Sequence record: MZ475895.1
Length of the DNA stretch: 64,000 nucleotides
Direction: 5' to 3' (one strand)
In this document: positions 1 to 64,000 of the stretch, one piece after another
Layout: every line of letters begins with the position of its first letter
How positions within the stretch are numbered: position 1 is the first letter of the stretch
The notes under the pieces: model-generated
Database searches by the model: none
Seen by the model: only the letters and a program-made list of their open reading frames with translations
Told to the model about the DNA's origin: nothing
Made by a program: the position numbers and the translations under genes

Positions 1-415
1 CAGCCTGAGTAGGATTGCGTACACCACCACCAATAACAAGACCGTTGTACGTCGGGTTTAGGGACGCACCAAGCGGCATTGCATCAACGCCTTGCGTGAA
101 GAAGCGATAGTCCAGCGTCTTCTTGCGAGGTACGGTGAAGATACGAGAAGCTGAATGAACCAGCATCCAGTTGTCACCGTCTTTGTAATAGACGACTACA
201 GGCTGGGTTGTTGTCTCATCAACAGTGATAGTTGCCTTGAGGGATAGTGCATACACAGAACCCGTTGGCGTAATGTCCATCTGAGATGTGTTGTTGCTAA
301 ACGTACCACCAGCAACACGAAACGTCAGGACGTCGGTATGACCAGAAATCGTTACGCTATCTGACCACGTAACTGGACCGCTGGCCTGCTCGACTACAGG
401 AATCAATTCAGCCAT
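1..415 (-). CDS. Partial ORF running off the window start; probable virion/tail-associated protein (MAELIPVVEQASGPVTWSDSV...)
   Basis: Manually translated open frame from ATG at 415 with RBS GAGGA, open to position 1; beta-rich; lies in the tail module. Confidence 0.65.
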   Translation of the reverse strand, partial: MAELIPVVEQASGPVTWSDSVTISGHTDVLTFRVAGGTFSNNTSQMDITPTGSVYALSLKATITVDETTTQPVVVYYKDGDNWMLVHSASRIFTVPRKKTLDYRFFTQGVDAMPLGASLNPTYNGLVIGGGVRNPTQA

Positions 416-440
416 TGCTTTTCCTCACGATGTAGAAACT

Positions 441-463
441 AAAAAGGGCGGCCGAAGCCACCC
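441..463 (-). terminator. Intrinsic terminator GGGUGGC-UUCG-GCCGCCC-UUUUU
   Basis: 7-bp stem with a G.U pair, cUUCGg loop and U tract right after the 478..1650 stop. Confidence 0.85.
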
Positions 464-477
464 TGTGAGGAATAGGC

Positions 478-1650
478 TTAGGCGCCTGAAGTTGGAGCTG
501 GGTCTGCCGCTTTGTAGCCACGCAGGAAGAAGACACGCATACCGGTGTTGTTCGGACTGTTAGCAGTCAGAGCTTTATAGGTACGCTTCTTCGGCGTAGT
601 GCCATCGCTTTCCATCTCGTTGTACACCTGCACGTCGAGGTCGGTACCGTTCGATACAACGTCAGCAGACGCGTAACCAACAATATCCATCTCGTACGGG
701 TAGCTGTAGCGCTGCGTGTTGAAGCCAGCAGGCAGACGGAAGTCGAAGTGGTTATCCTCAGAGAATGGAACCATCTGATATGGGTTGATAACCGCTGAGC
801 AGTCAGCACTGTGCAGATGCGCAGGAGCTGGAGCAGTCGGCGCATTCACATCAGATTCACGCACGGTAAAGCGCATGAGCTGGTACGAACCTGGGCTGTA
901 CGTGATAGGACGCACTTCGGTGTTGTTATCCGCAGCGCCGCCACCGTTAACGGTGAACATACAGAACAGAGGAGCTTTACCATCGACAACCACAGTACCA
1001 TCGCTGTTGATAGCACGCTGAACAACGAACCACGCAGCACGGCAGCCATCAGAGTCATGGCCTTCTGCCTGAATGTGAACAGCGAAGCCGTGCTCAGTCA
1101 GAGAGATGTGGTAAGTGAACGGCGTAGCTTCTGGGTCAGCGAAGATCAGACTGTCTGGGTTAGTCTGAGTTGGCGTGGTAACGTTCTGTGGGAACGCCAT
1201 AGTGCCGCTGTAGTACACGCTGTTTTGGTTAGCACCAGCAATACCACGATGCCAGAAGCATACTTCGGTATCACCAGTTGCACCCTGAGTACCAGTGAAG
1301 CGAGCACCAATCTGACCTGAATACTCAGGCATAGAGTTGGAGGTGGTACCAGTAGTGCCTGTCTTAGACACAGTGCCCGTGTCAGAGATCTGCGTAGGCG
1401 AAGCAACATAAAGCTGCGTGCGCTTATCAGTTCCCTTCATGGCCACACGCCATTTCTGCGTAGCAGCCAGCGGATCAATGGTATCAGTCGCTTCGATTAC
1501 GAAGGACGACAGGTCGGTAGAAGGCACAGTGGTTGCTGCCGTACCGTTGAAGCTGATCAGCTTAAAGCCATTAGCCAACAAATCATTCAGAATGTCTTTC
1601 CACATCTTCAGGTTGTTGGTGTAGCCTGATTTAACAATCAGTTTGTTCAT
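478..1650 (-). CDS. Virion structural protein (tail/hair-associated), paralog of 1669..2655
   Basis: 390 aa; shares FxVIEAxxxxDPLxxxQKW, TEHGFAVHIQAEG, AWFVVQR, PLFCMF, INPYQ and YxYxxxMDxxGYxSADV blocks with the neighbour; tail-module context. Confidence 0.6.
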   Translation of the reverse strand: MNKLIVKSGYTNNLKMWKDILNDLLANGFKLISFNGTAATTVPSTDLSSFVIEATDTIDPLAATQKWRVAMKGTDKRTQLYVASPTQISDTGTVSKTGTTGTTSNSMPEYSGQIGARFTGTQGATGDTEVCFWHRGIAGANQNSVYYSGTMAFPQNVTTPTQTNPDSLIFADPEATPFTYHISLTEHGFAVHIQAEGHDSDGCRAAWFVVQRAINSDGTVVVDGKAPLFCMFTVNGGGAADNNTEVRPITYSPGSYQLMRFTVRESDVNAPTAPAPAHLHSADCSAVINPYQMVPFSEDNHFDFRLPAGFNTQRYSYPYEMDIVGYASADVVSNGTDLDVQVYNEMESDGTTPKKRTYKALTANSPNNTGMRVFFLRGYKAADPAPTSGA

Positions 1651-1668
1651 GTTTCAAATCCCCTAAGA

Positions 1669-2655
1669 TTAAGCTGAATCGCCGGCAGCAACAGGAAGCA
1701 TCAGACGCATACCACGGTTGTCTTTACCGTTAGCGTTCATACCCTGATACACGGTCTTATCAGCAGCTTTCAGCGGGTTCAGTTGCACCTGAGAGCCAGA
1801 AGACAGCACGTCGGCAGAGGTGTAGCCCAGCATGTCCAGTGTAGCGAAGTACACGTAACGCTGAGTGTTAATCATCTGCGGGAACAGCACGATAGCGCGG
1901 TTACCTTCGGCAATCATAACCTGTTGCATTGGGTTGATGATTGGGCCGCAGTCAGCGCTTGCCTGTACAGCAGACACAGGAACGGTAGCAGCATAGATGC
2001 CGTTCTCGATAACAACGTAGCGCTGAATCGATTCAGGCTTCAATGTATCAGGGTCGCCTGCCAGACCACCGCCACATGAGAACACAGCGAACAACGGACT
2101 CTGGTCACCAGGCTTAGTGTCGCCTTCCTGAACGCCGCGCTGAACAACGAACCACGAGAACGCAGTACCGGTGTTGTCGAAGCCTTCTGCATTCACATGC
2201 AGTGCTACGCCGTGGTCAGTAACAACCAGATCGTAGGTCAGTGGGTAAGCGGTAATATCAGCAGCCGCATCCATCTTCCAGTCAGCAATCTGATCGATGA
2301 AGAAGCTGGTCAGCAAACCAGACTTAGCCATACGACCGACCTGAACTGTAGCAGAACGCATAGCAGCAGTGTAGTCTTCGGCATCAACCTGAAGATCAGG
2401 CAGGACGTTGACCGACATCTGTTTGTTTGCGTTATCAGCGGTCAGGATGATGCCCCACTTCTGAGAGGTATACAGCGGGTCTACTGACGCACTAGCCAGC
2501 AGATAGAACGACTTGCCGGTAGGGGTGACAGTAGTGCCAGCCTTACCATCGACAGCGACCAGGGCAAAGCCTGACGTGATCAATTTAGCAACCAAGTCAC
2601 GGGTCAGTGCTTCCAGACCGATGAGCTTAGTCACATTAGTGTGTTGAATTGCCAT
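1669..2655 (-). CDS. Virion structural protein (tail/hair-associated), paralog of 478..1650
   Basis: 328 aa; same conserved blocks (DPLYTSQKW, TDHGVALHVNAEG, SWFVVQR, MLGYTSADV, NxxDNRGMR). Confidence 0.6.
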   Translation of the reverse strand: MAIQHTNVTKLIGLEALTRDLVAKLITSGFALVAVDGKAGTTVTPTGKSFYLLASASVDPLYTSQKWGIILTADNANKQMSVNVLPDLQVDAEDYTAAMRSATVQVGRMAKSGLLTSFFIDQIADWKMDAAADITAYPLTYDLVVTDHGVALHVNAEGFDNTGTAFSWFVVQRGVQEGDTKPGDQSPLFAVFSCGGGLAGDPDTLKPESIQRYVVIENGIYAATVPVSAVQASADCGPIINPMQQVMIAEGNRAIVLFPQMINTQRYVYFATLDMLGYTSADVLSSGSQVQLNPLKAADKTVYQGMNANGKDNRGMRLMLPVAAGDSA

Positions 2656-2662
2656 ATGTCAA

Positions 2663-3448
2663 TCACTCCAATACAAGATAGGTGACAGTGAGTTTAGGTT
2701 TTGCAGGGGACGTGCCGATATTCTTCATCCGCCACGAAACAACGTTGGTGTTATCTCGGTTAGCCAAGAAGCTATAACGACGCAGCTTTTTCAAGACAGG
2801 GTTACCGTCAGCATCCTCGTCGTAGAATACGCCATCATCTACCAAGAAATTAGCAGTAGAGCGGAATAAATACGGGTTTCTGTCAGAACGATCAGAGGAT
2901 TCGAACGCAGACAACTCAATGTCGAAAGCATTTGTCTCCACGCGTATGAGCATACACGATTTGTTCATCGTCAGGTCGAAGTCAAGTTGTTGGCCAGGCG
3001 TGAGATACGCACCAGCTTCGAACTCAACAGTTTTACGCACGCCCTGGTTTTCGTTGCCGCTCATATCAACCCACATCATCGTACCGTTAGCACCAGAGGT
3101 GAGGGTCATACCCGCATACTCAGGTTCAGGCACTTGCTTATTGGGATCGATACCAACAACAGTTAAACCAGTTTCATCTACAGCGGTTACGAACGGAGCA
3201 TCAAAACGATAGTTCGATCCTCCGAATTTCGCTTCCTCCCATGTTACGTTGTCTGTACCAAGTTGATACATCTTCTTGGTCTCTGTGACGTAACACAACA
3301 TCCCAGGCTTTTTATTACCTACAGACATTGCGTTACGATCAGCAAGAGTTGGCAGACAGCGCATACCCCCTCGAAGATATTTGTCCTCGAGGAGATATGG
3401 GAGAGCTGTAGATGCAGGCACCAAGAACGAAGTCATGTTGACCGGCAT
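2663..3448 (-). CDS. Virion structural protein / tail-fibre-associated protein
   Basis: 261 aa; N-terminal GGxR...ADRNAM...KPGMLCYVTETKKMYQL segment of a kind common in phage fibre proteins; tail-module context. Confidence 0.5.
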   Translation of the reverse strand: MPVNMTSFLVPASTALPYLLEDKYLRGGMRCLPTLADRNAMSVGNKKPGMLCYVTETKKMYQLGTDNVTWEEAKFGGSNYRFDAPFVTAVDETGLTVVGIDPNKQVPEPEYAGMTLTSGANGTMMWVDMSGNENQGVRKTVEFEAGAYLTPGQQLDFDLTMNKSCMLIRVETNAFDIELSAFESSDRSDRNPYLFRSTANFLVDDGVFYDEDADGNPVLKKLRRYSFLANRDNTNVVSWRMKNIGTSPAKPKLTVTYLVLE

Positions 3449-3460
3449 CTACTTTCTCCT

Positions 3461-6400
3461 TTACGCAGTACCTGAACCTGGGGTAGAAGAACCATAGGTC
3501 AGTTTGAACGTATACGCCAGATTATCAAACGGGAAGTCGTTGCGGTAAACAACATAGTCCACGCCGTTAATCTGAACTTCCGCAGGACCTGCAAAGTTGA
3601 AGTCGTCAAACTCCAACGCGCCATCCCATGAACCAGCAAAGCCCTGTGCAGACTCCACGAAGTAACCGTAACCCAGAGACTTAGGCCACGCAACGTAGAA
3701 GAACACGTTGTTGCTACTTGTACTGGTGTTAGCAGGGCACGTCAGCGTCTGTTGACCGCTAAGCGTCAGCGCATTTTGCAGACCAGAAACGAACTGTGCA
3801 TCGTAGTTCGTAACAGAGGTCACCTTAGTGCGATAGCCGAAGCGAGCACCCAGGTCAGCAACCTGCTCTTTCTTCAACGTCACGTCTTTGGTTGCAGTCT
3901 TGCTTACACCGTTCTTGGTATAAGTCAGAGTGATTGTGACAACAGCATCAGCAGTCACTTTGTCAGACTTGAGCAAGCCGCCTACAACGCTCAGGCCAGT
4001 AGCAGTACCAGACTTAACAGCAACAGACCACACGCTACCGCTATCAGCAGTTACGTCAGGCGTGGTGCCATCAGACATAGTAGCAGTACCAGTGTACTGA
4101 GTGTTCACGCCGCCGATGATTGAATCACTACCAGTGATAGTAACTGAATCAGGCGTTGCTGGTGCAGGCGTGTTCGTTACAGTCAGGTTCGCAGTTTGCG
4201 CTTGGCTGTTATACGAAGCAGTACCAACGATGATCGTCTGTTGTGCGGACGTCACAGTGTTACCAACGATCTTGTCCGTGCCGTTAAACGTAAACGCAGT
4301 AGAGCTACCGCTTGAACGACTAACAACAGGAGTCAGGTCAACCGTGCTACCGCCAGAAAGAGTCAGACGCAGAACATAAGTACCGGTCTCACCTTTGTTG
4401 ACAGCAGTTGGACCCACCAGCTCGCGCTTAGTGATAGTCTCAGCTTGGTTGATAATCTGAATCGTTTTCTCTGGCGTGTATGCTGTACCATCAACAGTGA
4501 CGTTAGCAGCACGCAGCATTGCGGTTTGGTTCTGGCTGATCGTGTTCGCAGGAACATTAACTTTCGTGCGACTTGCGGTCGTACCAGACTGCAACTGAGC
4601 ATACGCAGCACCCTGAGGCAGTGTCCACGTTGGGTTAGTCGCGGTGTATTCTACCACAGTGCCTGACAGACGAGTCACACGCACATAGTATTCACCAGCA
4701 GTACCTCCCTCAGTGATTGAGTCAGGACCCACAATGTCTACAGTGCTTACGGTGTCAGTCGGACCAGTTACAGTGAAGCTAACAGTACCAGTCTTCGTCA
4801 CGCCACCAACAGTTGCAGTAACGTTGATAGTGAACGTCAGACTTCCGTAGAACCCGTTAAGAGCTTTCGTGGTACGAATGCGCCAGCCAGTTGTTCCACC
4901 AGCAACGATCTCGAAATACTGAGCAGTCGCAGCAGGCAAGGTGTAGCTGAGTTCCGCACTTGTGCCTTCACGCGTAGAGTTATCGCTGAACGTCAGAGTG
5001 CTATGCAGGTCCTTCGCAGTCTGTGCAGCATCGTTAAATGCATACGCAGGCGTAGGAGCAGCAGGCTGAACGGACAGCAGACTGATAACAACCACGTTCT
5101 TGATCAACACGGATTTCTGTGCAGTCAAGCCACCAGCAGTCGCACGAATCAATGCAGTGCTATCCTGAGTTACTTCGCCAGCAGTCAACACACCCGTTTG
5201 AGCGATTGATGCGAACGCGCTACCCTGAATAACTGACCACGTAGGTGAGGCCACCTGAACTTCACTTCCATCACTGTAGATTGACCATGCAGTGTATGGG
5301 CTGGTGGAGTTCTCGTTCATCTGGTCTGCGCCACGCACTTCCAGACTAACAACAGTCGGTGGGTTACCAACGATTGATACAGGCAGCGTTGCAGTCTTCG
5401 TAATACCGTTTTCAGTATACGAGGCGTAGATGGTCACGCTGGACGTAGCGACAGGAACAGCACCAACAGTCAACGTTGAGTTATCGAATGTAGCGTACTG
5501 GTTAGTCGCTTGCAGACGGAACTCATTCGGGCTAACTGTTTCGGTATGACCATCAGAGTAAGTAGCAAGTACGGTGTAACCCGTCTGCGTCTTCTCCTGC
5601 ACGGATGATGGACCGATAATCTGAATCTTCGTCAGGTCAACAACAGGCACCACATTGACGACAGTCAGATTGAGCGTAGCGTTGACCGTGTGCGTACCTT
5701 CTTTATAAGAAGCGGACAGCACGACAGGAACGTCAGCAGTCACAGTACCAGCAGTAACGGTCTTGTTGACGATGGTCACAATATCCAGACGGTCAGCAGT
5801 AAACGTCAGAGGGTCAACGGTACGCGTGTGGCCATCAGAGTAAGTAGCGAGGAACGTGTAGTTCGCGCTCTCACCGCTGCGAATCGTGTTCGCACCCTGA
5901 ATCGCCAGAGCAGTAACGAAGATCTCTTCTGCTTCATGGATGATTGTGATAGGCTTGGTGCCTGTAATCGTCTGCGAGCCTGACGTGTAACTTGCATTCA
6001 GCGTAACAGCGCGATCTTGTGCTGTCTCTTTGCGTGCAGTAACGACATTAGCATCGATAGCGGTGTAGGTAGCAGGAGACGCTGTGAATGAATTGGCGGT
6101 TACCATTTCAGTGTCACCGTTCGACCAAGTTACCTTGAACGTGTACGAGGCAGAAGCCTGTGACGCGATGGTATCTTGTCCGAGAATCTCCAGCTTAGTC
6201 ATCACCTGCGCCTTGACTGTTACGTCTTTGGTCGCTGTGAAATCTACGCCGTTATAGGTGTACGTTGCAGTCAGAGTAGAAACGGTATCAGTCGCAACTT
6301 TCTGTGCGGTACCCACCAGACCAACAAGCGACAGCACATCCGTTTTAGATGAGGTGAAGTTATTAGGCTGGACAGTTGCAACAGCGCCTGACTTATAGCG

Positions 6401-7474
6401 AGCAGTCACGCTGTAGGTTTCTTTCTGCTTGTACAACAGGCTGCTAGAACCAATGATGGCGATAGATACCAGCTCATCATTTGGGATGAATGCGTTCTTA
6501 ATCAGCAGGTCGTAAGTAGCTGTTACCGTATTGCCGTACACAGGGTCAATCTTGGTCGCAGTCACTTTGAGAACTACGTCAGCAGACAAATCAGGAGCGG
6601 TAACAGTACCGTCTTCTGAGATAGTCACACCGATAACGTTCTCTTGAATCGTCCACACAACGCCAGTAGGATTGTGCTCGATACGGTCAGACCATTCAGC
6701 GTCGATAGCCAGCTTAACGCTAGAGTTATCTGACATGTACGAAGCTGAACCAGGCAGGCTGATACGCAGATTCATTAAGTGAGGAGATTCCCACTCAACG
6801 TTGTCTGACACAGGCTTGATCCACTTACCAATGTATTTGTTCGCATTGGCTGGGTCCTGATCAACGATTGCCAGAACGTAGCCAGGCTGCGGCTGATTCG
6901 AAGAAGCTACCTCAACAAACGCTGAGGAGTTAAGACGAATCATCGTGCGAGGATAGTCTGGATGATCGTGATTGGTCGGATAGCGTGGGTCTGACATACG
7001 TGGGTCAGAGCCAGATACCGCAATAGGGTCTTCTGCATCAGCAGGGTCCGTCTTCGTCTGCACACTACCGATACGATTCGTAGTAGCGTGAGGGATTTCG
7101 AGATCCCCTTCTTCGATGCCCAGGTCACCAGCATTCTCCACAACGCGGCGGAAGAACTGCTTAGAGTTAAACAGCGAAGCGTAGTCAGGAACGGACACCC
7201 AAGAACCACGGTGATTGCCGTCAGACACATGGCTGGTGCGGCGCAGCACATACTGATACTGTGGGCTGCCTGAGTTAGCATCAATCCAAATCAGATTGTA
7301 TGGCTTCTCAGAGAATGACGGCTCTGTCAGCGACACTACAACTTGATACACATCGGTCTGATCGTTCGCATTGGGACGAAACAGGAACGTGATTGGGTTG
7401 CGTGGAGTCAGGCCGCGAGTACGGGCCAAAGCGATGTACTGCTTGGCGAATCCGTCAATGGTGGTCACACTCAT
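3461..7474 (-). CDS. Large Ig-like-repeat fibre protein (tail fibre / hair / adhesin)
   Basis: 1337 aa; about ten ~95-aa repeats (xLxIxGxxxI...YxxxAxYSDG...VTLxASYT...TATxxVTI); N-module shared with 7471..8103 and 8114..8752; C-module shared with 8788..9474. Confidence 0.75.
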   Translation of the reverse strand: MSVTTIDGFAKQYIALARTRGLTPRNPITFLFRPNANDQTDVYQVVVSLTEPSFSEKPYNLIWIDANSGSPQYQYVLRRTSHVSDGNHRGSWVSVPDYASLFNSKQFFRRVVENAGDLGIEEGDLEIPHATTNRIGSVQTKTDPADAEDPIAVSGSDPRMSDPRYPTNHDHPDYPRTMIRLNSSAFVEVASSNQPQPGYVLAIVDQDPANANKYIGKWIKPVSDNVEWESPHLMNLRISLPGSASYMSDNSSVKLAIDAEWSDRIEHNPTGVVWTIQENVIGVTISEDGTVTAPDLSADVVLKVTATKIDPVYGNTVTATYDLLIKNAFIPNDELVSIAIIGSSSLLYKQKETYSVTARYKSGAVATVQPNNFTSSKTDVLSLVGLVGTAQKVATDTVSTLTATYTYNGVDFTATKDVTVKAQVMTKLEILGQDTIASQASASYTFKVTWSNGDTEMVTANSFTASPATYTAIDANVVTARKETAQDRAVTLNASYTSGSQTITGTKPITIIHEAEEIFVTALAIQGANTIRSGESANYTFLATYSDGHTRTVDPLTFTADRLDIVTIVNKTVTAGTVTADVPVVLSASYKEGTHTVNATLNLTVVNVVPVVDLTKIQIIGPSSVQEKTQTGYTVLATYSDGHTETVSPNEFRLQATNQYATFDNSTLTVGAVPVATSSVTIYASYTENGITKTATLPVSIVGNPPTVVSLEVRGADQMNENSTSPYTAWSIYSDGSEVQVASPTWSVIQGSAFASIAQTGVLTAGEVTQDSTALIRATAGGLTAQKSVLIKNVVVISLLSVQPAAPTPAYAFNDAAQTAKDLHSTLTFSDNSTREGTSAELSYTLPAATAQYFEIVAGGTTGWRIRTTKALNGFYGSLTFTINVTATVGGVTKTGTVSFTVTGPTDTVSTVDIVGPDSITEGGTAGEYYVRVTRLSGTVVEYTATNPTWTLPQGAAYAQLQSGTTASRTKVNVPANTISQNQTAMLRAANVTVDGTAYTPEKTIQIINQAETITKRELVGPTAVNKGETGTYVLRLTLSGGSTVDLTPVVSRSSGSSTAFTFNGTDKIVGNTVTSAQQTIIVGTASYNSQAQTANLTVTNTPAPATPDSVTITGSDSIIGGVNTQYTGTATMSDGTTPDVTADSGSVWSVAVKSGTATGLSVVGGLLKSDKVTADAVVTITLTYTKNGVSKTATKDVTLKKEQVADLGARFGYRTKVTSVTNYDAQFVSGLQNALTLSGQQTLTCPANTSTSSNNVFFYVAWPKSLGYGYFVESAQGFAGSWDGALEFDDFNFAGPAEVQINGVDYVVYRNDFPFDNLAYTFKLTYGSSTPGSGTA

Positions 7475-8103
7475 GCTTTTTTCTCCAGAATATCGGTCGC
7501 AAGCAATTGACCATATGAAGCCTTAACTGTCGAATCAGCAACAAACGTAGAACCATTCTGACCGACGGTAGCATCCATGTTGACTTTATCCTGCACGGTC
7601 TTCACTTCGACCAGAGGCTTCTCTGGGTGCATCTCATCGTGAGGCAGCGGTGTACGCTTGTCAGTATTGCGTGGGTCAGATACAGCAACAAACGTTGGAC
7701 GACCAACAGAAGCAGGCTCAGTTGTGAGACGAGCAATACCATACTCATCCACAGCAGCATTAGGAATATCTGCGCCGCCTTCAAGGTCAGCCGGATCGTA
7801 ATACTGCGGTGCCCAGAACGAGTTGAAGTTCTTCACTTCTTCCCAAGTGTTCTGATAGCCACCAGACGGTTGCTTGTTCTTACGCGCAATGAACTTGCGG
7901 TAGAAGGCGCTGTTAACATCCATGCACAACCAGACGACATTCATCGGCAACACAACGCCAACAGGCTCTTGCGATGCAACAATGTGCGTGCAGCTAATGT
8001 TGAGTGTCGGGTTAATCTGGCGCACGATTTGGTCTTTCGTCGTATCGTCAGCGAAACCAGTAACGGCCAACAGAGCAGCGGCCAGATCATTCAGTGTAGT
8101 CAT
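7471..8103 (-). CDS. Fibre N-module paralog (start reassigned to MTTLNDL at 8103)
   Basis: GGAG RBS before ATG 8103 removes the overlap with the upstream gene; VWLCMD...W...FNS...DPRNTDKRTPLPHDEMHPEKP motif. Confidence 0.65.
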   Translation of the reverse strand: MTTLNDLAAALLAVTGFADDTTKDQIVRQINPTLNISCTHIVASQEPVGVVLPMNVVWLCMDVNSAFYRKFIARKNKQPSGGYQNTWEEVKNFNSFWAPQYYDPADLEGGADIPNAAVDEYGIARLTTEPASVGRPTFVAVSDPRNTDKRTPLPHDEMHPEKPLVEVKTVQDKVNMDATVGQNGSTFVADSTVKASYGQLLATDILEKKA

Positions 8104-8113
8104 AACCGCTCCA

Positions 8114-8752
8114 TTAGTTGGAAGGTGAGGCGAGTTCGGACTCACGTACTTTACGCCATTGAAGCGTGTTGTCTTCAAGCACCATAATCTGGTTAACTTG
8201 AGGTACGTTCTGGTCCTTAATCGGAACAAACTCTTCGCCGTAGCTACCGTTGATACTGATCATGGTGGCAGGCTTCTCGGGGTGCGTGTGATCTTTCGGG
8301 TCACGGTTATTCGTCAGTGTTTCATCACCTTCGAGGATAACACGAGATTCAGCTTCTGGATAAGACAGATAGCCGACACCACGAGTAAGAGAAGTGGCCA
8401 GAGGAGGCAGCGACTGATTAATGACTTTGAGATCATCTGGGTCATATTGCTGGTCAGTCATCGCATCTTCATAGAAGTACAGCTGGGTCCATACGTCTTT
8501 GTACGGATCGATTGGGTCTTTCACTGTACGCTTGAAAGCAGTACGGAAAGTGGAAGACTCTGGGTCCAAGTCAATCCAGATACCATTGACAGGCAGGACC
8601 ACATAACGCGGAATCGCATACGAGCAGTAGAACAACAGACCTAACTGCGAACCGTCTTTGGGCAGACGAAACATGATTGGGTTTTTGTTCTGCTGGTGGA
8701 TATTCGTAAGCAACTCAACGTTACTGATGAACTGTTCAAGTTTCAGTTCCAT
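8114..8752 (-). CDS. Fibre N-module paralog
   Basis: 212 aa; NPIMFRLP, IWIDLDPES, NNRDPKDHTHPEKP match NPITFLFRP, IWIDANSGS, DPRYPTNHDHPDYP of the 1337-aa protein. Confidence 0.65.
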   Translation of the reverse strand: MELKLEQFISNVELLTNIHQQNKNPIMFRLPKDGSQLGLLFYCSYAIPRYVVLPVNGIWIDLDPESSTFRTAFKRTVKDPIDPYKDVWTQLYFYEDAMTDQQYDPDDLKVINQSLPPLATSLTRGVGYLSYPEAESRVILEGDETLTNNRDPKDHTHPEKPATMISINGSYGEEFVPIKDQNVPQVNQIMVLEDNTLQWRKVRESELASPSN

Positions 8753-8782
8753 TGTGTTCTCCGTGTAACCATAAGCGGTGAT

Positions 8783-8791
8783 TAAAATTAT
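8783..8791 (-). promoter_or_regulatory. Candidate late-type motif ATAATTTTA
   Basis: 31 nt upstream of the 8752 start; overlaps the upstream stop codon. Confidence 0.3.
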
Positions 8792-9474
8792 ACAGGGTCG
8801 CCGGACTTGTTGCTGGTACTGCCGTATTTAATACGGAATACATAATCGAGGCTGTCGAATGGGAAGTCGTTACGATAAACGACATAATCATAACCGCCTA
8901 AAGATACTTCGGCTGCACCTTCAAAGTTGAAGTCGTCAAACTCCATTGCACCATCCCACGAGCCTGTAAAGCCTTGCGCTGTCTCTTGGAAGAATCCATA
9001 CATGAGACGCTTAGGCCAAGCAACATAGAAGAAGCGTTTGTTGTCAGACGTCGATTCATCTGGAGGGCACGTAATGAGCTGGTCGCCTGTCTCTGTGAGA
9101 GTAGCGAGCGTAAGCGATCGGAAGAATGCGTCATCGTAATCGGTAAGCGACATAACTTTGTCATGAATACCAAAGCGAGGTCCGTACTCACCGCTGAACG
9201 GAACGGAGACATGCACCGTGTTTGAGACACGCAGCGGCGTATCTGTATTGCCATACACCTTAGCAGTCAATCGATGTTCGCCCGTATCAAGAGTCAGGTC
9301 AGGCGCATCCAGACGAACAGTTCCTGTGCGTGAATACAGGACCTTACCGTTCTGATCTTCGATTGTTGTTTTGGTGACGCCCGTAGTGTTGTCATTAGAA
9401 ATGGTGGACTGCATAGTATACGCACGAGGAAGCGCGATATAGTCCATGCTGTTACCAACGGCCAAAATGAACAT
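8788..9474 (-). CDS. Virion protein carrying the C-terminal module of the large Ig-repeat fibre
   Basis: 228 aa; FFYVAWPK...QGFxGSWDGAxEFDDFNF...DYVVYRNDFPFD nearly identical to the end of 3461..7474. Confidence 0.7.
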   Translation of the reverse strand: MFILAVGNSMDYIALPRAYTMQSTISNDNTTGVTKTTIEDQNGKVLYSRTGTVRLDAPDLTLDTGEHRLTAKVYGNTDTPLRVSNTVHVSVPFSGEYGPRFGIHDKVMSLTDYDDAFFRSLTLATLTETGDQLITCPPDESTSDNKRFFYVAWPKRLMYGFFQETAQGFTGSWDGAMEFDDFNFEGAAEVSLGGYDYVVYRNDFPFDSLDYVFRIKYGSTSNKSGDPV

Positions 9475-9490
9475 ATGACCTCACAATACG

Positions 9491-9516
9491 AAAAAGGAGG
9501 ACCGAAGCCCTCCCTT
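9491..9516 (-). terminator. Intrinsic terminator after the tail sheath gene
   Basis: GGGAGGGC-UUCG-GUCCUCC-UUUUU. Confidence 0.85.
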
Positions 9517-9520
9517 ATGA

Positions 9521-11197
9521 TTACAGACTCAGACTGGTGGAGGTGCTGCCTGATGGGTTGATGTTGAAACGATAGATCAAACGCTTAGTGGTACGCGTCG
9601 GGTCAAGAACAATATCCAGAATCAGGTCGCCGTTAGCGATTGTCTGATTGGTGTTGTTCGTTTCGTCACACACAACTTGATAGCCACGAGAACCAGAGCT
9701 ACCACCACGCAAGCCACGAGCCAGTTTGATCTCTTCGAGGAACTTCTCGACCATCGCTTTGAGCTGCTCACGCAACACGTTATCGTTGGGATCAAACAGG
9801 CCAGTACGCGCTGAACGAGAACACACTTCAAGCACATAGCCAACCATACGCTGAATCTGAATCTGCTGGAATGCAGAACTCTGATTGTACAGCGTACTTG
9901 CCTCCCACACTGCAAAGCCACCGCCACTAATGTCAGGCAGTTTGCGGATGTAGTTGACCTGCTCACGGGTCAGCGCATCTCGGTCGTCCTGATCATACTT
10001 CTGAGTAAGAGCAAGAATGTTCAGAGGACTTGATGCAGTGATACCCGCAGGTGCGAACCAGCTACCGCGATTGTTATCCGTGTACGCGAACACAGCACAG
10101 ATCTGACCAACACAAGCCACCAGCAAGTAGCGACCAGTGTCTTCGTCAAAGATCTTAATGTCAGGCGTGTACAGGGCCATGTTGGTATCGTTCAGGTTCA
10201 GCGTCTGGCGGCGATAACGAATCGCTTTAGATACCGACTGCTCCGAAGTAGGAATACCACAGATAACAAAGCAGTTGATGTGGGCAGCAGCGGCAGCTTT
10301 CATGCCACGATGCACGATGTAGTCCTGAATAGGGCTAAGCAGCAACGTAACACGAATCTCTTCAGGGTCACCGAAGTAATCCTGATAAGCAGCAGCCAGT
10401 TGGTCGGAGGTAACAGTATCACCGTCAGCACCACCTTTGAAGAAGATGAAGTCTGAGCCGAAGAAACTGATATCCGTAGTGAAGTACGGGTTACGGATGA
10501 AACGATAGTTGGAGCTTTCGTTTTCCATAACTGTATCAAGGCGGTACTGACGATCAAACTCATCGGAGTAATCGTACAGGCTTGCCTGATAGCTGTTTAC
10601 AGGGTTAGACCCGTTGATGTAGTTCTCGTACTCGTCGATGTAGAACAGTTTGCTGTTATACTTCGTACGGTCGTCAAACGCAGACAGGCCTTTAGGCACG
10701 GCAGAACGAATCTGGAGCGCCATGTTGTTGTTCCAGTCACCTGGGTTTTCCAGACAGATGTAGCCGATGATGTTATCATTCAGCGGGTCAGTCGGCAGGA
10801 AGCCCAATTGAGCTGGGTCGTCAACGCCAACAACGTTACCGTCTGCGTCAGTGTATGGAGTTACACGAACAACAGGCTGCAATGCAGTTGGGTCGTCAAC
10901 AGTCAGCACACCAACAGCATACTTGGCGTTCTTAGTGATACGCACATAGGTAAGCTGGTTGGTTTGCTCTGAAACAGGAAGAGCCAGATACAGGCCTAGA
11001 CCGTATTTTGGATCTTTGGAACCGAAAGTGTTTTTCAACACGTCTTTACTGCGAACAGAAACACGCTGGTTAACAGGGCCACGAGAAGCCTGTCCAACGA
11101 TGCCTACTACTGCTGTAGATAAAGACGTTGCACCAACGGAGAGATCCTTGACACCAGTGTAGACACCAGCAGAGGGATGCGTTGAGTTAACGGGCAT
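9521..11197 (-). CDS. Contractile tail sheath protein
   Basis: 558 aa; HPSAGVYTGVKDLS start, GIVGQASRGP, CLENPGDWNN, GSWFAPAG, QRMVGY, VVCDETNNT and LILDIVLDP are sheath-family hallmarks. Confidence 0.9.
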   Translation of the reverse strand: MPVNSTHPSAGVYTGVKDLSVGATSLSTAVVGIVGQASRGPVNQRVSVRSKDVLKNTFGSKDPKYGLGLYLALPVSEQTNQLTYVRITKNAKYAVGVLTVDDPTALQPVVRVTPYTDADGNVVGVDDPAQLGFLPTDPLNDNIIGYICLENPGDWNNNMALQIRSAVPKGLSAFDDRTKYNSKLFYIDEYENYINGSNPVNSYQASLYDYSDEFDRQYRLDTVMENESSNYRFIRNPYFTTDISFFGSDFIFFKGGADGDTVTSDQLAAAYQDYFGDPEEIRVTLLLSPIQDYIVHRGMKAAAAAHINCFVICGIPTSEQSVSKAIRYRRQTLNLNDTNMALYTPDIKIFDEDTGRYLLVACVGQICAVFAYTDNNRGSWFAPAGITASSPLNILALTQKYDQDDRDALTREQVNYIRKLPDISGGGFAVWEASTLYNQSSAFQQIQIQRMVGYVLEVCSRSARTGLFDPNDNVLREQLKAMVEKFLEEIKLARGLRGGSSGSRGYQVVCDETNNTNQTIANGDLILDIVLDPTRTTKRLIYRFNINPSGSTSTSLSL

Positions 11198-11198
11198 G

Positions 11199-11249
11199 AT
11201 TTATCTCCTTTTAAGACTGGTAGAAATTATCGTCAATTAGGAGATAAAT
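11199..11249 (-). promoter_or_regulatory. RBS-sequestering inverted repeat with an internal candidate late promoter (ATAATTTCTAC, 11220-11230)
   Basis: Perfect 11-bp inverted repeat ATTTATCTCCT / AGGAGATAAAT; the 3' arm is the sheath Shine-Dalgarno. Confidence 0.7.
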
Positions 11250-11251
11250 GC

Positions 11252-11277
11252 AAAAAGGGCAGCCGAAGCCACCCTTT
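11252..11277 (-). terminator. Intrinsic terminator after the DHH gene
   Basis: GGGUGGC-UUCG-GCUGCCC-UUUUU. Confidence 0.85.
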
Positions 11278-11280
11278 AGG

Positions 11281-12360
11281 TTAACATGCACAGCTTGCTT
11301 GTTCGTGATCGAATTTGACATTCAGATCAATGGTCGGATAAGCAGCCACAAACTCTTCCAGACTTACGTTAAAGCCTGCGGCATTCGCATGACCATCACC
11401 GCCATGCAGACGCGCTGTATGTTTCGCAGAACCCGACTCAGCACCTGTTTTGAAATAACCACTACGCACTGAAATATACACACGGTCTTTGTTCTCACCG
11501 CCGAGACGCGGCATAATAACTGTGTGGAAGCGATTGTGGTTTTCGTAGACGTAGGCAGCGAGTTGAGAACCGATACCACGACCAGCAGGAACAACAACGT
11601 GAGGTCCGTGACAGATCTCATTAGCTTCTGAGAAGAACGCGTGTTCATTCAAATGCTCTTGGAACTTCTGCTCACGGTTTTCAGCACGTTTCTGGCCCAG
11701 AGTAATGATCTGCTCAATGTCACCGTGAACCAGAACATCGATAGCACGTTCAACAGTGCTTGGCGTGCTCACGTACAACACACCGTGCGGTTCCACCTTC
11801 TTAAACGTTTCCGGTGCGTGACCGTCGTAGAAGAAGAACGCACGTTTGTTCTGGCGCTGCCACGTATCGTAATCAGACACCAACTGAGCCATGCGAATGA
11901 CGTTGTTAGCGCTACGACCAGATAGCGACTGGAAGCGAGAGATATGATGGAAGTAGGCAAGCAGTGCACCACTACCACCAGCAGTGAAAGTAAGCTGTAG
12001 AGGCTGTGCACCAATGCGGCGACACTCTTCGGCATACAGTTCATGCGAACGGCAGTTGTGGTGGTCAAGCACAACAAAGTTGGCTTGATAGCGCTGCGTC
12101 AACACAGCCATCTGGCGTTCGGTCAATGAGAAGTCAACGATGATGATCTCTTTGTACAGAGCGTCAACGTCTTTGTCTGATTGTCGAACTCCTACCATGT
12201 CTTCGATAGCTGTACCATCAGCAAGAGCAATAGGTGCATTGTCTTTTGCGTAATGGGCAGGCAGGTAATGGATGTCGTCAGTCGAACGCGCTAGTGCGGT
12301 GATGGCTGCTGCGAAAGAACCATCCGCACATCCTTGATGATAAATCACAAGTGTAGTCAT
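11281..12360 (-). CDS. DHH/DHHA1-family phosphoesterase (nanoRNase/oligoribonuclease-like)
   Basis: YHxxCADG, IVDFS, VLDHH, SDYDTW and C-terminal GGDGHANAAG motifs. Confidence 0.85.
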   Translation of the reverse strand: MTTLVIYHQGCADGSFAAAITALARSTDDIHYLPAHYAKDNAPIALADGTAIEDMVGVRQSDKDVDALYKEIIIVDFSLTERQMAVLTQRYQANFVVLDHHNCRSHELYAEECRRIGAQPLQLTFTAGGSGALLAYFHHISRFQSLSGRSANNVIRMAQLVSDYDTWQRQNKRAFFFYDGHAPETFKKVEPHGVLYVSTPSTVERAIDVLVHGDIEQIITLGQKRAENREQKFQEHLNEHAFFSEANEICHGPHVVVPAGRGIGSQLAAYVYENHNRFHTVIMPRLGGENKDRVYISVRSGYFKTGAESGSAKHTARLHGGDGHANAAGFNVSLEEFVAAYPTIDLNVKFDHEQASCAC

Positions 12361-12363
12361 TGC

Positions 12364-13209
12364 TTATGCCCAATGAGTAAAGGAAGATTGTTCAGGCGGG
12401 TTGGTGATTTTGTTCACCATTTCCTGAAGGCCCGCAATTGTTGCGTCTAAGCCCATCTGGTACTGCTTATGTGCAGTATCAAGACCGTACCGCATTGCCA
12501 CACAGTACAACTGCCATTCGTCAGAGGACTGGAGCATGGCAATCTTTTTGCGGTAAGCATCACGCTTCTGGCGAGCACGCAACAGACGCTGCATCAAATT
12601 AAGATTTGAGACAATTCCAGTCAGCTTCTCTAACAACTGCTCCAGACCTTCGAGGTCATCAACCATCAACTTGAGTTTAGCATCAAGGAAGATTGCTTGA
12701 CGCTCCGCGCGTTGATCTACGGAGAGATTGCGGCAGCGGTCTGGATGAGTCAGCTTAGCGATCTTGCGATAGACCTGCTTGCATTTGATTTGCAGTAGTG
12801 TCGCTTCGACTTCACCTGCATTCATACCATCTCTGGTAGCTTCGTCGTCATCTTCTACGACAAAGTTTTCTTCCATCTCTTTGCGCAGTTCTTCCGCAGC
12901 CAGCTTGTCTTCCAGATCATCTGATTCATCCAGATTGATTTGGTGCGCTTCAAGGATAGCAGTCAGACGGTTTACTTCCGCGATACGATCACGGTTAAAC
13001 TCGTTCAGCTTGTTGATGCAGTTCGTGCAGCGGTCGCGGTCAGCAGTGAAGCGAAGTTCAAGAGCATCGGCTTCGGCCTTGACGTCTTCGAGAGTTTCGT
13101 CAGCTTCTGCCTGTTCGAATGCCTGTTGATCTTCGTACTCTGCCAGCTCAGTAGAACCGTGAACAATCAGGCCGTGTTCAGCCACAACAACCAGTTCAGT
13201 TCCTGTCAT
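12364..13209 (-). CDS. Coiled-coil protein with a central J-domain (DnaJ-like)
   Basis: CKQVYRKIAKLTHPDR with an intact HPD motif; start moved to 13209 (ATGA overlap with the upstream stop). Confidence 0.7.
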   Translation of the reverse strand: MTGTELVVVAEHGLIVHGSTELAEYEDQQAFEQAEADETLEDVKAEADALELRFTADRDRCTNCINKLNEFNRDRIAEVNRLTAILEAHQINLDESDDLEDKLAAEELRKEMEENFVVEDDDEATRDGMNAGEVEATLLQIKCKQVYRKIAKLTHPDRCRNLSVDQRAERQAIFLDAKLKLMVDDLEGLEQLLEKLTGIVSNLNLMQRLLRARQKRDAYRKKIAMLQSSDEWQLYCVAMRYGLDTAHKQYQMGLDATIAGLQEMVNKITNPPEQSSFTHWA

Positions 13210-13400
13210 GGGCGAGTAAGCTCCGAGATAGGTTTGGCTAAGAGTTCTGTAATGCGTGCCGGGCACTCAGGGTTACGCTTCAAGTTCTTGTGCAACCACT
13301 GCAAGTTACCGCCTGACGCAGATACTTCGCTACGGAACGCAGGAAGTTTCAGTACAGCGCCGTGCTTGTTCAGCAACGCATTCAGTTCTTTCAGTAACAT
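13206..13400 (-). CDS. Small hypothetical protein
   Basis: 64 aa; AAGGA RBS; fills the gap between genes. Confidence 0.55.
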   Translation of the reverse strand: MLLKELNALLNKHGAVLKLPAFRSEVSASGGNLQWLHKNLKRNPECPARITELLAKPISELTRP

Positions 13401-13409
13401 CGTTTATCC

Positions 13410-14042
13410 TTAAAGAGATGAGGTCATTAAATCGAGAAGGTTTGAGACTACATGAGCAGGACCAATTGAGATACCCGCTTGCACGGGCAGATGAACACGA
13501 CGAGTAAACAACTCCATCGGGTCTGGGCCACCGCCAGTCACTACGATACGAGGTATCTTTGGAAACATCTCAAGGATATCACGCAGTCTTTCAATTTTAT
13601 AGCTGGTGCTGTCTATCGTCACGTTCGATATGATCAGCATTGACGGTCGCTTGCTTTTGAGTTGTTCATAGTCGAAGCGATCACCATACAGCGTAACCCA
13701 ACGCGGCTTCAAGGCTGTTGTCTCTGAATCTTCAACAGCCGCATGGAAGATAGATAACGCCGCCATCTTCGCACGGTAGTCTGACGGGAAGCTACTGATA
13801 ACCGTGATGCGTGGGTCAAGGCCAAACGGACTTTCAATCATCTTTGCAAGATGCGTCATCTGCTTGGTCTTTGAAAAAATCTTGCCTTTAAAGTAAGGCG
13901 ACATTGGCTTAAAATCTTGTGAGGCTTCGACCACATCGAATGTCTCACGTTTGCCGAAAAGAAGCTGAGGGTCAACTCCCAGCGTCTGCATCTGCTTTGC
14001 TACTGCGGGTTCAAAGTCAAAAGTTAACACAATACCCTCCAT
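13410..14042 (-). CDS. Degenerate DnaC/IstB-like AAA+ protein (helicase-loader-like, Walker motifs lost)
   Basis: Start MEGIVL at 14042; pattern ITVISS...AKMAALSI / MLIISNV...STSYKIERLRDILE...PRIVVT follows DnaC topology, but without GKT or DD. Confidence 0.45.
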   Translation of the reverse strand: MEGIVLTFDFEPAVAKQMQTLGVDPQLLFGKRETFDVVEASQDFKPMSPYFKGKIFSKTKQMTHLAKMIESPFGLDPRITVISSFPSDYRAKMAALSIFHAAVEDSETTALKPRWVTLYGDRFDYEQLKSKRPSMLIISNVTIDSTSYKIERLRDILEMFPKIPRIVVTGGGPDPMELFTRRVHLPVQAGISIGPAHVVSNLLDLMTSSL

Positions 14043-14055
14043 TGTTCTTATCGGG

Positions 14056-14064
14056 TATTTACAG
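14056..14064 (-). promoter_or_regulatory. CTGTAAATA motif
   Basis: 14 nt upstream of the 14042 start; overlaps the upstream Leu-stop codons. Confidence 0.4.
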
Positions 14065-14415
14065 TTTCTGCGGCACACGCTGCCATACGGCGAACTTCAC
14101 GTTCAATGCGCATTCTTCAAGCTCAGCCTCACGTCTAGGCTCGTACTTAGGTGCGTATTGCTGTAGGTGCACAGGACGCTCTACTGAGGCAAGACTGAAT
14201 ACACGTATCGGGTTCGTCACCTGAGAGTACGAATAGTCTTCAATGATAACGAGATTTTCGATGCGGAGAACACCAGAAACTTCAAACACTTCAGGCAAGG
14301 TGCTGGGTTCGATTACTGTCCCCATAACCTTTTCTTGATAGTCAACAAGTGCCTTAATTAAAGCACGACCAACACTAGTAGACAGTGTAAGATTATACTC
14401 TGTGCGGAATTCCAT
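14059..14415 (-). CDS. Hypothetical protein
   Basis: 118 aa; AGGAG RBS. Confidence 0.6.
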   Translation of the reverse strand: MEFRTEYNLTLSTSVGRALIKALVDYQEKVMGTVIEPSTLPEVFEVSGVLRIENLVIIEDYSYSQVTNPIRVFSLASVERPVHLQQYAPKYEPRREAELEECALNVKFAVWQRVPQKL

Positions 14416-14431
14416 GGTGTTCTCCTCAGTA

Positions 14432-14812
14432 TTACATCAGCGCCAGAGTCGGGTCGACGTAGGTGTATTGAAACACTACGTTCCAGCCCGATGGCGTGTT
14501 TCTGTTTGGGTGATAGCGATAGCCATACACCATGATAATGCCTTTCACTTTGTCTGGGTCTTCGAGAGTAGGATTGTATTCAACGTAAGACGGTTCCAGT
14601 TTGAGTGCGTCGGCGATATTGATTGCCCAGTCGTCTAAGTCGTAAGGACTGTCCGGCACTGGCCATGAATACGAATACTTAGGCCAGTGCTCAGCCTGCA
14701 TATCGGTATCTTTTGAAATCCAATCCAGATGGCGGTAACCCATACGAAGGGCGACAGCATGAATCAGGCCTCGGTTGTTCATGTAGCTTTGAAGCTGCTT
14801 GACAGTAAGCAT
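14432..14812 (-). CDS. Hypothetical protein
   Basis: 126 aa; GGAG RBS. Confidence 0.6.
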   Translation of the reverse strand: MLTVKQLQSYMNNRGLIHAVALRMGYRHLDWISKDTDMQAEHWPKYSYSWPVPDSPYDLDDWAINIADALKLEPSYVEYNPTLEDPDKVKGIIMVYGYRYHPNRNTPSGWNVVFQYTYVDPTLALM

Positions 14813-14883
14813 GGAAGTTCTCCATCAGGTAAAAGACAACAGGCACCGAAGTGCCCGTCAGAATCTCAGCGAGATGGCTTAAA

Positions 14884-15354
14884 TTACTTACTAAGTCCGC
14901 GCAGCAGGATAGTTGCTGTTTTAACGAATTGCTTGCGCTTATCGTCAGGCAGTTTGGCATACTCACGCAGCAGGTCCTGCACTTCTTTTTCGTTCCCGAC
15001 GTAACTATCAGTACCGCGATCACCTTCGATACCATCAATGCCTTTCAGCACATTGGTCTTAGTGACACGCATCTTGAAGGTAGCGCGAACAACATCACAG
15101 GCACGCGTCCTATCAGGAGTGGTGCTGATAGTGGAAATGTCGTAGATTGCCTGCACAGAAAAACCTTCAGGATAAGCAGCGAACACTTCTGCCAGATCGA
15201 TATGAGCCATGTTATTAGGAGCTGGAATTTTAGCTTCCATACTAACAGTGAACGTCTCGCCGTCTTCGGTACTGTTGTTACCATCGAAGGCGATTTTACC
15301 ATCCTGTCGCATAGTGTATGCAATCAGTTGATACAGTGGATCAACTAAACTCAT
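14884..15354 (-). CDS. Hypothetical protein
   Basis: 156 aa; coupled to the helicase stop codon. Confidence 0.6.
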   Translation of the reverse strand: MSLVDPLYQLIAYTMRQDGKIAFDGNNSTEDGETFTVSMEAKIPAPNNMAHIDLAEVFAAYPEGFSVQAIYDISTISTTPDRTRACDVVRATFKMRVTKTNVLKGIDGIEGDRGTDSYVGNEKEVQDLLREYAKLPDDKRKQFVKTATILLRGLSK

Positions 15355-16955
15355 CAGAATCTCCTCATGCCCAAGTTGGACGGTTGTCCTTTAACAGGGG
15401 CTTCTGGTTCAAAAAAGTCAGGCAGTTCAGCATCGAGCGCTTCTCCTCTCGATATGACTCCCATCCAGTTACGCAGTTTCTTCGGCGTGCGTTTGGCTTT
15501 CGCATAACCAAACTTCCAACAGAACTTCAATACACCCCGCGCGAAGCCCATCGACTTCTCCATCTTAGGATCGATGAAGACACGAATCACAGGCGTGCGC
15601 TTGTTATCCATCGGCGTAAGAATACGACACGACTCCTGTTTCCAGTTCGGTTCGTTGTTCATCGGCATGATGTAATACAACGTATCCCAACGAGGAACGT
15701 TCAGGCCGCGCTGCATCAGCTTACGCATACCTACCACACAACGAATCTTACCAGCACGCGCATCATCGATAATCGGCTTACGGCGCTTCGCTTCTTTAGC
15801 TCCGCCTAAGAACACAGCCGCCACTTCTTCCATGTAGTGTTCGTTGATACGCTGCACAAGCCGTCGTGCCTGATCGGTAAAGTTGATTGGGATAGCAAGA
15901 GAGCGACCCGCATCAAGATCTCGAATAATCCACTCAAAGATCTTATCGTTACGATCAGGGTGGTTGGCAAGGAACTTACAGAAGTTCGTCCAACCCGCTT
16001 TGCCTGTGAACTTGTTGTTGCTTTGCACCTTCTTCGACGTTTTATGAATCGTCACTTTAGGCACAAGCTCCTCAACAAACGCTTCGGCAATCACAGGACC
16101 GAAGATTGATTCAATCAAATAGTGACGACCGTCTTTACGCTTCGGCGTTGCTGTCAGACCAAATCGATACTTCATTTTAAGAGACGCCAGCACACGGCTG
16201 TAACAGCTTGCGTTACCAGCATGGCACTCATCGACAAACAGCGTACCGTAGTTCTCGTTCAACAACTTGAGTCGCTTCTTCGAGTTCTTACTGTCGCTAA
16301 TCAATGACTGATAGGTCACCAGAATGATCTGGAAGTTCTTATAGTCATCGAGTGTCTTTGGAAAACCATACAACTTCTTGCCGTACTTTTCTTCAAGCTC
16401 AGGCAAGTTCGTCATCTGCTGGATAGTCTCTAAGAAACCATCAAGGAAGTCTTTCTGGTCAGCCATGATAACTGTACGGAAACCCGAATGACATGCACCC
16501 GCAGTACCGATAACAGTCTTACCAGAACGTGGAGGTGCTTTGAACACACCACACAGTTCATCGAACATATCCGCGAACGGTTGCTCTTGGTACTCACGCA
16601 GCTTACCTGTGAACTTCACTTTATAATCGTACGGCACACGACTCGTACCGTTAACGAACTTCACCTCGCTCAGACTAAGACCAGCAGTCTTTTCGAAGCG
16701 GTGCATCTCACCGTACGGGATCGAAACGTAGCGCTTACCCTTAATCTCAGAGTATTTGGCAAGGACGGTAATATCAATCAGGCCACCACGAGAACACGAA
16801 CGGCATTCTTCTGATGGTCGAATTGAACGAAACTCACAGCCCTTACACGCAGCATTATCGAACTCGTAGTGAGTCATCTTCTTTATGATGTTATCGGCAT
16901 CAACGGCCTTAACAGGAATGTGCAGACGACTATCGACCAGTACTTTTGCGGTCAC
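15354..16955 (-). CDS. Superfamily 2 DNA helicase (UvsW/XPB-like) with an N-terminal Cys cluster
   Basis: APPRSGKT, VDECH, GLTATPKRKDG, RGLNVP, QESCRIL; N-terminal CxxC...CxxC. Confidence 0.85.
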   Translation of the reverse strand: MTAKVLVDSRLHIPVKAVDADNIIKKMTHYEFDNAACKGCEFRSIRPSEECRSCSRGGLIDITVLAKYSEIKGKRYVSIPYGEMHRFEKTAGLSLSEVKFVNGTSRVPYDYKVKFTGKLREYQEQPFADMFDELCGVFKAPPRSGKTVIGTAGACHSGFRTVIMADQKDFLDGFLETIQQMTNLPELEEKYGKKLYGFPKTLDDYKNFQIILVTYQSLISDSKNSKKRLKLLNENYGTLFVDECHAGNASCYSRVLASLKMKYRFGLTATPKRKDGRHYLIESIFGPVIAEAFVEELVPKVTIHKTSKKVQSNNKFTGKAGWTNFCKFLANHPDRNDKIFEWIIRDLDAGRSLAIPINFTDQARRLVQRINEHYMEEVAAVFLGGAKEAKRRKPIIDDARAGKIRCVVGMRKLMQRGLNVPRWDTLYYIMPMNNEPNWKQESCRILTPMDNKRTPVIRVFIDPKMEKSMGFARGVLKFCWKFGYAKAKRTPKKLRNWMGVISRGEALDAELPDFFEPEAPVKGQPSNLGMRRF

Positions 16956-16957
16956 AT

Positions 16958-17506
16958 CTATTTCCTTGAGTTCGGTAGACCGTACTCACGCTGATTGATG
17001 ATGTTCAGAGTATCGACAAGCGCACGATAAGCAAACCCGCACTTGTCAATGTCCTTGATATAGAGGTCAAGCTCTGCGACCACCGTTTCGAGATTATCAG
17101 CGTAGCGGTAGTATTCCACCATTACGTTTCTGACACAGCGCTCACGTTCTTTCGCAGCACCTACGGCTTTCAAGTCTTTGGCATACGTAACCGAAGCATA
17201 ATCTTGAAAACGTTCCAGCATATCATTTAACAGTTTTGAGGCTGAATGAATGGTGGTCAGTATCTCGGTCATGCGGCTACGATAAGCCTGGTCTTGAATT
17301 ATCGACTCAGCCACTTTGCTTAGCGCGTTAGTATCAGAGATATTCAACGTTCTGATCTTACGCATCTTAAACAGTTTGCGAGCTTCTTCTTGGTACTCAG
17401 CCAGAGGCAACTGGAACAAGTCGTTGGTTTTGAAAATGTCGCGGACTTTTTTGTAGCGCTTATCGTCCTTAATCTTTAGGCGAATGCGTTTTAGATCGTC
17501 CATCAA
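16958..17506 (-). CDS. Helical hypothetical protein (possibly a UvsY-like recombination mediator)
   Basis: 182 aa, all-helical/coiled, next to the UvsW-like helicase; the UvsY idea rests on size and position only. Confidence 0.4.
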   Translation of the reverse strand: MMDDLKRIRLKIKDDKRYKKVRDIFKTNDLFQLPLAEYQEEARKLFKMRKIRTLNISDTNALSKVAESIIQDQAYRSRMTEILTTIHSASKLLNDMLERFQDYASVTYAKDLKAVGAAKERERCVRNVMVEYYRYADNLETVVAELDLYIKDIDKCGFAYRALVDTLNIINQREYGLPNSRK

Positions 17507-17937
17507 TCACCTTTATCAGTAACGAGCAGCGGACTTTCAGGTGTCTTGTGCGGCATAGCAAAGAAGCTGCCGTGATCATCACGATACACGAGCAAGCCAC
17601 CAGACGGACCTTCAGTCGGGCATGTAAAGTTAAACAAACGTTCAAGCGGAGGCATGTAGCCTACAGACACAGCATTGAACGTACACCACTTGGCAGATAC
17701 TTCAATCAGTGAACCGACAACTGTTTCAGCGAGGCGCAGATACGATTGACGGAAGTGATAGCTGTGCTCGATTGGAGACGCGCTATCAATCACTAACTCA
17801 TTGCCGTACACTGCTTTATAGATCAGGCAGAAGCGACGGCGACCACGAGGTGCATTCGGTATTTCATACAGCACATCATGTATGATGGAAGAAACGTCCC
17901 CAACGAGAACGTTTCTTTTGACAGCAAGGCTGATCAT
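17503..17937 (-). CDS. Hypothetical protein
   Basis: 144 aa; ATGA overlaps at both ends. Confidence 0.55.
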   Translation of the reverse strand: MISLAVKRNVLVGDVSSIIHDVLYEIPNAPRGRRRFCLIYKAVYGNELVIDSASPIEHSYHFRQSYLRLAETVVGSLIEVSAKWCTFNAVSVGYMPPLERLFNFTCPTEGPSGGLLVYRDDHGSFFAMPHKTPESPLLVTDKGD

Positions 17938-19112
17938 TGAGGCAGATAACCGAAGTACAACAGGCTGTGCGTGTCGAACTTGTAGTTAAGGCTGAACGCC
18001 GTTAACTTGTTGATGTTCGCACCGTGGAAACCCATCGCGTGTTTTTCTTCGCGTCCGATAGACTTCAACAGCTCACGCATGATACGCAGATCGAGGTGCG
18101 TGCTCAGTTCGCGTTCAACAGGCTTGGCCAGTGACATACTGTCCTGCACGTTACCTGCATCAGTACCAAACTTGAACTTGATCTCTTTCTTCTTCAAGAT
18201 GATCTTTGCACTGGTGTTACCCTTCTTCTCAATCAACGTCGAGATGTTGGTGAACGGTGCAGACAGGTCACCTTTGACAACAACGCCAATCAACGGCTTG
18301 CCGAGTTGCACCAGCATGTTATCCATGTAACGGTAATCTTCATCACTTGCCTGAATCGGAGGCAGCGTCAAAACGAATGAATCAGACTCAGCAGCAAACG
18401 AACTACTGTCAACGTGGAACGTTACCTTCTCTTCACCACAGAAGCGGTAAACGAGGTCGAACATCGCACCTGTCAGACTGAAACGGAACGGCTCTGCTTT
18501 CTTTTTCAGATCGCAAGTATAACGAGAAGACGTCCAGTGACCCGGACTTTGAATCTTCATCGATTTACCATCACACACAACACGACAGATAATGGTCTGG
18601 TTAGTGATCGTATCTTTCATGCTAGTCAGACGCACACCCTGAGTCATTGCGTCGATTACTTCACGCGACATAGGATGACCGCCGGAGATGTGGTGCTTGA
18701 GACCCTGCTCAACCATCGGGATCTGTTCGTCAGACAGAGGACGGATTTTGAAATCAGCTTTGTACTTACCGTTCTGCTCTGCGATAGCAACTTGCTTACC
18801 ATCAAACGTCAAGGTCAATTCTTTACGCTTGGTGATCAGACCGTTCAGGCTGTTCGGGTCGATGTTGAACACCGTATCAGTGTCAGCAGTTGCGCCAGGT
18901 ACCTGATAAGCAACGAACGTATCAGGTGTACGGCCCAGAACGAAAACATCCGACTTGTAGGTTACGATCAGATGGATGTGCGTCAGCTTATCATCTGATT
19001 CAGAGAAACGAGTAACGCTATCAACACGCTTTAAAATGTCAGACAACAACGTGCCTGTAAGCGTAATGTTGCAGGACTTTGATGGTTTTTTAGGAAGTCG
19101 GCAGGTCTTCAT
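17934..19112 (-). CDS. dnaN: DNA polymerase III beta-like sliding clamp
   Basis: 392 aa with three repeated alpha/beta units (e.g. FNIDPNSLNGLI, FSLTGAMFDLV, HLDLRIMRELLKSI); replication-block context; clamp loader present in the window. Confidence 0.6.
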   Translation of the reverse strand: MKTCRLPKKPSKSCNITLTGTLLSDILKRVDSVTRFSESDDKLTHIHLIVTYKSDVFVLGRTPDTFVAYQVPGATADTDTVFNIDPNSLNGLITKRKELTLTFDGKQVAIAEQNGKYKADFKIRPLSDEQIPMVEQGLKHHISGGHPMSREVIDAMTQGVRLTSMKDTITNQTIICRVVCDGKSMKIQSPGHWTSSRYTCDLKKKAEPFRFSLTGAMFDLVYRFCGEEKVTFHVDSSSFAAESDSFVLTLPPIQASDEDYRYMDNMLVQLGKPLIGVVVKGDLSAPFTNISTLIEKKGNTSAKIILKKKEIKFKFGTDAGNVQDSMSLAKPVERELSTHLDLRIMRELLKSIGREEKHAMGFHGANINKLTAFSLNYKFDTHSLLYFGYLPQ

Positions 19113-19374
19113 TTTTGTCCTCTAAAACAAATTGGAGAATACCCTCAATGTTTACAGCTTTCAGTTGCTGTCCTGTCTGCATCAACAGACCATTGAGCAC
19201 GCCGAGTAAATCAGCGCTGTGGCAATTGGGTGCAATCTGATGAACGAAAATATCGTCAGGGATATCACCAGGATTAAGCTGCCAAGCAGTACGCAAGGCA
19301 GCTCCCATGAATGACGGTCGTTCCACCAGTTGCTTGTTCAGAAACGAACAAACATCTTCGGCGCTCAACATCAT
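19090..19374 (-). CDS. Hypothetical protein
   Basis: 94 aa between the polymerase and the clamp. Confidence 0.55.
   Translation of the reverse strand: MMLSAEDVCSFLNKQLVERPSFMGAALRTAWQLNPGDIPDDIFVHQIAPNCHSADLLGVLNGLLMQTGQQLKAVNIEGILQFVLEDKNEDLPTS
19149..19157 (-). promoter_or_regulatory. CTGTAAACA motif upstream of the clamp gene
   Basis: 37 nt upstream of 19112. Confidence 0.5.
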
Positions 19375-22300
19375 TTCTTCGTAATCCTCTTGACTGCGTT
19401 CTTGAGGAGACTGCGGCTGATTTTGATTTTCTTCTTCGCATCACCAGCAGCTGCGGCAGCTTTCTTAGCCTTCTCTTCGGCTTCGTATGCTTCCCACTGC
19501 TTGATGTTCTTCGGAAGTTCTTTCTTCCACAGATCAATGTTCTTCTGATCTTTCTTGGTCAGAGGATTCACTTTGCCCATAGAACGAATCTTGATGCCAT
19601 TAGCCCACAGTTGCTTCTGCATCCACGTGGACATGAGATGGTACTGGTCTTCCATGATGCTATCAAGTTTCTTATCGACGTCGAGATCAGCTTCGCCCAA
19701 CTCATCACGCTTCTGCTCAAGGCCAGCACGAATATGCTTCCTGAGTTGTTCGTAAGAGAAGTCCCAGCCTTCAACATCTTTCTCTGATGCACCGATCTCA
19801 AAGTCGATCTCAGGGACAGATGTGAACTCAAACCCTGGATGACGTTTCTGTACAAGTTCGACCACTGCACTTGTCATGGCACGCTCAATCATATCAAGCG
19901 CGAGGAAAATCCAATCGTAGTGACAGTCAACGGTCAAGGAGTCATGCACCGATACGTTCATATCAAAGTCAGGATAGACACCGTTTGCTTTCCAGTACTC
20001 AAACTTCATGCGGTCCAGAATACGAATCGCACTCATCATCAAGTCAGAACCAAAGCCCTGAACGGGACTGTTTACCGCACGACGGTTACATGCTGCATGA
20101 ACCATGTTCGCGTCTTTGTGCGACTCAGGTAACATGAAGCCCCACAGGTAACGACGACGACCAACAGGCGATTCAACGAAGAAGTTCTGATGAGCAAAAC
20201 TCTGAATCTTATCAAACCACTTCAAGCCAACAGGGAAGCGTTTAAGGAACTTGCCTTTGATCTCTTCGATCTCACCAACTTCACGTCCAGTTGACTTCGC
20301 AAGACCTTTGTTACCCTGCTGGTAGATCAGTCCGAAGATTACTGTCTTAACCGCGTTACGTACGGACTTTGTTACGTCCATTACGTTTGGAATACCGAAG
20401 AAGTATGCGGCGTTAATCTTATGCACGTCACCTTCTGCTTCTACGCGGTGCTTAATCCACGGGTCAGGCACGGTACGATAACGATGACGCAACTCACGAC
20501 CTTGTTCGAATACGTCTGCTACACCTTGGTCACCCGAGATGATTGACCAACCTCTAACTTCGTGCGCCGAGTAGTCGACCTTGATTAACAGGCGATTCTT
20601 ACGCGCAATCAGAATACGTTTGATCAACTTACCCATCTCGCTACGACTCGGAACCTGTTGCAAGTTCGGGTCAGATGCAGATGTACGACCTGTCACAACT
20701 TTTAGATAGCTGTACGTTGGTCGAATCGAACGGTCATGCTTGAAGTCCTCACTCTCGCCCCACAGCTTCAACAGGCTGTTAACGTAGGCGTTCTTGAGTT
20801 TGTACGCTTTACCTAACTTGGTATACAGCGAGACAAGAGGAAGTTCTTTGTACGCCTCTTGGAAGTCTTTATCGAGCTTCGCAGACTTCTTACCGTTATC
20901 ACGGAGTTGCTCGCCTTCCTTGAGAGGTTTCAGGCGCATCACATCGATGAACAGGATTTGCTTATGCTCCTGCTTCGACATATCGAACTTCGTGACCTCG
21001 ACTTTGCCCATAAGACCCATCTTAGGAACATTGTCGTCTCTGCATATCACGGCGTTCGCTGCTTTAACTTCAGGACTCGACATGAACTCGCGTTCAACGT
21101 TTCGAATCTCTTCATTGATTGGACTGTTTGGCAAGTTGAGCTTAAACAGGTAATCAATGTCGGCACCAGCGCCTGTTGTCTCCAAGACACTGAACGCATG
21201 AATCTGGTCGGAGATTTGCTCACCCACCAGCGACTCATACTTCGTGTACTTGCTATCGACGCCACGCTTAATCTGCGACAGATAGATACGGAACGGAACG
21301 ATAACGTCAAGGCCCGCATACTCCTGTACAGCTTCGTCAAGGTCAGAGTCGGCGATTGTCGCACGCATCTCTTTACCAAACGATACTTCGTGATAAACAG
21401 TCGTACCGTACTGCATTGCAAGGTTGGCTAAGTTGTAGTAACCTTGGCCAGTAACGGTCAACAGCGATTTCGCGTTTTCATCGTTACCAAACTCACCCGC
21501 TTGAATATCCCAGACGTCAGCGCAATAACTACGAATGCCAAAGTTGGAACGCATTACGTTCAGGTCAAACTTCGCATTCGTATAGATCTGAACCTTGTTG
21601 TCGTTGTCTTCGAAGTAGTCACGGAACATATCACTAATTCGACGCAACTCTTTACCGCTGAACGGACTGTCTCTGTGATAGATTGGAATCACATAGGCTG
21701 TCTCACCGTCGCACGACAACTGCACGGTCTGAATCTTGTTTTTGATTCGATTCAGGTTCTCGGTTTCGGTATCGACTGCGACCAGCTTAGCACGCTTCAT
21801 CTTTTTCAAGATCTTCTCAAGCTGCTTAACTTTGGTCACATACACCAGCTTCCAGTTGCGATCTTTACCGCAGGTCACTGGCTTGATCGCATAGCGCATA
21901 CCCTTGTTGAGCCACGGCAACATCCAACGTGCCATGTAACCCAGAGTATACGACGATGCGTTTATCACAGCAGGGTTCAGGACTGTGTGATAACTGACGT
22001 TCGGCAGATGAATGAAGCTATGCTTCTTGCCATCGTGCTTGAGCTTGGTGGGTATCTCAACTCCGTACCAGTGCTCATAGTGTTCTTTTGAATACTGAAT
22101 CCTTTCATTGTTGAGCGCCTTGAACGGAGCTTTACCAAAAGTCAGAACGTAGTCTGGCTTGTAGTCAACAATCAGATCACGAATACGATCAGCGAATGCT
22201 TGGTCAGCATCTTCCTTGTACTGCTCAGACTTATCATACGTCTTGAACATGTTGTAGCTAACAACGAGGAAGTTCCAATCGTCTAACGTGGTCTTTGTCG

Positions 22301-22535
22301 GGAACACGTCTTCGAGATACTGAATCTGATTCAAGAACAAATCGCCTTCTGTGCTGCTAAAGATCTTACCATTACGCAGGTCTTCAGTTGGCATGTGATC
22401 GAGGACAAGTAGTGCTTTACCGCCTTTGGCGCTTTTACTAACGCCTTTTAAAATACGAACCCCGTCATAAGTCTGCACGTCGGCAAACTGTTCAGGTGGA
22501 TCGAAGTCAAGAGCAACGTGCTTGATTTTCACCAT
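19371..22535 (-). CDS. polA: Family A DNA polymerase with an N-terminal UDG-like domain and a 3'-5' exonuclease
   Basis: Exo VAVDTETE / NAKFDL / YAGLD; TGRTSASDPNLQQVP; motif A DYSAHEVR; motif B RNAVKTVIFGLIY; motif C VHDS. Confidence 0.95.
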   Translation of the reverse strand: MVKIKHVALDFDPPEQFADVQTYDGVRILKGVSKSAKGGKALLVLDHMPTEDLRNGKIFSSTEGDLFLNQIQYLEDVFPTKTTLDDWNFLVVSYNMFKTYDKSEQYKEDADQAFADRIRDLIVDYKPDYVLTFGKAPFKALNNERIQYSKEHYEHWYGVEIPTKLKHDGKKHSFIHLPNVSYHTVLNPAVINASSYTLGYMARWMLPWLNKGMRYAIKPVTCGKDRNWKLVYVTKVKQLEKILKKMKRAKLVAVDTETENLNRIKNKIQTVQLSCDGETAYVIPIYHRDSPFSGKELRRISDMFRDYFEDNDNKVQIYTNAKFDLNVMRSNFGIRSYCADVWDIQAGEFGNDENAKSLLTVTGQGYYNLANLAMQYGTTVYHEVSFGKEMRATIADSDLDEAVQEYAGLDVIVPFRIYLSQIKRGVDSKYTKYESLVGEQISDQIHAFSVLETTGAGADIDYLFKLNLPNSPINEEIRNVEREFMSSPEVKAANAVICRDDNVPKMGLMGKVEVTKFDMSKQEHKQILFIDVMRLKPLKEGEQLRDNGKKSAKLDKDFQEAYKELPLVSLYTKLGKAYKLKNAYVNSLLKLWGESEDFKHDRSIRPTYSYLKVVTGRTSASDPNLQQVPSRSEMGKLIKRILIARKNRLLIKVDYSAHEVRGWSIISGDQGVADVFEQGRELRHRYRTVPDPWIKHRVEAEGDVHKINAAYFFGIPNVMDVTKSVRNAVKTVIFGLIYQQGNKGLAKSTGREVGEIEEIKGKFLKRFPVGLKWFDKIQSFAHQNFFVESPVGRRRYLWGFMLPESHKDANMVHAACNRRAVNSPVQGFGSDLMMSAIRILDRMKFEYWKANGVYPDFDMNVSVHDSLTVDCHYDWIFLALDMIERAMTSAVVELVQKRHPGFEFTSVPEIDFEIGASEKDVEGWDFSYEQLRKHIRAGLEQKRDELGEADLDVDKKLDSIMEDQYHLMSTWMQKQLWANGIKIRSMGKVNPLTKKDQKNIDLWKKELPKNIKQWEAYEAEEKAKKAAAAAGDAKKKIKISRSLLKNAVKRITKK

Positions 22536-22574
22536 CTAGTCCTATCAGAGTGTGTAACACAATATGATGGCTGT

Positions 22575-22583
22575 TATTTACAG
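22575..22583 (-). promoter_or_regulatory. CTGTAAATA motif upstream of polA
   Basis: 40 nt upstream of 22535, immediately downstream of a terminator. Confidence 0.6.
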
Positions 22584-22596
22584 ATTTAGAAACGAG

Positions 22597-22620
22597 AAAG
22601 GGCAGCCGAAGCCACCCTTT
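22597..22620 (-). terminator. Intrinsic terminator
   Basis: GGGUGGC-UUCG-GCUGCCC-UUUCUC. Confidence 0.8.
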
Positions 22621-22626
22621 GTGTTT

Positions 22627-23874
22627 TTATTTACATGCTTTGATTGCATCAGTGATAAGGTACTGCATGTTAAGCAGAGTAGGCTTGTTCACAGATTTAG
22701 CTCCAGTGAACTTGCCGCCCATCGTCTGAGCGGTGATCTCCCAATCATTGATATCGCCATCAAAGGCAGAGAACGGAGCCTGAATAGCGACCGTCTTGCA
22801 CTTGTGATCTTCGATAGTCGCTTCATAGTACCAGTCCGGGCCTTGGCCCATACCATCGGTATGAACTGCGCGGAACTTGTATTTGCCACCTGTAGCACGC
22901 GTCAATTGATCTGCGATTTTGTTGTGTTGCGCCTGCGTGAACTTTTCAAACTTAGCAGGGGTAACTTGCGCAAAGGCAATGTCGCCGCCCAATGGCTGGA
23001 CAGGTGGGAACAGAACATATGGACCCTTCTTAGCTGCACCGCCTTTACCGTCCGTGCTTTGCACGCCAGCAACGAATGCAGCGAACGCCTTGTCGAAGTC
23101 GTTGAACGTACCCAGCTGCTTAGCTTTGCGATTGTCTGGATGACCGTGAACTACTTCTTCAATGTGCTCACCGAACTTCACGCTAGCCACAGTGAATCTA
23201 CCTTTGCCTATGAGATCCTTATAGGAGAATTTCATGTCAGCGCTTTCACCGAAAATGATAGCAGTGTTCGGTCCGTCTGGCGACGGTGCATAGAAGTAGA
23301 AGGAGTCACTTGAGCCATCATCGGCCATGCCCCCGATAGCGGAGCCAGGAACTTTCTTCAATCCCGAGAACTTAGCAATACGCTTACCTGACAATACGTC
23401 ATCGCCATCATCAGGCTCAAACAGAGTTTGGAATTGTTCCATCGTGTGAACGACTACGCCGGAAGCAGCAGAGCCAGCAGCCTTGCCCGACTTAGCATTA
23501 GTAGCAGCTACACCACGCTTGGTCGTAGCAGCAACAGCATTACCCGCAGCAGGTTTGATTTTGATCGCACGCAGAGCATTGATGGTAGCCACCAGCGTCT
23601 TCGCCTTGTACAAGTTACGCACAGCGGTGACGAGGGTTTTACCAGCAGCTTTCTTGGCGAGGCTCTGAGTAGCATCTTCGTCTTTCAGCAGCTCAAGCAG
23701 CGTAGACAACTTAGACGTGTCTAGCTCTTTGATCTTAACCAGCTCTTCCAGACGTTTGGTAATCACAGCAGCGTTCTTACCAAACAGGATAGCGGCGTTA
23801 GCCAGCTGCGGCTTAGTCGCAGATTCAGACTTAACCGTCTGCTCTTTATCGAAATTCAATTTAATCAGTGACAT
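22627..23874 (-). CDS. Lys/Ala-rich putative internal head protein with an SxSA leader
   Basis: MSLIKLNFDKEQTVKSESA; N-terminus shared with 42320..43441 and 43452..44453. Confidence 0.6.
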   Translation of the reverse strand: MSLIKLNFDKEQTVKSESATKPQLANAAILFGKNAAVITKRLEELVKIKELDTSKLSTLLELLKDEDATQSLAKKAAGKTLVTAVRNLYKAKTLVATINALRAIKIKPAAGNAVAATTKRGVAATNAKSGKAAGSAASGVVVHTMEQFQTLFEPDDGDDVLSGKRIAKFSGLKKVPGSAIGGMADDGSSDSFYFYAPSPDGPNTAIIFGESADMKFSYKDLIGKGRFTVASVKFGEHIEEVVHGHPDNRKAKQLGTFNDFDKAFAAFVAGVQSTDGKGGAAKKGPYVLFPPVQPLGGDIAFAQVTPAKFEKFTQAQHNKIADQLTRATGGKYKFRAVHTDGMGQGPDWYYEATIEDHKCKTVAIQAPFSAFDGDINDWEITAQTMGGKFTGAKSVNKPTLLNMQYLITDAIKACK

Positions 23875-23883
23875 GTTAAGTCC

Positions 23884-24435
23884 TTACTTGCGGTTTTTAG
23901 TCCAGTTAGAGTTCTGAGGTTTCTTTTCGCTTTGTGGCGAAGTGTTTTCCTCGTTAATCTCCTCCTCGTCCTCATCTTCGTCCTCGACGACAGGCTCAGC
24001 AGCAGGCGCGGCTTCGATCTTAGTCACTTCGAGAATTTGAGAGGGCAGTGGATTCTGATTTACAGATGAAGCGACAGCAGCAGGTTCGCTTACTGTAGGC
24101 TCTACAGCAGCAGTCGCACCTACAACATGTTCGTGGACGATCTGCTTAGTCAGCAACGCGCCTTTCTCAGCGAGAATCTGATCAGCACGTTCTTGGTCCC
24201 ACTTAACCCACAGGATATCGAGACCCTTGTGTGCGTACATGAAACCCTGAGGCAGCTTACCACGGCCGTTGAATGGCAGACCGTTAGAAGGAACGCCAGG
24301 CTCGAACTCGTCCATCAGTTCCCACTTGCGCTTAGCCGTGATACACTTCGGCCCCCACACGCCATCACATGCACCATCATACAGATCGAGCATGGTCATG
24401 ATGACTTGGAGCTTCTGATAGAATTTATTCAGCAT
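23884..24435 (-). CDS. Protein with an N-terminal peptidoglycan-binding-like domain and an acidic tail
   Basis: LQVIMTMLDLYDGACDGVWGPKCITA resembles PG_binding_1 (LQxxL...DGxxGxxT); acidic EDEDEDEEE run. Confidence 0.5.
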   Translation of the reverse strand: MLNKFYQKLQVIMTMLDLYDGACDGVWGPKCITAKRKWELMDEFEPGVPSNGLPFNGRGKLPQGFMYAHKGLDILWVKWDQERADQILAEKGALLTKQIVHEHVVGATAAVEPTVSEPAAVASSVNQNPLPSQILEVTKIEAAPAAEPVVEDEDEDEEEINEENTSPQSEKKPQNSNWTKNRK

Positions 24436-24697
24436 CTTTCTTTTTCTCCGGACGAGGGACGTCTTTGCCGATGATACGTTTGAACAAACGCAGAGCCATA
24501 ACAGCTTCGGTTTGAGCCATGCGAGATTGCTGCTGGAACTGCATCGGATTTTCTTTCATCCAATCAACTACACGCTGCAACTCACGCGCATTAATCAGCT
24601 TTTGGGCCAGCTTACCTTGAAGGTACACACGAACACCAGTAGTGGTGATCTTCGCTGCACTGGTGCTCTCTGCCAAATTGATCACAATCTTAGTCAT
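24425..24697 (-). CDS. Small basic protein with an SxSA leader
   Basis: MTKIVINLAESTSAAK, 90 aa. Confidence 0.6.
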   Translation of the reverse strand: MTKIVINLAESTSAAKITTTGVRVYLQGKLAQKLINARELQRVVDWMKENPMQFQQQSRMAQTEAVMALRLFKRIIGKDVPRPEKKKDAE

Positions 24698-24709
24698 TAT
24701 CTTTTCCTT

Positions 24710-24733
24710 AAAAGAAAGGGGCCGAAGCCCCTT
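24710..24733 (-). terminator. Intrinsic terminator after the giant helicase
   Basis: GGGGC-UUCG-GCCCC-UUUCUUUU. Confidence 0.8.
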
Positions 24734-24736
24734 ATC

Positions 24737-27700
24737 TTACACTGACTTGTCTTTCGACGCAGTGAGTTTCAGTTTGGTCAATGCAGCCAGACACTGTTTC
24801 ATGTTCGGGATGCTGTAGCCAGCTTTCTGAATACGGTTGATACGCGCTTTCGCACCAGCAACGTTCTTCACGAAACTAATCCACATACCAGACGACAGGC
24901 TGAACGTACCGAACTTACGAGTGTTCGGGATTTTCGTTCCCACGAAGCGTTTCACTTTCGGGTTAGTCGCAAGGTCGAACATGATGCGCAGACGATCTTC
25001 CATCACCATCGGATATGCTTTGATGTGCTTAACATCTTTCGCAGAGGTATGACGAATCTGGAAGAACTGTTTCAACTGCGACTGCGCCTTAACAGCCAGC
25101 TGGTAGTTGAAGCTCAGCTTAGGCGTAGACTCATCGAAGAAGTCCTGAACGAACTCCAGACGGCGAGAGGACGGACCGTCAAAGTCCAGCTTCTTAGCCT
25201 CGATGAAGTCCAAGAACTTCTCAAAGTCAGAGTAGTACGCGCAGTCGATATACACGTAATCCCCGAACTCGGTGAACTCGAAGTCCTTGAGCGCTTTCGC
25301 ATCTGGGTCGGTCGCATCAGCATACAGAGCAACGAAGCCGTTGTACACAGTAGGCGTCAGCTCCAGAGACATATCGGTACCGTCGTCCAGTGTAACAGCA
25401 GTACCACGAACAGCCTTGCGCACTTTGTTGTCCAGCGGAGGAAGTTCAGCAGCCTTACGACGACGAACACGGGCAGCTGCCTGCTCTACGCCTTCGTTGA
25501 TTGGCTTACCTTCTTCTTTGTTCGCTTTACGTTGAGTAACGCGGGCGTTCTTACGCTCTTGAGCCTCAACTTTCTTCTCGGTTGCTTTCGAGTCGGCAGT
25601 TTGAGTCTCATCGGTCACGGTGTCTTCGACTTCAACGCGCTTGGCTTCTGCCTCAACACGCTTGCGGTCTTTAGCTGTCGCCCACGGCTTACGCACTTCA
25701 AAGAAGCGTTTCAGATCAGCAGGGGATACCTTACCAGCGTAATGCACTTTGTTCGCAGGCACAGTAACGATTTCCTCGCCACCAGCAAGACGAACACGCA
25801 CGGTACTGATAGGGCTGTCCGCACGCAGCTTACCGTCAGCAGTACGAACCGTAACGCTCACGATGATACCGTTACCGAACTCAGTCACAACAGGTGCACG
25901 GTTCAGCGCGTCTTTCACGTTCTCGCCACTTGAGAAGTTCTGGTTGCGTGCCCAATCAAGCAGACGCTCCAGTCCCCAGTTATGACGGTCTGGGATCTTC
26001 TGGTTAGCAACGATAGGTACCTGCTCCATGATACGGAAGTCACGCAGAGCCGGAGTAGCAGGCAGCGGCTGCATTGCTGCAATCGTTGTCTTACGCATCT
26101 CTTGGAACTCTTGCGCTTCAATATCGTTCAGGTCACGCTTGGCCAGGAAGTACGGCTTAAAGTCTTCCATCGTGTTGTTATCGATCAACAGACTTGCATT
26201 CATCTTGATTGGAGCAAGCTGATACTGGTCGAGTTTCTCGTAACGCTGGTTACCTTTCTCGTCGAAACGAGTTTTCTCCAGCGTCTTCCACATCAGACGT
26301 GCAACCTTACCTACTTCAAGAGTCTTGTTCGTCATCACCCAATCGATGAACACGGCTTCGCGTTTCATATCGCCTGGCTTACCGTTCTCATCAAGCACGG
26401 CAGCAGCAACATCAGGACGGAAGATACGCGCAGTAGACTGATCGTATGTACCCGGCGACCACGGTGTGTCACAGCGAATGATACGACTACCCATCTGCAT
26501 GTTGTGGCCTTCACTGATTGCCTGTTCGTTAGCAATCAGAATCTGCACACGGTCATCGGTCTTGAACGCGTCAAGGTTGGCCTCTTTGTTCTGGCCTAAC
26601 TTACCGACTTCACCGTGATACACAACAGCGACCTTCTTATAGTTCTCAGGCAGAGAGTTATAGATTGCGTTTGCAGCACGCGTGTAGCGAGTGAACACAA
26701 TCAACTTGCCCTGAACCTCTGGTTTCCAGTAGTCCGGGTCTTCCGGAGGTGGAACCATTGAAGGTGGCAGTGTTTGACGCTGGAACTCTTCGGACTGTTT
26801 ACGCGCCAGATACTTCTGACCCTGATAGACAGCCATATCAAGTTCACGAGGAGTAACGCCCTGCGTCCAGTTAAAGATTTGTTGCTCTTTGACCAGCGGG
26901 TCACGTTCAGGCTGCACTTCAAAGTGCTTGCGAATACGCTCGATGATGGTCAGGACTTTAGCAGAGACGAACTTGGTGACGCCCGCGTTTTCAAACGTCA
27001 GACGAGCAACGTCATCACCCATCGGGTCGGTCAGCATCATCTCCATGCGCTGGAAGTACATGTTGAGGTCAGCGTTACCTGCGAGCAATGCGCCCAGGTC
27101 ATCACCTTCTTCAATATCATCTTCGTCAATGTCGTCAGAGGCAGTAGCTTCTGCACCATCCTCTTCGTCATCTTCACCAGCAGATGCAGCACGGCGTTTG
27201 GCGTTGTTAGCAGCTTCCTGCAACTTCTCCAACACCTGAGCATACATCGCGTTATACACCTCTTGGTGCAGCGATGAGTTAGGCACAGTCGGGTCATCAA
27301 TCTCAACCTGAATGAAGGTATCGATTGGGTTCGGCAACATGAACGCCCAGTTCTTACGCTTGAACGAGATGAACGCCGTGTGGTTAGACATACGCGAGTG
27401 AGCACGACGAATCATTTCAATGTCGTCTTTCGCGCCGTCGTATGCAACGTCGAGAGAGTCACCGAACATCGCAGGCGTCATCAGTGCAGCCTGACCAACA
27501 ATGTCACGCACGCGGTCAGTTACCAGAGTACCAGTAGCGATACGCGCATAGCGAACAGATGGTGCGGTGAATACTGCTTTGGTGTTGAAGTGCACCTGAG
27601 AGCCTGACTGGCCTCCAGAGAAGTTCTTAACCTTATGCGACTCATCCAGCATAACGTAGCTGAAATTGAAGCGGTTAACGAACTCAACAGCACCACGTAC

Positions 27701-30571
27701 GCGAACACGCACGCCACCAATGTCAACGTTGAACGTACCAGTCTGCAAGAAGCTCAGGCCAACGATGAAGAGGGTGTTCTGGGGAGCCTGCTTAATCACG
27801 TCGTACATACGGTCTTCACCCCAGGAGTTCACGGTGTCAGACGTAATAGGTACGGCGTTCCAACCATCAGCAATCTTGTGCAAGTCATCACACCAGTTCG
27901 ATACGAGGTTGGTAGGGCAGATGATCAGAGGACGAATGTTCTCTTCACCCAGGTCATTCAGCTCCTGAATGGTAGCAGCAATATCGGACAGACCAATGAT
28001 TGTCTTACCACCGCCAGGCGCGATAAAGACTGTAGCGTAACGCGGACGGCGGCGCAGTGTTTTGTGCGCTTCTACCTGATGTGGTAAGAGTGCAGCACCA
28101 GCTTTGAGTCCAGGAATACGAATGTCTTCAATCGTGATACCCTGATCAGGCTTAAGGCGTTCAATCTCAGTTTCCGCAGATTCGAAGATCTCCAGAGACT
28201 TAGGAATGACCGCGCTGTACATCTTGGAGAACGGCAGAATGATTTGCTGCAAACGTTCTGCGCCTGGCGCTTCGTCGCTTTCAACCAGAGAGCTAAACAG
28301 CTTCTTACGATCAGCATTGCCGATAGCAGCAGCCAGCTCACGATACAGCGCACCACCGAAGTAGTTGTTCAGTCGCGCCATGTCGCTGATTTTGGCAGTC
28401 TGACCCATCACAAAGTAATGCGTGTGATTAGGCAGAGACTCCATAGCACCAGCAATGTCACCGCTCATCTCAGTAACGGTAGTCGCTACCATGTTCGAGC
28501 CGCGCAGGCCAGACGCATCGTTGAGCACGCGTAGCATGATACGCATAGCAATCAGACCAGAATCACCCTGAGCCAGAGTAAAGTCATTCTCAATCAGACC
28601 CGCGTACAGGTTGTTGTCGAGAGAGCTTTCGGTCAGTGACGCGTTCTCTGCATCCATACCGATTGCAGCACGCGCTTGCTTGATCAGCGTAGGCAGATCA
28701 GGCACCAGCTTGTGGTTGAATGCGAAAGAATACGCAGCCACAGTCTGTGCGATGATGCTAACAAGGCCATCAACTTCCGAGTCTTCGGTAGTCGTGAACA
28801 CGATGGTCTTATCGTTGACGCTATCGATCAGTTTGCCCTTCGCAGCTTCCAGTTTAGCCGCCTGCAACAGCAGGTCATTAGCAACACGATACGAGGTCAT
28901 GTTACCGCTAGACTGGTTGCTCATGATGTTGCGGATAACGTTCGACGCTGAGCGGAAGTTAGGCGTTTCGCCAGGCTCTGCAAAGTCGTAACCAAGCATA
29001 TCAGCAACGTCTAACGAGTTAGGCGCTTTCATACCGACAGTACGGGTTTCGTTAACCGACAGGCCACCACCGTTCGAGGTGTTAACCACCAGCGCGAAGT
29101 CTGGGTCGACGCCGATACACACGTTGCTGAATCGCGTTAACGATTTGGCTTCCGCCTGCATCGAGTTATCGAAATCGAGGTTGCCGTTCTGAATAGCGAA
29201 GATGTTGGTACGCAGCGTCTGGTGTTCAGTAGACAGCGGTACGCCTTTCGCAAACAGATGTTCCAGCACGCGGTTCAATTCGGTTTCGTAGTTGCGCACC
29301 ATCTCAACGTCAATGTCTTCACGGCGCGGCAACACAGACAGCGTACCGTTAGGCATGATGGTCAGATCGTTCTCATCTGCCACAACATCATGGACAGCGT
29401 AGCCGAACTTCTCACGCAGTTGTTTGAGCGCAGGCAGACCAGTAGCAGAGGTAACGTAACGTGGGATACGCGCAGCACGCGTGATACCAGTACGAGTAGA
29501 ACCACTGATACGGAAGTAATAGCTCGTCCAGCCCTGGAACCAACGATACAGACACATGGTCTGAGTGTCAGCACCCTGAGAGATGTACTCAACCATCTCT
29601 TTGCTCAGGTTAACAATCAGGCCGCCTTCTGCGCGAATGTCGGTAGCAATTGCTACTTCGTTGAACTCCAGCGGATAGTCGTGGCTGATCTTCATCGCTT
29701 CGAGTTTGCGATCAATCATCTGCTTGCCTGGGATAGAGCGCAGGCCCAGAGTCATGAAGTCGCCGAGCGCATCAACAACGTCTTTGTCCAGATTACGGAA
29801 CAGGTTGATATCCAGATTGTGCATCTTCGGGTGAACACCACGAAGCGCCGCGTTGTAGATAGACCAGTCTTTGCCGAGAGGGATACGAACAACTTTGGTC
29901 TGGAACACGTTGGCGTTGGTACGCGCTTCACCGAAGATATCCTTGTACAGGGTCTTCGCGGCGTTGATAGCTGCCTGAGCAATATCAGAGCTATACACCT
30001 GAATGTTCATCTGCTCAAAGTTAGAGTCGTTATCGACACGAGGACGATCACTACCCTGACTGTTCGTAACGTTGAAGTTACCCGCACCAGCAGCTGGAGA
30101 CTGCGGGCATGGCGTGCCTGACATGATAATGTCTTTGCCGCCTGGGTACACGGTACTGTTTTCGATGATAGCGCCTGAGGTATTACTCAAGTTCTCCGCT
30201 AACGCCGTTTTGATTTCACGCGACAGCTTACCGCTGTTCAGCAGCACCTGAATCTTGTTCGTGGACATGTCCACATATTGCTGCACACGCTTGGTGAACT
30301 CTTCTGGCGCTACTTCCAGAATGTCTTCGAACTCAGCACCATTACGGATGATGTAGTTGAGCAAGTCGAATGCTGCATAGATACGGGCGACAGTTGACGC
30401 AGAGAACACGGCCAGTGTTTCATAGTGACGGCGTGCTTTGCCTGTCACGTACATCTTGGACATGAGCTGCTCGGAGCCGAACGGTACAGGTTTTACCGCC
30501 AGCGCCTGATTAAAGCTATCAGCAATTTGCTGGGTCGCTGTGGCGGAGGTACTGATAATCTGATTCATCAT
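24737..30571 (-). CDS. Giant SNF2/SF2-type helicase-domain protein, probably virion-associated
   Basis: 1944 aa; LLPHQ, APGGGKT, LIICP, MLDESH, IATGT, SEGHNMQ, QSTARIFR; N-terminal IISTSA. Confidence 0.8.
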   Translation of the reverse strand: MMNQIISTSATATQQIADSFNQALAVKPVPFGSEQLMSKMYVTGKARRHYETLAVFSASTVARIYAAFDLLNYIIRNGAEFEDILEVAPEEFTKRVQQYVDMSTNKIQVLLNSGKLSREIKTALAENLSNTSGAIIENSTVYPGGKDIIMSGTPCPQSPAAGAGNFNVTNSQGSDRPRVDNDSNFEQMNIQVYSSDIAQAAINAAKTLYKDIFGEARTNANVFQTKVVRIPLGKDWSIYNAALRGVHPKMHNLDINLFRNLDKDVVDALGDFMTLGLRSIPGKQMIDRKLEAMKISHDYPLEFNEVAIATDIRAEGGLIVNLSKEMVEYISQGADTQTMCLYRWFQGWTSYYFRISGSTRTGITRAARIPRYVTSATGLPALKQLREKFGYAVHDVVADENDLTIMPNGTLSVLPRREDIDVEMVRNYETELNRVLEHLFAKGVPLSTEHQTLRTNIFAIQNGNLDFDNSMQAEAKSLTRFSNVCIGVDPDFALVVNTSNGGGLSVNETRTVGMKAPNSLDVADMLGYDFAEPGETPNFRSASNVIRNIMSNQSSGNMTSYRVANDLLLQAAKLEAAKGKLIDSVNDKTIVFTTTEDSEVDGLVSIIAQTVAAYSFAFNHKLVPDLPTLIKQARAAIGMDAENASLTESSLDNNLYAGLIENDFTLAQGDSGLIAMRIMLRVLNDASGLRGSNMVATTVTEMSGDIAGAMESLPNHTHYFVMGQTAKISDMARLNNYFGGALYRELAAAIGNADRKKLFSSLVESDEAPGAERLQQIILPFSKMYSAVIPKSLEIFESAETEIERLKPDQGITIEDIRIPGLKAGAALLPHQVEAHKTLRRRPRYATVFIAPGGGKTIIGLSDIAATIQELNDLGEENIRPLIICPTNLVSNWCDDLHKIADGWNAVPITSDTVNSWGEDRMYDVIKQAPQNTLFIVGLSFLQTGTFNVDIGGVRVRVRGAVEFVNRFNFSYVMLDESHKVKNFSGGQSGSQVHFNTKAVFTAPSVRYARIATGTLVTDRVRDIVGQAALMTPAMFGDSLDVAYDGAKDDIEMIRRAHSRMSNHTAFISFKRKNWAFMLPNPIDTFIQVEIDDPTVPNSSLHQEVYNAMYAQVLEKLQEAANNAKRRAASAGEDDEEDGAEATASDDIDEDDIEEGDDLGALLAGNADLNMYFQRMEMMLTDPMGDDVARLTFENAGVTKFVSAKVLTIIERIRKHFEVQPERDPLVKEQQIFNWTQGVTPRELDMAVYQGQKYLARKQSEEFQRQTLPPSMVPPPEDPDYWKPEVQGKLIVFTRYTRAANAIYNSLPENYKKVAVVYHGEVGKLGQNKEANLDAFKTDDRVQILIANEQAISEGHNMQMGSRIIRCDTPWSPGTYDQSTARIFRPDVAAAVLDENGKPGDMKREAVFIDWVMTNKTLEVGKVARLMWKTLEKTRFDEKGNQRYEKLDQYQLAPIKMNASLLIDNNTMEDFKPYFLAKRDLNDIEAQEFQEMRKTTIAAMQPLPATPALRDFRIMEQVPIVANQKIPDRHNWGLERLLDWARNQNFSSGENVKDALNRAPVVTEFGNGIIVSVTVRTADGKLRADSPISTVRVRLAGGEEIVTVPANKVHYAGKVSPADLKRFFEVRKPWATAKDRKRVEAEAKRVEVEDTVTDETQTADSKATEKKVEAQERKNARVTQRKANKEEGKPINEGVEQAAARVRRRKAAELPPLDNKVRKAVRGTAVTLDDGTDMSLELTPTVYNGFVALYADATDPDAKALKDFEFTEFGDYVYIDCAYYSDFEKFLDFIEAKKLDFDGPSSRRLEFVQDFFDESTPKLSFNYQLAVKAQSQLKQFFQIRHTSAKDVKHIKAYPMVMEDRLRIMFDLATNPKVKRFVGTKIPNTRKFGTFSLSSGMWISFVKNVAGAKARINRIQKAGYSIPNMKQCLAALTKLKLTASKDKSV

Positions 30572-31065
30572 TCACCCAGTTTAGTGTAGTTGTCAATCAC
30601 TGACTGCCACAAAGCAGGCACCTGAAGGCGACGATCAGCAGCAATGTCCGAGAGAGTCATTGCCAATGCGTATGCACGCAGAGGTTTGAGTCCTTCAAAC
30701 TTATCACGAGTGAACACCGAACCTAATTGCTCGTTGGTCAGTTCGTTATACTGCTCGCGGTATTCTGCACGATACTTAACGTAGTTACCGTCATCAACAG
30801 GAGTGGTGTCAGGCGCGGACTGTGCGAATTGAATCGTCTTAGCCATAGCATCCATCAACAGCAGAAGGTCTGCTTGATCGTATGGCGAAATGTCAGGCAC
30901 GCCAGCTTTACCCAAAAGGTCCACAACTGATTGCGGCAATTGGATAGGCTCACGCGAATCTGACACGGACTGCATAATCCCTTGAGCTGCACCAGCGTAG
31001 CGTTTATCACTACCAGCCAGTTCAGCCAAGAGAGAAACGAGTCGTGCGTTAATCTCTAAACTCAC
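30568..31065 (-). CDS. Hypothetical protein (head-block context)
   Basis: 165 aa; AGGAG RBS. Confidence 0.6.
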   Translation of the reverse strand: MSLEINARLVSLLAELAGSDKRYAGAAQGIMQSVSDSREPIQLPQSVVDLLGKAGVPDISPYDQADLLLLMDAMAKTIQFAQSAPDTTPVDDGNYVKYRAEYREQYNELTNEQLGSVFTRDKFEGLKPLRAYALAMTLSDIAADRRLQVPALWQSVIDNYTKLGE

Positions 31066-31075
31066 GGTGATTCTC

Positions 31076-31858
31076 CTAAGTAAAAATGCTCTTGACCAAA
31101 CTGTTGAGTTTCTTCTCTACGGCGGTGCGCTTGTGAGAAGTCAAAAAACAGCACAGTCTGCGAGACTGTAAGTGCAACGCAAAAGCATTACCCTTAACGC
31201 GCATACAGCTAATCCCCAGGTCCAGATTCCATGGATGCCACTGACGTGGTAATAACATGGCTTGCTGAATCGCCGGATAAGTGTCCGTAACAACAGGCGA
31301 AGGGGACTTTGCAAGTTTCTGAGTCAAATTATCAGTCTTGAACAAAGCCTTAGGCTGTTTGTTAGAAAACCAGTAAGGAACCTGTCTGTGGAGTATCTCA
31401 CCCACTTTCGGGATTCCTGTGCGATTAGTCTGCGGCACGTATACCAAGTATATATCAACTGTCGTGTTAATGCAATTGGCTACGCGATTAAAATCGCTGG
31501 TGGTTCGTGAGTGTACCTCAGCAAGACGAAACTTGCTATTGAACTCAATACGTTGCAGCCAGCGTTTCAGATCTGTCTGTTGCAGTTTAAGCAGCGCACG
31601 CGCACTATCGATTGAATGACGAGTGACACGCGGCACAGGACGAATCAAATACTTTGTGCTGGTGCGAGACAGAGAAGACAGGAAGCCATCAACAACACGT
31701 TCCATGCCAAGAGGCTGTGGCAGCGAGTTGAACAAATCTACCGCTGTTTGTGTTGAGATGTACGATCCCCAAGCATCAAGATACTCAGGGTCTACACAAT
31801 CAGGGAAGTTCCGCAGATCGAGACCGACAGCAGAACCATAGGCTTTCAAACGACTCAC
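31076..31858 (-). CDS. Hypothetical protein
   Basis: 260 aa, basic. Confidence 0.55.
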   Translation of the reverse strand: MSRLKAYGSAVGLDLRNFPDCVDPEYLDAWGSYISTQTAVDLFNSLPQPLGMERVVDGFLSSLSRTSTKYLIRPVPRVTRHSIDSARALLKLQQTDLKRWLQRIEFNSKFRLAEVHSRTTSDFNRVANCINTTVDIYLVYVPQTNRTGIPKVGEILHRQVPYWFSNKQPKALFKTDNLTQKLAKSPSPVVTDTYPAIQQAMLLPRQWHPWNLDLGISCMRVKGNAFALHLQSRRLCCFLTSHKRTAVEKKLNSLVKSIFT

Positions 31859-32220
31859 CGTCTACCTCCATGAAGCAACTTCGAACCTCTTCGGTTCGCT
31901 GAGCCTATCTGGTTATTATCACAATCATGGCACAGCAGCTCCAGATTGTGTTTGAGATTGCTTCCACCACGTGAGTGGGGAACTTTGTGGTTAAGAATCA
32001 GTTGTGGTGTACGCTTACCGCAACGTTCGCACGCTTGACCACGCTCATCGATGATCTGCATTTTGAATGCGTGCCACTCTGAACGGTCCATACGAACATG
32101 CGTACCAGCACGCGCACGCTCCATGCCTGAAACACCAGCAAGGCGTTGAGTAGTAGACAGGCTACGACCCCGACCGCCATTCTGTCTTGCAGCGATACCG
32201 CCACGCGCTCTATATACCAT
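31855..32220 (-). CDS. HNH endonuclease
   Basis: CERC...HKVPHSRGGSN...NLELLCHDCDN. Confidence 0.85.
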   Translation of the reverse strand: MVYRARGGIAARQNGGRGRSLSTTQRLAGVSGMERARAGTHVRMDRSEWHAFKMQIIDERGQACERCGKRTPQLILNHKVPHSRGGSNLKHNLELLCHDCDNNQIGSANRRGSKLLHGGRR

Positions 32221-32239
32221 GAGAACCTCCTACAGTTTA

Positions 32240-32248
32240 TTTTACAGT
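32240..32248 (-). promoter_or_regulatory. CTGTAAAAA variant motif upstream of the HNH gene
   Basis: 20 nt upstream of 32220. Confidence 0.3.
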
Positions 32249-32253
32249 TGTTT

Positions 32254-33075
32254 TTATGCTGAGGAGCTGAATATCTCAACTGTTTTATTCAAGCCCGCCT
32301 GGTACGCCATCTCAATGTCTTTGGCAGCGTTACGGATAATCTGCGTAACAGCAGCATCGGCTTTGGCGATCTCTTCGATAGCGAGGTTCTTTTTGTTCCA
32401 CGCTTTGATCAGATGGTTAACACCAACAAGAATCGTACCAGCAGACTCTGCAAATGGACCCATAACTTCGGCATTAAGGATTTCAGCAAGCTGGGAAACG
32501 TCACGCAACGCACGAAGGTCAGCAATGATTTCACGCATCTGATTGTATAGCTGCATCAGCGCATAAATGTCACGGCTTTGTTTCTTGTCGCGGTAGTTCT
32601 CCTCACAGATACGAGCCATAGACTGACACTGACCAAACATTGTCATGTACTCGGCGATCTGTTCATTCTCTTGCTTGATAACGTCAGGTACTTCTGACAG
32701 CACTTCCATCAGTTCGCCTTCTAAGGCAACGAGGTCTGTACCGCCCATAGACTTGACTTTCTTTTTCTTCTTCGCCTCTTTGATTGTCTCAACGGCGTTA
32801 GTCTTCTTTTTCTTTTTCTTCGCTTTCTTTTCTTCTCTCACGGCCAATGCTTTCTGTGTGGCCGCAATATCCGCATACATCTCATCGGCATCAATGCGCG
32901 TAGGCATAATGTCTTTCGAGCTATCGGATTTCTTTTTCTTTTTAACCTTCACGCCTTTGCTAACTGTCTTAGCTTTCTTGACGGAAGTCTTTGCCTTCAC
33001 CGTCGCCTTCTTTTTCTTCTTGACAGGAAGAGGCTGAGCGTGTGAGCCAATGTCGTCCAAGCTTATGGCTGGCAT
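32254..33075 (-). CDS. Protein with a poly-Lys N-terminal region and a helical C-terminal domain
   Basis: 273 aa; KKKKK runs; function unknown (small-terminase-like is only a guess). Confidence 0.55.
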   Translation of the reverse strand: MPAISLDDIGSHAQPLPVKKKKKATVKAKTSVKKAKTVSKGVKVKKKKKSDSSKDIMPTRIDADEMYADIAATQKALAVREEKKAKKKKKKTNAVETIKEAKKKKKVKSMGGTDLVALEGELMEVLSEVPDVIKQENEQIAEYMTMFGQCQSMARICEENYRDKKQSRDIYALMQLYNQMREIIADLRALRDVSQLAEILNAEVMGPFAESAGTILVGVNHLIKAWNKKNLAIEEIAKADAAVTQIIRNAAKDIEMAYQAGLNKTVEIFSSSA

Positions 33076-33097
33076 AGTGAAATCCTCTGAGGAAATG

Positions 33098-33125
33098 AAA
33101 AAGGGAACCCTGTTAGGCTCCCTTT
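33098..33125 (-). terminator. Intrinsic terminator
   Basis: GGGAGCC-UAACAG-GGUUCCC-UUUUU. Confidence 0.75.
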
Positions 33126-33133
33126 AGGGTTTG

Positions 33134-33934
33134 TTAGAAGCTGTGTGCGCGAATACGATCAGCAAGAAGCGAGAAGTATTCAGGGCTGTAGCGATACACC
33201 TTAGCGTAGTAGTCGAGCAGCTTAGGCACATCAACACCCGCAGCGGCAGACACGCTATCCAGCGCAGGGAACTGGCGCTCGTCAAGCTCATCGCTCGGCA
33301 GCACAGCTACCATTGAAGCTGAGGTGATTTGTTCGCTGTTACCGTCGAAGTCAACAACGAGGAAGCTGTTGTCGTCAGTAACACGCGCAGCAACGAAGCC
33401 AACGGTCAACGCACCAGACGCAGACACGAAGCTGAGCATGTCGCCACCCTGAGCACCAGCACGGTCAGCAGCATTAGCAGACAGAGACTGAGCGACTTCA
33501 GGCAGACGTGCGTTCAGGTTGAAAGTAGAAGCGCCAGACACAGAACGAATCATATCGATCAGGTCGGCGTTATCGTTTGCTTCTGACTGGCGCACCAGAA
33601 CATCTTCACCGCTTTCAGATTTGCGAACAGCCCACATGCGCTCTTGTTTGTCCATATACATGTTCTTGGACAGAGCCTGGAACTCATCGCCCATCTGAGC
33701 AACAGGAACGATATCCTGCATACGGGTCAGAATGGTACGAACGAAGCTGGAGGTTTTACCCTGCTCAATCATCGAGGTCGCACCCTGAACAGGCATGAAC
33801 TCGCGATCACAGGAAGCGCTCACGATAGCACCGAAGTTATCGGTAATATCTTCGTTTGGGGTATGTGTAACTTGCACGATGGCCACACTCTGGGTGTCGT
33901 TGAGCTGGTCAATCTGCTTGATGAAAGCGTCCAT
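33134..33934 (-). CDS. Putative head/prohead protein with several internal SxS(A/G) sites
   Basis: Start reassigned to MDAFIK (AGGAG RBS at normal spacing); RSVSG, QSLSA and DSVSA motifs. Confidence 0.55.
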   Translation of the reverse strand: MDAFIKQIDQLNDTQSVAIVQVTHTPNEDITDNFGAIVSASCDREFMPVQGATSMIEQGKTSSFVRTILTRMQDIVPVAQMGDEFQALSKNMYMDKQERMWAVRKSESGEDVLVRQSEANDNADLIDMIRSVSGASTFNLNARLPEVAQSLSANAADRAGAQGGDMLSFVSASGALTVGFVAARVTDDNSFLVVDFDGNSEQITSASMVAVLPSDELDERQFPALDSVSAAAGVDVPKLLDYYAKVYRYSPEYFSLLADRIRAHSF

Positions 33935-33962
33935 TGTCATCTCCTGGGATATGTTTGACAAT

Positions 33963-33972
33963 ATGAAATTAG
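33963..33972 (-). promoter_or_regulatory. Candidate late-type motif CTAATTTCAT
   Basis: 29 nt upstream of 33934. Confidence 0.4.
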
Positions 33973-33983
33973 TATTTCGAGGG

Positions 33984-35147
33984 TTACCTGGTCACGCTGT
34001 AACGCGCATTTACCCAGATACTTCGGTTACCAACAGTTGCCCACTTGGTAGTAGGAGCGTTTGTGATGCCGAGCTTGCCGAGAGAACGCGCGCCATCGAT
34101 AGCACCAGAACCCTGAGAACCATCACCATCGTTGATACCAGCTTTCGACAGTTTGTTCTTCAAGTTGGTGACAGGACCTTGTATCTGTGTTTCGATTCTG
34201 CCTAAAGCAGCTTCGATAGCAGGGGTGCGGTCCATATTGAGGTTGACTACTTGCCCAGTGAAGTCAAAGGCCATACTGCCCTCTGCTTGCAACTGAGCTG
34301 CGAGCGCATAGTAACACGCACACGTTAGCCAACCATCAAGTATTGTACCTTGCATGTTCGTACCACTAAAGCCCGTAACGCGAGGGCCTACCATGTTGAA
34401 CAGCGCAAGGCCACGATAGAGATAACCAATCAGATCAGCCTGAGTGTATTCCAACTCAGGTATCACGTTAAATGCACGCGCTTTGTTTATATGGTCTTCG
34501 ACAAAGGAAGCAGCGAGCAACACTTGAGGAGTGATTACCCACAGCTTATACGTGTACATCTTGGTCGTCTTACGTGTCGCAGAAGTGTGTGAGGCGATAA
34601 GCGAGATAGGTTCGAGGCGACGAGTCGCTACCCATACAGGCACTTTGAACACGCAGGTATCAGCGCGGTTCACAATCATCTTAACACCCGCATCGCTGGA
34701 ACTAATGTCCGTCGCAATGATTTGGTTGTTGAGAGATAACTGGAAGCGCAGCTTATCACCACGAGTATCAAAATGAAAAGGCAACGTTAGCTCAAACGTT
34801 TCTTCATCGCCAAACAAACACACAATGTCTGTTACACGGTTTTCAGTCAGAGGCTCAACGGTCAGTTCTTGGCGCGACTGCACGAGTCCCTCTTCGGACT
34901 CATATCGCCATGAGACAGTCAGACGTTTAGCGTCCGTAAGCCCCATGTTAGGAACTGCAAGGTCTGCGGTCCAATAGCCAGGCACTTCACCTGTTGTGGC
35001 AACCACTTGAGCAAGCACAGAACGATCTGAGGGATCGATGAGCGTTACCACAGGCCCCATGTCGTCTGACTGAGGATAAATCGGTTCGTCTAGGTCGTTG
35101 AAGAAACCTTCCTCAATGACCAATACGTTACCTTCAACAGTGCGCAT
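33984..35147 (-). CDS. Putative neck / head-tail adaptor protein
   Basis: Start MRTVEG; beta-rich N-terminal half and helical C-terminal half (YTQADLIGYLYRGLALFN...CACYYAL), an architecture typical of adaptors; structural context. Confidence 0.45.
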   Translation of the reverse strand: MRTVEGNVLVIEEGFFNDLDEPIYPQSDDMGPVVTLIDPSDRSVLAQVVATTGEVPGYWTADLAVPNMGLTDAKRLTVSWRYESEEGLVQSRQELTVEPLTENRVTDIVCLFGDEETFELTLPFHFDTRGDKLRFQLSLNNQIIATDISSSDAGVKMIVNRADTCVFKVPVWVATRRLEPISLIASHTSATRKTTKMYTYKLWVITPQVLLAASFVEDHINKARAFNVIPELEYTQADLIGYLYRGLALFNMVGPRVTGFSGTNMQGTILDGWLTCACYYALAAQLQAEGSMAFDFTGQVVNLNMDRTPAIEAALGRIETQIQGPVTNLKNKLSKAGINDGDGSQGSGAIDGARSLGKLGITNAPTTKWATVGNRSIWVNARYSVTR

Positions 35148-35148
35148 A

Positions 35149-36255
35149 TCAACCTGCCTTAGTGAGTCCCAGGTACTCAATTAAATTGCGTAGCTGGTCA
35201 TTGAACCCACCGGATATAAGCGCTCTCGCCATATTCAAGTGATTCGAAGAAACTGCACGCACAACCTTAGCCTGATACTCTGGAACGTTTTGCATGTTCT
35301 GAGTCAGGTTGTAGAAATAGCTGCGCACAAAGTTAGTTCGCTCCACATTGCTCGCTTCCATATCAGACGTATCTTGCGTCGGAGTAAGAAGCATATACAG
35401 GGCAGCAAGCAGTTCAGGAGTCGGGTCAACAATCTGCGATGCGATAGCGGCACTAAGTTTCATCATGCCTTTCGCAACGAAGTCCGCGACAGTTTTGTCG
35501 ATATACTCGGTGCCAGACTTGCCTACGTTCGGAAGATACAGTTTCGGCAGAATGTACATGCAGAAGTAAAGAGGGAAGTCTTTACGCATAACGTCCGAGA
35601 TAAGCATCTCTGAATAGTCTTTCCAGATGTTCACGTTGTAGTGCCATTCATCGTACGGCACAGTGCGCATCAGGTTAGACACACTCAGGTCGAGCACCTG
35701 ATTGGCTGTCGTAGCCAAGTCGATGTAGTTTGCAGCAGGCGAAAGGGACGCACTCGAAACCAATTGAACGTAGTTACGAGTCACAGCACCAACAGTGTTA
35801 TAAATAACATTGAGGAACTCAAGTCCGTTGCCGTTAAGCGCAAACAACACAGAGCGAGGTAGACCGACAGTCAGGTATTCGTTATTGTCAGCTACACCCC
35901 ATAAACGCCAATAGCGCCCACGACCAAGCTGCGTCAGAGGTTGAGGCAGCACGCGGTTGGGGCGCGGCTTGAGGCAAAACGTGAAGCAGATACCGCTGTC
36001 AATCATGATCACTGAATCATCGGGACGATTCGAGTAACCCATCGACATTTGATTGTCGGTACTGAATACGTTAACCAGAGTGAAGTTCAGAGCTTTGGTG
36101 AAAGGCATCTGAGCTTCAATTATCTGGGAGATGACTTGACGCAAGATAGTGTCAAGCACATAAGGAGAAGCACTTCGCATTTGTTGCGGTCGATACTGAC
36201 CACCGAAAGTGCTTTCCTTGAATGTGCGATCTACCTTGTAGTGGGTCATTGCCAT
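35149..36255 (-). CDS. Hypothetical protein (structural block)
   Basis: 368 aa; TAATG coupling with the upstream gene. Confidence 0.6.
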   Translation of the reverse strand: MAMTHYKVDRTFKESTFGGQYRPQQMRSASPYVLDTILRQVISQIIEAQMPFTKALNFTLVNVFSTDNQMSMGYSNRPDDSVIMIDSGICFTFCLKPRPNRVLPQPLTQLGRGRYWRLWGVADNNEYLTVGLPRSVLFALNGNGLEFLNVIYNTVGAVTRNYVQLVSSASLSPAANYIDLATTANQVLDLSVSNLMRTVPYDEWHYNVNIWKDYSEMLISDVMRKDFPLYFCMYILPKLYLPNVGKSGTEYIDKTVADFVAKGMMKLSAAIASQIVDPTPELLAALYMLLTPTQDTSDMEASNVERTNFVRSYFYNLTQNMQNVPEYQAKVVRAVSSNHLNMARALISGGFNDQLRNLIEYLGLTKAG

Positions 36256-37544
36256 TACTTGACCGACTGTTTAAGCAGACGCTTCTGTTGAGGACTCAGA
36301 CCCATAACGTCGGAGATTTGATCAATCTTCGCCAGAGTCAGAACGCCTTTAGCAGTGCCGCTAGAACCAGTCAGGCTGATCTTAACGAACTCACGTCCTT
36401 CACGACCTGTGACCAGCTGGTGGATAAGAGTGTTCTTACCGCTACGTCCCGCACGCAATGCGCTGCTTGCCATGCCCAAAATCTCGGTAACAGCTTCGCG
36501 CTTCTCAGAAGGAGACAGGCCAGGAACGAGACGCACATAAAGGCTATCGTTCTGCACACGCACGGAGTCGAAGATTTCTTTCTTGCGACCACGAACGGTA
36601 TGCTGGCGTTGACCCAACTGAGTCATGTTACGCAGGTCATCAGTCGAACGATTGATAGGCTTACGTTCGCTGTAGTTCAGGAATCCATCCAGAGCCATCA
36701 GCTGGTTGATAGCACGCTTCATTTCAGGAGCGGTTTCAATCAGACGGCCCAGTGGGAATGAGTTAGGAACTTTCTCATCCACCAGCGAGGTGATGTAGTT
36801 TTCACTCAGACCAGTAGCCACTGCAATCTTGGTAGAGACTACGATAGCATAGGTCGGATAGTGCAGGCCGTCAGAGTTCACGAAGTTATCGATGAACACA
36901 TAGGTCTGGAAGATGATTGGGTCAGTACCCTGCGCGATGAAAGTACGTGTACGAATCTTAGAGTAATCTTCTTTACTCAGAATCTTCGACAGGTAGTTAG
37001 CGATGGTAGCAGCCAACTTGGTGTGTTCTTTCGGTGCGCCGTTCTTAACGTCAATGCTCATCAAACGCACCAGCTGGGTCTGCTGGTCTTTGGCCTGATT
37101 GATAACACTAAGCAATGACTTGGAAGCGCCTGTCTGATCTTTGAAGGCACTGAACGTTTTGCTATTCAGAATCTGATAAGCAACGGACAACTCGCCGATA
37201 GCCTGAGACAACTGACTGACCTGAGCGTTATATTTAGCTTTGTTCTGGACGTCAGAAATATCAATCTTCGACAAGTCGATCACTTGGTTCAGATCGATTG
37301 ACTTGGCCTGTTTACCTTTGATTGAGCCTTCCAGATCAGAAAGTTCAATCGCTTTAGGGCTGGCGCTAACAGACAGCAGCTTCTTAGGAATGGTTACAGA
37401 GGTAGCAAGAGAGATAACGTTTTCAAGTACCTTCTTGAACTCTTTAGCAGTACGTGCATTACGCAACGCCACCATGTTCCCAGAGCCGTAATCAACGGAT
37501 GCGCTGATGCTGCTAACTTCATTGTTTTTGGCAGTCTTAGCCAT
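36255..37544 (-). CDS. Putative head/core protein with N-terminal SxSA sites
   Basis: Start MAKTAKNN (GAGGA RBS); SSISA and LSVSA motifs. Confidence 0.55.
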   Translation of the reverse strand: MAKTAKNNEVSSISASVDYGSGNMVALRNARTAKEFKKVLENVISLATSVTIPKKLLSVSASPKAIELSDLEGSIKGKQAKSIDLNQVIDLSKIDISDVQNKAKYNAQVSQLSQAIGELSVAYQILNSKTFSAFKDQTGASKSLLSVINQAKDQQTQLVRLMSIDVKNGAPKEHTKLAATIANYLSKILSKEDYSKIRTRTFIAQGTDPIIFQTYVFIDNFVNSDGLHYPTYAIVVSTKIAVATGLSENYITSLVDEKVPNSFPLGRLIETAPEMKRAINQLMALDGFLNYSERKPINRSTDDLRNMTQLGQRQHTVRGRKKEIFDSVRVQNDSLYVRLVPGLSPSEKREAVTEILGMASSALRAGRSGKNTLIHQLVTGREGREFVKISLTGSSGTAKGVLTLAKIDQISDVMGLSPQQKRLLKQSVK

Positions 37545-37578
37545 GATTATCCTCGGCTGGGGCAATTGTTCGAATCGA

Positions 37579-37589
37579 GTAAAAATTAG
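37579..37589 (-). promoter_or_regulatory. Candidate late-type motif CTAATTTTTAC
   Basis: 35 nt upstream of 37544; identical copy at 38446-38456. Confidence 0.5.
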
Positions 37590-37657
37590 CGACAAGGAGC
37601 TGTTTATTTCTGATCTTAGCGCAGGAAGACTTTACAAATTTTTTGACTGAGAATGAC

Positions 37658-37685
37658 AAAAGGGCCACCCGAAGGCAGCCCTTTT
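37658..37685 (-). terminator. Intrinsic terminator
   Basis: GGGCUGCC-UUCG-GGUGGCCC-UUUU. Confidence 0.8.
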
Positions 37686-37717
37686 GTTTTCGCATCTGTG
37701 TAGCTGACCGAAGTCAA

Positions 37718-38383
37718 TTAAACAGTTACTTTACCTTTTGCTTTAGTCTTGGCAGCTTTCTTAGCGCCAGTCTTCTGAGCAGCGGTACCTTTGTGGTGAA
37801 CAGCTTTAGCAGTAGTCTGCTTGCCACCTTTCAGACGCGGTAACGGCTTAAGGGTAGGCTTCTTCAGGGTAACTGCCTTCGGCGCCACTTTCGGAGTCAC
37901 GATCTTACCGGCCTTGATGGTCGGCTTGTTCGCTTTACGCGCGGCCAGACGAGCTTTCTGTTTCGCGATCAGGTTGCTGTAACCAGCTTTCTGTTTCGCG
38001 GCCAGGTTGCTACGTGCAACTTTCTGACGGGCCAGCAGCAGTTTACGCACACGGCTCTGAGAAGCTTGGGTAGCTTTCAGACCTTTGGCGTATTTAGCCT
38101 GGCGCTCTTTCAGACGCTGCTCAATGCTTTTGCCTTTGGCGCGAGCTTTGGTTTTACGCAGGTGGGTAGCACGTTCACCATCGAACTTTTTCTCAGCAGC
38201 GGTTTTCTTCGCAGCAGGCTTTTTAGCCGCAGCTTTTTTCGCTGTTGGAGTTTTGGTGCCAGCAGTTTTAGGCTTACGTGCAGTGGTTTTCTTCGCAGCA
38301 GGTTTTTTAGCAGCGGTTTTCTTGGCTTTAGATCCACCTTTAACCGGGTCGGTAGGTGAAGTCAGTTTGCGTTTTACGGCCAT
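37718..38383 (-). CDS. Histone H1-like (Lys/Ala-rich, PAAKK-repeat) DNA-binding protein
   Basis: KKPAAKKTTARK, KKAAAKKPAAKKTAAEKK; almost no acidic residues. Confidence 0.7.
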   Translation of the reverse strand: MAVKRKLTSPTDPVKGGSKAKKTAAKKPAAKKTTARKPKTAGTKTPTAKKAAAKKPAAKKTAAEKKFDGERATHLRKTKARAKGKSIEQRLKERQAKYAKGLKATQASQSRVRKLLLARQKVARSNLAAKQKAGYSNLIAKQKARLAARKANKPTIKAGKIVTPKVAPKAVTLKKPTLKPLPRLKGGKQTTAKAVHHKGTAAQKTGAKKAAKTKAKGKVTV

Positions 38384-38445
38384 GATTATATCCTCAAGTT
38401 ACAATGAAACTTCGTCCTATGGACATTAAGTTTTGAAATCAGCAA

Positions 38446-38456
38446 GTAAAAATTAG
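38446..38456 (-). promoter_or_regulatory. Candidate late-type motif CTAATTTTTAC
   Basis: 63 nt upstream of the histone-like gene. Confidence 0.5.
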
Positions 38457-38498
38457 TATAATCCCCGTAGGAATAAACAGGAAATTTCCTAAACATTT

Positions 38499-39578
38499 TT
38501 ACTGTACTGTATATCCGATTTCAGACAACACCGCGTCCAATTCTTTCCGTGCTCGCACACGCAAAGACTTTTTAATTCCCGATGCCTTAAGGTAATCCTT
38601 AAGGCCATCACGTGGGTCGATATCCGCAAGCGCCAACTCACTAACATCAACTGTATCTATATTATCGAGATCGACACGTTTATTCGTGGAATTTATTTGG
38701 GAAATGTTAGGCACGCGTGTGCGTATGTCTGCTGGGATAGAGACTTCTTCTTTCACTATAACTCGATAACGAATAGCAGAGTTGGCTTCGAGACGCGACC
38801 AATCCTTTTGAGTTTCAATAAATACTGTTTCCAGTCTAAAGCCAGGCTTGCTATCAACAAACTTCTGCTTAACCACCAGCTCTTTGTTCTTGTACTGCGC
38901 CTTGAAGTGAATGAAACCTTTAGGCAGGGACTCGCCGAATGTCTTTTGATACGGTGCACCACAGTACGTGAAGCGTTTCTTCTCCAGCACTTGATGCAAA
39001 TGGATGTGACCACTGATCGTGTAATCGCGTGGGTCAACCTTAATGTCGTGCTTCGCTTTGAGAGGACGACCGTTATCGCCCAGAGCACCAACAGCTTCAA
39101 CGTGACAGAAGTTAAGACACGGCTTCTTGTGCTTGATGCTTTCCTTTGCAGGGTGCGGCAGGAAGTTAACAACGATGCCGTCAATCTCAACCTGTTCTGG
39201 TCTGAGGTAGATGTGCAGCGACTTGAGGAACGACCACTCACAGAATGTTTTAATCAGGTCCATGCTGGTGGTTGTCATGTCCGCCCAGTCATGGTTGCCG
39301 CCACAGTAATGACTTTCAATGATACCGTCATACTTAAGGAAGTGCTGCATCAGTCTGCGCTTAGTCTCATCGTCCATGCGGAACTTATCAGTAATGTCGC
39401 CTGGGATAAAGATGTGCTTGATGCCGTGCTCAAGGGCATACTGGTAGATGCGATCAATTGTTTCGAGTTGACGATCAACGTGATCTTGTGGGAAGTGATT
39501 CGATAAACCTTCCAAGTGCCAGTCAGCGGTTGCAAGTGCTTCAAGGAACGCAGTGGCGATCTTACTCTTTTTCATCAT
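38499..39578 (-). CDS. sbcD: SbcD/Mre11-like nuclease (calcineurin-like phosphoesterase)
   Basis: ADWH, PGDITD, GGNHD, CH and SGHIH motifs. Confidence 0.85.
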   Translation of the reverse strand: MMKKSKIATAFLEALATADWHLEGLSNHFPQDHVDRQLETIDRIYQYALEHGIKHIFIPGDITDKFRMDDETKRRLMQHFLKYDGIIESHYCGGNHDWADMTTTSMDLIKTFCEWSFLKSLHIYLRPEQVEIDGIVVNFLPHPAKESIKHKKPCLNFCHVEAVGALGDNGRPLKAKHDIKVDPRDYTISGHIHLHQVLEKKRFTYCGAPYQKTFGESLPKGFIHFKAQYKNKELVVKQKFVDSKPGFRLETVFIETQKDWSRLEANSAIRYRVIVKEEVSIPADIRTRVPNISQINSTNKRVDLDNIDTVDVSELALADIDPRDGLKDYLKASGIKKSLRVRARKELDAVLSEIGYTVQ

Positions 39579-39604
39579 TCTGTTCCATACGTTTTAGTGT
39601 AAGC

Positions 39605-39613
39605 TATTTACAG
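39605..39613 (-). promoter_or_regulatory. CTGTAAATA motif upstream of sbcD
   Basis: 27 nt upstream of 39578, directly after a terminator. Confidence 0.6.
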
Positions 39614-39616
39614 AAT

Positions 39617-39637
39617 AAAGGGCAGCCGAAGCCGCCC
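39617..39637 (-). terminator. Intrinsic terminator
   Basis: GGGCGGC-UUCG-GCUGCCC-UUUAUU. Confidence 0.7.
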
Positions 39638-39674
39638 AATGTTGGTCAGATGATAAAAATTATTGTACAAATAG

Positions 39675-39697
39675 AAAACGCCCCGTTAGGAGCGTTT
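39675..39697 (-). terminator. Intrinsic terminator after 39700..40470
   Basis: AAACGCUCC-UAAC-GGGGCGUUU-UCUAUUU. Confidence 0.65.
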
Positions 39698-39699
39698 GC

Positions 39700-40470
39700 C
39701 TATAGATCAGTATAGGAGCGAGTGAAATACGACTGCACCATTGGCCGAGTACCTGCAATCAAGTTTTGACCGAAGAATATATCGTCAGCACTAAATCGAA
39801 ACAGTCGATTGTTAAACACGCATTCATACTTGAAAGGATTTCGTGGCGTATCGTTTTCTGTCGTGTCCAAATACAGAATCATGTCGGAATCATCATAGCT
39901 GGTGTAGCTGTATGATGAGGCATTGATAGTCATAGACTCACAGCGAATGTAGCGGAAGGTGGGCGGGTTATCCACGAAGTTATAGGTGTCTAGTTCGACC
40001 TTACCTACTCGCGCAACACGAAAACTATTATTGGCATCCGTTACCATCAATGCGCTAATAGTCAGGGAAGGCGACTGAGCTCCTGTGCGAACATGAGTAC
40101 GTCCGTAAAACATTCGGCTTCTTAACGTGGTATCGTTAGAAAAGAAAATTGTATTGCACGGAGTCCATGCAAGCGCAGTCACCTCTTGACCTAGGGAACA
40201 ACCTCCAGCCAGAGTAGTGCCCGTGTGGATGTTGCTTGCGTTAGGCGTAGCAGTGTATGCCCACTTCAGGTTTGACGCATAGCGCTTGGCCGCGGCCACA
40301 CCACTAACAGTATTAGCCTGACCATTTATGCCGAGCGTGAACAGCGATTTGTTTACGACGTCTAATGGCGAAGCCACGTTGTCAAGCAGTGAGGTCTGAT
40401 CATCAAACGCAAACACTTGAGGACACAGCTTGTCGAATACACCGTAATTGGTTAGATGATATTGCATCAT
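39700..40470 (-). CDS. Hypothetical beta-rich protein, probable distant paralog of 40983..41807
   Basis: 256 aa; N-termini align (YxxxxxxxFxxx...xFDxxxxxxDxxxSPxxxV...GIxG). Confidence 0.55.
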   Translation of the reverse strand: MMQYHLTNYGVFDKLCPQVFAFDDQTSLLDNVASPLDVVNKSLFTLGINGQANTVSGVAAAKRYASNLKWAYTATPNASNIHTGTTLAGGCSLGQEVTALAWTPCNTIFFSNDTTLRSRMFYGRTHVRTGAQSPSLTISALMVTDANNSFRVARVGKVELDTYNFVDNPPTFRYIRCESMTINASSYSYTSYDDSDMILYLDTTENDTPRNPFKYECVFNNRLFRFSADDIFFGQNLIAGTRPMVQSYFTRSYTDL

Positions 40471-40973
40471 GACCTCTCTTTAAATCTCAGCCAGTCATTC
40501 CACCAGTAATCAACAGGAATGGATTTGCGTAGCGCATAATCAATGCAGTTCTGAGTTCCTGAAGGAGCACCACAGCACAATGATGCAAGTCTGTCTGTGT
40601 TATCTACCATGAAGTGATTACGTTTGTTCAACGCGAACCCTACATTGCCGTCCATGTGAAGCACGTCTTCTTTCGAACTGACTATGTGGACTTCGTGGCT
40701 TTTGTTCAGCAGCACATCGAGATCCCAAACGCTCTCAGTAGGCCAGCGTTCGTTGAAGCCTAAATAAGGAATGCACGACACGATGCGGTGGCCCTGAGCA
40801 AGACCGGCAGCAGCGACAGCTTGGTCGAAGCCTAACGCACAGCCTACCCAGAGCTCCACATCTGTGTCTATCTTTAACAACTGACGATGGGCGAACTTAT
40901 AGAGGCGTTGCTTTGCCTCAGAACCGTACCCACCTAAATACTGTGGACGGTGACCAGTGAATGAAAGTTTCAT
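40467..40973 (-). CDS. SLOG-superfamily protein (YspA/DUF1273-like)
   Basis: SFTGHRP, GCALGFDQ, CIPY, RNHFMVD, SGTQNCIDYA. Confidence 0.8.
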   Translation of the reverse strand: MKLSFTGHRPQYLGGYGSEAKQRLYKFAHRQLLKIDTDVELWVGCALGFDQAVAAAGLAQGHRIVSCIPYLGFNERWPTESVWDLDVLLNKSHEVHIVSSKEDVLHMDGNVGFALNKRNHFMVDNTDRLASLCCGAPSGTQNCIDYALRKSIPVDYWWNDWLRFKERS

Positions 40974-40979
40974 GATCAC

Positions 40980-40988
40980 TATTTACAG
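40980..40988 (-). promoter_or_regulatory. CTGTAAATA motif upstream of the SLOG gene
   Basis: 7 nt upstream of the ATG; overlaps the upstream Leu-stop codons. Confidence 0.3.
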
Positions 40989-41807
40989 TTGTATTGTGGC
41001 TCTACTGCGTATCGAAAGTGAAGGCTTTGTGCCCGGTGCTACAGGCAAATTGATCTGATCGCTTACTACCAGTTCGTCTTTGAGTTTGACGATCACCTTT
41101 AGTGCTGGAGAGTACATGATGCCCAAGTCCAGTATAGGCTTTTCGTCCTCAGGCACGAAATTGCCTGTCAGCCAAGAGATGCAGTTAGAGTTTATCAGAG
41201 CGGCACGTCCACCGTAGCCAGGACGTTCGTGGCCGTAAGAGGCTTGACCTCGCATGATAAGCAGCTCAGGCAGAACTGGACCAAATGAATATTTGGGATT
41301 GTCGTAGCGATAGGTTTCGTAAGAGGCAGTGTTGCCTAGCGTGTATATGTCAGGGCCTGTGATAGTATTCATTCGAGCAACGAATGTGTAGGAGTAACCG
41401 CCACCATATGCGCCATAGCAACCGAACATAGGCATAGACATTGCAACTGTTGAGTCACGCGCAACCTCAGGAAAAACAGTAGCCAAAGAGTTTGTGTTTT
41501 GGTGAGCTACACCCATAACAGTATCTGCACCAACGTTATACGAACCTATCACAGGGTTCGTTATCATGTCACTGAATTTTGTTCGGCGGGTATTGAACAT
41601 GAAATTGGTCATATAGTAGTTGTTGCCTAGTTGGCCTACAACGCCATTGACGAATGTTCTGCCTGCAATGCCTCGTGCTTTGGGCGTCAGTGCAACTATC
41701 TGATCAGGTGACTCTATCTCATCGATGTTGATTGCATCGCGTGAGTCAAACATTACCAGCTCACCAAATTGTTCGAATGTAGTATTTGCTTGCGCTAGAT
41801 ATAGCAT
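40983..41807 (-). CDS. Hypothetical beta-rich protein
   Basis: 274 aa; AAGGA RBS. Confidence 0.55.
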   Translation of the reverse strand: MLYLAQANTTFEQFGELVMFDSRDAINIDEIESPDQIVALTPKARGIAGRTFVNGVVGQLGNNYYMTNFMFNTRRTKFSDMITNPVIGSYNVGADTVMGVAHQNTNSLATVFPEVARDSTVAMSMPMFGCYGAYGGGYSYTFVARMNTITGPDIYTLGNTASYETYRYDNPKYSFGPVLPELLIMRGQASYGHERPGYGGRAALINSNCISWLTGNFVPEDEKPILDLGIMYSPALKVIVKLKDELVVSDQINLPVAPGTKPSLSIRSRATIQL

Positions 41808-41907
41808 ACAAAATTCCTTAGAGGCAGGTCAGAGCAAACGTGGAACGCTTACTTGCTGAACTTTGGAGGGAGTTAGGCACAGAGCACTTCCATGTGCTCA
41901 CCTACTG

Positions 41908-42273
41908 TTACGCGATGACTGTGATCTCGTGGTCTTTAGACGCCCACACTTTCTCACGGATGTTACGAGGCATAACGATGCAACCGTTAGACGCTGTGCC
42001 TGGTGCTTTGATGCTATCGCCATGCATCTGGAAAGACGCACGACCAAACATCTCATTGTCCTTGTGCGGCACTAAGTCCATAATGTACGGACCAGTCTTC
42101 TGGCTAGTGCGTGGAGGGCTGCACGTATAAGTACCCTGGGGCAATGGGCCTTCATTCTTGACTGCTTGCGACTGAGGGTCATTCTTGTGAGCACCCAGAC
42201 CAGCATAACCACGAGCCACCAGCTGGTGGTTGGCGTCAAACAATTCGCCTGTACTCTGTTTATAAGTCCACAT
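41908..42273 (-). CDS. DUF2778/Tlde1-like L,D-transpeptidase-fold protein
   Basis: GYAG...NDP...GPLPQGTY...FQMHGD...SNGCIV (H...SxGC catalytic pattern). Confidence 0.75.
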   Translation of the reverse strand: MWTYKQSTGELFDANHQLVARGYAGLGAHKNDPQSQAVKNEGPLPQGTYTCSPPRTSQKTGPYIMDLVPHKDNEMFGRASFQMHGDSIKAPGTASNGCIVMPRNIREKVWASKDHEITVIA

Positions 42274-42294
42274 AAGATTCTCCTGAGAAATGAG

Positions 42295-42315
42295 AAAGCC
42301 CCAATTAAGGGGCTT
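42295..42315 (-). terminator. Intrinsic terminator
   Basis: AAGCCCC-UUAAUU-GGGGCUU-UCUC. Confidence 0.65.
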
Positions 42316-42319
42316 GTGA

Positions 42320-43441
42320 TTAATGCCAAGAATTTTGAGCAGCCATGCGGTCTACTTTCTTAAACTTCTGCAATTTCTTGATCGATGTTTCAAGAGCTTT
42401 GCGGGCGCTTGCGTAAGGTGCACCTGGATTAGAGCCACCGCCATTGCCACCGAAGTTAGCATAACTATTCCATTTGCCTGTCTTACTATCCTTGCTCATA
42501 CGGTAGCTTGCTGTGCCGAGTTTGTACTCAATGCTGTTCGCTTTAACCACGAACTTACCTTTCGACACGCCACCTTTCTCGATCAAGTTCTTAACGATGT
42601 TCTTGACTTCTTTCGAAGCTGGCCAGTGGTCATGAGCTTGGATAGTTACCTTGGTACCCGGTACTTTCTTAGTGCTATAACTGTCGAGAACAGTTTTACC
42701 AAGCATTGGCTTATCTTTAGACGGATCGCCAGCCATTGCGTCATCTAAAGAACTGGCTTTGGGCTTACCCAGAAGTTTTTCTGCACGATCAGCTTTGATT
42801 GCACGTTTCTTCTCTGGTGAATAAGCACCGCCGCCTACAAGATCTTTACGCTTCTTAGTAGAGGCTTTCGCAACAGGAGCTTTCTTCGCTGCTTTGGTCA
42901 CAGTCTTACTACCCAGCGCATCGAACTTAGCAGAAGCCAGGAACTTAGGCTTGAACTGACCGCGCTTGCCAGTAACGCCGAACTCGTTCAGCTTGGCAGT
43001 ACGCAATGCAGCTAATACCTTAGGAGCTTTTTCAGTAATGCCCTGAAGAGAAGTTGAGGTCAGTCCCATCTTCAAGCCAGACAGTCCGTGCTTACGCGCA
43101 TAAGACGCAGACTCTTTCAGATGCAGCTTGGCTTCTTTGAGTGCGGCGCTGCCTTTAGCTTTATAGTCAGCAGCTTTGGCAGAAGCGCGAGATTTTGCAT
43201 CACCGGTCAGCGTTTTGACTTTAGCGCGGGCCTTGCTCCACGCATCGATGTTACGCGCAGCACTAACGCCAGCAGTCTTAGCTTTCTTCAAATGACCGAG
43301 GATGGTCGTCAGTTCTGCTTTCTTCTCTGAGTTAATAACCAGAGTAGCAACGCCATTCACCTTAGCGATTTTGTAGCTAGGCTTTTTAGCAGCAGACTCA
43401 GACACAACGTGATCTGCAAGATTGATTTTAATGAGTGACAT
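42320..43441 (-). CDS. Lys/Ala-rich putative internal head protein with an SxSA leader
   Basis: MSLIKINLADHVVSESA; paralog of 43452..44453. Confidence 0.65.
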   Translation of the reverse strand: MSLIKINLADHVVSESAAKKPSYKIAKVNGVATLVINSEKKAELTTILGHLKKAKTAGVSAARNIDAWSKARAKVKTLTGDAKSRASAKAADYKAKGSAALKEAKLHLKESASYARKHGLSGLKMGLTSTSLQGITEKAPKVLAALRTAKLNEFGVTGKRGQFKPKFLASAKFDALGSKTVTKAAKKAPVAKASTKKRKDLVGGGAYSPEKKRAIKADRAEKLLGKPKASSLDDAMAGDPSKDKPMLGKTVLDSYSTKKVPGTKVTIQAHDHWPASKEVKNIVKNLIEKGGVSKGKFVVKANSIEYKLGTASYRMSKDSKTGKWNSYANFGGNGGGSNPGAPYASARKALETSIKKLQKFKKVDRMAAQNSWH

Positions 43442-43451
43442 AGAGATGACC

Positions 43452-44453
43452 TTATGCGTTGTATTGAGTCAATGGCCGTGGCTTACGCTTCGGCAAACGT
43501 TTTGTTTTTATACCAGCAGCTTTATCTGAGGCGCGTTTATCTTCGCGTGCAGAGATGCCAACTGTTTGTGACAGGTAGCTGGTCAATGAAGCCTTAGACA
43601 AGGTTTCTTTGCGCTTGCCTGAGTCAACAACATATGAATTGCCCGAAGCGTGCGTGATCTTGAGCTTGAGCTTACCATTATCATAATGGATGTTGCCGTC
43701 AGCATCACCGTACAGTTTGGCAGACGCAGCTTTTTCCTGATACTTCTCCAGCTTGTCGATAATGCTACGCAGAGCGCTACTGCTTTTGTAGATATTGTTC
43801 AGATGCTTCTTACCTTCGTCCACTTTAGGCGCGGCAGCTTTCTTCGTCACAGGCTTTGTAACTAAACGCTTGGTAGTTTTCACAGCAGGTGCTTTACCCG
43901 AAGCTGCGATCTTCTCACCAATCTTATCGAACTTATCACCAGTAGCATATCGAGGCTTCAAAGGTACTGTGCGATGTGCACCGTCTTTTGCACGGAAACT
44001 ATCAGGCTTCGCTTTACTGATCTTGCCTAACGTATAGGTCGGGTCAGTTTGTGTGATATACGACGCTTTGATGGACAGGTCGAGCGCACTCAAGCCAGCT
44101 TTCTTCAAAAGATCAGCAGCAGCTTTAGCAAGTGCTTTGGCTTCTGTTACACCGTGCTTGATAGCTGCTTTGTTATCACTAATCTTTTCACGAATAGGCG
44201 CTTTCTTTGCAGGGGTCTGAGCCTGACTTAGCTTGAGTTTCAATTTCTCAGTAGCAACACCAAGCTTTGCCGCAGACACACCGAGAGTTTTGGCCTTCTT
44301 GAGATTAGCAACGGCCTTCGTAACAGCGGACTTGTGTTTGCTGTCAATTACGAGGGCCTGTGCACCGCCGATAGGAACGAGATGATAAGCTGGCTTGGCT
44401 TTGGCCGATTCAGATACTGCAAACTCCGCCAAATTGATTTTGATAAGTGACAT
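43452..44453 (-). CDS. Lys/Ala-rich putative internal head protein with an SxSA leader
   Basis: MSLIKINLAEFAVSESA; LVIxSxxK...LKKAKTxGVSAA shared with the neighbour. Confidence 0.65.
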   Translation of the reverse strand: MSLIKINLAEFAVSESAKAKPAYHLVPIGGAQALVIDSKHKSAVTKAVANLKKAKTLGVSAAKLGVATEKLKLKLSQAQTPAKKAPIREKISDNKAAIKHGVTEAKALAKAAADLLKKAGLSALDLSIKASYITQTDPTYTLGKISKAKPDSFRAKDGAHRTVPLKPRYATGDKFDKIGEKIAASGKAPAVKTTKRLVTKPVTKKAAAPKVDEGKKHLNNIYKSSSALRSIIDKLEKYQEKAASAKLYGDADGNIHYDNGKLKLKITHASGNSYVVDSGKRKETLSKASLTSYLSQTVGISAREDKRASDKAAGIKTKRLPKRKPRPLTQYNA

Positions 44454-44462
44454 AGCTGTTCC

Positions 44463-45059
44463 TTAGACTCTGCCGGTCATAGTAAATTCTTTGCCCGCAG
44501 AGTAATCTCCTAAGGCCGCATAAAGAGAATCACGCAACATCTTCTGAATGATATCCGAGTTATACGCGGACGCGTCGCGGAAAGCGACTTCAACAGTTTC
44601 AGTGCGTGGGTTGATTACAGCATAACGTAGAGGAGCAATCTCCTGAGCGTCACACCACAGATCGACAACGTGCTGTAGTCCAGGCGTCATCTGAATTTTG
44701 AAATCAGACAGCAGGAACACAGCACTTTGAATTGGCGGCGGAGCAGACTGAGAGACAACAGCATTGTCTCCAAGTTTCTCCATAGCCATAGACGCATTGT
44801 ACACTGAGGAGAATTTCGTTTTCAGTGCAGAGGTCTGTACTACCTTATAGCTATTCGATGAAATGCCCTGACGGCGCAGCTTGGCGATACGCACAACGTA
44901 ATCACCAGAATCGTCTGAGGCAAATGCAACGTAAGCGTAGCTCACGAAGCCAGGCTCCTCACTAAGCAGCTTGTGGTCGAGGGCACGAACACCCAAGACA
45001 GCACTAAGTGCCTGTAGGCCCATCTGAACTTCGCGGGACAGAGACACGTACATTTCCAT
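44463..45059 (-). CDS. Hypothetical protein with an SxS leader (start reassigned to MEMYVSLSR)
   Basis: Start 45059 avoids overlap with the lysozyme gene; internal VVSQSA. Confidence 0.6.
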   Translation of the reverse strand: MEMYVSLSREVQMGLQALSAVLGVRALDHKLLSEEPGFVSYAYVAFASDDSGDYVVRIAKLRRQGISSNSYKVVQTSALKTKFSSVYNASMAMEKLGDNAVVSQSAPPPIQSAVFLLSDFKIQMTPGLQHVVDLWCDAQEIAPLRYAVINPRTETVEVAFRDASAYNSDIIQKMLRDSLYAALGDYSAGKEFTMTGRV

Positions 45060-45066
45060 TAGCGAA

Positions 45067-45636
45067 TTATTTAACCCCCACGTGTTTAGCCAGATTGATA
45101 ACGCGAGTAACCCAACCATACACGTTCTCTTCTTGGTCTTCTGACTTCTTCGCCAGATTAAGCAAGAATGCTTTACGCATGGAGTTGAAGCTATCTGTAA
45201 GTACAGAAATGTCACGCACCTTAGCGTACAGGCCTAAGGTCGATAACGTTTTAGGTCCGATGTTTGGTGCAGGCACAAAATCGGGATACAACTTCTGGCG
45301 ATTGTTGAATACGTTCAGCAAGCCTTGAAGCTCCAGCGCAGCAGTACCCGCACCTGAGTTGACTGCATAGTCAAACACATAGATGGCGAGTTCTTCGCTG
45401 TACTTGGCAATGTCATCGCACTTGCACAAGTCCCAATAGTTCTTGGCATAGATCGCTTCTGCGGTTTCACGAGGCAATACTTTCATATCACCCTGATAAC
45501 CATAAGCGCGAGCGACTGGCTGAGTGATACCCCAGCGAGTGGGGCCGCCACGGTCAGCAGCGCGATTTGTGTAACGTTCGCCACCTTCTCTGTCGATAAG
45601 CTCTGAGGTAGCGCGAATAGCTAATTGACTAGGCAT
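45067..45636 (-). CDS. Endolysin, glycoside hydrolase family 108 with a C-terminal PG-binding_3-like domain
   Basis: REGGERYTNRAADRGGPTRWGIT, FDYAVNSG, IGPKTL, GWxxR; start MPSQLA. Confidence 0.85.
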   Translation of the reverse strand: MPSQLAIRATSELIDREGGERYTNRAADRGGPTRWGITQPVARAYGYQGDMKVLPRETAEAIYAKNYWDLCKCDDIAKYSEELAIYVFDYAVNSGAGTAALELQGLLNVFNNRQKLYPDFVPAPNIGPKTLSTLGLYAKVRDISVLTDSFNSMRKAFLLNLAKKSEDQEENVYGWVTRVINLAKHVGVK

Positions 45637-45660
45637 GATATTTACCTTTACGAAGTGTAC

Positions 45661-45671
45661 GAGAAAATTAT
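45661..45671 (-). promoter_or_regulatory. Candidate late-type motif ATAATTTTCTC upstream of the endolysin
   Basis: 25 nt upstream of 45636, after a terminator. Confidence 0.4.
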
Positions 45672-45684
45672 CATAGGGAACGAC

Positions 45685-45704
45685 AAAAGGGGCCGAAGCC
45701 CCTT
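45685..45704 (-). terminator. Intrinsic terminator
   Basis: AAGGGGC-UUCG-GCCCCUUUU. Confidence 0.8.
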
Positions 45705-46042
45705 CAGAATAGCCATCTAATTGAATAGCAGAACAAGCCTGACCAAAAACCAATATGAGCGCAGTATGCGTGTTGCATGAAACGTGATTGCACATACGGC
45801 TTTAGGAAGCAATCATACAGCGCACCATACATACCACCGAGTGCTGCGAACACTAGCATCGTACAGGCAAGCTGCATCTGAGGCATATCTACGACAAAGA
45901 TACCAACAAGGACGATCAGCACTTCAACGATTACCAGATGATAGATGTTCAGCGGTTTGGTGAAGCCTCCGCACACAAGAGGTCTGAGGTCAGCAGACGC
46001 AACCATCAAAAACAGGATTAGAAATTGATAGTCGATTGACAT
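45704..46042 (-). CDS. Small multi-pass membrane protein (holin candidate by position)
   Basis: 112 aa with 3-4 hydrophobic segments, directly upstream of the endolysin. Confidence 0.5.
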   Translation of the reverse strand: MSIDYQFLILFLMVASADLRPLVCGGFTKPLNIYHLVIVEVLIVLVGIFVVDMPQMQLACTMLVFAALGGMYGALYDCFLKPYVQSRFMQHAYCAHIGFWSGLFCYSIRWLF

Positions 46043-46347
46043 GCGTGATCGACCTCATCGGTTGTGATGCGTTGTTGACGTCTGGCCTTGAGGGCGACTT
46101 GTGCCATCATACCGTTCTTGACCATTTGCTGCAACTCTTCCTCAGTCAGTGCGCTCATTGCCTGTTTGATATGACTAAGGTTAGCGAGGTCGCGAGGGTC
46201 GAAGTGGTCAGAATGTTTGTGGACGACAGCACTGCCAAGACGACCAACATCCATTCCTGCACAACGATGCCAGACTTCATCCGCATCAGGGTCAGTCTGC
46301 ACAAGCAGCGTGCCGTGACGCTCAACGTCATGAATGTTACGACTCAT
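46018..46347 (-). CDS. Hypothetical protein
   Basis: Start MSRNIH with GGGAG RBS. Confidence 0.55.
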   Translation of the reverse strand: MSRNIHDVERHGTLLVQTDPDADEVWHRCAGMDVGRLGSAVVHKHSDHFDPRDLANLSHIKQAMSALTEEELQQMVKNGMMAQVALKARRQQRITTDEVDHACQSTINF

Positions 46348-46348
46348 A

Positions 46349-47062
46349 TCAAACTCCCTGATTAGCAACGTAGGTGTCGGTGATGTTCGCAGTCTTCTCA
46401 ACGTTACCGCGAATGTAACCTATCTCAAACACCTGCACATTATGTTTGACCACAGCTTCACCGTCAGTCTCACACGCACCGCTATGAATGTCCAAGAAAG
46501 CCTGACACAATCGGTCAGTAACAGGCTTAGCTAAGATCTTCATCAGCGTATGCTTCTGGACAGCAGTCATCTTGATCGGCAGTGCATCAATCTCACGCTC
46601 GATAGACTTGCGCCCGCCACCGTACACCCAACGACAAATAGTGTTAGTGATTGGCTTCTGGTGCGTCTTGCTCGGCAGCTTATAGATGAATGTCATCAGG
46701 CTATAGAACAAGCTGCCATCGACTGCGCGTTTCTTCAAGTCATCAAGATAAGCACCGACAGGTGACAGCTTACCTTTCTGAGGAACTAATTGGTCGAGCT
46801 TGAGATCAACATCAAGCCCGTAGCGGTTAAGCACCTCAGAGTGACCGAACACAAAGACGATGTGCTCTGGCAGATCACGAATCGCAATCGCGTTGCGACT
46901 GTAATCACGCGAGCCTACAATGAAAATGTATTTGCGGTATTTCTTCGCTGGATTTAAGAACCCATTGGACGGCACAAAGGTGACGCGCTGTGCTTCACCT
47001 TTCTTTTTAAGCCACCCCATCACCTGCTCTGGGCTCTGTCGCGTTACTGCAATTACTGGCAT
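46349..47062 (-). CDS. Hypothetical protein
   Basis: 237 aa, coupled to sbcC. Confidence 0.6.
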   Translation of the reverse strand: MPVIAVTRQSPEQVMGWLKKKGEAQRVTFVPSNGFLNPAKKYRKYIFIVGSRDYSRNAIAIRDLPEHIVFVFGHSEVLNRYGLDVDLKLDQLVPQKGKLSPVGAYLDDLKKRAVDGSLFYSLMTFIYKLPSKTHQKPITNTICRWVYGGGRKSIEREIDALPIKMTAVQKHTLMKILAKPVTDRLCQAFLDIHSGACETDGEAVVKHNVQVFEIGYIRGNVEKTANITDTYVANQGV

Positions 47063-49383
47063 CAGATCACCTTACGACTAAGAGACGACACACCAGACTT
47101 CTTAGTGACCGTCCACTGATTGTTAGAGAAGTGCTCAACATCGTTTGGAGTTATCCAGTAGATGTTAGGAATGATCTGCTTGAGAATCGGCAGGAAGTTG
47201 TTGACGATGTGACTGCTCACAGCAGGACTGCAACTGTTGTCCGGCTCATCAAGAACGATGAAGTTGGTGCGACGGTTAGCCGGAATGAACGGCATGATCG
47301 CTACAGCAAACAGCAATCTAAAACAGTTCGTCTCTGCACCACTCATGATACCAATGTCCGTAGTCTTCTTAGAGATCATACGAGTCACGGTAGCACCAAC
47401 ACCCTGCTTGGTCGTGAACAAATCAAAGTGCATCGGTTCAGGGAACACAAGCGAGGAGTATTCGTTCAGCTTCTTCTCAATCTGTTTCAAACGACCTTCG
47501 ACGGCTTTCAGTTTCAGCGCGTTGTTCGAGTATGCTTTGTATAGCACCTCAAACACTTTGCGCTTATCGATCAGAGGCTGCAAGTCCGCGAGCTTGCCAC
47601 GAAGTTCCTTGAGAGTCTCCTCGTAGTGCTCATGCTCTTGGATGCGCATCTTGATCTTCTGGGCCTTGTGCTCTTTCTTATCAATGTCGTCTGTCAGCTT
47701 CTCAACTTCCTGAGTAACCTTCTTGAACTCGGCATCAAGCAGATAGAAGTCGTTGGAAGGTTTGCCTACAGCTTTGAGCGCACCAAGCAATTCACGCAAC
47801 GTCTCAAGGTCTTCGATGCGACCCTCAATGACTTTACGTTTCTTCTTCGGCTTCTCAATCTTCTTCGGCTTCTTCAATGAATCGAGGCGAGTGTTGAGCT
47901 TGTCATACTTCTTGGCAGACTCAAACTGCTCTTCCATTTTATCCAACAGCTTACCGACCTTCTTCATACGAGCTTGAAGTTCTTCACGGTCGAGCTTCGG
48001 CTTCTTGACCTTGTTGTCCTTGAGAGCCTGGAGTTCAGCAGACAACGCATAGTAGTCCAGAGCTTCGATGCAGTCATCAACAGTAGCCCGTGCACGGGTT
48101 GCCGCTTTAGCCATCGACTTCATATCAACATCCTGAGAACACGTAGGGCACTTTGTACCTTCAACATGTTCGGACAGATGCTCAAATGCTTTTACGATTG
48201 CTCGCGCTTCTGCTCGCGCATCACGAGCTTCTTCCTCAGTTCGTTTAGGACTTTTGAGCTTAGATAGCCGCTTTTCCAATTGTTTGACTGAGGACTGCCA
48301 TGCTCGGTATTCTTCTTGCTGGCCATCAATCTCCTCCAGGAGCTGTTCGATTTCTTCCTCTTCGGCCACCAGCTTGCGATGCTTCTTGCTTGCGGCTTTG
48401 CTATCAAAGTCCGAGCAATCGCCGAGTTCTTCAAGTTGCTTGTGCAGCTTTTTCAGATCTGCCTTATACTCTTCCAGCAGTTCCTCATACTCGGCGTACA
48501 TGTCGTGCAGTGCAAGGTCGGAGCGGAGTTTCTTTAGCTCCTGTTTGGGATCATCTGACTCAATGCCAAGCGTGTCGAGTTGATGTTTAATCTTCTCATA
48601 CTTCTTGGCAGTGTTACGTTCGGTACTTACTTCAACCAGACGCTCGGACAAGTTGTTACGCTTGGCCTTGAGCTTGTCGATCATGCTGATAATACTTTTC
48701 AGCGTGTTCTTTTCTTCTGCATGGATGTCCAGCGCGTTTTGTTTACGCTGCATAACGTCCAGCATATCGGCCAGGCCTTTAGATTCTGTCTCGGCATCTT
48801 TTGCCAGATCAAGTTTCTTCTTGAGCGCTGCGCGAATGTTATCGAACACATCGAGGTTGAACAAGCTGGTCAGGTACTTGAGACGATCAGCAGGAGCAGC
48901 ACGCTGGAACGGATGAGAGATCTGCGACTGGATGTAGCAGTAGCTGTAGAACTCATCTTTAGACAGAGGCCAGTGCTTCTGTACCCAAGAGCGTGCAACG
49001 TCCTGACGACCAACCTTCTGGTCTTCGCCGTTGTAGAATACCTGATACTTGGTAGACGACTGCACGACACGAACGATGCCACCAAGCGGTGACTTCCATG
49101 ACAGGTCAATCGAGCTACCCTTGCCGAGCATGTTACCCTTGTCTTTCTTTTTCATCGCAAGGGGATCAGCTTCATACAGCAAGGTAGGTATTGCAGCGAA
49201 CAGCATACTCTTACCTACGCCGTTCGTGTTTTCCTTAACGTCTGGACTATCGAGGTTCTTCCCGCAGATTGTTGCGAAGCCCTCTTTGTCAAGGCCATCA
49301 ATGTCGAGTTCCTTGTATACGCCAACGTCGCGCAAGTGAATCTCTTTCAGGCCAATACCGTGTTGCTGTTTTACTTTCGCCAT
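47062..49383 (-). CDS. sbcC: SbcC/Rad50-like ATPase
   Basis: NGVGKS Walker A, long coiled coil with a CPTC hook, MSGAE signature, VLDEP Walker B. Confidence 0.9.
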   Translation of the reverse strand: MAKVKQQHGIGLKEIHLRDVGVYKELDIDGLDKEGFATICGKNLDSPDVKENTNGVGKSMLFAAIPTLLYEADPLAMKKKDKGNMLGKGSSIDLSWKSPLGGIVRVVQSSTKYQVFYNGEDQKVGRQDVARSWVQKHWPLSKDEFYSYCYIQSQISHPFQRAAPADRLKYLTSLFNLDVFDNIRAALKKKLDLAKDAETESKGLADMLDVMQRKQNALDIHAEEKNTLKSIISMIDKLKAKRNNLSERLVEVSTERNTAKKYEKIKHQLDTLGIESDDPKQELKKLRSDLALHDMYAEYEELLEEYKADLKKLHKQLEELGDCSDFDSKAASKKHRKLVAEEEEIEQLLEEIDGQQEEYRAWQSSVKQLEKRLSKLKSPKRTEEEARDARAEARAIVKAFEHLSEHVEGTKCPTCSQDVDMKSMAKAATRARATVDDCIEALDYYALSAELQALKDNKVKKPKLDREELQARMKKVGKLLDKMEEQFESAKKYDKLNTRLDSLKKPKKIEKPKKKRKVIEGRIEDLETLRELLGALKAVGKPSNDFYLLDAEFKKVTQEVEKLTDDIDKKEHKAQKIKMRIQEHEHYEETLKELRGKLADLQPLIDKRKVFEVLYKAYSNNALKLKAVEGRLKQIEKKLNEYSSLVFPEPMHFDLFTTKQGVGATVTRMISKKTTDIGIMSGAETNCFRLLFAVAIMPFIPANRRTNFIVLDEPDNSCSPAVSSHIVNNFLPILKQIIPNIYWITPNDVEHFSNNQWTVTKKSGVSSLSRKVI

Positions 49384-49604
49384 TAGATATACTCGAAGGC
49401 TTCTTCCTGAATCAAACCTTTACCGTGAGTCTGCTCGAAGATTTCGATTTCATCATCGGTGTAAGGCTCAGCAGATTCTGCGATTACGTGATACGCAATG
49501 CTTTCATCGCGGTTGGCCAGATGCTCAGGCTTTACGATACGCCACACTGGAACTTGAATTGGTTCGCGATCAATCATTGGTAAACAGTCTCCGTTACTAC
49601 CCAC
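49383..49604 (-). CDS. Small hypothetical protein
   Basis: 73 aa; start uncertain. Confidence 0.5.
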   Translation of the reverse strand: MGSNGDCLPMIDREPIQVPVWRIVKPEHLANRDESIAYHVIAESAEPYTDDEIEIFEQTHGKGLIQEEAFEYI

Positions 49605-49786
49605 ATGTCAGGGTCATTATACTTTTGACGCAGTTCTTGGAGAGCTTCGTCGGAAAGAGGTTGGCTGGTGGTGCAGACGCATTGAGCAACGACCTCCGGC
49701 TTAGAAGTAACAGGGTTAATGTCGTGATCGTGACGCATCACGTTCCACTGTTGCTTAGGGGTCATTGAAATATAAAGGTGTTCCAT
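49574..49786 (-). CDS. Small hypothetical protein
   Basis: 70 aa; weakly similar in pattern to 49383..49604. Confidence 0.5.
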   Translation of the reverse strand: MEHLYISMTPKQQWNVMRHDHDINPVTSKPEVVAQCVCTTSQPLSDEALQELRQKYNDPDMWVVTETVYQ

Positions 49787-49823
49787 AGCGCTTGCCTATG
49801 TGTAGTGTATTGTTGATGGACGT

Positions 49824-49832
49824 TATTTACAG
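49824..49832 (-). promoter_or_regulatory. CTGTAAATA motif heading the sbcC-containing operon
   Basis: 38 nt upstream of 49786, after a terminator. Confidence 0.6.
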
Positions 49833-49850
49833 TATTTGAGGCATACAGAC

Positions 49851-49881
49851 AAAAAGAAGGGCCACCATCTAGGCAGCCCTT
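49851..49881 (-). terminator. Intrinsic terminator
   Basis: GGGCUGCC-UAGAU-GGUGGCCC-UUCUUUUU. Confidence 0.8.
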
Positions 49882-49888
49882 GCATGTC

Positions 49889-50335
49889 TTAATATCTACG
49901 AGGCTTCTTAGGCTTCTTGATCGTAGACTTAGGACGCTTGATAGCCCGCAGTGCTTTGCGTGCTTCCACAATTTGTTTGGCTACAGTGGAACGACGAGCT
50001 TTGACCTGGTCTGTATCTTGGTCAGTGCCTTTCAGCTTATCGAGTCTGTTCCATTCTTGCACCAGACGATCAACAACACCAGCACGACCTACGCGTTGCT
50101 GGTTGATGCGCACAATGTCCTGATGAGTCTTCACGGAGTTTTGTGCGTCTTTCTGTTTAGCACGCGCAGATGCAACGTGGTCAGAGTTACCCTCAGCAGA
50201 CTTCTCGTTAAGCTGCTTACGTCTAAGTGCCAGACGGCGTTGCGCTTGCTTGAGTTCGTCTTTGGAGTTCTCCAGTTGCGTCTGCATGTCTTCAAGAGGA
50301 CTTGAGCGTGCGCTCAGACTAACGAGAAGTTCCAT
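49889..50335 (-). CDS. Basic coiled-coil protein with an SxSA leader
   Basis: Start MELLVSLSAR; Arg/Lys-rich. Confidence 0.6.
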   Translation of the reverse strand: MELLVSLSARSSPLEDMQTQLENSKDELKQAQRRLALRRKQLNEKSAEGNSDHVASARAKQKDAQNSVKTHQDIVRINQQRVGRAGVVDRLVQEWNRLDKLKGTDQDTDQVKARRSTVAKQIVEARKALRAIKRPKSTIKKPKKPRRY

Positions 50336-50342
50336 AGGTTCC

Positions 50343-50894
50343 TCACACAGGCTGTATGGTAATGATCTGGACGCCTTGTTCATTACGCGACTTGAGAATG
50401 CGGAAGCGGAAGTCTATTGGATAAATCCATTCGAGTTCATCCATAAGACCATCAAGAATCATCTCACGTTCTTCTTCGTCACCACCGAATTCTTTATCAA
50501 GATCAGCAGCCATGATAAGATTGTACGTGCGTTGCCAATAGTTGAAGGCTTTGTTCTTTGGCCCAGGAAGAATCTCCAGCATCGTGTCTGTCTTGCCTGC
50601 CTTTGCAAAACCTTTAGCAGTAGCGAAGTCTTGACTGAACGACAGGTACTTGTTGATCATCACGAAAGGATTCTTAGCCTGCTTAAACAGAGCCATGAGT
50701 TCTTTTTCGTACAGACCACGATACAGAGGCATCTCAGGACGTTCGGGGTATTTAGCGATCAGATCATCAAGCGCAGGGCTGGAGCGATTAGCGTCAATCA
50801 CATGCCCTTTATCGTGGAGCATCGTCCACATAATGTCTTGCTGTCTGTCGGTGTAGGCAGGTATCTTAGCACTGAGGCTAACCATGAGTTCCAT
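50343..50894 (-). CDS. ADP-ribosyltransferase (R-S-E clade, VIP2/Alt-like) with an SxSA leader
   Basis: LYRG, YLSFSQDFATAKGFA, DELEWIYP (ExE); N-terminus MELMVSLSAK. Confidence 0.75.
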   Translation of the reverse strand: MELMVSLSAKIPAYTDRQQDIMWTMLHDKGHVIDANRSSPALDDLIAKYPERPEMPLYRGLYEKELMALFKQAKNPFVMINKYLSFSQDFATAKGFAKAGKTDTMLEILPGPKNKAFNYWQRTYNLIMAADLDKEFGGDEEEREMILDGLMDELEWIYPIDFRFRILKSRNEQGVQIITIQPV

Positions 50895-50905
50895 ACAGGT
50901 TCCTT

Positions 50906-50933
50906 AAAAGAAAAGGCGGACCGAAGCCCGCCT
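50906..50933 (-). terminator. Intrinsic terminator
   Basis: AGGCGGGC-UUCG-GUCCGCCU-UUUCUUUU. Confidence 0.75.
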
Positions 50934-51022
50934 CTGAGTAATGTGCGCTATGCACTCGACGGTTAAGTCTCCTGCTATTGTTTTACCTCGTTGCAGTAAA
51001 CGAGGAGATAAGGATCACCTCC

Positions 51023-51559
51023 TCAGACGGTACCTAATACTTCAAGCACATCTTCGTCGTCCACACTTGCAGACCACGAACGCATAACAGAAGCATTGCC
51101 GCGATTGCCTGTCAGCATTGATTTAACTGCTGGTGTGGCTTCGATTTCGGCATAGTGTTCCAAGAGAGCTTTGTCATCTTTGAACCACATAATGGAGTTA
51201 CCATCCTTAGGGACGATCAAGAATTGGGTAGGCTTCTGGGTGACGTTTAGCGTCAGGTAGTAATCCCCAGCACCTTTAGGAGTCAGCATCGGCATTGGCT
51301 TCATCGCATACATGAAGTCCTTAGCGTGCATGAGTTTCTGATCGCCGAGCAACCAGATTGCGCCTTCTTCGCCTTGACGCACAGCAGACAAATCGCCTTT
51401 ACGTGTTGCAATCGTTCCGAATACATCTTTATCGAAACGTGACAGACCGAAGATCAGTGATGCGAGACGCTTCAGGTCCGGGGTCGTGCATGGACTGTTG
51501 ATTACAGCCATACCCTCAGACCCAAGTGTGAATTTAGAGAGTGAAATAAAGAGTTCCAT
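51023..51559 (-). CDS. Hypothetical protein with an SxS leader (alternative start 51571)
   Basis: MELFISLSK matches the MELxVSLS starts of the next two genes. Confidence 0.6.
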   Translation of the reverse strand: MELFISLSKFTLGSEGMAVINSPCTTPDLKRLASLIFGLSRFDKDVFGTIATRKGDLSAVRQGEEGAIWLLGDQKLMHAKDFMYAMKPMPMLTPKGAGDYYLTLNVTQKPTQFLIVPKDGNSIMWFKDDKALLEHYAEIEATPAVKSMLTGNRGNASVMRSWSASVDDEDVLEVLGTV

Positions 51560-51590
51560 CGTAACGTCCATACCGTCTTATGAATGTATG

Positions 51591-51600
51591 GTAAAATTAG
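51591..51600 (-). promoter_or_regulatory. Candidate late-type motif CTAATTTTAC
   Basis: 32 nt upstream of 51559, after a terminator. Confidence 0.5.
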
Positions 51601-51624
51601 TGTTCCTTAAGACATTTCTGAAAT

Positions 51625-51654
51625 AAAAAAGGGCGACCCTTAGGCCACCCTTTT
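51625..51654 (-). terminator. Intrinsic terminator after the clamp loader gene
   Basis: GGGUGGCC-UAAG-GGUCGCCC-UUUUUU. Confidence 0.8.
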
Positions 51655-51669
51655 GTTAGTTATTTACCA

Positions 51670-52947
51670 CTACTTCTTCTTTTTCTTCTTCTTGGGCTTT
51701 TCGTCTTCGTCGTCATCTTCGACTTCGTTACCCAATTTCACAGACAGCTTGCCTTCATAAATGTCGGCCATCAGACTGAGGATAGTTGATTCCAACATAA
51801 TGTCAGCAGGCACGGAGGTACTGTTGAATGCTACCTCTGCTTCTGCCAGTGCTTTCTGCAAATAGATCAGGCAAACAAGATTGACCTTAATCTTCTCTTG
51901 CTTAACCATATTCAGGAACATCTTGAGGCCAGCAGACTGCCACTTGTTTGTGTCAGAGTAATGACCGAGTGCACCGTGAAGTACCCAGCGTGCTTTCGCT
52001 ACGATTGCTCGTGGGTTGTTTGCTTCACGCAGGAACTGAATGACGCCGATAAGATCCATCGCAATGAACGCACCGATAGTCTGAACTGCTTTGCCTTCCA
52101 TTTCGATTTCTGGATCGGCTGCCGCAAGTTCTGCCACCAGCTTCTTATCAAACGCTTCACCACCTTTAACTGACGCAAAGATGTTTTGCATCATCGTGAT
52201 TGCACCACGCATCTGACCGCCTGAATACTCGGCAACCTGATGCAACGCTGATTCAGCTTTATCACGCGCTTTATCTTTCTTAGGCATGATGCCAAGAATA
52301 TCAGCGATCTCTGACAGACGCTTCGCAATGATGTCAGTAGGAATCGGCCTGATAGGAAGTTGTGTCATACGACTGATCATCGTATCTTTCATCTTCTCAG
52401 GGTTCGTGGTCACAAAGATGAACACGACATGCGCTGGTGGTTCTTCAATGATCTTGAGGAACTTCGATTCGGCTGCGCTCGACATGAGGTGCGCTTCATC
52501 GAGAATGAACACACGGCGCTTGAACATAGGTGCCAGAGGTGCTGAGTCAACGATGCGCTGCGAGCCTTCAACTTTACCAGAGTCGCTACCCATATCGAAC
52601 TCTTGCACGTCAGGGTGCTGGCCGTTGTTGTACATCATGCGACACGAGGCACACTTACCGCACGCGCTAAACGAATCACAGTTGATGTACTTTGCGACGA
52701 GACGCGCAAACGTTGTTTTGCCGCTACCCAGATGACCTGTGATAATCATCGTTGATGGAACTGTTTTCGACTTCTGCCAACCGTTCATGATCTTGACGAT
52801 GTGGTCTTGGCCTACATAGTCTTCGATACGAGTCGGTCGGAACTGAGCGGCAAAGTTTACCGTAGTCAGTTCAGTAGAAGATTCGGACTTGGAACTATCT
52901 GAACCAAAGTCGCGTTTCTTCTTCTTTTTCTTTTCTTCTTTCGCCAT
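51670..52947 (-). CDS. dnaX: DNA polymerase III gamma/tau-like clamp loader ATPase
   Basis: FRPTRIEDYVGQ, GHLGSGKTT, Zn motif CDSFSACGKCASC, ILDEAH, LKIIEEPP, ISR (SRC-like). Confidence 0.9.
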   Translation of the reverse strand: MAKEEKKKKKKRDFGSDSSKSESSTELTTVNFAAQFRPTRIEDYVGQDHIVKIMNGWQKSKTVPSTMIITGHLGSGKTTFARLVAKYINCDSFSACGKCASCRMMYNNGQHPDVQEFDMGSDSGKVEGSQRIVDSAPLAPMFKRRVFILDEAHLMSSAAESKFLKIIEEPPAHVVFIFVTTNPEKMKDTMISRMTQLPIRPIPTDIIAKRLSEIADILGIMPKKDKARDKAESALHQVAEYSGGQMRGAITMMQNIFASVKGGEAFDKKLVAELAAADPEIEMEGKAVQTIGAFIAMDLIGVIQFLREANNPRAIVAKARWVLHGALGHYSDTNKWQSAGLKMFLNMVKQEKIKVNLVCLIYLQKALAEAEVAFNSTSVPADIMLESTILSLMADIYEGKLSVKLGNEVEDDDEDEKPKKKKKKK

Positions 52948-52983
52948 GATGCTATTGCCCTTTAGTTTGATGCTTACTGTCGA

Positions 52984-52992
52984 TATTTACAG
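52984..52992 (-). promoter_or_regulatory. CTGTAAATA motif upstream of the clamp loader
   Basis: 37 nt upstream of 52947, after a terminator. Confidence 0.6.
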
Positions 52993-53001
52993 ATTTTAGA
53001 C

Positions 53002-53037
53002 AAAAAGAAAGGACCACATCCAAAATGGAGGGTCCTT
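53002..53037 (-). terminator. Intrinsic terminator
   Basis: AAGGACC...UCCA-UUU-UGGA...GGUCCUU-UCUUUUU. Confidence 0.7.
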
Positions 53038-53088
53038 AAAAAGTCTATCTCTGGTATGGGACAGCTATCACTAGTGGCAACAGGTGAT

Positions 53089-53298
53089 TCATGCAAAGCT
53101 CATCTCCCAGCGGGGCGTCACGCGGGAAAAGAGTTTAAATTCTTCAGGTGGGTTAGACTTGATTTCGTTGATGGCTGCTTCAACGTCATCGTAATCGTGA
53201 AGTCCAGCTTGTACGGTCTGCGTAACGAACGTACCATCTGAATTGATCAAGTCAGCGACGACTCGATAACTTGGGCGACTCTGTTGCATCCTAAACAT
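53089..53298 (-). CDS. Small hypothetical protein
   Basis: 69 aa; AGGAG RBS. Confidence 0.6.
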   Translation of the reverse strand: MFRMQQSRPSYRVVADLINSDGTFVTQTVQAGLHDYDDVEAAINEIKSNPPEEFKLFSRVTPRWEMSFA

Positions 53299-53337
53299 AA
53301 CATCTCCTGAATATTAAACCTCAACGTTCTTGAATTA

Positions 53338-53346
53338 TGTTTACAG
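53338..53346 (-). promoter_or_regulatory. CTGTAAACA motif
   Basis: 40 nt upstream of 53298. Confidence 0.5.
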
Positions 53347-53392
53347 ATTGCTTCGGTCCGTCCTTGCGATCTAAAGTCAGAATAGTCTTAAA

Positions 53393-53639
53393 CTCCAATA
53401 AGCTCTTGTTAGAACGTATTGGAGTCCACCCTGTCAGATGACGGTCGTTCAGGGCTTTCTCCCCGCACACTTATATAGCGCCGTGCGGCAGGCTGCGCTC
53501 GCGAGGTCTTATGTTTTCCACGGCAGGTGGTCCAGGAGGTAGCGTCCTCTGAAAAGATACCCGCCGCACAACAGCCTCGCTATCGGCCAATCAGCGATAC
53601 GCGGTGTTACGCTGAATCGACCTAAATGACTCTGGCCGA
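53393..53639 (-). ncRNA. Candidate structured non-coding RNA (multiple helices, predicted pseudoknot); family unknown
   Basis: ORF-free GC-rich gap with at least five complementary pairs; several mismatches become G.U wobbles only on the minus strand. Confidence 0.5.
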
Positions 53640-53650
53640 GTCGTGTACAA

Positions 53651-53703
53651 AAAAAAGAGTTCGGTCCCAATCAAAAAGATGGCGAAAAAGAAAGGGACCG
53701 AAC
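53651..53703 (-). terminator. Hairpin plus U8 tract (terminator/attenuator) upstream of the candidate ncRNA
   Basis: Perfect 10-bp arms GTTCGGTCCC / GGGACCGAAC, 25-nt loop, followed by UCUUUUUUUU on the minus strand. Confidence 0.6.
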
Positions 53704-53748
53704 AAAAGACACTCAGCGCAAACTCCTTATGCACTGTTTTTGTACTTG

Positions 53749-53758
53749 GGAAAATTAG
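53749..53758 (-). promoter_or_regulatory. Candidate late-type motif CTAATTTTCC
   Basis: Heads the non-coding gap; an AAGGAG element follows about 25 nt downstream. Confidence 0.35.
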
Positions 53759-53785
53759 TGACATTCCCTTTTATTCAGAAAATTC

Positions 53786-54361
53786 TTAGTCGATGGTTAA
53801 TTGCATCTGACGCAGAGTTTTGAGAAAATGTCTGCGTTGGAAAGATTCGATGCGGTACGGATGATCGATATGTTTGTTCCAGCCCTGATTAAATAGCATA
53901 ATGTTGTCGGGCAATTTCTCGGCACCATTCCACTTCGGTTTATCATCTACAAGCAGGTAATTGCCTGCACCATGAACCGAATCAAGGAACGCAATTTTAT
54001 CAGGGTAAATCATTGGACTAATCACATGGAAGTGGTCTATCACGTGGAGAAGTCCGCGCATCGCTAGACGCGAGTAACGAGTCCCAAGTTCGTGATAGCC
54101 GCGATGAGTGCAAACACCAACAGAGTAACCCTGCTGCACAAGATACTCCAGTGTGCCCTTTGCGTACTGACGCATACGCGCATCGAGCATGAACGTCGGA
54201 CTGTTCAGTATCTCACTGAAATGAATACCACCATTCTCAGGCGTAATGTATTCACCTTCACCGATAGTAACTCCTTTGTCAGCGAGTTTCTTACGCATCA
54301 CAGGGTGGGTCTCGAAAAACGTATCATCCAAATCGAAAAAGATTTTCTTTAGCTTTTGCAT
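53786..54361 (-). CDS. HAD-superfamily 5'(3')-deoxyribonucleotidase-like protein
   Basis: IFFDLDDTF, VCTHRG, DK, LLVDDKP. Confidence 0.8.
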   Translation of the reverse strand: MQKLKKIFFDLDDTFFETHPVMRKKLADKGVTIGEGEYITPENGGIHFSEILNSPTFMLDARMRQYAKGTLEYLVQQGYSVGVCTHRGYHELGTRYSRLAMRGLLHVIDHFHVISPMIYPDKIAFLDSVHGAGNYLLVDDKPKWNGAEKLPDNIMLFNQGWNKHIDHPYRIESFQRRHFLKTLRQMQLTID

Positions 54362-54696
54362 TAATGCCTCGTGCTGTTAAAGAGCATGGGAATGTCGTTG
54401 ATATGTCCGAGATTGAGAAGTAGGTCTGTGTGTAGCAGGCGCATCTCATCCGCGTTGCAAATGACAATGACTTCTTGCAGTGGGTCAATTAAGAACCGAG
54501 GCACCTCAAGCAATTCGACGGTCATGCCGTCATCAAGCTCATCAACAAGGTGCGCACCCTCCATCCATGTTCTACCTTCAGCATCATCTTTCAAATGACC
54601 GATAAAGTATTCGTCATCCAGCTCTATCATCATTAGTGCTGTGTGATCAATTTCTAGATCATCAAATTCAAAATGAAAGTCATCGTCGTTGCACAT
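54361..54696 (-). CDS. Acidic hypothetical protein
   Basis: 111 aa, Asp/Glu-rich. Confidence 0.55.
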   Translation of the reverse strand: MCNDDDFHFEFDDLEIDHTALMMIELDDEYFIGHLKDDAEGRTWMEGAHLVDELDDGMTVELLEVPRFLIDPLQEVIVICNADEMRLLHTDLLLNLGHINDIPMLFNSTRH

Positions 54697-54698
54697 GG

Positions 54699-55289
54699 CT
54701 ATGCCCTCAGGTCAACCAATATAGATCCGCTTAGGTCACGCAGCATCTCTCGACCAAGAGGCGTGTACATGATTTGATGCACAGCAATACGTTCGAGGAA
54801 CTGTTTGCTGGAATGCACATCGTGTCCTGTACGCTTTCGAACAAACTCTATGATCGAGGGAGCAGGTTGAATGAGGAACGTCAGTATCTCCGCATCGTGG
54901 AGAACACTACCCATGTCAGTGATTGGCTTTAGCTCAGTCTCCTGATCAAGGATATATCGGATAACGCGTTCCTCGTTACCAGTTTTAGGATTATGCTTAA
55001 AGAAGGTGCGAGCAGATTCAACCATAAGTTTGAAATCATACTCGTCATCCGCAGTAGGCATTCTGAGAAAGAGAGCAGCAAGCAACAAATTTATTTCCAC
55101 CTGTGGACCACGTTCAATGTTGAGCATCGCGTGTGCGGTGAGCACTACATCAAGCGCATAGTCACGGGTATACAGAGGATGAGAGGCTACTGTTCTGTCA
55201 AAATAGTCAAGGGCTGTGCGAAGTCCGTGACGAGATAACAGGTGCTCTGCCTTAACACGAGCTAGGCGTTGCACCCTAGTCTTCTCCAC
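54699..55289 (-). CDS. Degenerate HD-domain-like protein
   Basis: HPLYTRDYALDVV...LLAALFLR...VLHDAEIL follows the HD fold pattern, but the HD dyad is replaced. Confidence 0.45.
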   Translation of the reverse strand: MEKTRVQRLARVKAEHLLSRHGLRTALDYFDRTVASHPLYTRDYALDVVLTAHAMLNIERGPQVEINLLLAALFLRMPTADDEYDFKLMVESARTFFKHNPKTGNEERVIRYILDQETELKPITDMGSVLHDAEILTFLIQPAPSIIEFVRKRTGHDVHSSKQFLERIAVHQIMYTPLGREMLRDLSGSILVDLRA

Positions 55290-56250
55290 CGATCTCTTTG
55301 AGGCTATTCTTGATTGCTTTGCGCAGCGTCTTGCCTACGTCAATGCCATCAACATGTTTTGCGAACACATGCGCAAACAGCGTCGTCGGATTTTTCATGA
55401 TTGCTTTATCGAGGTCAGGACGACCCTCAGCGATTTGCATTTCACCAGGCCACAGTTCAGCAACGGCGGAGCTATCGTTAGCGGCGATAAGCTCAAGCTC
55501 GCGTACTGAGATAGAGTTCTGGCGGGCAATCGTTCGGAAGATGAGGTCAACGAACGGCAGGAGATCTTCTGACACAACGTTCTTAACGTCTTTGGCATCG
55601 CCAGCACGTTGAAAGTCTTCCATGAGATCTGTCAGGACTTTCTTGTCGATCTTATGCACGTTGCGCAGTTTGTTGAACAACACCATCCAGCGAACTTTAC
55701 GCTTGGAACTAATCAGGTGCGTCCACACACTTTCACCGAGAGCAATCAGCAAACGATTGTACACGTCAACTGAAACCGACTCACGGCTAACGAACACGGT
55801 CAGCTCATCATGCCACTCGTCTTTCTTAAACTTAGAACGGAACGAGTGTGTCTTGGAGCCTGACTGCTGGACAAAGTTGATGCGCTTGCAACGGCGCAGT
55901 GCTTCATGCAGCTTGTACTTCTCGATCACTTTCGGGAGTCGCTTCACTCCCTTACGACATGCTTTGGCGCAATCGGTTTCACGACCGTAGAGCGCGAGAG
56001 AAGGAAGGCCAGACATTACAGCGAGGCTCGCGTAAGGTCGGACAGTAACTCCACAAACAGACATGCCGGGTTCAGGGTCTTTGCCCAGTACGGCAAGAAC
56101 ATCGCCTGCTTTAGGACTGAACTTAATTGACTCTGGGTCAGGAGTACCGAGTGTTGCAGCCAGAAGGCCGACGGTCTTGCCTGTCGCCAGAACCAAATGA
56201 TTTTTGTTGCCCTGCCTCACGACAAGGTAATCTTGCTCACTATGTTTCAT
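55276..56250 (-). CDS. Hypothetical protein, possibly an inactive zincin-like metallopeptidase fold
   Basis: LLIALGESVW and KNPTTLFAHVFA sit where HExGH and NxxExFAExF usually occur. Confidence 0.4.
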   Translation of the reverse strand: MKHSEQDYLVVRQGNKNHLVLATGKTVGLLAATLGTPDPESIKFSPKAGDVLAVLGKDPEPGMSVCGVTVRPYASLAVMSGLPSLALYGRETDCAKACRKGVKRLPKVIEKYKLHEALRRCKRINFVQQSGSKTHSFRSKFKKDEWHDELTVFVSRESVSVDVYNRLLIALGESVWTHLISSKRKVRWMVLFNKLRNVHKIDKKVLTDLMEDFQRAGDAKDVKNVVSEDLLPFVDLIFRTIARQNSISVRELELIAANDSSAVAELWPGEMQIAEGRPDLDKAIMKNPTTLFAHVFAKHVDGIDVGKTLRKAIKNSLKEIGGED

Positions 56251-56261
56251 AACAACCCTAG

Positions 56262-56774
56262 TTAACGAGGAATGTAATCAGAGACGTTAGCTTCCTTAGC
56301 GTCTGCTGTACGGTGGCGAATCAGGCGGCTAGTTGTATCTGCTGGTGGGAAGCAGACAATAGGCTTGACGACCATGACTGTCAGTTGTTGCGGCCACATG
56401 TCGTGATCGATCATACGCGAGGCAATAATATGTGCGGCGCGTTCTGCATCTTCACGTAAATGGTCAAACTCCAACAGCAACACCTGAGGCTTCTGATCAA
56501 TCTCGTTAACAGCATGATCAAGTTCCATCAGGTTCGTAGCAACATAGCTTCGGCAAGGCAGCGTTCCAGAGTAATCACGCGGTCCGATATAGACAACGTT
56601 CTCTGGGTCAACATCATCGATTGCATTGCAGATGAAATCAGGGACGAACTTGCCCAAGTCCCCTTCCAGTGCGACAAAAGACATATCAAAAGGATCGTGC
56701 CTCATAACGGTCATGACAGCACGTCCATAGCCAGACAGATAGTTCATCAGTCTGTATACGAGATCACTATGCAC
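56262..56774 (-). CDS. Hypothetical protein
   Basis: 170 aa; GAGG RBS. Confidence 0.55.
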   Translation of the reverse strand: MHSDLVYRLMNYLSGYGRAVMTVMRHDPFDMSFVALEGDLGKFVPDFICNAIDDVDPENVVYIGPRDYSGTLPCRSYVATNLMELDHAVNEIDQKPQVLLLEFDHLREDAERAAHIIASRMIDHDMWPQQLTVMVVKPIVCFPPADTTSRLIRHRTADAKEANVSDYIPR

Positions 56775-56785
56775 GTTAACCTCTT

Positions 56786-56941
56786 TTAGAATGCGGGAGT
56801 GTAGGTGTATTTGCGCTTCTTCAACTTCGCTGCCGCGTGTTCACGGTCTAAGTCGTCGAAGATACCTACCCGTCGGTGGTAACGAAATTTCGGATGAACG
56901 GAAATATGTTTGACGATAGCACTTACGGGTTCGGTAGGCAT
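56786..56941 (-). CDS. Small basic protein missed by the ORF track (MPTEPVSAIVKHISVHPKFRYHRRVGIFDDLDREHAAAKLKKRKYTYTPAF)
   Basis: 51 aa; GAGGTG RBS; fills the intergenic gap exactly. Confidence 0.6.
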   Translation of the reverse strand: MPTEPVSAIVKHISVHPKFRYHRRVGIFDDLDREHAAAKLKKRKYTYTPAF

Positions 56942-56952
56942 ATATCACCTCG

Positions 56953-57969
56953 TTACTTGTACTGTCCCGTCACAACAAAGACGAGAGAATCAGGTTTCTT
57001 CCGCCCGTTAACAATGAGATACTTGAACGGACGTGTGGGTTCAAGCTGGCCTTCGACCACTTGAGTGATTGCAATATCTTTGACTTCACCAAAGGTCAGA
57101 GCGTTGTCCATCTGATCGAAGGAGAAGGCATTTGAAAGCGAAACAGAGTTGTGAGACTCTACCGTAATACCTTCAGGCTTCTTGGAGGCACTACGTTTCG
57201 AGTCCAGCCACTTCTGCCAATCGAACATCGCATGGTTCATTGAACGAGAGACGAGCGAACGGGGCACTTTCCCTTTCAACGATTTGCGAAACTCGGTCAC
57301 AACTTCCGACACAGGAGGACCAGCATTAACGCGACGACGATCTTTCAGAATCGTGCGCATCTTATCAGACCAGTAGTTGTAGGCATCAACTCGAATCTGA
57401 ATGTATTCTTCAAGGCGCTGAGCCTGTTCGAGGGTACACTCAATTTCGAACGTCACCTGACTTCCACGTTCTGTACCGTTGTGTTTGATAGCAGCTTTCT
57501 CTGCTTTCGTCTCGCTGATCAGTTTTTCTTTTACACACGCCGCCCATGCATATGCAAATGTGAGACGCATGTCAGGATAACGGTTCATCACCTGCACGCG
57601 TGTTTGAAGCAACAACGGAATGGCATAGCCCAGATGACAACGACGATCAATAAAGGCAGAACGGAGTTCTCCAATATCTTTGTCCAGCTCGTTGAGGTCA
57701 TTGAACAAATAACCCGAGTCACGGTACGACTGAGAAATGTGGTTACCTTCACGAAGTACATCGTCGATGGTCAAACCTTTTTCAACGATGCTGTTGTATG
57801 CTTCTTCCAAAGTAACATCAGGCCAAGTGCGATAACCTGTTTGGTCTAAAGTAAGATGACGGAAGCAATACAATTCATACATGTGCAAAAAGTCCGCGAA
57901 TGGCAGACTTTTGGGATATACGAATTTTTTAATCACCTTCTTCGGTTTGATAACTGCTTTCTTGATCAT
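56953..57969 (-). CDS. Protein with a C-terminal TnpB/Cas12f-like WED-REC lobe and no RuvC
   Basis: TFEIECTLEQAQRL...RVDAYNY has the same TxEQ...L...YN spacing as HTH_OrfB_IS605; ends exactly where RuvC-I would begin. Confidence 0.5.
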   Translation of the reverse strand: MIKKAVIKPKKVIKKFVYPKSLPFADFLHMYELYCFRHLTLDQTGYRTWPDVTLEEAYNSIVEKGLTIDDVLREGNHISQSYRDSGYLFNDLNELDKDIGELRSAFIDRRCHLGYAIPLLLQTRVQVMNRYPDMRLTFAYAWAACVKEKLISETKAEKAAIKHNGTERGSQVTFEIECTLEQAQRLEEYIQIRVDAYNYWSDKMRTILKDRRRVNAGPPVSEVVTEFRKSLKGKVPRSLVSRSMNHAMFDWQKWLDSKRSASKKPEGITVESHNSVSLSNAFSFDQMDNALTFGEVKDIAITQVVEGQLEPTRPFKYLIVNGRKKPDSLVFVVTGQYK

Positions 57970-59659
57970 TGCGTTCTCGCTGGAGTTTGGCGGCTATTTT
58001 GAGATATTCTCTATTTACAGTTTCTGGGTCTGTAGCGAACCCTCGCTTAGTGAAAAGGTTACGCTTGACCTTACCCATGCTATAGCCGTTATCCCAGAGT
58101 TTCATGAATATCAGACAGTTTAACGTCGGGTCCATGAATGGTTTTTCTTTCAGAGCAACGTCACCAGAATACTTGGTCAGCAGGATAGCGCCGTCGAACT
58201 CTGCGCTACACCACTCGGCCTCAGCTAAGACCTTGAGCAGGTTGTAATTCTCCATACCCTGAATCAAATGACTAAGGATGGTATACTGGTCACGCTTGTA
58301 CCGAGCAACAGGAACTCGATGCGAACACCCCGAAGCATTTTTGAAGAAGTGATCTGTCGTGCGAGAATAAGAGGCGTTCTTAATTCTCAGGCACAACTCC
58401 TCAACGACAAGAGATGCAGGCTCGAACATAGCCTTCCACTTACCCCAGATGCGGGTGGCATAGTTCTTGATTTCTTCCTCTGTCATTTTGTACTTCTTGC
58501 CTACGTTTTGTACCTTAGTGTCAGATACAAGTTGACGGAAAATATCCGTCATCATAGCGCCGGGATCTTCCTTTTCCGAAGAGGTATCAAACGTCTGTTT
58601 GAAATACCTCTGATTACTCCACCCGCTATATATGCCGCCGTAGTTCAAAGTCTTGGACGTGCCCCTCGTGATCTTTAGCGTCTTCGCCACGTAGTCATGG
58701 TCAAGATGTTCAAGCATCGGACATTCGAGGCCGTACTCCGACATGAGGTCTAGCAGCAAAACAATCTGAGCATTCGGCATATCAAAGTTACGACCATAAG
58801 AGTGATCGAAACATAGCAGCTTAACAATCTTCGGCAGTGCAGCCGCTGTACCGAATAGACGACTACCAACATGGTTCATCGAATACTCGTCGTAGAACTC
58901 CACCAGCCTATCATTCGGGTTATCGTTGACAAGACGTAACCCAAAGCGGCAAATCTTCTTCAGGAAAGAATCAAGGCGCATGTGCAAACCGTAACGTCGG
59001 TTAGTACGAGCGTTCTCCTTAATGTCCAAGAAGCGGTCCAAATAAAATCTATAGGGACGCTGATTAGCCTGAGCACGATTGATAAGCTCAATCACTTCCC
59101 TGTTCTTGCTTTTGTGGTAGATAAAGTTATGAGGGCGTCTAAACGGCTTCGCCTTCACTTCTTTTTCAAAAGCGGCAGCAACCAAGTCATCCTGTGACTG
59201 AAAAATCGCCCTGCGACGATTCGGCTTCAACAAATTGTACATGGGCTCCTCAAGAGCACACAAATCTGCTAAAGTTTGGGCAAGAACGGTGTTAAGCGAA
59301 TACTTACGGGCGATCCCCTTAATGTAATCAAAGCGGGTTTTGTTCACCTTACGGTCTAACCACAAGCGAACACCGTCATTTTTCTGACGAACCATCGCAT
59401 AACGCATCTTTTCATGAGCCCGCATGTAACTATAGGTCACTACGGTTTCATTATAGACGTTTCGTTTCTCCATCATGCGGGATTTATCGATCAAATGGAT
59501 GAAAAACCACGCCAAACTTTCGTAAAACTTATCTGATTTAGCGCCTTTCGGCTTGGGGCACTGATAAATCATGTCCCAGAAATACTTATGAAAGGATTTA
59601 GGTACCGCGCCCGCCCATCCTGGGGGCACAGCTTTCTTCCCGTACACGGGTTTGGCCAT
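57929..59659 (-). CDS. Divergent PolA/T7-RNAP-superfamily polymerase (TV-Pol-like)
   Basis: GSRLF, NFDMPNAQ (motif A), RGTSKTLNYGGIY (motif B), LIQGMEN, AEFDGAIL (motif C) in canonical order. Confidence 0.6.
   Translation of the reverse strand: MAKPVYGKKAVPPGWAGAVPKSFHKYFWDMIYQCPKPKGAKSDKFYESLAWFFIHLIDKSRMMEKRNVYNETVVTYSYMRAHEKMRYAMVRQKNDGVRLWLDRKVNKTRFDYIKGIARKYSLNTVLAQTLADLCALEEPMYNLLKPNRRRAIFQSQDDLVAAAFEKEVKAKPFRRPHNFIYHKSKNREVIELINRAQANQRPYRFYLDRFLDIKENARTNRRYGLHMRLDSFLKKICRFGLRLVNDNPNDRLVEFYDEYSMNHVGSRLFGTAAALPKIVKLLCFDHSYGRNFDMPNAQIVLLLDLMSEYGLECPMLEHLDHDYVAKTLKITRGTSKTLNYGGIYSGWSNQRYFKQTFDTSSEKEDPGAMMTDIFRQLVSDTKVQNVGKKYKMTEEEIKNYATRIWGKWKAMFEPASLVVEELCLRIKNASYSRTTDHFFKNASGCSHRVPVARYKRDQYTILSHLIQGMENYNLLKVLAEAEWCSAEFDGAILLTKYSGDVALKEKPFMDPTLNCLIFMKLWDNGYSMGKVKRNLFTKRGFATDPETVNREYLKIAAKLQRERNDQESSYQTEEGD
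58012..58020 (-). promoter_or_regulatory. CTGTAAATA motif upstream of the TnpB-lobe gene
   Basis: 43 nt upstream of 57969, inside the upstream CDS. Confidence 0.5.
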
Positions 59660-59693
59660 CTTGGAACCTCAAAAAGCTCGTTCTCTTGGCTGA

Positions 59694-59702
59694 TCTTTAC
59701 AG
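59694..59702 (-). promoter_or_regulatory. CTGTAAAGA variant upstream of the divergent polymerase
   Basis: 35 nt upstream of 59659. Confidence 0.45.
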
Positions 59703-59715
59703 AATCCTGCTTGTT

Positions 59716-59955
59716 CTACGTCAGAGACTCAAATTCTATCAGATAGTTGATTAGGTTAGGTAGATTAGGTATGGCATAGCATCTTATGCAGCATGAGCGC
59801 ACTATATTCACACGGAATACAGCCTTCTCTCCCAAATCCCTAGCGCCTAGACGCATATCCCTAGCCCACAGACATATCGTAGGGGTCGAAAACGCGAAAA
59901 CCGCTTTAGCATGGTTATTTGGTGCCAATTCAGCGGAATTGATTTCTAAGCGCAC
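59716..59955 (-). CDS. Possible small ORF (may be non-coding)
   Basis: 79 aa with a GTG start and weak RBS; region rich in short TAGG/CCTA repeats. Confidence 0.25.
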   Translation of the reverse strand: MRLEINSAELAPNNHAKAVFAFSTPTICLWARDMRLGARDLGEKAVFRVNIVRSCCIRCYAIPNLPNLINYLIEFESLT

Positions 59956-60001
59956 TTTGAGACTATTCTTATTGCCGTAGGTCGATTCTGTAGGAAAGTG
60001 G

Positions 60002-60661
60002 TTATTTTTTGCGCGAAATTTGCTGATTCAGTTTTTTGCCGATCTGCGTCAAAACGCGCTCAACGGTCTCTCCGTCACGCTCACCGATAGCCATAGCGAG
60101 CCTTTCGCCCTGTTCACGCGATAGCTCAGGCATAATCAGCTTGAGCATCTTTGATCGCGCCTTTGCAGACTTTGATTTGCCTTTTGACAGCGATTGCGTT
60201 TCCATTTCGGCAGCAACACGGCTCATTGTGCGCTGCACGCGACGATCTGCGAATATATCACCGAAGATATTGCCAAACAGGTCTTGGAACGAGCGTCCGC
60301 CACCAAATATCTCGTCCTTAGTGAAGCGCACTTCCTTTCCTAGCGCATTACGCTTAACGCTGTGCGTGCTTTCCACTTCGTTTTGGACGCGTGCACCTTC
60401 GATGAAGTTCTCATCAGGCCGTGATTTCTTACCTTCAGCACCGGGCTTAGTGACGCCGTTACGCAGCTCAGCACGCCCCTCAACAGCCGCATCAGGGTCA
60501 AACATGTCATCAGTGTTGACGCTCTGATTAGGGTCAAAGGGAATCTTGTCTGTCAGCTTGTTTTCATCTGGCCACGAACGAGGGATATCCGACGCAGGTT
60601 GAGGGCTATTCGTCATATCACCGTTCTTCTCGCTGTTCAGACTCACATAAATCTTGGTCAT
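60002..60661 (-). CDS. Putative head-associated protein with an SxS-type leader
   Basis: MTKIYVSLNSEK; internal QSLSK; low-complexity N-half. Confidence 0.55.
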   Translation of the reverse strand: MTKIYVSLNSEKNGDMTNSPQPASDIPRSWPDENKLTDKIPFDPNQSVNTDDMFDPDAAVEGRAELRNGVTKPGAEGKKSRPDENFIEGARVQNEVESTHSVKRNALGKEVRFTKDEIFGGGRSFQDLFGNIFGDIFADRRVQRTMSRVAAEMETQSLSKGKSKSAKARSKMLKLIMPELSREQGERLAMAIGERDGETVERVLTQIGKKLNQQISRKK

Positions 60662-60670
60662 TTGTTTCTC

Positions 60671-61777
60671 CTAGAGAATTTTAAAGCCCTTGAAAATGTT
60701 ATACGCGTATTCTTTGCGCTGCACGGCACGGGTGGTGCACACCCATTCCCATTGATCGTTCTTTGCTGTGCGCTTCTTCGGCGCTTCCATCACTTTCAGC
60801 ACATAGTTTTTGAAAGGCAGAACCAGCAGATCTTCAGGCTCAAGCGGACCGCAACGCGCAGGCAGAACAACTGTCAGGTTACCTACAGTCAGTTCCTGAT
60901 CGTAATCCAGCACGTTTGCTTCTTCGCTGATATTGCCTTTGACGTAAGGCACGCCCAGATCGAATATCATTGTGGCATGTGTGAAAGCCTCAACGCCACC
61001 GATTCTGATCGTTACGTTCTTGCCACGAAACTTATCCAGCGTTTCCGCTTTCAACTCGACCGCTACGCCGTTCAGCATCAGCATAGGACGTGGGAAAGCA
61101 GGAAGCACTTTCTCATTCAATCTGACCGAATAAGTCGCCTGCGTAAAGTATTTTGGAATAAGCTGATCGAACTCAACGAAGCCGTCTTTGCGTACCTGAC
61201 GGAACGTTGAAGGGCTGGTGGACTGATCGTATGTGTAGCCTTCAATGCGTAGCGCATGGTGCTGCATCATAACGTTGTACACGAAGCCTGTGCTAATGAA
61301 TCCAGGCACAATGCCTTGACGAAAGCACACAGCACAGTTGGCGTTGTTACCGCCATCCCATTTGACGCTCATCTCTTCTTCGGTGTCGCCCATGAGGTCT
61401 GCTGCGCTCAGCGTTGCGTTTTCGCCTTCGTCGAGGTCATCAAGGCTAACCGTTTGACGTCCACCACCAAACATGCCTTTCGACACAGTGTTCAGCTTGA
61501 CGTTGCCCTGAGTGCCGAGGCTTGAACGGCCAACGCTTTTCATTCCACCCAAGTTGGAATCAAAGTCGTCGTTGACTGTTTTGTTGCAACTGCACGTCAG
61601 ACCGAATTTTGCTTTCTTGAATATGATAATGTCCGTAGCGTCAACAGCTAATGCCTGTTCTACCTTGGACTTGACCACTTCCTGAATGGAGTCGAGGCGC
61701 TGCTGCACTCGCTTTGTCTCGTAGGTCTTGTGGCGATCATATTTATTACGGGGTTTGCCACGTTCAATCCAGCTCAT
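60671..61777 (-). CDS. Putative head-completion / neck protein
   Basis: CSC...CAVCFRQG Cys motif and beta-rich C-terminus, as in head-tail joining proteins of large phages. Confidence 0.45.
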   Translation of the reverse strand: MSWIERGKPRNKYDRHKTYETKRVQQRLDSIQEVVKSKVEQALAVDATDIIIFKKAKFGLTCSCNKTVNDDFDSNLGGMKSVGRSSLGTQGNVKLNTVSKGMFGGGRQTVSLDDLDEGENATLSAADLMGDTEEEMSVKWDGGNNANCAVCFRQGIVPGFISTGFVYNVMMQHHALRIEGYTYDQSTSPSTFRQVRKDGFVEFDQLIPKYFTQATYSVRLNEKVLPAFPRPMLMLNGVAVELKAETLDKFRGKNVTIRIGGVEAFTHATMIFDLGVPYVKGNISEEANVLDYDQELTVGNLTVVLPARCGPLEPEDLLVLPFKNYVLKVMEAPKKRTAKNDQWEWVCTTRAVQRKEYAYNIFKGFKIL

Positions 61778-61796
61778 ATTAATCTCCTTTGTTGCT

Positions 61797-61806
61797 CTGA
61801 AATTAT
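61797..61806 (-). promoter_or_regulatory. Candidate late-type motif ATAATTTCAG
   Basis: 20 nt upstream of 61777 in the divergent intergenic region. Confidence 0.4.
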
Positions 61807-61875
61807 TGTGCTGTTTCCGTGCCTTTCACATCAAAAATATTTATTTAGTAGCACAATGAAAATACGGAGTTTCAT

Positions 61876-62424
61876 ATGCGCGTTCTTTCAGGCGACCCGG
61901 GTAAGGTTAACTTCGCGCTGTCTGTCCAGGAGTTCAAGGACAAACGCATTACTGTTATAGGCACGCGGATGTTCCGCAGTCCTATTCAGAACCTGCATTA
62001 CGATATGCGTCAGCCCACAAAAGAGTTTCTTGCCGAGCTTGAGCTAATATGGAAACTCTACGGACCGTTCGATGCCATGTGCTTTGAGCGCTTCCAGTCT
62101 CGTGGTCTTGGCGGCAACACCATTGAAGCTATCAGCCTCATGCTCGGTGTCATATCGTTCTTTGCGTTGAAGAAGAAATGCCCTCTTGATTTAATCACTG
62201 CTAGTCAGTGGAAAAATGCTTTCAACCGCAGCATGGACCTTAAAGGCTATTATGCGGAATACAATCTGACGTCAAAGAAAAGCCAAAAAGCAATTCATGA
62301 ATTTGATGCGAGCCTTATTGGCGTCTATACCTTTTATCGTCATTCAGAAATCAAACCGTTTGCAGGCTTCAATCGTATCATCGATGCGTATGTTCCACGA
62401 TTCCTGGAAGCACCTGTTCTTTGA
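61876..62424 (+). CDS. RuvC-like Holliday junction resolvase
   Basis: VLSGDPG, CFERF, HEFDASLIG catalytic acidic pattern. Confidence 0.75.
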   Translation: MRVLSGDPGKVNFALSVQEFKDKRITVIGTRMFRSPIQNLHYDMRQPTKEFLAELELIWKLYGPFDAMCFERFQSRGLGGNTIEAISLMLGVISFFALKKKCPLDLITASQWKNAFNRSMDLKGYYAEYNLTSKKSQKAIHEFDASLIGVYTFYRHSEIKPFAGFNRIIDAYVPRFLEAPVL

Positions 62425-62433
62425 GGAAATGAA

Positions 62434-62769
62434 ATGAACATTGAACTTGAAACCCGTGTAATGAACATGCTGGCAGGCATTAGCCGTCATCTGGTTAAGC
62501 TTGGTAAAGGTGATGTGGCTGCCTACCAAGATCGTTTCTTCTACGAGCATTCATTCAGTACGCTGAACAAAGAAGACGACGAGACCGATGTGGTCGCTGT
62601 GTTGCGCGAAAAGATTGTGGCAGAACTTGCCGTGCGCGACATTGCACTGACCGAAGATTATCAGCCTGTGCTTACCTACAGACCGATGATTTTGCATCCG
62701 ACAAACGAAGGTGAGTTCGTGTCGATCGTGGTTGGTTTCCCACTCGACGCACCAGTGGTCCTGCCATAA
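62434..62769 (+). CDS. Hypothetical protein
   Basis: 111 aa; GAGGA RBS. Confidence 0.6.
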   Translation: MNIELETRVMNMLAGISRHLVKLGKGDVAAYQDRFFYEHSFSTLNKEDDETDVVAVLREKIVAELAVRDIALTEDYQPVLTYRPMILHPTNEGEFVSIVVGFPLDAPVVLP

Positions 62770-62772
62770 ATT

Positions 62773-62781
62773 CTGTAAATG
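62773..62781 (+). promoter_or_regulatory. CTGTAAATG motif on the plus strand
   Basis: 33 nt upstream of 62814; orientation flips with gene direction. Confidence 0.5.
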
Positions 62782-62813
62782 ATCTTACTTGGTTAACCTG
62801 TAGGATATTTGCG

Positions 62814-63473
62814 ATGGCGAAGTCAGTGAAAGAACGAAAAGCGGTTACGAAGATCGCTAAAACAAAGAAGGGAAAAATTCCTATTCGCATTATCGAGGAC
62901 ACGCGCCCAATAATCATTTGCCCCGAGATGGAAGACAAACCTCGTCCGTTTCGTTTTCGCGGTCAGTGCCCGATAACAACCTGCCAGTATTGCACACGCG
63001 AAACTGCAACTGGCTGCATGTCGTTAGATCGTAAAGAGTCTTCCGACCGTTCTATCTCTAACCGCGAGATTGCGTACTATAAGCGTAGCCTCTTTCCTGA
63101 ACTTAAAGAGATGGATCAGAAACAGTTGGACACGACTGTTCGACGGGCACAGACTCGTACCCGTACTGCTATCTGTCTCAATATGTTTATTGCCTCCGTT
63201 GATGATTCTGATTCTGATCGTTCATTTCAGTACGTGAAGGGCAGACACCCGTCAGTGGACAATGTGCATAACTACATGGTTCAAACCTTTACCGACTACA
63301 GACCTTGGATGCTTGCCTATCTTGATGATGAGCAGCGCTTCGAAGAACTGGTCGGTAAGATAGCAAATTCTGAATTTAATTTAGGTACAGCCTTGCGTCT
63401 TACGCCTCGTAAGTATCAGGTGTTCTGCAAAGCTCTAAACGACCTTAAACAATCTGGAGAAACCAATGAGTGA
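62814..63473 (+). CDS. Hypothetical protein with a Cys-rich (Zn-binding-like) segment
   Basis: CPITTCQYC...GC; basic N-terminus. Confidence 0.55.
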   Translation: MAKSVKERKAVTKIAKTKKGKIPIRIIEDTRPIIICPEMEDKPRPFRFRGQCPITTCQYCTRETATGCMSLDRKESSDRSISNREIAYYKRSLFPELKEMDQKQLDTTVRRAQTRTRTAICLNMFIASVDDSDSDRSFQYVKGRHPSVDNVHNYMVQTFTDYRPWMLAYLDDEQRFEELVGKIANSEFNLGTALRLTPRKYQVFCKALNDLKQSGETNE

Positions 63474-64000
63474 TAACTTCATTACTCTTGAGCAATATCG
63501 CGCGATGATCGAACGCAACATCCTGACCGAACCCGCGATGTTAGTCAAGAACCAGACTCAGCCGCTTGGGCGAATCATCTTCCAAGCGCTGGGCGACAAC
63601 ATGCAGATGAAGGACATCATTGTTCCTGACTCTCGCAACGCGATTGACCTGACGCAGCAAGCGCCGCTGTCTAACCTGCTGGCCAGCTCGCAACTCAAGT
63701 CGCTGATTCAGCTTCGCCGTCTGGTAATCTTGAATCCGGATGATATGCCTGCACCAGAGCAAGGCATTAAGAAGCCTACTCTGTCGCAAGAGCCCGTTGC
63801 TGGCGCTACCTCGATCGATGGTACTACGATTCCAAACGCGACTGTTATCGTTGAGCAAAACGGTAACGTCTGGACTGGTACTTCGAACGGTAGCGGTGCT
63901 TTCACTGTTGACGTGTCCGGACTTGCAGAAGGTCCATTCAGCGTAACAGTTACAGCCGACAACTATGCGCCTTCGCGCTTCACTTACACCGCTGGTCCTC
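63466..64000 (+). CDS. Partial ORF, Ig-like-domain virion protein (runs off the window end)
   Basis: MSDNFITLEQY... then KPTL...IDGTTIPNATVIV...NGSGAFTVDV...SVTVTA, a bacterial Ig-like pattern; GGAG RBS. Confidence 0.65.
   Translation, partial: MSDNFITLEQYRAMIERNILTEPAMLVKNQTQPLGRIIFQALGDNMQMKDIIVPDSRNAIDLTQQAPLSNLLASSQLKSLIQLRRLVILNPDDMPAPEQGIKKPTLSQEPVAGATSIDGTTIPNATVIVEQNGNVWTGTSNGSGAFTVDVSGLAEGPFSVTVTADNYAPSRFTYTAGP

Follow-up and report, generated by a model that had tools for sequence, protein, structure and literature searches.

The tail sheath gene of Erwinia phage pEa_SNUABM_14 appears to be controlled by a translational lock of the type described for genes e and soc of phage T4, where the choice of the transcription start site opens the Shine-Dalgarno sequence (SD). 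We give this reading a probability of about 0.7. It supposes that transcripts of the neighbouring replication genes start at CTGTAAATA-type promoters (22583, 19157 and 14064) and mostly end at a terminator located at 11277-11254. The fraction that reads through would carry a 5′ arm (11249-11239) that pairs with the sheath SD and spacer (11209-11199) or, alternatively, with the AUG; because of this pairing, ribosomes would be unable to start on read-through sheath RNA. The sheath gene's own [AC]TAATTT promoter, placed in the loop of the hairpin and probably read by the host RNA polymerase with the phage sigma factor, would produce transcripts that begin some 5-7 nt past the motif, near A11218. 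Lacking the 5′ arm and endowed with an unusually unstructured leader, these would be translated. The late-class promoter, the transcription start site, the read-through and the translational repression are what we infer from sequence features.

Genomic setting

The window, meaning the whole stretch of 64 kb that was analysed, belongs to the 264-kb genome of pEa_SNUABM_14 (MZ475895.1), which is placed in the genus Snuvirus, among the jumbo myoviruses of the Lu11/PaBG group. Members of this group code for a sigma-70-like factor of their own (PMC7412058). The family assignment of this factor is an HHpred result of the paper on PaBG (PMC7412058), and a Pfam search with the annotated phage sigma factor returned no domain.

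The sheath gene, of the gp18 type, occupies positions 9521-11197 on the minus strand and codes for 558 amino acids (Pfam PF17482 and PF04984); compared with T4-like sheath genes, its reading frame is 25% identical (tblastn, E ~1e-16). Upstream of it, on the same strand, lies a DHH phosphoesterase-like gene (11281-12360, stop codon at 11283-11281), identified by its match to PHROG 4771 (E 1.5e-58) and by the RefSeq annotation of pEa_SNUABM_7, a phage 99% identical to pEa_SNUABM_14. This gene closes a block of replication genes that runs toward the sheath gene and has CTGTAAATA sites at 22583, 19157 and 14064. The first terminator that transcription of this block would meet is the one at 11277-11254, a scan of the window having found none earlier. 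PaBG and Lu11 share the gene order, which runs from a helicase through the phrog_20094 exonuclease and one to three small genes to the terminator and the sheath. The intergenic region 11198-11280 is most likely where two same-strand transcription units meet that are active at different times, as judged, for both motif classes described below, from gene content only. No lock is present at another junction in the window between replication genes and a gene of the sheath's promoter class, which leads from the clamp loader to 51571.

A hairpin over the ribosome-binding site of the sheath gene

Read in the sense of the mRNA, the 83 nt of the intergenic region present in succession the upstream stop codon, the terminator, GC, the 5′ arm, a 29-nt loop, the 3′ arm, a C and the ATG (11197). 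A first-pass annotation of this DNA had reported a perfect 11-bp inverted repeat with the sheath SD in its 3′ arm, a promoter motif between the arms and a terminator just upstream. All of these features were found again: a repeat search gives arms of 11 nt at 11199-11209 and 11239-11249, 100% complementary and 29 nt apart, with CGATAATTTC in the loop and the terminator at 11277-11254. The 5′ arm, ATTTATCTCCT in DNA and AUUUAUCUCCU in RNA (11239-11249, minus strand), is recognized both by the inverted repeat and by folding as the candidate anti-SD strand. The 3′ arm, AGGAGATAAAT in DNA and AGGAGAUAAAU in RNA (11199-11209, minus strand), contains the SD, AGGAG (11209-11205), and stops 1 nt short of the AUG. 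An alternative MFE register also pairs AUGC (11197-11194) with GCAU (11251-11248). Besides CGATAATTTC, the loop holds the sequence CAGTC. Given this layout, the 5′ arm is carried only by RNA begun upstream, that is, by RNA that has read through the terminator.

No other inverted repeat was found between 11100 and 11400, and this one is the sole perfect 11-bp inverted repeat with a loop of 3-60 nt in the entire window. Its length by itself is not significant, because about 1.0 such repeat is expected per shuffled window. Folded in isolation, the hairpin reaches −14.0 kcal/mol (z = −4.0), and none of 200 shuffles folds as well. The significance of the hairpin rests on its location over an SD, on its effect as compared with leader shuffles and on its recurrence in relatives. 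As a separate observation, two GTTAAC palindromes, at 11280-11285 (spanning the upstream stop codon) and at 11186-11191 (sheath codons 3-4), are partners in the MFE fold, where they close the entire intergenic region; their pairing is absent from the folds predicted for relatives and probably due to chance.

The terminator that precedes the lock (11254-11277, minus strand) was identified in a terminator scan as a stem of 10-11 bp with a UUCG loop and a T-run. Two of its 11 pairs have undergone compensatory double changes in an alignment of seven lineages, so that a GC-rich stem-loop, a U-run and compensatory change together mark it as Rho-independent. An Rfam search of the lock region gave no family at the gathering score, the best match, a CrcZ fragment on the terminator, scoring 15.7 bits where the gathering score is 95. 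Since an efficient-looking terminator already stands before it, the lock may be of marginal importance only. A near-identical terminator stem, GGGTGGC-TTCG-GCTGCCC, is common to many terminators of the window (intergenic regions 416-477, 22536-22626, 33076-33133, 42274-42319, 11198-11280 and 51572-51669), with a recurrent (C/G)NTTTCT-like tail after the T-run; it looks like a cassette whose occurrences across the genome go back to duplication or to convergent fixation.

Two classes of promoter-like motifs

The motif in the loop, CGATAATTTC (11223-11232, minus strand, core TAATTT at 11229-11224), was singled out by its conservation and orientation. TAATTT is invariant at the sheath leader in an alignment of 17 relatives. 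In the window, the consensus [AC]TAATTT, which we name class 1, is matched 12 times, always on the coding strand (12/12, none on the other), for an expectation of 2-9 matches per strand, depending on the background model. Ten of these 12 matches stand 24-88 nt upstream of the start of an open reading frame, and the genes behind them include the sheath, an endolysin (45067-45636), a tail-like protein (8114-8752) and several genes of unknown function. Along the genome's plus-strand arm, motif and genes change strand together. In Y3, a phage of a different genus, each of the ten matches in a stretch of 50 kb falls on the coding strand, eight of them in front of homologous genes; the 16 matches of PaBG are oriented like the genes, many of them standing before an SD and an ATG; in Lu11 the variant TAATTTA(A) is likewise gene-oriented. 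This behaviour supports the view that [AC]TAATTT is a gene-oriented, conserved, single-block promoter, and at the class-1 sites examined there was no −35-like block. With no more than 29 nt between motif and ATG in the tightest case, a −10-like element is the only role open to the motif, and because such an element must precede its own start, any start from the motif in the loop falls 3′ of 11239. We regard [AC]TAATTT as probably the late class of promoters, and as probably dependent on the phage sigma factor.

The putative transcription start region at the sheath gene is CAGTC (11215-11219, minus strand, with its A at 11218). It sits 5 nt past TAATTT and is invariant in all close relatives at this promoter; AGTC is found again in JA11. 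Most other class-1 sites have a pyrimidine-purine step 4-7 nt past TAATTT. CAGTC may be an initial transcribed sequence or a 5′-terminal stem. It can also pair with GAGAC/GAGAU of the SD region, making a mini-stem of 3-5 bp.

Two further places with class-1 motifs deserve mention for themselves. One, ACTAATTTTCC, is found at position 53758 of the window (minus strand), about 120 nt upstream of the region 53393-53639. In the leader of the SbcD-like gene (39579-39699, minus strand), a class-1 motif (39663), a terminator-like hairpin (GGGCGGC-TTCG-GCTGCCC followed by a T-run) and a class-2 motif (39613) follow each other in tandem; Y3 has the class-2 site only in this leader. The tandem could give rise to a small RNA some 45 nt long, or it could be an attenuated or decoy promoter.

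The class-2 motif, (A/T)(A/T)CTGTAAATA, was found by a motif scan on the minus strand at 22583, 19157, 14064, 52992, 49832, 39613, 32247, 59702 and 58020 and on the plus strand at position 62773 of the window, as well as in record L049 at 24175 and 25256. CTGTAAATA lies 35-50 nt upstream of the genes for DNA polymerase, the clamp, an exonuclease, the clamp loader, an HNH endonuclease, SbcD, SSB and the phage sigma factor. The site nearest upstream of the sheath, CTGTAAAT (14057-14064, minus strand), precedes an exonuclease-like gene annotated as 'DNA polymerase' (13410-14030), and further sites on the same strand stand before the clamp (19157) and DNA polymerase (22583) genes. The site at 14064 is the likely source of the transcripts that would reach the terminator at 11277-11254. 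The class-2 motif is present in Y3 and Lu11 too; in Lu11, ACTGTAAATAAC is found 35 nt upstream of the homologous exonuclease gene. We read CTGTAAATA as a pre-late class. The late promoter of T4 is TATAAATA; the class-2 core, TGTAAATA, agrees with it at 7 of 8 positions, yet it fronts genes that we read as pre-late. Our survey of the literature on the Lu11/PaBG clade found no promoter or transcript map, and a search of public sequencing runs found the phage in DNA or metagenome data only.

Cost of opening the Shine-Dalgarno sequence

What the hairpin would do to translation was measured as the predicted cost of opening the SD (AGGAGA) in read-through RNA and in promoter-started RNA. For the sheath gene of the window, dG_open is predicted to be 13.2 kcal/mol in read-through RNA vs 2.9 kcal/mol when RNA is started at CAGTC. 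Replacing or shuffling the 5′ leader is predicted to abolish the occlusion: 300 leader shuffles give 4.1 ± 1.3 kcal/mol on average, with a maximum of 10.9, and none reaches 13.2; ten natural post-terminator tails of the window, swapped in, average 4.4 kcal/mol and do not exceed 7.0, and again none (0/10) reaches the observed value. The leader of an RNA begun at 11218 folds at −5.2 kcal/mol with z = +0.98, and is therefore less structured than its own shuffles. The shuffles preserve mononucleotide composition only; natural-tail swaps and analytical expectations were used beside them.

The occlusion singles out the sheath. It is the only locked gene among the eight class-1 genes of the window, and opening of the SD at 61777, 45636 (the endolysin), 38383, 33934 and 8752 is indistinguishable from that in shuffled leaders. 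In Lu11 the sheath ranks first of 13 genes for the difference in dG_open between long and short RNA; in PaBG it ranks second of nine, the gene above it being another locked gene near 204.4 kb. In that second PaBG gene (KF147891.1, ~204313-204499), an 8-bp anti-SD, CCUCGAUG, upstream of GGATAATTTAC, pairs with CAUCGAGG at the SD, with a dG_open of 11.6 in the long vs 2.4 in the short RNA.

The first-pass annotation had proposed a T4-style lock and 'weaker versions' of it at 37544 and 51571. For the sheath, the proposal is supported, as far as sequence analysis goes, by the behaviour of the motif, by the class-2 replication block upstream, by the predicted 13.2 vs 2.9 kcal/mol and by recurrence in relatives; as a general feature of class 1 it has to be abandoned. 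The complementarities at 37544 and 51571 are short, and shuffles reach the observed occlusion in fractions of 0.17 and 0.63, respectively. As neither is above chance, the lock is not general to the promoter class and is specific to the sheath.

Recurrence in relatives

Members of Snuvirus do not differ in the intergenic region, which makes comparison inside the genus uninformative. Among more distant relatives the sequence of the 5′ arm of the sheath leader varies and occlusion of the SD is retained. Because helix registers differ between lineages, column-wise covariation is inapplicable to the lock, and opening energies with their null models were used in its place. In what follows, dG_open (kcal/mol) is quoted for the long and then for the short RNA, followed by the fraction of shuffles that reach the observed value.

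The haplotypes of Alexandravirus, where TTGTC(G)CTTATA pairs with TATAAGGAGACAA, give 5.7-9.7 and 2.6-4.2 (0.007-0.13). In the AD1 type the arm is UCUCCUUGU, carried within a 30-nt insertion, with values of 11.0 and 2.6 (0.007); in Yoloswag the pairing is GGGCUCUU, with 8.0 and 3.9 (0.023). JA11 and JA29 (Salmondvirus) have a 5′ arm that overlaps the promoter, with 8.2 and 3.1 (0.01 in a spacer shuffle). In PaBG, whose sheath is 37% identical, a 13-bp helix around GCTAATTTAC accounts for 12.05 and 5.0 (0/150 shuffles), and in Lu11 CCCCUU(U)AUG abutting GTAATTTAAAT accounts for 12.6 and 5.8 (0/200). The opening-energy test found no lock in the sheath leaders of Y3 and fHe-Yen9-02, and a weak, insignificant one in the SNUABM_5 type, which implies that the lock is dispensable.

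Fisher combination of the shuffle tests over nine lineages gives p ~5e-7, to be taken as an indication and not as an exact probability, since the lineages share ancestry. Alcaligenes phage Afa-NA1 was excluded from the statistics, as the start of its sheath gene is ambiguous and the motif was not found upstream. Afa-NA1 (PV550095.1) and Salmonella phage Sen-NF (PV359490.1) are records of 78 kb and 108 kb, in which the N-terminal half of the sheath is 57% identical to that of pEa_SNUABM_14 and comes directly behind that of a large helicase gene; both have the look of incomplete or rearranged genomes from the jumbo-phage clade, filed under unexpected hosts.

Alternative explanations

The hairpin comes directly after a terminator and can form only on RNA that arrives from upstream, as would be expected if it were an RNA element in the service of the upstream operon, either a 3′ stem that protects from exonucleases or an entry site for a nuclease that separates the two units. 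We consider this unlikely. Across the lineages that have a lock, pairing with the SD is constant, and the position of the arm, the loop (23 to ~100 nt) and the sequence are free to vary; a protective 3′ stem needs no SD as a partner, and a stem of 11 bp is short for RNase III.

It might also be that a pyrimidine-rich stretch behind the terminator matches the purine-rich SD by chance and has no selected function. About one perfect 11-bp inverted repeat is to be found in 64 kb of shuffled sequence, post-terminator tails of the window are rich in T and C with a common CATTTCT-like motif, and Y3, fHe-Yen9-02 and the SNUABM_5 type have no significant pairing. Against this, no leader shuffle (0/300) and no tail swap (0/10) reaches the observed occlusion; unrelated arms occlude the same gene in PaBG (0/150), Lu11 (0/200), AD1, Yoloswag and JA11; and in three genomes the sheath stands out from the other class-1 genes. 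These nulls and this recurrence make chance quite improbable.

Another possibility accepts the lock and places the start under a host sigma-70 promoter, TTTGCA-17-GATAAT, for which a scan counts 9 of 12 consensus matches; the logic would then not be temporal. There is little to recommend it: the 30-nt insertion of AD1 moves the −35-like hexamer out of place and L013, PaBG and Lu11 lack it, with TAATTT kept in all of them, and the other class-1 sites have no −35 block. Either way the start would fall between the arms, which leaves the logic of the lock unaffected. One may speculate, at long odds, that the read-through RNA is a silent store of sheath message, unlocked late and in trans by cleavage of the loop, by a phage helicase or by an RNA-binding protein. 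If the lock were such a conditional switch and not a passive failsafe, sheath synthesis would integrate two inputs, and the junction would be a gate kept by continual turnover of its arms since before the split between Lu11/PaBG and the Erwinia/Dickeya jumbo phages.

Finally, a DNA-level element, with the arms as half-sites of a dimeric regulator that brackets the promoter or as a cruciform, would suit the roughly symmetrical flanking of the motif, and it is nevertheless highly improbable, because a protein operator would retain sequence and spacing whereas the arm sequences differ between genera with SD complementarity kept, the 5′ arm of AD1 lies in a 30-nt insertion, that of JA11 overlaps the promoter and the arms of PaBG are ~115 nt apart. 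Pairing with the sheath SD is the sole constant across lineages, and this is why the readings as a DNA operator and as an RNA 3′ end both fit poorly.

Relation to known systems and significance

In gene e of T4, a 5′ strand present in long early and middle transcripts pairs with the SD and AUG and blocks initiation, and late promoters beside the ribosome-binding site give transcripts without that strand, which are translated; related phages have similar leaders, and in some of them the structure is missing (PMC3014915). Likewise, in T4 soc, gene 49 and I-TevI, the SD, the AUG or both are sequestered in RNA started upstream and freed in RNA from a close late promoter (PMC3014915). The sheath gene of pEa_SNUABM_14 would resemble gene e in having an SD helix on the long RNA and a promoter that yields RNA without the 5′ strand, both predicted here. 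The differences are many. Gene e codes for lysozyme, whereas here it is the tail sheath that is concerned, and the endolysin of the phage has a class-1 motif but no lock. The promoter of gene e is TATAAATA; that of the sheath would be [AC]TAATTT, in a clade, Lu11/PaBG, which has its own sigma-70-like factor. The lock of pEa_SNUABM_14, unlike that of gene e, is preceded by an intrinsic terminator, and its promoter lies in the loop, as in most lineages, rather than in the 5′ strand as in T4; JA11 comes nearer to T4 in this respect. T4 soc, 49 and I-TevI code for a decoration protein, a resolvase and a homing endonuclease and are embedded in early regions, unlike the sheath, a major structural gene at a conserved junction from replication to tail genes where the arms were replaced between genera. 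Since the loop carries [AC]TAATTT, and the octamer that resembles the T4 late promoter, TGTAAATA, belongs to class 2, the logic would be that of T4 and the element a different one: in terms of sequence, the sheath lock is analogous, not homologous, to those of e, soc, 49 and I-TevI.

Riboswitch platforms and RNA thermometers also pair an anti-SD strand with the ribosome-binding site. The sheath lock differs in having neither a ligand or temperature domain nor a conserved aptamer (no Rfam match), and it would switch by the choice of the transcription start, where riboswitches and thermometers refold one and the same RNA.

For those who annotate or engineer these phages, the prediction is that upstream promoters should yield no sheath protein as long as the 5′ arm is in place. 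The two candidate promoter classes offer targets for the mapping of 5′ ends and for finding out which genes the divergent sigma factor of the clade controls. More generally, the lock would extend a classic T4 mechanism to an unrelated clade of jumbo phages and to a major structural gene. The arrangement of the junction appears to have been kept across genera whose sheaths are at most 37% identical, with the pairing sequences replaced several times, and it would thus be a natural example of selection acting on the structure of an RNA over its sequence.

Follow-up and report, generated by a model that had tools for sequence, protein, structure and literature searches.

The sequence box CTGTAAATA very probably acts as a single-box promoter and turns on the genes for DNA replication and recombination in an Erwinia jumbo phage. 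The box, designated M1 here, is part of a 12-bp element, (A)(A/T)(T/A)CTGTAAA(T/C)A, and we consider it highly likely, judging from sequence comparison, that it is a phage-specific, -35-independent middle promoter, used by host RNA polymerase together with a phage factor that is most likely a sigma protein of the gp244 family.

Results

The 64,000-nucleotide stretch of DNA analyzed (the window) comes from the Erwinia amylovora jumbo phage pEa_SNUABM_14 (genus Snuvirus; genome, 264 kb), with a 100% match to its sequence record. Genome-wide motif counts were obtained from the 99%-identical twin genome, pEa_SNUABM_7, and gene calls in relatives are crude ones made within this analysis. The phage also encodes an RNA polymerase ADP-ribosylase-like protein.

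All twelve motif copies listed in the original prediction are present in the window (Table 1); the one placed there at 32240 occupies 32239-32247 and reads CTGTAAAAT. The prediction also described an A/T-rich triplet ahead of the motif, and this is borne out by A at -3 in 31/40 sites, A or T at -2 in 36/40, and T or A at -1 in 37/40. Measured from the 5' C of M1 to the start codon, the minus-strand copies in the window lie 15 to 51 nt upstream and the plus-strand copy lies 41 nt upstream. The earlier figure of 27 to 43 nt is roughly right when counted from the 3' end of the motif; it does not fit the copy at 40980, whose ATG starts 6 nt past the motif. As had been described, the motif flips with gene direction (the copy at 62773 precedes a plus-strand gene), can lie inside upstream coding sequences (19149 and 58012), and in four cases (22575, 39605, 49824, and 52984) follows a G+C hairpin and T-run at a distance of 0 to 20 nt. 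Two window copies were absent from the earlier list, those at 10594 and 8964, and the stray copy at 24057 is genuine and, as stated, remote from any start. The gene labels for the sliding clamp, PolA, SbcD-like protein, SbcC-like operon, and clamp loader are all correct. Two other labels did not hold: the supposed TnpB-lobe gene (57929-59659) has no Pfam match and belongs to a PHROG with no known function, and the gene downstream of 62773, labeled as a divergent polymerase, is not a polymerase but encodes Big_6 and CarboxypepD_reg domains.

Table 1. M1 boxes and additional motif copies in the window
Sequence	Position	Strand	Relation to next gene	Context	Relatives
gaaaCTGTAAATA	14056-14064	-	34 nt before start (14030) of 206-aa "DNA polymerase" family protein (phrog_20094)	Predicted start site, 14049	Kept in AD1, Yoloswag, JA29, Lu11, GR7B
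aaagCTGTAAACA	19149-19157	-	45 nt before sliding-clamp gene (17934-19112)	Within upstream coding sequence	Kept in Yoloswag, AD1, JA29, GR7B
aaatCTGTAAATA	22575-22583	-	48 nt before PolA gene (19371-22535)	6 nt past GGGTGGCttcgGCTGCCC + T-run terminator	Kept in JA29, PaBG, GR7B, PhiXhv-12, Yoloswag, AD1
acaaCTGTAAAAT (degenerate)	32239-32247	-	27 nt before HNH endonuclease gene (31855-32220)		Reads CTGTAAATA in Yoloswag and AD1 orthologues
tattCTGTAAATA	39605-39613	-	35 nt before SbcD-like gene (38499-39578)	Abuts terminator T-run	Kept in JA29, Lu11, PaBG, Yoloswag, AD1
acaaCTGTAAATA	40980-40988	-	15 nt before YpsA/SLOG-like gene (40467-40973)	Internal TAA is stop codon of upstream gene; ATG coincides with predicted start site	ATG arrangement conserved
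aataCTGTAAATA	49824-49832	-	46 nt before first small gene of operon ending in SbcC-like gene (47062-49383)	20 nt past terminator	
aaatCTGTAAATA	52984-52992	-	45 nt before clamp-loader gene (51670-52947)	9 nt past terminator T-run	Kept in JA29, PhiXhv-12, Yoloswag, AD1
caatCTGTAAACA	53338-53346	-	~46 nt before 69-aa gene, function not assigned		
gaaaCTGTAAATA	58012-58020	-	51 nt before 338-aa hypothetical gene (56953-57969)	Within upstream coding sequence	
gattCTGTAAAGA (variant)	59694-59702	-	43 nt before 576-aa hypothetical gene (57929-59659, phrog_30690)		
aattCTGTAAATG (variant)	62773-62781	+	41 nt before plus-strand gene (62814-63473)		ACACTGTAAATA in JA29 orthologue
CTGTAAACA	10594-10602	-	>1 kb from next start	Deep inside gene 9521-11197, no A/T triplet; probably not a promoter	
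CTGTAAATC	24057-24065	-	191 nt from next start	Inside gene, predicted start dinucleotide CC; probably not a promoter	
	8964-8972	+		Antisense to genes	

The motif is strongly enriched and oriented. In the window, CTGTAAANA has 11 matches, all on the minus strand, which is the coding strand there; the expected number is 2.42 ± 1.65, and none of 100 shuffles reached the observed count. The genome-wide enrichment check suggested with the original prediction gave a clear result in the twin genome, where CTGTAAA is the top enriched 7-mer upstream of start codons and 56 of its 58 copies point in the direction of the genes. The sense copies cluster in the -90 to -12 windows before start codons (34/55, p = 8e-20), and about one-third of CTGTAAA copies have no start codon nearby. 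Equal frequency in both orientations was not seen: antisense CTGTAAA is depleted (2 copies versus 10.4 expected), and CTGTAAATA occurs in 17 sense copies, where a third-order Markov model predicts 0.7, and in no antisense copy genome-wide.

When 40 sites were aligned on the box, none of the positions from -45 to -4 relative to it carried appreciable information, and there is thus no -35 element. A canonical sigma-70 promoter has TTGACA at -35, 16 to 18 bp upstream of a -10 TATAAT; no such hexamer is conserved at its place here, and nothing is conserved around -30, where a MotA-type box would lie. Downstream, counting from the T of TGTAAA, a pyrimidine/purine step holds the fixed position +13/+14 in 6/6 genomes analyzed, with the purine present at 29/35, 26/30, 13/14, 10/10, 24/29, and 13/15 sites. 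Because the distance is fixed, transcription is predicted to begin at this purine, 7 nt past the last A of the box. M1 would then span -15 to -7, with TAAATA as a -10-like hexamer at -12 to -7, CTG as a specificity triplet at -15 to -13, and the A/T-rich triplet at -18 to -16. The TG is invariant and directly abuts the hexamer, at -14/-13 as counted from the predicted start. At -7, the hexamer TAA(A)(T/C)A has A in 26/40 sites and T, the sigma-70 base, in 4/40. An activator site, which the original prediction offered as an alternative, is less likely, as the box occupies the -10 position and nothing further upstream is conserved. Where the ATG of gene 40467-40973 falls on the predicted start site, the transcript may be leaderless. 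The sequencing runs that contain this phage sequence are all DNA runs.

The box and its regulon are conserved. We compared JA29, Lu11, PaBG, Vibrio phage GR7B, and Xanthomonas phage PhiXhv-12, in which the box precedes orthologous PolA, clamp, clamp-loader, primase, SSB, SbcD, SbcC, and ligase genes. Phages of five host genera (Erwinia, Dickeya, Pseudomonas, Vibrio, and Xanthomonas) thus carry M1, unchanged in sequence, ahead of replication and recombination genes. Regulon overlap with JA29 is strong (odds ratio, 40; p = 1e-9). In Yoloswag and AD1, the box is kept at 8/8 window sites compared, while the flanks have diverged.

A second box, (A/G)GCTAATTT, shares the geometry of M1 and marks virion genes; these carry GCTAATTT or no box, and replication genes carry M1. 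No gene swaps between the two box classes in the comparison with JA29. By the same geometry, TAATTT would lie at -12 to -7, and this box would drive a presumed late class.

Since the phage lacks its own RNA polymerase, recognition of the box must fall to the host core enzyme, redirected by a phage-made factor. Each of five genomes (5/5) contains exactly one Sigma70_r2 open reading frame, in every case in a gp244-family gene. Sigma70_r4 had no match in 4/5 genomes and one weak match in Lu11, outside the sigma gene. The profile of gp244 (pEa_SNUABM_7) aligns to RpoD regions 1.2 to 2.4 alone, and the best fold matches of the gp244 model are all E. coli sigma-70. The model also has a C-terminal three-helix domain. 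By tblastn, the family is found at 100% identity in pEa_SNUABM_14 and at 36% in Lu11 (gp174). We propose that this clade-wide sigma-70-family protein, with regions 1.2 to 2.4 and no detectable region 4, is the factor most likely to redirect the host core enzyme to M1, which would make M1 the promoter of a middle class covering DNA replication, recombination, and nucleotide metabolism in this phage and its relatives. In every genome examined, the sigma gene itself lies within an M1-driven unit; if the sigma reads M1, it would therefore have to be primed by read-through from an early promoter. By analogy with T4 gp55 or SPO1 gp33/34, the phage sigma could instead be a late factor reading GCTAATTT, in which case a different factor would read M1.

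Discussion

The M1 motif itself is not new, and T4 and phiEco32 already provide familiar examples of its principle. Pseudomonas phage Lu11 was reportedly described by Adriaenssens et al. in 2012 (J Virol 86:6369). Its RefSeq record (NC_017972) annotates aaaaCTGTAAATAnnnnGTA as a "putative middle/late promoter," and M1 is therefore a real but largely expected feature. The core aaaaCTGTAAATA is identical in the two phages and is followed by A at the same +15 position; the box stands before the SSB, primase, SbcD, and phrog_20094 genes in both, and the sigma family is encoded nearby. The Lu11 box differs in being labeled middle/late and in its length of 16 bp, extended by a GTA that is weakly kept in the Erwinia phage, and the Lu11 record annotates no separate GCTAATTT-type box for virion genes. 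Promoter status is predicted in both phages. Together with this annotation, the orientation, enrichment, absent -35 element, pyrimidine/purine step, and conservation at orthologues support the phage-specific middle promoter originally predicted.

A mapped counterpart is found in phiEco32: its sigma, gp36, has no region 4 and recognizes one box, tAATGTAtA, with transcription starting 6 to 8 bp downstream (PMC8948821). The two systems have in common a single conserved box with a TGTA core and no -35 element (PMC8948821) and a region-4-less phage sigma, gp244 being likened to gp36 by its domain layout. The start predicted here from the conserved step, 7 nt downstream, would fall within the phiEco32 range, and M1 would likewise be used by the host core enzyme paired with the phage sigma. 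However, phiEco32 is a podovirus of an unrelated lineage, it uses one box for middle and late genes where two are found here, and its promoters have been mapped experimentally whereas ours are predicted.

The strongest competing reading, which we nevertheless regard as unlikely, is that the host sigma-70 holoenzyme reads M1 with the help of a phage activator and that the phage sigma serves only the late GCTAATTT class. M1 would then resemble either a T4 middle promoter, in which MotA and AsiA act through a MotA box near -30 and a sigma-70 -10 element, or a plain extended -10 promoter (TGnTATAAT), in which TG lies at -15/-14, one base before the hexamer. The box does sit exactly at the -10 hexamer position, with T at -12, A at -11, and TG just upstream of a hexamer beginning with TA, and it is -35 independent, as extended -10 promoters are. 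A sigma gene behind M1 is what one expects of a middle gene that makes a late factor, and the ADP-ribosylase-like gene also fits this reading. However, the TG of M1 is one base nearer the hexamer, -7 is A rather than a near-invariant T, and C at -15 and the A/T triplet are conserved as well. No conservation is seen at -30 or -35, the expected place of an activator box, and the unchanged box in phages of five host genera points to a reader borne by the phage.

It is improbable that the motif acts in RNA, as a 5'-untranslated-region processing site or a translational operator of replication genes comparable to that of T4 RegA. Such a role would suit a strand-specific motif lying a short distance ahead of the start codons of genes with related functions, but the copies at 0 to 20 nt past intrinsic terminators (4 in the window, 7 genome-wide) leave no room for another promoter, and the motif would not be transcribed there. 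Moreover, the start codon lies anywhere from 15 to >100 nt away while the distance to the pyrimidine/purine step is fixed, there is no Rfam match, and in the conserved case described above the ATG lies 6 nt past the box.

Still less probable is a T4-type late promoter. In T4, late transcription depends on gp55, gp33, and gp45. The T4 late promoter, TATAAATA, lies at -13 to -6 (PMC1524935); like M1 it is an 8-bp A/T-rich box of the -10 type with no -35 element, and TGTAAATA equals it at 7/8 positions in a nearly equal register (predicted -14 to -7 here). A gp55-like minimal sigma with gp33 and the sliding clamp would be the reader of such a box, and a clamp and clamp loader are indeed encoded. 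However, searches of five genomes for the gp55 (phrog_234) and gp33 (phrog_254) families gave nothing at E<=1, and M1 drives clamp, clamp-loader, and polymerase genes, while virion genes have the other box or none. Finally, chance or a compositional by-product, such as codon usage or stop-codon context, might seem to account for copies inside coding sequences and for the one that supplies a stop codon, but this origin, to which we assign almost no weight, is refuted by the shuffles, the excess of CTGTAAATA, and the orthologous sites kept between diverged flanks.

Returning to the phage-sigma promoter, we can extend it, tentatively and with less than even confidence, to a -35-less two-box code for the whole clade. 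This code would have one geometry, with CTG-TAAATA for replication and recombination genes and RGC-TAATTT for virion genes. One sigma without region 4 would recognize both boxes, an accessory factor would switch between the classes, and at least one mRNA would be leaderless. The clade in question is a deep one and comprises the sigma-encoding jumbo phages of Erwinia, Dickeya, Yersinia, Pseudomonas, Vibrio, and Xanthomonas and many uncultured relatives.

Jumbo phages of Erwinia and Dickeya such as these are candidate agents against fire blight and soft rot, and the majority of their genes carry hypothetical annotations. With a reliable promoter code, many of these genes could be assigned to temporal classes and operon boundaries could be marked. 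Such a code would also offer a clear, testable model of how a jumbo phage without its own polymerase reprograms host RNA polymerase, and because phages of distant hosts share the box, a phage-sigma result would explain transcription clade-wide.

A predicted middle promoter box precedes replication and recombination genes

The CTGTAAATA box (M1, with a CTGTAAA core) is a real, clade-wide, predicted phage promoter box that is independent of a -35 element. All 12 copies listed in the original prediction were found in the window, together with an internal copy at 10594 and an antisense copy at 8964. By megablast, the window matches the Erwinia amylovora jumbo phage pEa_SNUABM_14 at 100% identity, with window base 1 corresponding approximately to base 124,001 of record MZ475895 (264 kb); the gene layout comprises three strand blocks, and the window falls mostly within a long minus-strand block. 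Within the window, CTGTAAANA matches 11 times, in every case on the coding (minus) strand (expected, 2.42 ± 1.65), and 0 of 100 shuffles reached this number.

Genome-wide counts were made on the annotated twin genome pEa_SNUABM_7 (RefSeq NC_061451, genus Snuvirus; 99% identical). As proposed, the motif is oriented: CTGTAAA runs with the genes in 56 of 58 copies and flips with gene direction, switching exactly at gene-block boundaries. Genome-wide enrichment agreed, with CTGTAAA the top 7-mer in windows from -90 to -12 before start codons, where 34 of its 55 sense copies fall (p = 8e-20); motif and start codon are usually 34 to 60 nt apart. A third-order Markov model predicts 0.7 sense-strand copies of CTGTAAATA, and 17 are present; antisense CTGTAAA is depleted over the whole twin genome (2 seen versus 10.4 expected), which suggests that stray antisense promoters are selected against. 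The public sequencing runs containing the sequence are DNA runs.

Pfam and PHROGs upheld the clamp, PolA, SbcD, SbcC operon, and clamp loader labels originally given to genes following the box (see table) and returned no informative match for the gene called "TnpB-lobe." The label of divergent polymerase for the 591-aa product of the gene after the plus-strand box did not hold, as this protein, whose function is unassigned, carries Big_6 and CarboxypepD_reg domains. Beyond this gene lies that of a DnaG-type primase, with its own CTGTAAATG box in the divergent intergenic region. In all six genomes compared, M1 stands before genes for replication and recombination or at the head of their operons (PolA, clamp, clamp loader, primase, SSB/UvsX, SbcD, SbcC, ligase, and large helicase), and capsid, portal, sheath, tube, and baseplate genes in these genomes have no M1 box. 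Presence of M1 before orthologues agrees between the twin and JA29 (odds ratio 40, p = 1e-9).

Features associated with predicted promoter boxes (window coordinates unless marked as twin)
Feature	Position	Strand	Basis or remark
Sliding clamp gene downstream of M1	17934-19112		Pfam/PHROGs
PolA gene downstream of M1	19371-22535		Pfam/PHROGs
SbcD-like gene downstream of M1	38499-39578		Pfam/PHROGs
YpsA/SLOG-like gene with its M1 box	40467-40988	minus	gene, 40467-40973
SbcC-like gene, last in M1-headed operon	47062-49383		Pfam/PHROGs
RNA polymerase ADP-ribosylase-like gene	50343-50894	minus	phrog_832, E = 2.6e-13
Clamp loader gene downstream of M1	51670-52947		Pfam/PHROGs
Gene after plus-strand box	62814-64000 and beyond	plus	
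DnaG-type primase gene	twin 190169-191275	minus	
Terminator-promoter cassettes	~22590-22625, ~39614-39640; twin 19060-19095, 35920-35955		
(A/G)(G)CTAATTT boxes	33966-33972, 37583-37589, 38450-38456, 51594-51600, 53752-53758	minus	
(A/G)(G)CTAATTT internal copy	2847-2853		
Gene-free stretches	53300-53786, 59660-60002		~490 nt, ~340 nt
Two best sigma-70-type promoters	twin (NC_061451) 261045-261401		single intergenic region

Anatomy of the predicted promoter

We aligned 40 M1 copies, each 25 to 130 nt before a start codon. The conserved block runs A, A/T, T/A, CTGTAAA, T/C, A, bearing out the A/T triplet described beside the box. None of the box-relative positions -45 to -4 is informative, and a -35 element is therefore absent. 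Four window boxes lie 0 to 20 nt after a hairpin and T-run, matching the four terminator-adjacent copies of the original prediction; at these, the would-be -35 position falls within the terminator hairpin, which fits a promoter that needs no -35 box. Near-identical terminator hairpins, GGG(T/C)GGCttcgGCTGCCC followed by a T-run, stand immediately 5' of several promoter boxes and form repeated terminator-promoter cassettes with them.

A purine lies six bases past the box at 34 of 40 sites, and a pyrimidine-purine step stands at the same fixed distance in all five further whole genomes (purine counts across the six genomes, 29/35, 26/30, 13/14, 10/10, 24/29, and 13/15). Such a step is typical of bacterial start sites. 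Because it marks the predicted start site, the predicted register puts TAAATA at -12 to -7, CTG at -15 to -13, and the A/T triplet at -18 to -16; this geometry is one addition of the present analysis.

At the YpsA/SLOG-like gene, the ATG starts 6 nt past the CTGTAAATA box, at the predicted start site and without a Shine-Dalgarno sequence, and the TAA within the box serves as stop codon for the gene upstream. Since this arrangement is also kept in Yoloswag and AD1, it suggests that the mRNA of this gene is leaderless.

Conservation of the box in relatives

The RefSeq record of Lu11 (NC_017972) contains 16-bp features labeled "putative middle/late promoter," with the sequence aaaaCTGTAAATAnnnnGTA. 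Because these features carry the M1 box and stop at the very A taken here as the start site, the motif was already on record for a relative. (One such feature spans 107991..280538, evidently a coordinate error.) A full-text literature search with the motif returned no paper on phages.

The pattern TGTAAATA is over-represented relative to its reversed-pattern control in Lu11 (40 versus 5), JA29 (22 versus 8), GR7B (29 versus 8), and PhiXhv-12 (19 versus 2). In GR7B and PhiXhv-12 the top upstream-enriched 7-mer is TGTAAAT or CTGTAAA; by our own crude gene calls, this enrichment is clear in PaBG and weaker in Lu11. Three uncultured relatives, found via sigma homologues, carry ACTGTAAATA before genes, one of them a primase gene. 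At eight of eight compared window sites, Yoloswag and AD1 keep ctgtaaata with diverged flanks, and where the window copy is degenerate, at 32239, both relatives have perfect boxes. Conservation of the box reaches, in these sequence comparisons, as far out as that of the sigma gene itself, a finding added by this analysis.

A phage sigma factor as the favored reader of M1

One protein of the twin, gp244 (phrog_17569), carries the annotation "RNA polymerase sigma factor," and tblastn found it at 100% in pEa_SNUABM_14, the phage of the window. The same search identified homologues in Alexandravirus phages, Y3, Yoloswag, Dickeya JA phages, and Yersinia fHe-Yen9-02; at 34 to 38% identity in the Pseudomonas phages Lu11, PaBG, and HRDY3; and at 23 to 26% identity in Vibrio GR7B, Xanthomonas PhiXhv-12, and P. 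putida phages such as Peetri. These relatives share the synteny primase, Cas4-like gene, sigma, SSB, RecA/UvsX. As a single sequence gp244 has no Pfam match; its family profile aligns with RpoD regions 1.2 to 2.4 and covers the WW melting motif (E = 3e-6). AlphaFold modeled a 96%-identical database protein with a mean pLDDT of 81; the top 50 PDB fold matches of this model consist almost entirely of E. coli sigma-70, and Achromobacter phage Motura is among its nearest viral models. By six-frame search, each of five genomes has a single Sigma70_r2 open reading frame; Sigma70_r4 had no match in four of the five, the sole weak match (Lu11) lying outside the sigma gene.

A review describes sigma homologues as frequent in jumbo phages that have no RNA polymerase, with the presumed role of redirecting the host enzyme (PMC13282480). 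Among tested analogues, phiEco32 comes closest; its sigma gp36 lacks region 4 and reads a single box, tAATGTAtA, with starts 6 to 8 bp downstream (PMC8948821); a single box and a region-4-less sigma are likewise predicted here. Given this analogue, the RpoD-like profile and fold, the one Sigma70_r2 reading frame, and the lack of gp55 and gp33 matches in the genomes searched, we favor host core enzyme plus gp244 as what would read M1.

The chief reservation is the position of the sigma gene behind M1 boxes in every genome examined; by analogy with T4 or SPO1, gp244 might instead be a late factor. Co-occurrence failed to link the sigma to one box, both boxes and the sigma being present throughout the Lupandier group; distant phages retain M1, and their virion genes lack it. 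Recognition of M1 by sigma-70 with an activator is disfavored by the A at -7, by the lack of anything conserved near -30 or -35, and by a box unchanged from host to host. An RNA-level element is unlikely, since copies straight after terminators would escape transcription, and it is the distance to the pyrimidine-purine step that is fixed, not that to the start codon. Although TGTAAATA is one base off the T4 late TATAAATA in nearly the same register (PMC1524935), membership in a T4-type late system is excluded: searches of five genomes found no member of the gp55 or gp33 families, and the regulon is wrong. Chance is excluded by the statistics.

Enrichment, orientation, anatomy, conservation, and regulon together support the predicted phage-specific middle promoter. 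The box itself was already predicted in Lu11, and its kind is known from T4 and phiEco32.

A second box and host-type early promoters

The next most enriched upstream word in the twin is (A/G)GCTAATTT, with 14 of 19 sense copies upstream. This box lies 30 to 50 nt before the starts of virion-module genes, and its window copies outside genes lie 30 to 70 nt before virion-module and other genes. JA29, Lu11, and PaBG have it ahead of orthologous structural genes as well (twin versus JA29, odds ratio 459, p = 1e-11); the Lu11 record has no separate annotation for it. Its geometry is like that of CTGTAAATA, with TAATTT at -12 to -7 and a purine at the predicted start in 81% of pooled sites. The GCTAATTT box probably represents a late promoter class. 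M1 and GCTAATTT boxes are never exchanged between orthologues, and the clean split into predicted replication and virion classes, one box each, is added by this analysis.

Two annotated gene-free stretches of the window are unusually long. The longer contains one CTAATTT box and a possible unannotated small open reading frame and has no Rfam match; Rfam and tRNA scans of the whole window were both empty.

Near-consensus sigma-70 promoters are rare and stand out at twin positions 261,098 and 261,266, outside the window. The genome's two best are TTGAGA-17-TATACT and TTGACC-17-TATAAT, and gp342-gp346 downstream of them are likely an early transcription unit. One member of this unit, gp345, is orthologous to PaBG gp112, a protein that has been called weakly sigma-like and proposed as a second such protein (PMC7412058); a profile against PDB sequences, Pfam, and hhalign against the gp244 family (probability, 0.15%) do not support gp345 as a second sigma.

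The RNA polymerase ADP-ribosylase-like gene belongs to a unit headed by a CTAATTT box; this would be in keeping with a host-takeover enzyme that, like T4 Alt, is made late and possibly packaged into virions. Overall, the phage would follow a three-class program, with host-type early promoters, a CTGTAAATA class for DNA metabolism, and a GCTAATTT class for virions. Three-class programs of this sort are usual.

Follow-up and report, generated by a model that had tools for sequence, protein, structure and literature searches.

Results and discussion

Proteins with a common N-terminal tag

The window analysed here, a stretch of 64,000 nucleotides, corresponds to positions 124001-188000 of the Erwinia jumbo phage pEa_SNUABM_14 (Snuvirus). 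In a preliminary description of this DNA, a hydrophobic strand followed by S-x-S had been noticed at the start of a series of proteins, and each of these was designated by the low coordinate of its minus-strand reading frame, which is the stop-codon end; each protein thus begins at the high coordinate. We keep these designations. Translation returned all ten N-termini that had been quoted, and all on the minus strand (Table 1).

Table 1. Tags and internal motif sites in the window (the slash follows the residue after which cleavage would occur)
Feature	Gene or protein	Position	Strand	Basis
Long tag MSLIKLNFDKEQTVKSES/ATKP	22627-23874, 415 aa	23821..23874	-	translation
Tag MTKIVINLAESTS/AAKI	24425-24697, 90 aa	24659..24697	-	translation
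Tag MMNQIISTS/ATAT	24737-30571, 1944-aa SNF2-type helicase	30545..30571	-	translation
Five internal S-x-S-[AG] sites (residues 106, 131, 150, 171, 227) and IVSASC at 38	266-aa protein	33134..33934	-	motif scan
Sites EVSSIS/A (12-15) and LLSVS/A (58-61) in the first 60 residues	36255-37544, 429 aa	37365..37544	-	motif scan, translation
Long tag MSLIKINLADHVVSES/AAKK	42320-43441, 373 aa	43394..43441	-	translation
Long tag MSLIKINLAEFAVSES/AKAK	43452-44453, 333 aa	44406..44453	-	translation
Short tag MEMYVSLS/REVQ	44463-45059	45036..45059	-	translation
Short tag MELLVSLS/ARSS	49889-50335, 148 aa, phrog_28362	50312..50335	-	translation
Short tag MELMVSLS/AKIP	50343-50894, 183 aa, putative ADP-ribosyltransferase	50871..50894	-	translation
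Short tag MELFISLS/KFTL	51023-51559, 178 aa, phrog_31786	51536..51559	-	translation
Variant tag MTKIYVSLN/SEKN, Asn at the expected P1	60002-60661, 219 aa	60635..60661	-	translation

With hydrophobic residues at alternate positions, the tags resemble strands; they form a short class of 8–9 and a long class of 13–18 residues. Their consensus is a hydrophobic residue (P4), Ser (P3), any residue (P2) and Ser (P1), usually followed by Ala. The giant helicase is characterized by the Pfam domains SNF2-rel_dom and Helicase_C and belongs to phrog_21391. The 50343 protein matches phrog_832, 'RNA polymerase ADP-ribosylase' (E 2.6e-13), and only faintly Pfam DRAT. The tag is real on the quoted proteins, but there are about twice as many such proteins as had been seen: approximately 8–10 further tagged proteins are encoded outside the window, on both strands, among them a Nudix hydrolase and an NAD-dependent DNA ligase, and the total for the genome is about 20. 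The term "head block", which had been used for part of the window, is wrong, as the surrounding genes mainly belong to replication and tail; the genes for the major capsid protein, the head protease and the portal are all located outside the window.

Conservation of the tags in related phages

For comparison we used the phages AD1 and Y3 (syntenic regions), PaBG and one metagenome relative. Orthologs of the 22627 protein retain S-x-S-A (..VVSVS/A in AD1, ..VESTS/A in Y3). The tag of the 42320 protein has counterparts in AD1 (MALIKINIADSLLSES/A) and Y3 (MSLIRLKLDGSNIVSES/A); the 43452 protein, which like the former begins MSLIKINLA..VSES/A, has a Y3 relative with MKIKLNVAETLASES/A. Among the short tags, that of 49889 reads MEIMVSLS/V in AD1 and MKILISLS/A in Y3, and that of 51023 is MEIFVSLS/K in both. 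The Asn variant of the 60002 protein corresponds to a canonical tag with Ser at P1 in AD1 (MARIKISLS/GE) and to MRVMISLN/SE in Y3. For the helicase tag, 21 out of 21 distinct N-termini of homologs, down to 41% identity, keep the hydrophobic-S-x-S-[AK] pattern. No ortholog of the 24425 protein was found in the syntenic region of AD1, and none of the 50343 protein in those of AD1 and Y3; in the metagenome relative, MKKIQIQLHESTS/K is located on an unrelated protein of 491 aa.

These comparisons also bear on the annotation of gene starts. For gene 44463, GenBank and RefSeq both give a start at 45119, 20 codons upstream of the tag. Since the Y3 ortholog begins exactly at the tag (MKIFVSLA/AT, which aligns with the annotated protein from residue 21 on), translation likely starts at 45059. 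The Met of the tag is the annotated start of 49889 and of 51023, though the open frame extends further upstream.

Over orthologs from three genera and the metagenomic relative, down to 40–50% identity, both Ser residues persist, whereas P2 and P1' vary. Of the 46 compiled sites, 43 have Ser at P1; this residue is occasionally Ala, Cys or Asn and never Glu. Such a restriction mostly to small residues, together with a variable P2 and P1', fits a small S1 pocket. In the long class an additional strand, M-S-L-I-K-I-N-L-A, is conserved on proteins unrelated to one another, some of them from PaBG (MAAIKINLAE); the short tags of PaBG look different (hydrophobic-A-M-x-S-A-E). The tag occurs also on lineage-specific genes (AD1_189, AD1_192, Y3_193, Y3_196, Y3_206), and the ligase and the Nudix hydrolase of Snuvirus are PaBG orthologs plus a tag, which the PaBG versions lack. 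Judged from these alignments, the tag acts as a swappable add-on that is gained and lost modularly.

The tags are selected at the protein level

One would like to know how many such tags are expected by chance. S-x-S is a simple motif of low complexity with false positives, such as GVSKSA in the DNA polymerase (residue 33), and the four MEL.VSLS genes are clustered near one another, as might be the case if the tags were accidental or a by-product of common 5' DNA, for instance a promoter or ribosome-binding cassette or a recent duplication of gene starts. The test set consisted of those 321 proteins called in a 99%-identical RefSeq genome that have 60 aa or more, and the expectation was taken from internal windows. 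The genome-wide check that had been proposed, S.S[AKR] within the first 22 residues, gave 21 proteins where 6.7 were expected (p 6e-6), and 10 versus 4.4 (p 0.014) for the proteins outside the window alone. This literal expression misses the head protease (SESF) and gp243 (SLSH). With the tighter motif [IVLK][SN][LETI]S[AKRHF], 13 N-termini were observed and 0.9 expected (p 1.5e-11). The serine codons differ from tag to tag just as had been described (AGT CTG AGC, AGC CTC AGT, TCA CTC TCT, TCT CTG TCC), and no common DNA was found upstream of the tagged genes, where the sequences differ. Because the two codons alternate between the AGY and TCN families and the upstream DNA is not shared, selection acts on the tag at the protein level. 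The bodies behind the tags are indeed mostly unrelated: an all-against-all BLASTP comparison yielded 42320/43452 as the sole paralogous pair (37% identity over approximately 200 aa). With an enrichment of p ~1e-11, tagged genes outside the window on both strands and a motif kept by orthologs at 40–50% identity, an origin by chance or from common 5' DNA is highly improbable.

The motif on head proteins and on the head protease

The same motif is found on proteins of the head. At its N-terminus, the head protease itself reads MTQLIKSES/F, and S-x-S-F is retained in most of 39 protease homologs, down to about 40% identity, with S-x-C-F in two. In the major capsid protein the motif LALS-x-S/T sits at the border of a variable leader and the conserved body and is retained down to 45% identity, including PaBG; in the Erwinia/Dickeya clade a second site, VHS-x-S/, borders a hypervariable linker (residue 68). 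Likewise, the portal has [FV]-x-S-x-S/[AS] exactly where its leader, which is variable, basic and about 50 aa long, passes into the conserved body; this is kept down to about 50% identity.

Two proteins of the window have the motif internally, as had been noticed before; the scan gave five sites for one and two for the other. In the 33134 protein the density of S-x-S-[AG] is about 14 times the average of the proteins in the window. Most internal sites of the two proteins are conserved in AD1 and Y3, among them IRSVSG, VS[ANQ]SG and DSVSAA of the 33134 protein and both sites of the 36255 protein (LLSVSA / LQSLSA). From this pattern the 33134 protein is a candidate for a core protein, or one resembling a scaffold, which would be cleaved into fragments.

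The gene of the protease lies 4 kb from that of the capsid protein, and its product matches phrog_18299, 'head maturation protease', as the only family found: there was no match in Pfam (including S77/S78) or NCBIfam, and a comparison with T4 gp21 by hhalign gave a probability of 0.4%, i.e., no similarity of the sequence profiles. The AlphaFold model (pLDDT 83) has a disordered N-terminus. Its fold has 82 matches in BFVD at E <= 1e-3, many of them named prohead serine protease or COG3740, and its best match in the PDB is T4 gp21 (5jbl), a weak one (E 0.056, TM 0.48). The candidate catalytic residues His124 and Ser181 are invariant in the 39 homologs, and an extra Cys-rich, zinc-finger-like insertion is present (C191, C194, C206/H208). 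By its modelled fold the enzyme thus matches a prohead serine protease, outside the known sequence families.

Taken together, a moderately probable reading is that the tags are propeptides which are removed, when the head matures, by cleavage behind the second Ser and mark proteins for the capsid interior, as a counterpart of the T4 capsid-targeting sequence with Ser instead of Glu at P1. Alternatively, the strand and S-x-S may stay on the mature protein and bind a scaffold, a chaperone, the portal or another partner by beta-strand addition. The strand-like character of the tags and the disordered N-terminus of the protease model would agree with such an uncleaved docking motif. However, a motif at the border of leader and body in capsid protein and portal and in five copies inside the 33134 protein is the pattern of cleavage sites and not of a single docking strand, and processing of virion proteins has been reported for PaBG, which makes permanent docking unlikely.

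A protease other than the head protease might also read the motif. Candidates are gp150, an HExxH metallopeptidase encoded beside the head protease with a Pfam KMPT-N domain and the motif HELAH, the 'peptidase' of 55276-56250 (phrog_17197), which is conserved in AD1, Y3 and PaBG, or an enzyme of the host that follows a small-x-small (-3, -1) rule, for instance a protease of the signal-peptidase kind. With their small P1 and P3 the tags bring the rule of signal peptidase to mind. Yet the tags lack a charged n-region and a hydrophobic core of 10–15 residues and therefore are not export signals; Sec, Tat and lipoprotein signal peptides were rejected, the tags having 8–18 residues, no long hydrophobic run and in many cases Glu, Asp or Lys. 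Moreover, no catalytic family is detectable for 55276-56250, and the head protease bears the motif itself, conserved far beyond the clade in which the other two peptidases adjoin. We regard another protease as distinctly unlikely.

Evidence from virions and the nature of the putative cargo

A literature search returned no virion proteome for Snuvirus, AD1 or Y3. For PaBG, a distant relative, band 1 of the virion (221 kDa) is the homolog of the helicase, and several virion proteins are proteolytically processed (PMC7412058). This helicase homolog begins MGSLFTLNSLS/A. The PaBG capsid protein reportedly loses about 20% of its mass; its sole S-x-S site, at about residue 37, would account for a loss of about 10% only, and it lacks the second site. 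PaBG gp191, a basic protein of 35,272 Da and a proven virion protein, has no tag; thus, the tag is not the sole route into the virion.

Capsid loading of ligase, Nudix hydrolase and helicase would be unusual, as work in the cytoplasm is expected of them. The prohead protease might cut S-x-S peptides that have no role in loading, with entry by other contacts, or the cut might activate or regulate enzymes late in infection, for instance through new Lys, Arg or Phe N-termini, which are bacterial N-degrons. Every motif-bearing protease homolog has Phe at P1', and several cargo proteins have Lys or Arg there. The tagged set includes replication enzymes, and some putative propeptides comprise only 5–6 residues, which is little for an address signal. 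Of the head proteins of SPN3US, about 80% are uncleaved (PMC10052503), so that cleavage and loading are separable. On the other hand, the extra strand M-S-L-I-K-I-N-L-A of the long class, on proteins unrelated to each other, would be needless for a bare cleavage site. To our knowledge, a cytoplasmic role of a prohead protease has no precedent. A function of the tag in cleavage only is conceivable but rather improbable.

Comparison with known systems

A close parallel is offered by the capsid-targeting sequence of T4 and the propeptides that its prohead protease gp21 removes (from the internal proteins IPI-III, Alt, gp23, gp24, gp22 and gp21 itself). In both cases unrelated proteins have in common a short peptide at the N-terminus, of 10 aa in T4 and 8–18 here, that ends in the P3-x-P1 motif of the protease (here the presumed one); this motif is present too in the capsid leader, a multiply cut core protein (here the candidate 33134) and the protease itself, and the cargo includes an ADP-ribosyltransferase-like enzyme. 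The differences are Ser (rarely Ala, Cys or Asn) versus Glu at P1 and Ser versus Leu or Ile at P3; moreover, trimming seems here to extend to the portal, the set of cargo proteins is larger, with replication and repair enzymes, and the system is known from sequence alone.

The giant myoviruses phiKZ, 201phi2-1 and SPN3US (proteases gp175 / gp245; ejection proteins) likewise have N-terminal propeptides on many of their head and ejected proteins, and a trimmed portal and capsid protein. Cleavage in T4, phiKZ and SPN3US follows a P3-x-P1 logic with Glu at P1, and propeptides of 20–24 residues exist in SPN3US (PMC10052503). The motifs are L/I-x-E in T4, S/A/G-x-E in phiKZ and A-x-E in SPN3US; a small P3, a free P2 and a fixed P1 are shared by the latter two with the system described here (PMC10052503). 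In contrast, P1 is Ser here, the propeptides are mostly very short and the phage belongs to the Lupandier group, with a capsid protein nearest to those of PaBG, phiRSL1 and phage G. No virion RNA polymerase and no inner-body paralog families were seen in the window.

There are parallels in other systems, too. Phage P1 packages DarB, a 2255-aa methyltransferase/helicase of its Dar anti-restriction system, in its head; the likeness, by description only, is a giant helicase-type virion protein (the PaBG homolog) with loading linked to head morphogenesis, while only SNF2 and Helicase_C domains were detected here. Loading of P1 Dar depends on Hdf and DarA and not on a common N-terminal tag. With the HK97-type prohead serine proteases (COG3740 / Pfam S78) the protease shares the fold class, by its BFVD matches, and may share the conserved His and Ser, but HK97 lacks cargo tags and its protease cuts behind Lys, and the enzyme described here matches no Pfam or NCBIfam family and has the extra Cys-rich insertion. 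Herpesvirus assemblin cuts (V/L/I)-x-Ala/Ser, with a small P1 and a hydrophobic residue upstream, as here. Encapsulin cargo-loading peptides resemble the tags in function only: a short terminal peptide sends diverse enzymes into an HK97-fold shell, but it is C-terminal, is kept on and involves no protease. In the staphylococcal phage 80alpha, capsid and scaffold have a short N-terminal L27-like leader, ..LKLNLQFFA/S, that is removed from these head proteins and whose strand-like, alternating L-K-L-N-L may be likened to LIKINLA here; Prp, the protease responsible, is a host cysteine protease of Firmicutes that cuts after Phe-Ala.

The preliminary description had spoken of a candidate for an undescribed system. 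The presumed Ser-type specificity does differ from the Glu-type one, but since the concept is established by the T4 capsid-targeting sequence and the propeptides of phiKZ and SPN3US, the system is a variant rather than wholly undescribed. The earlier proposal of a modular label with a Ser-type cleavage rule has gained, as the rule can now be tied to the prohead protease, if indirectly, from several independent directions: the motif on protease, capsid protein and portal, the invariant Ser, the add-on behaviour and the PaBG virion helicase.

A possible course and its meaning

If the tags are propeptides of head maturation, the following course may be envisaged. The tagged proteins would be incorporated into the prohead alongside the major capsid protein, the portal, the protease and the core protein. 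Once activated, the protease would take off the tags (8–9 residues in the short class, 13–18 in the long class), trim the N-terminal leaders of capsid protein and portal, cut its own N-terminus and chop the multi-site 33134 protein. The trimmed cargo would remain in the capsid: the giant SNF2 helicase, the putative ADP-ribosyltransferase, the Nudix hydrolase, the NAD-ligase and about 15 uncharacterised proteins, at least part of which probably enters the host along with the DNA. Cleavage after the second Ser, the role of the tag in loading, and ejection are what we infer.

A bolder version, which we consider possible though doubtful, is that in this large, mostly environmental clade of jumbo phages an 8-residue removable label, M-x-hydrophobic-x-[VI]-S-L-S/, suffices to load arbitrary proteins into the capsid. 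The prohead protease would then be the receptor, through docking of the S-x-S strand, and a lineage-variable kit would be shipped into the cell. If this is true, a giant SNF2 helicase, an NAD-ligase, a Nudix hydrolase, an ADP-ribosyltransferase and many uncharacterised proteins would be delivered before the expression of genes begins.

The N-terminal tag and its members

At least nine unrelated proteins had been proposed to share a short N-terminal peptide ending in Ser-x-Ser, and translation confirmed all ten N-termini quoted. As had been expected, the bodies behind the tag are mostly unrelated, the sole paralogous pair in an all-against-all BLASTP being 42320/43452 (genes are named here by their low ends in the window). 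The pattern given in the preliminary description occurs genome-wide 21 times within the first 22 residues versus 6.7 expected (three-fold, p 6e-6), and a tighter pattern 13 times versus 0.9 expected (approximately 14-fold, p 1.5e-11, whole genome). The codons of the serine pair differ by gene (AGT, AGC, TCA, TCT, TCG, TCC) and the DNA upstream of the tagged genes is unrelated between them. Therefore, the tag is conserved at the protein level, and a shared 5' DNA or promoter cassette is ruled out by this comparison; chance or shared DNA as the origin of the tag is hardly conceivable. An export signal is likewise ruled out, since the tags have no hydrophobic core.

Seven further tagged proteins lie outside the window (Table). 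The internal repeats reported earlier were also found: five S-x-S-[AG] sites were counted in the 33134 protein and two within the first 61 residues of the 36255 protein, and AD1 and Y3 keep most of them. Two weak candidates, 49574 (MEHLYISMT, not conserved) and 30568 (MSLEINARLVSLLA), were judged to carry no tag. The identity of 50343 as an ADP-ribosyltransferase comes from one PHROG match, PDB and Pfam giving nothing solid. When viral contigs were searched with 42320 as query, the phage itself was the only match; this cargo gene is thus poorly conserved.

We compiled 46 sites, which were picked for Ser at P3 and are informative at the other positions only. Of these, 32 have V, I or L at P4 and 28 have Ala at P1', the residue following the putative cut; at P2, L or E predominates. 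The propeptides form a short class of 8–9 residues and a long class of 13–18. The variability of P1' argues that the bond cut is the one after the second Ser and not one after Ala.

Positions of the features discussed (window coordinates unless a record or locus is named; the slash marks the putative cut)
Feature	Record or locus	Position	Strand	N-terminus or basis
Tail sheath and fibre genes		478-11197		PHROG/Pfam
Sheath-like paralogues		478-1650; 1669-2655	-	BLASTP
1337-aa tail protein		3461-7474	-	
Proteins sharing its N-terminal part		7471-8103; 8114-8752	-	
228-aa protein		8788-9474	-		
DNA polymerase I		19371-22535	-	PHROG/Pfam
Head-tail connector		33984-35147		PHROG/Pfam
Counterpart of PaBG gp191		37718-38383	-	
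SbcD		38499		PHROG/Pfam
Tlde1-domain protein		41908-42273	-	Pfam
Least conserved part		42300-52000		
LIKINLA strand of long tags		43394-43441; 44406-44453		
Gene 44463, deposited and RefSeq start		44463-45119	-	MVGLLAL..
Gene 44463, most likely start		44463-45059	-	MEMYVSLSR
GH108 endolysin		45067		PHROG/Pfam
SbcC		47062		PHROG/Pfam
Clamp loader		51670		PHROG/Pfam
'Peptidase'		55276-56250		
Portal	NC_061451, outside window	5577-7502		
Major capsid protein	NC_061451, outside window	106963-108063		
gp150	NC_061451, outside window (locus L011 14036-15100)	111036-112100	-	Pfam KMPT-N
Head-maturation protease	NC_061451, outside window	112148-112927		MTQLIKSES/FD
Nudix hydrolase	outside window			MMLNVSLS/A
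gp141	outside window			MLIFLSES/A
NAD-dependent DNA ligase	outside window			MKVRLSIS/A
gp157	outside window			MVLSES/A
gp243	outside window			MEMLVSLS/H
gp253	outside window			MKIFVSLS/A
gp254	outside window			MSLVKLQGVPSLS/A
PaBG short-tag loci	L038	35733-36083; 40633-41166		
PaBG short-tag loci	L043	38827-39519; 41629-42195		
Capsid protein of a sub-clade (P0094, P0103-P0109, P0113, P0127 etc.)	L041	10001-11092		ALD-x-[KR]T

Comparison with known systems

In T4, phiKZ and SPN3US the head protease cuts after a P3-x-P1 motif, which is present in the capsid protein, the portal, core proteins and the protease as well as in the N-terminal propeptides of internal or ejected proteins (PMC10052503). 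For T4, a 10-residue N-terminal capsid-targeting sequence is described as sufficient for loading (Mullaney and Black 1996, as cited in PMC10052503). The anatomy of the tags matches this scheme, whereas the rule differs, being Ser-x-Ser with a hydrophobic P4 and with small residues (Ala, Cys) tolerated at P1. We infer from the sequences that the head protease would cut the tags after the second Ser, that the tag may also direct loading, and that the cargo may be injected. A role in loading is suggested by the presence of the tag on many unrelated proteins together with an extra conserved strand of the long class, MSLIKINLA, which recurs in PaBG as MAAIKINLAE. It is weakened by propeptides of just 5–6 residues in some homologues, and cleavage without targeting, though unlikely, has to be reckoned with. 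The LIKINLA strand may resemble the L27-like leader LKLNLQFFA of the staphylococcal phage 80alpha, where the host protease Prp removes this leader from capsid and scaffold proteins; the host here should lack such a system.

Gene neighbourhood

The window is 100% identical to positions 124001-188000 of Erwinia phage pEa_SNUABM_14 (MZ475895.1, 264 kb), and its identity to the RefSeq phage pEa_SNUABM_7 (genus Snuvirus) is 99%. Alexandra, AD1 and Y3 are relatives at approximately 77% nucleotide identity; further off are Yoloswag, the JA phages, PaBG and Lu11, jointly named the 'Lupandier group' (PMC7412058). Nearly all window genes are on the minus strand, and the coordinates used as names are their stop ends. 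The neighbourhood had been labelled a head block, a label that does not hold: PHROG and Pfam give DNA polymerase, SbcCD, a clamp loader, two helicases and tail sheath and fibre genes, and the only clear head-related gene inside the window is the head-tail connector.

Six tagged genes lie in the stretch 42300-52000, where conservation is lower than anywhere else in the window. Alexandra-type phages align to just 28% of this stretch (approximately 77% identity) versus 94–100% for 32000-40000, and it looks like a hot spot for the exchange of cargo genes. Directly adjoining the cluster of tagged genes, a gene that AD1 and Y3 keep encodes an untagged protein of 121 aa, in which Pfam recognizes a Tlde1 domain (DUF2778, L,D-transpeptidase-like) at E 1.2e-16. 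In the tail module, the two sheath-like paralogues share 30% identity in the all-against-all BLASTP. The 1337-aa tail protein matches the 228-aa protein with its C-terminal 130 aa (60% identity), and two further proteins share the N-terminal part of the 1337-aa protein.

At least one start codon can be corrected from the tags. With the start given in the deposited record and in RefSeq, gene 44463 would run 53 nt into the endolysin gene; its Y3 orthologue begins at the position of MEMYVSLSR, therefore 45059 is most likely the true start. DNA polymerase I is ambiguous. It has GVSKSA/K at residues 33–37, preceded by an N-terminus resembling the long tags (MVKIKHVALDF..), and the corresponding residues of Y3 read GISTSA. 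The N-terminal domain of the PaBG homologue is described as a uracil-DNA glycosylase domain (PMC7412058), and since GVSKSA falls inside the corresponding domain it probably does not end a propeptide.

Conservation of the tag among relatives

Both serines are kept in the orthologues of AD1 (Alexandravirus) and Y3 (Sasquatchvirus) while the remainder drifts (this phage, AD1 and Y3, respectively: helicase ISTSA, ISRSA, ISTSA; 22627 KSESA, VSVSA, ESTSA; 60002 VSLNS, ISLSG, ISLNS; for 44463, VSLSR here and VSLAA in Y3). In the helicase, hydrophobic-S-x-S-[AK] is present in 21 of 21 distinct N-termini, down to 41% identity. The syntenic region of AD1 holds no counterpart of 24425, 43452 or the putative ADP-ribosyltransferase; tagged genes lacking a homologue in other lineages are AD1_189, AD1_192 and AD1_202 as well as Y3_193, Y3_196 and Y3_206. 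A 241-kb metagenomic contig, with a capsid protein 49% identical, has a protease starting MQSIS/F and five or six neighbouring genes starting ..ISLS/, ..ISLC/ or ..HESTS/.

The PaBG (NC_022096) ligase and Nudix hydrolase have no tag and align to the Snuvirus proteins just past it, which characterizes the tag as an add-on. Short tags of PaBG differ, reading hydrophobic-A-M-x-S-A-E (MQLLIAMASAE; LigT, MQIKVAMYSAE; MRQLQVFMTAE; MMLAIAMGLPS), and S-x-S is retained in its helicase, protease and capsid protein. P3 may be relaxed in this lineage.

Capsid protein, portal and protease

Among 39 protease homologues, an N-terminal S-x-S-F with x free is present in most sequences down to approximately 40% identity, and S-x-C-F in two. 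The capsid protein has two S-x-S sites. The first, LALS-x-S/TGEINA, is kept down to 45% identity, PaBG included; in one sub-clade it is changed to ALD-x-[KR]T, where many members have a new S-x-S (KSHSS, KSNSA, KSQSA, NSESS) 3–6 residues upstream, which looks like a compensatory shift, and a few have neither site. The second, VHS-x-S/ at residue 68, opens a hypervariable linker in the Erwinia/Dickeya clade, and a cut there would take off 18.6% of the protein, close to the approximately 20% that the PaBG capsid protein reportedly loses (PMC7412058). PaBG has no second S-x-S site, a discrepancy. In the portal, a conserved S-x-S/[AS] marks the exact junction of a variable basic leader (approximately 50 residues) with the conserved body in sequences down to about 50% identity. 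These sites predict the mature N-termini of capsid protein, portal and protease.

No match to the head protease was found in Pfam, NCBIfam or PDB by sequence, nor to T4 gp21 by hhalign, and fold searches alone were informative. In BFVD, its AlphaFold model (pLDDT 83) has matches to many proteins predicted as prohead serine proteases; the best PDB match, a weak one, is T4 gp21. His124 and Ser181 are invariant in the 39 homologues, and disorder is predicted for residues 1–18, which hold the tag. The protein gp150 (354 aa), encoded between the capsid protein and head protease genes, has an HELAH zinc-metallopeptidase motif and is a candidate second protease of the head module. That gp150 or the 'peptidase' 55276-56250, which had no match in Pfam, NCBIfam or PDB, cuts the tags appears quite improbable next to the head protease, which bears the motif itself. 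All motif-bearing protease homologues have Phe at P1', and several cargo proteins have Lys or Arg there. Once exposed at the N-terminus these three would be N-degron residues in bacteria; it is pure speculation that this keeps free, activated protease in check in the cytoplasm.

Virion evidence

Experiments connect the tags with the virion in PaBG alone. There, band 1 of the purified particles is the 221-kDa helicase, starting MGSLFTLNSLS/A, and several of the virion proteins give more than one band, pointing to proteolysis (PMC7412058). Next to these bands and the position of the portal site, a docking motif that stays uncleaved seems improbable. We matched the gene numbers of that study to RefSeq by molecular weight (57,162, 18,908 and 35,272 Da). 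Among the virion proteins mapped in the fetched regions, gp257, gp261 and gp263 belong to the tail module and are untagged, as expected for tail proteins. The very basic gp191 (332 aa, 35,272 Da), which appears in several gel bands (PMC7412058), is untagged too, hence the tag is not universal for head contents. Its positional counterpart here, next to SbcD, encodes a Lys/Ala-rich, very basic protein of 221 aa with a faint Pfam HC2 (histone H1-like) match and no S-x-S tag, possibly a DNA-bound internal protein. A virion proteome of Snuvirus, Alexandra or AD1 was not found in the literature searched, which excluded the Y3 paper.

Novelty and implications

The same literature, again excluding the Y3 proteome paper, yielded no description of the S-x-S motif or of capsid-targeting tags in this clade, nor of a Ser rule at P1 and P3 for any phage head protease; a 2026 jumbo-phage review mentions neither PaBG nor capsid-targeting sequences. 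The suggestion of an undescribed system is borne out in part: the system is of a known kind, and what is new is its specificity, the very small size of the tag and a predicted cargo rich in enzymes. Should the tags be cut and load cargo, they would provide the T4 capsid-targeting principle with a second, sequence-independent example, and so short a tag would be usable for bringing foreign proteins into phage heads. For a poorly studied clade of jumbo phages (PaBG, Lu11, Y3, Alexandra, AD1, Snuvirus and many metagenomic relatives), the interior of the virion would then become predictable from sequence alone, with an unusual cargo of repair and anti-defence enzymes.
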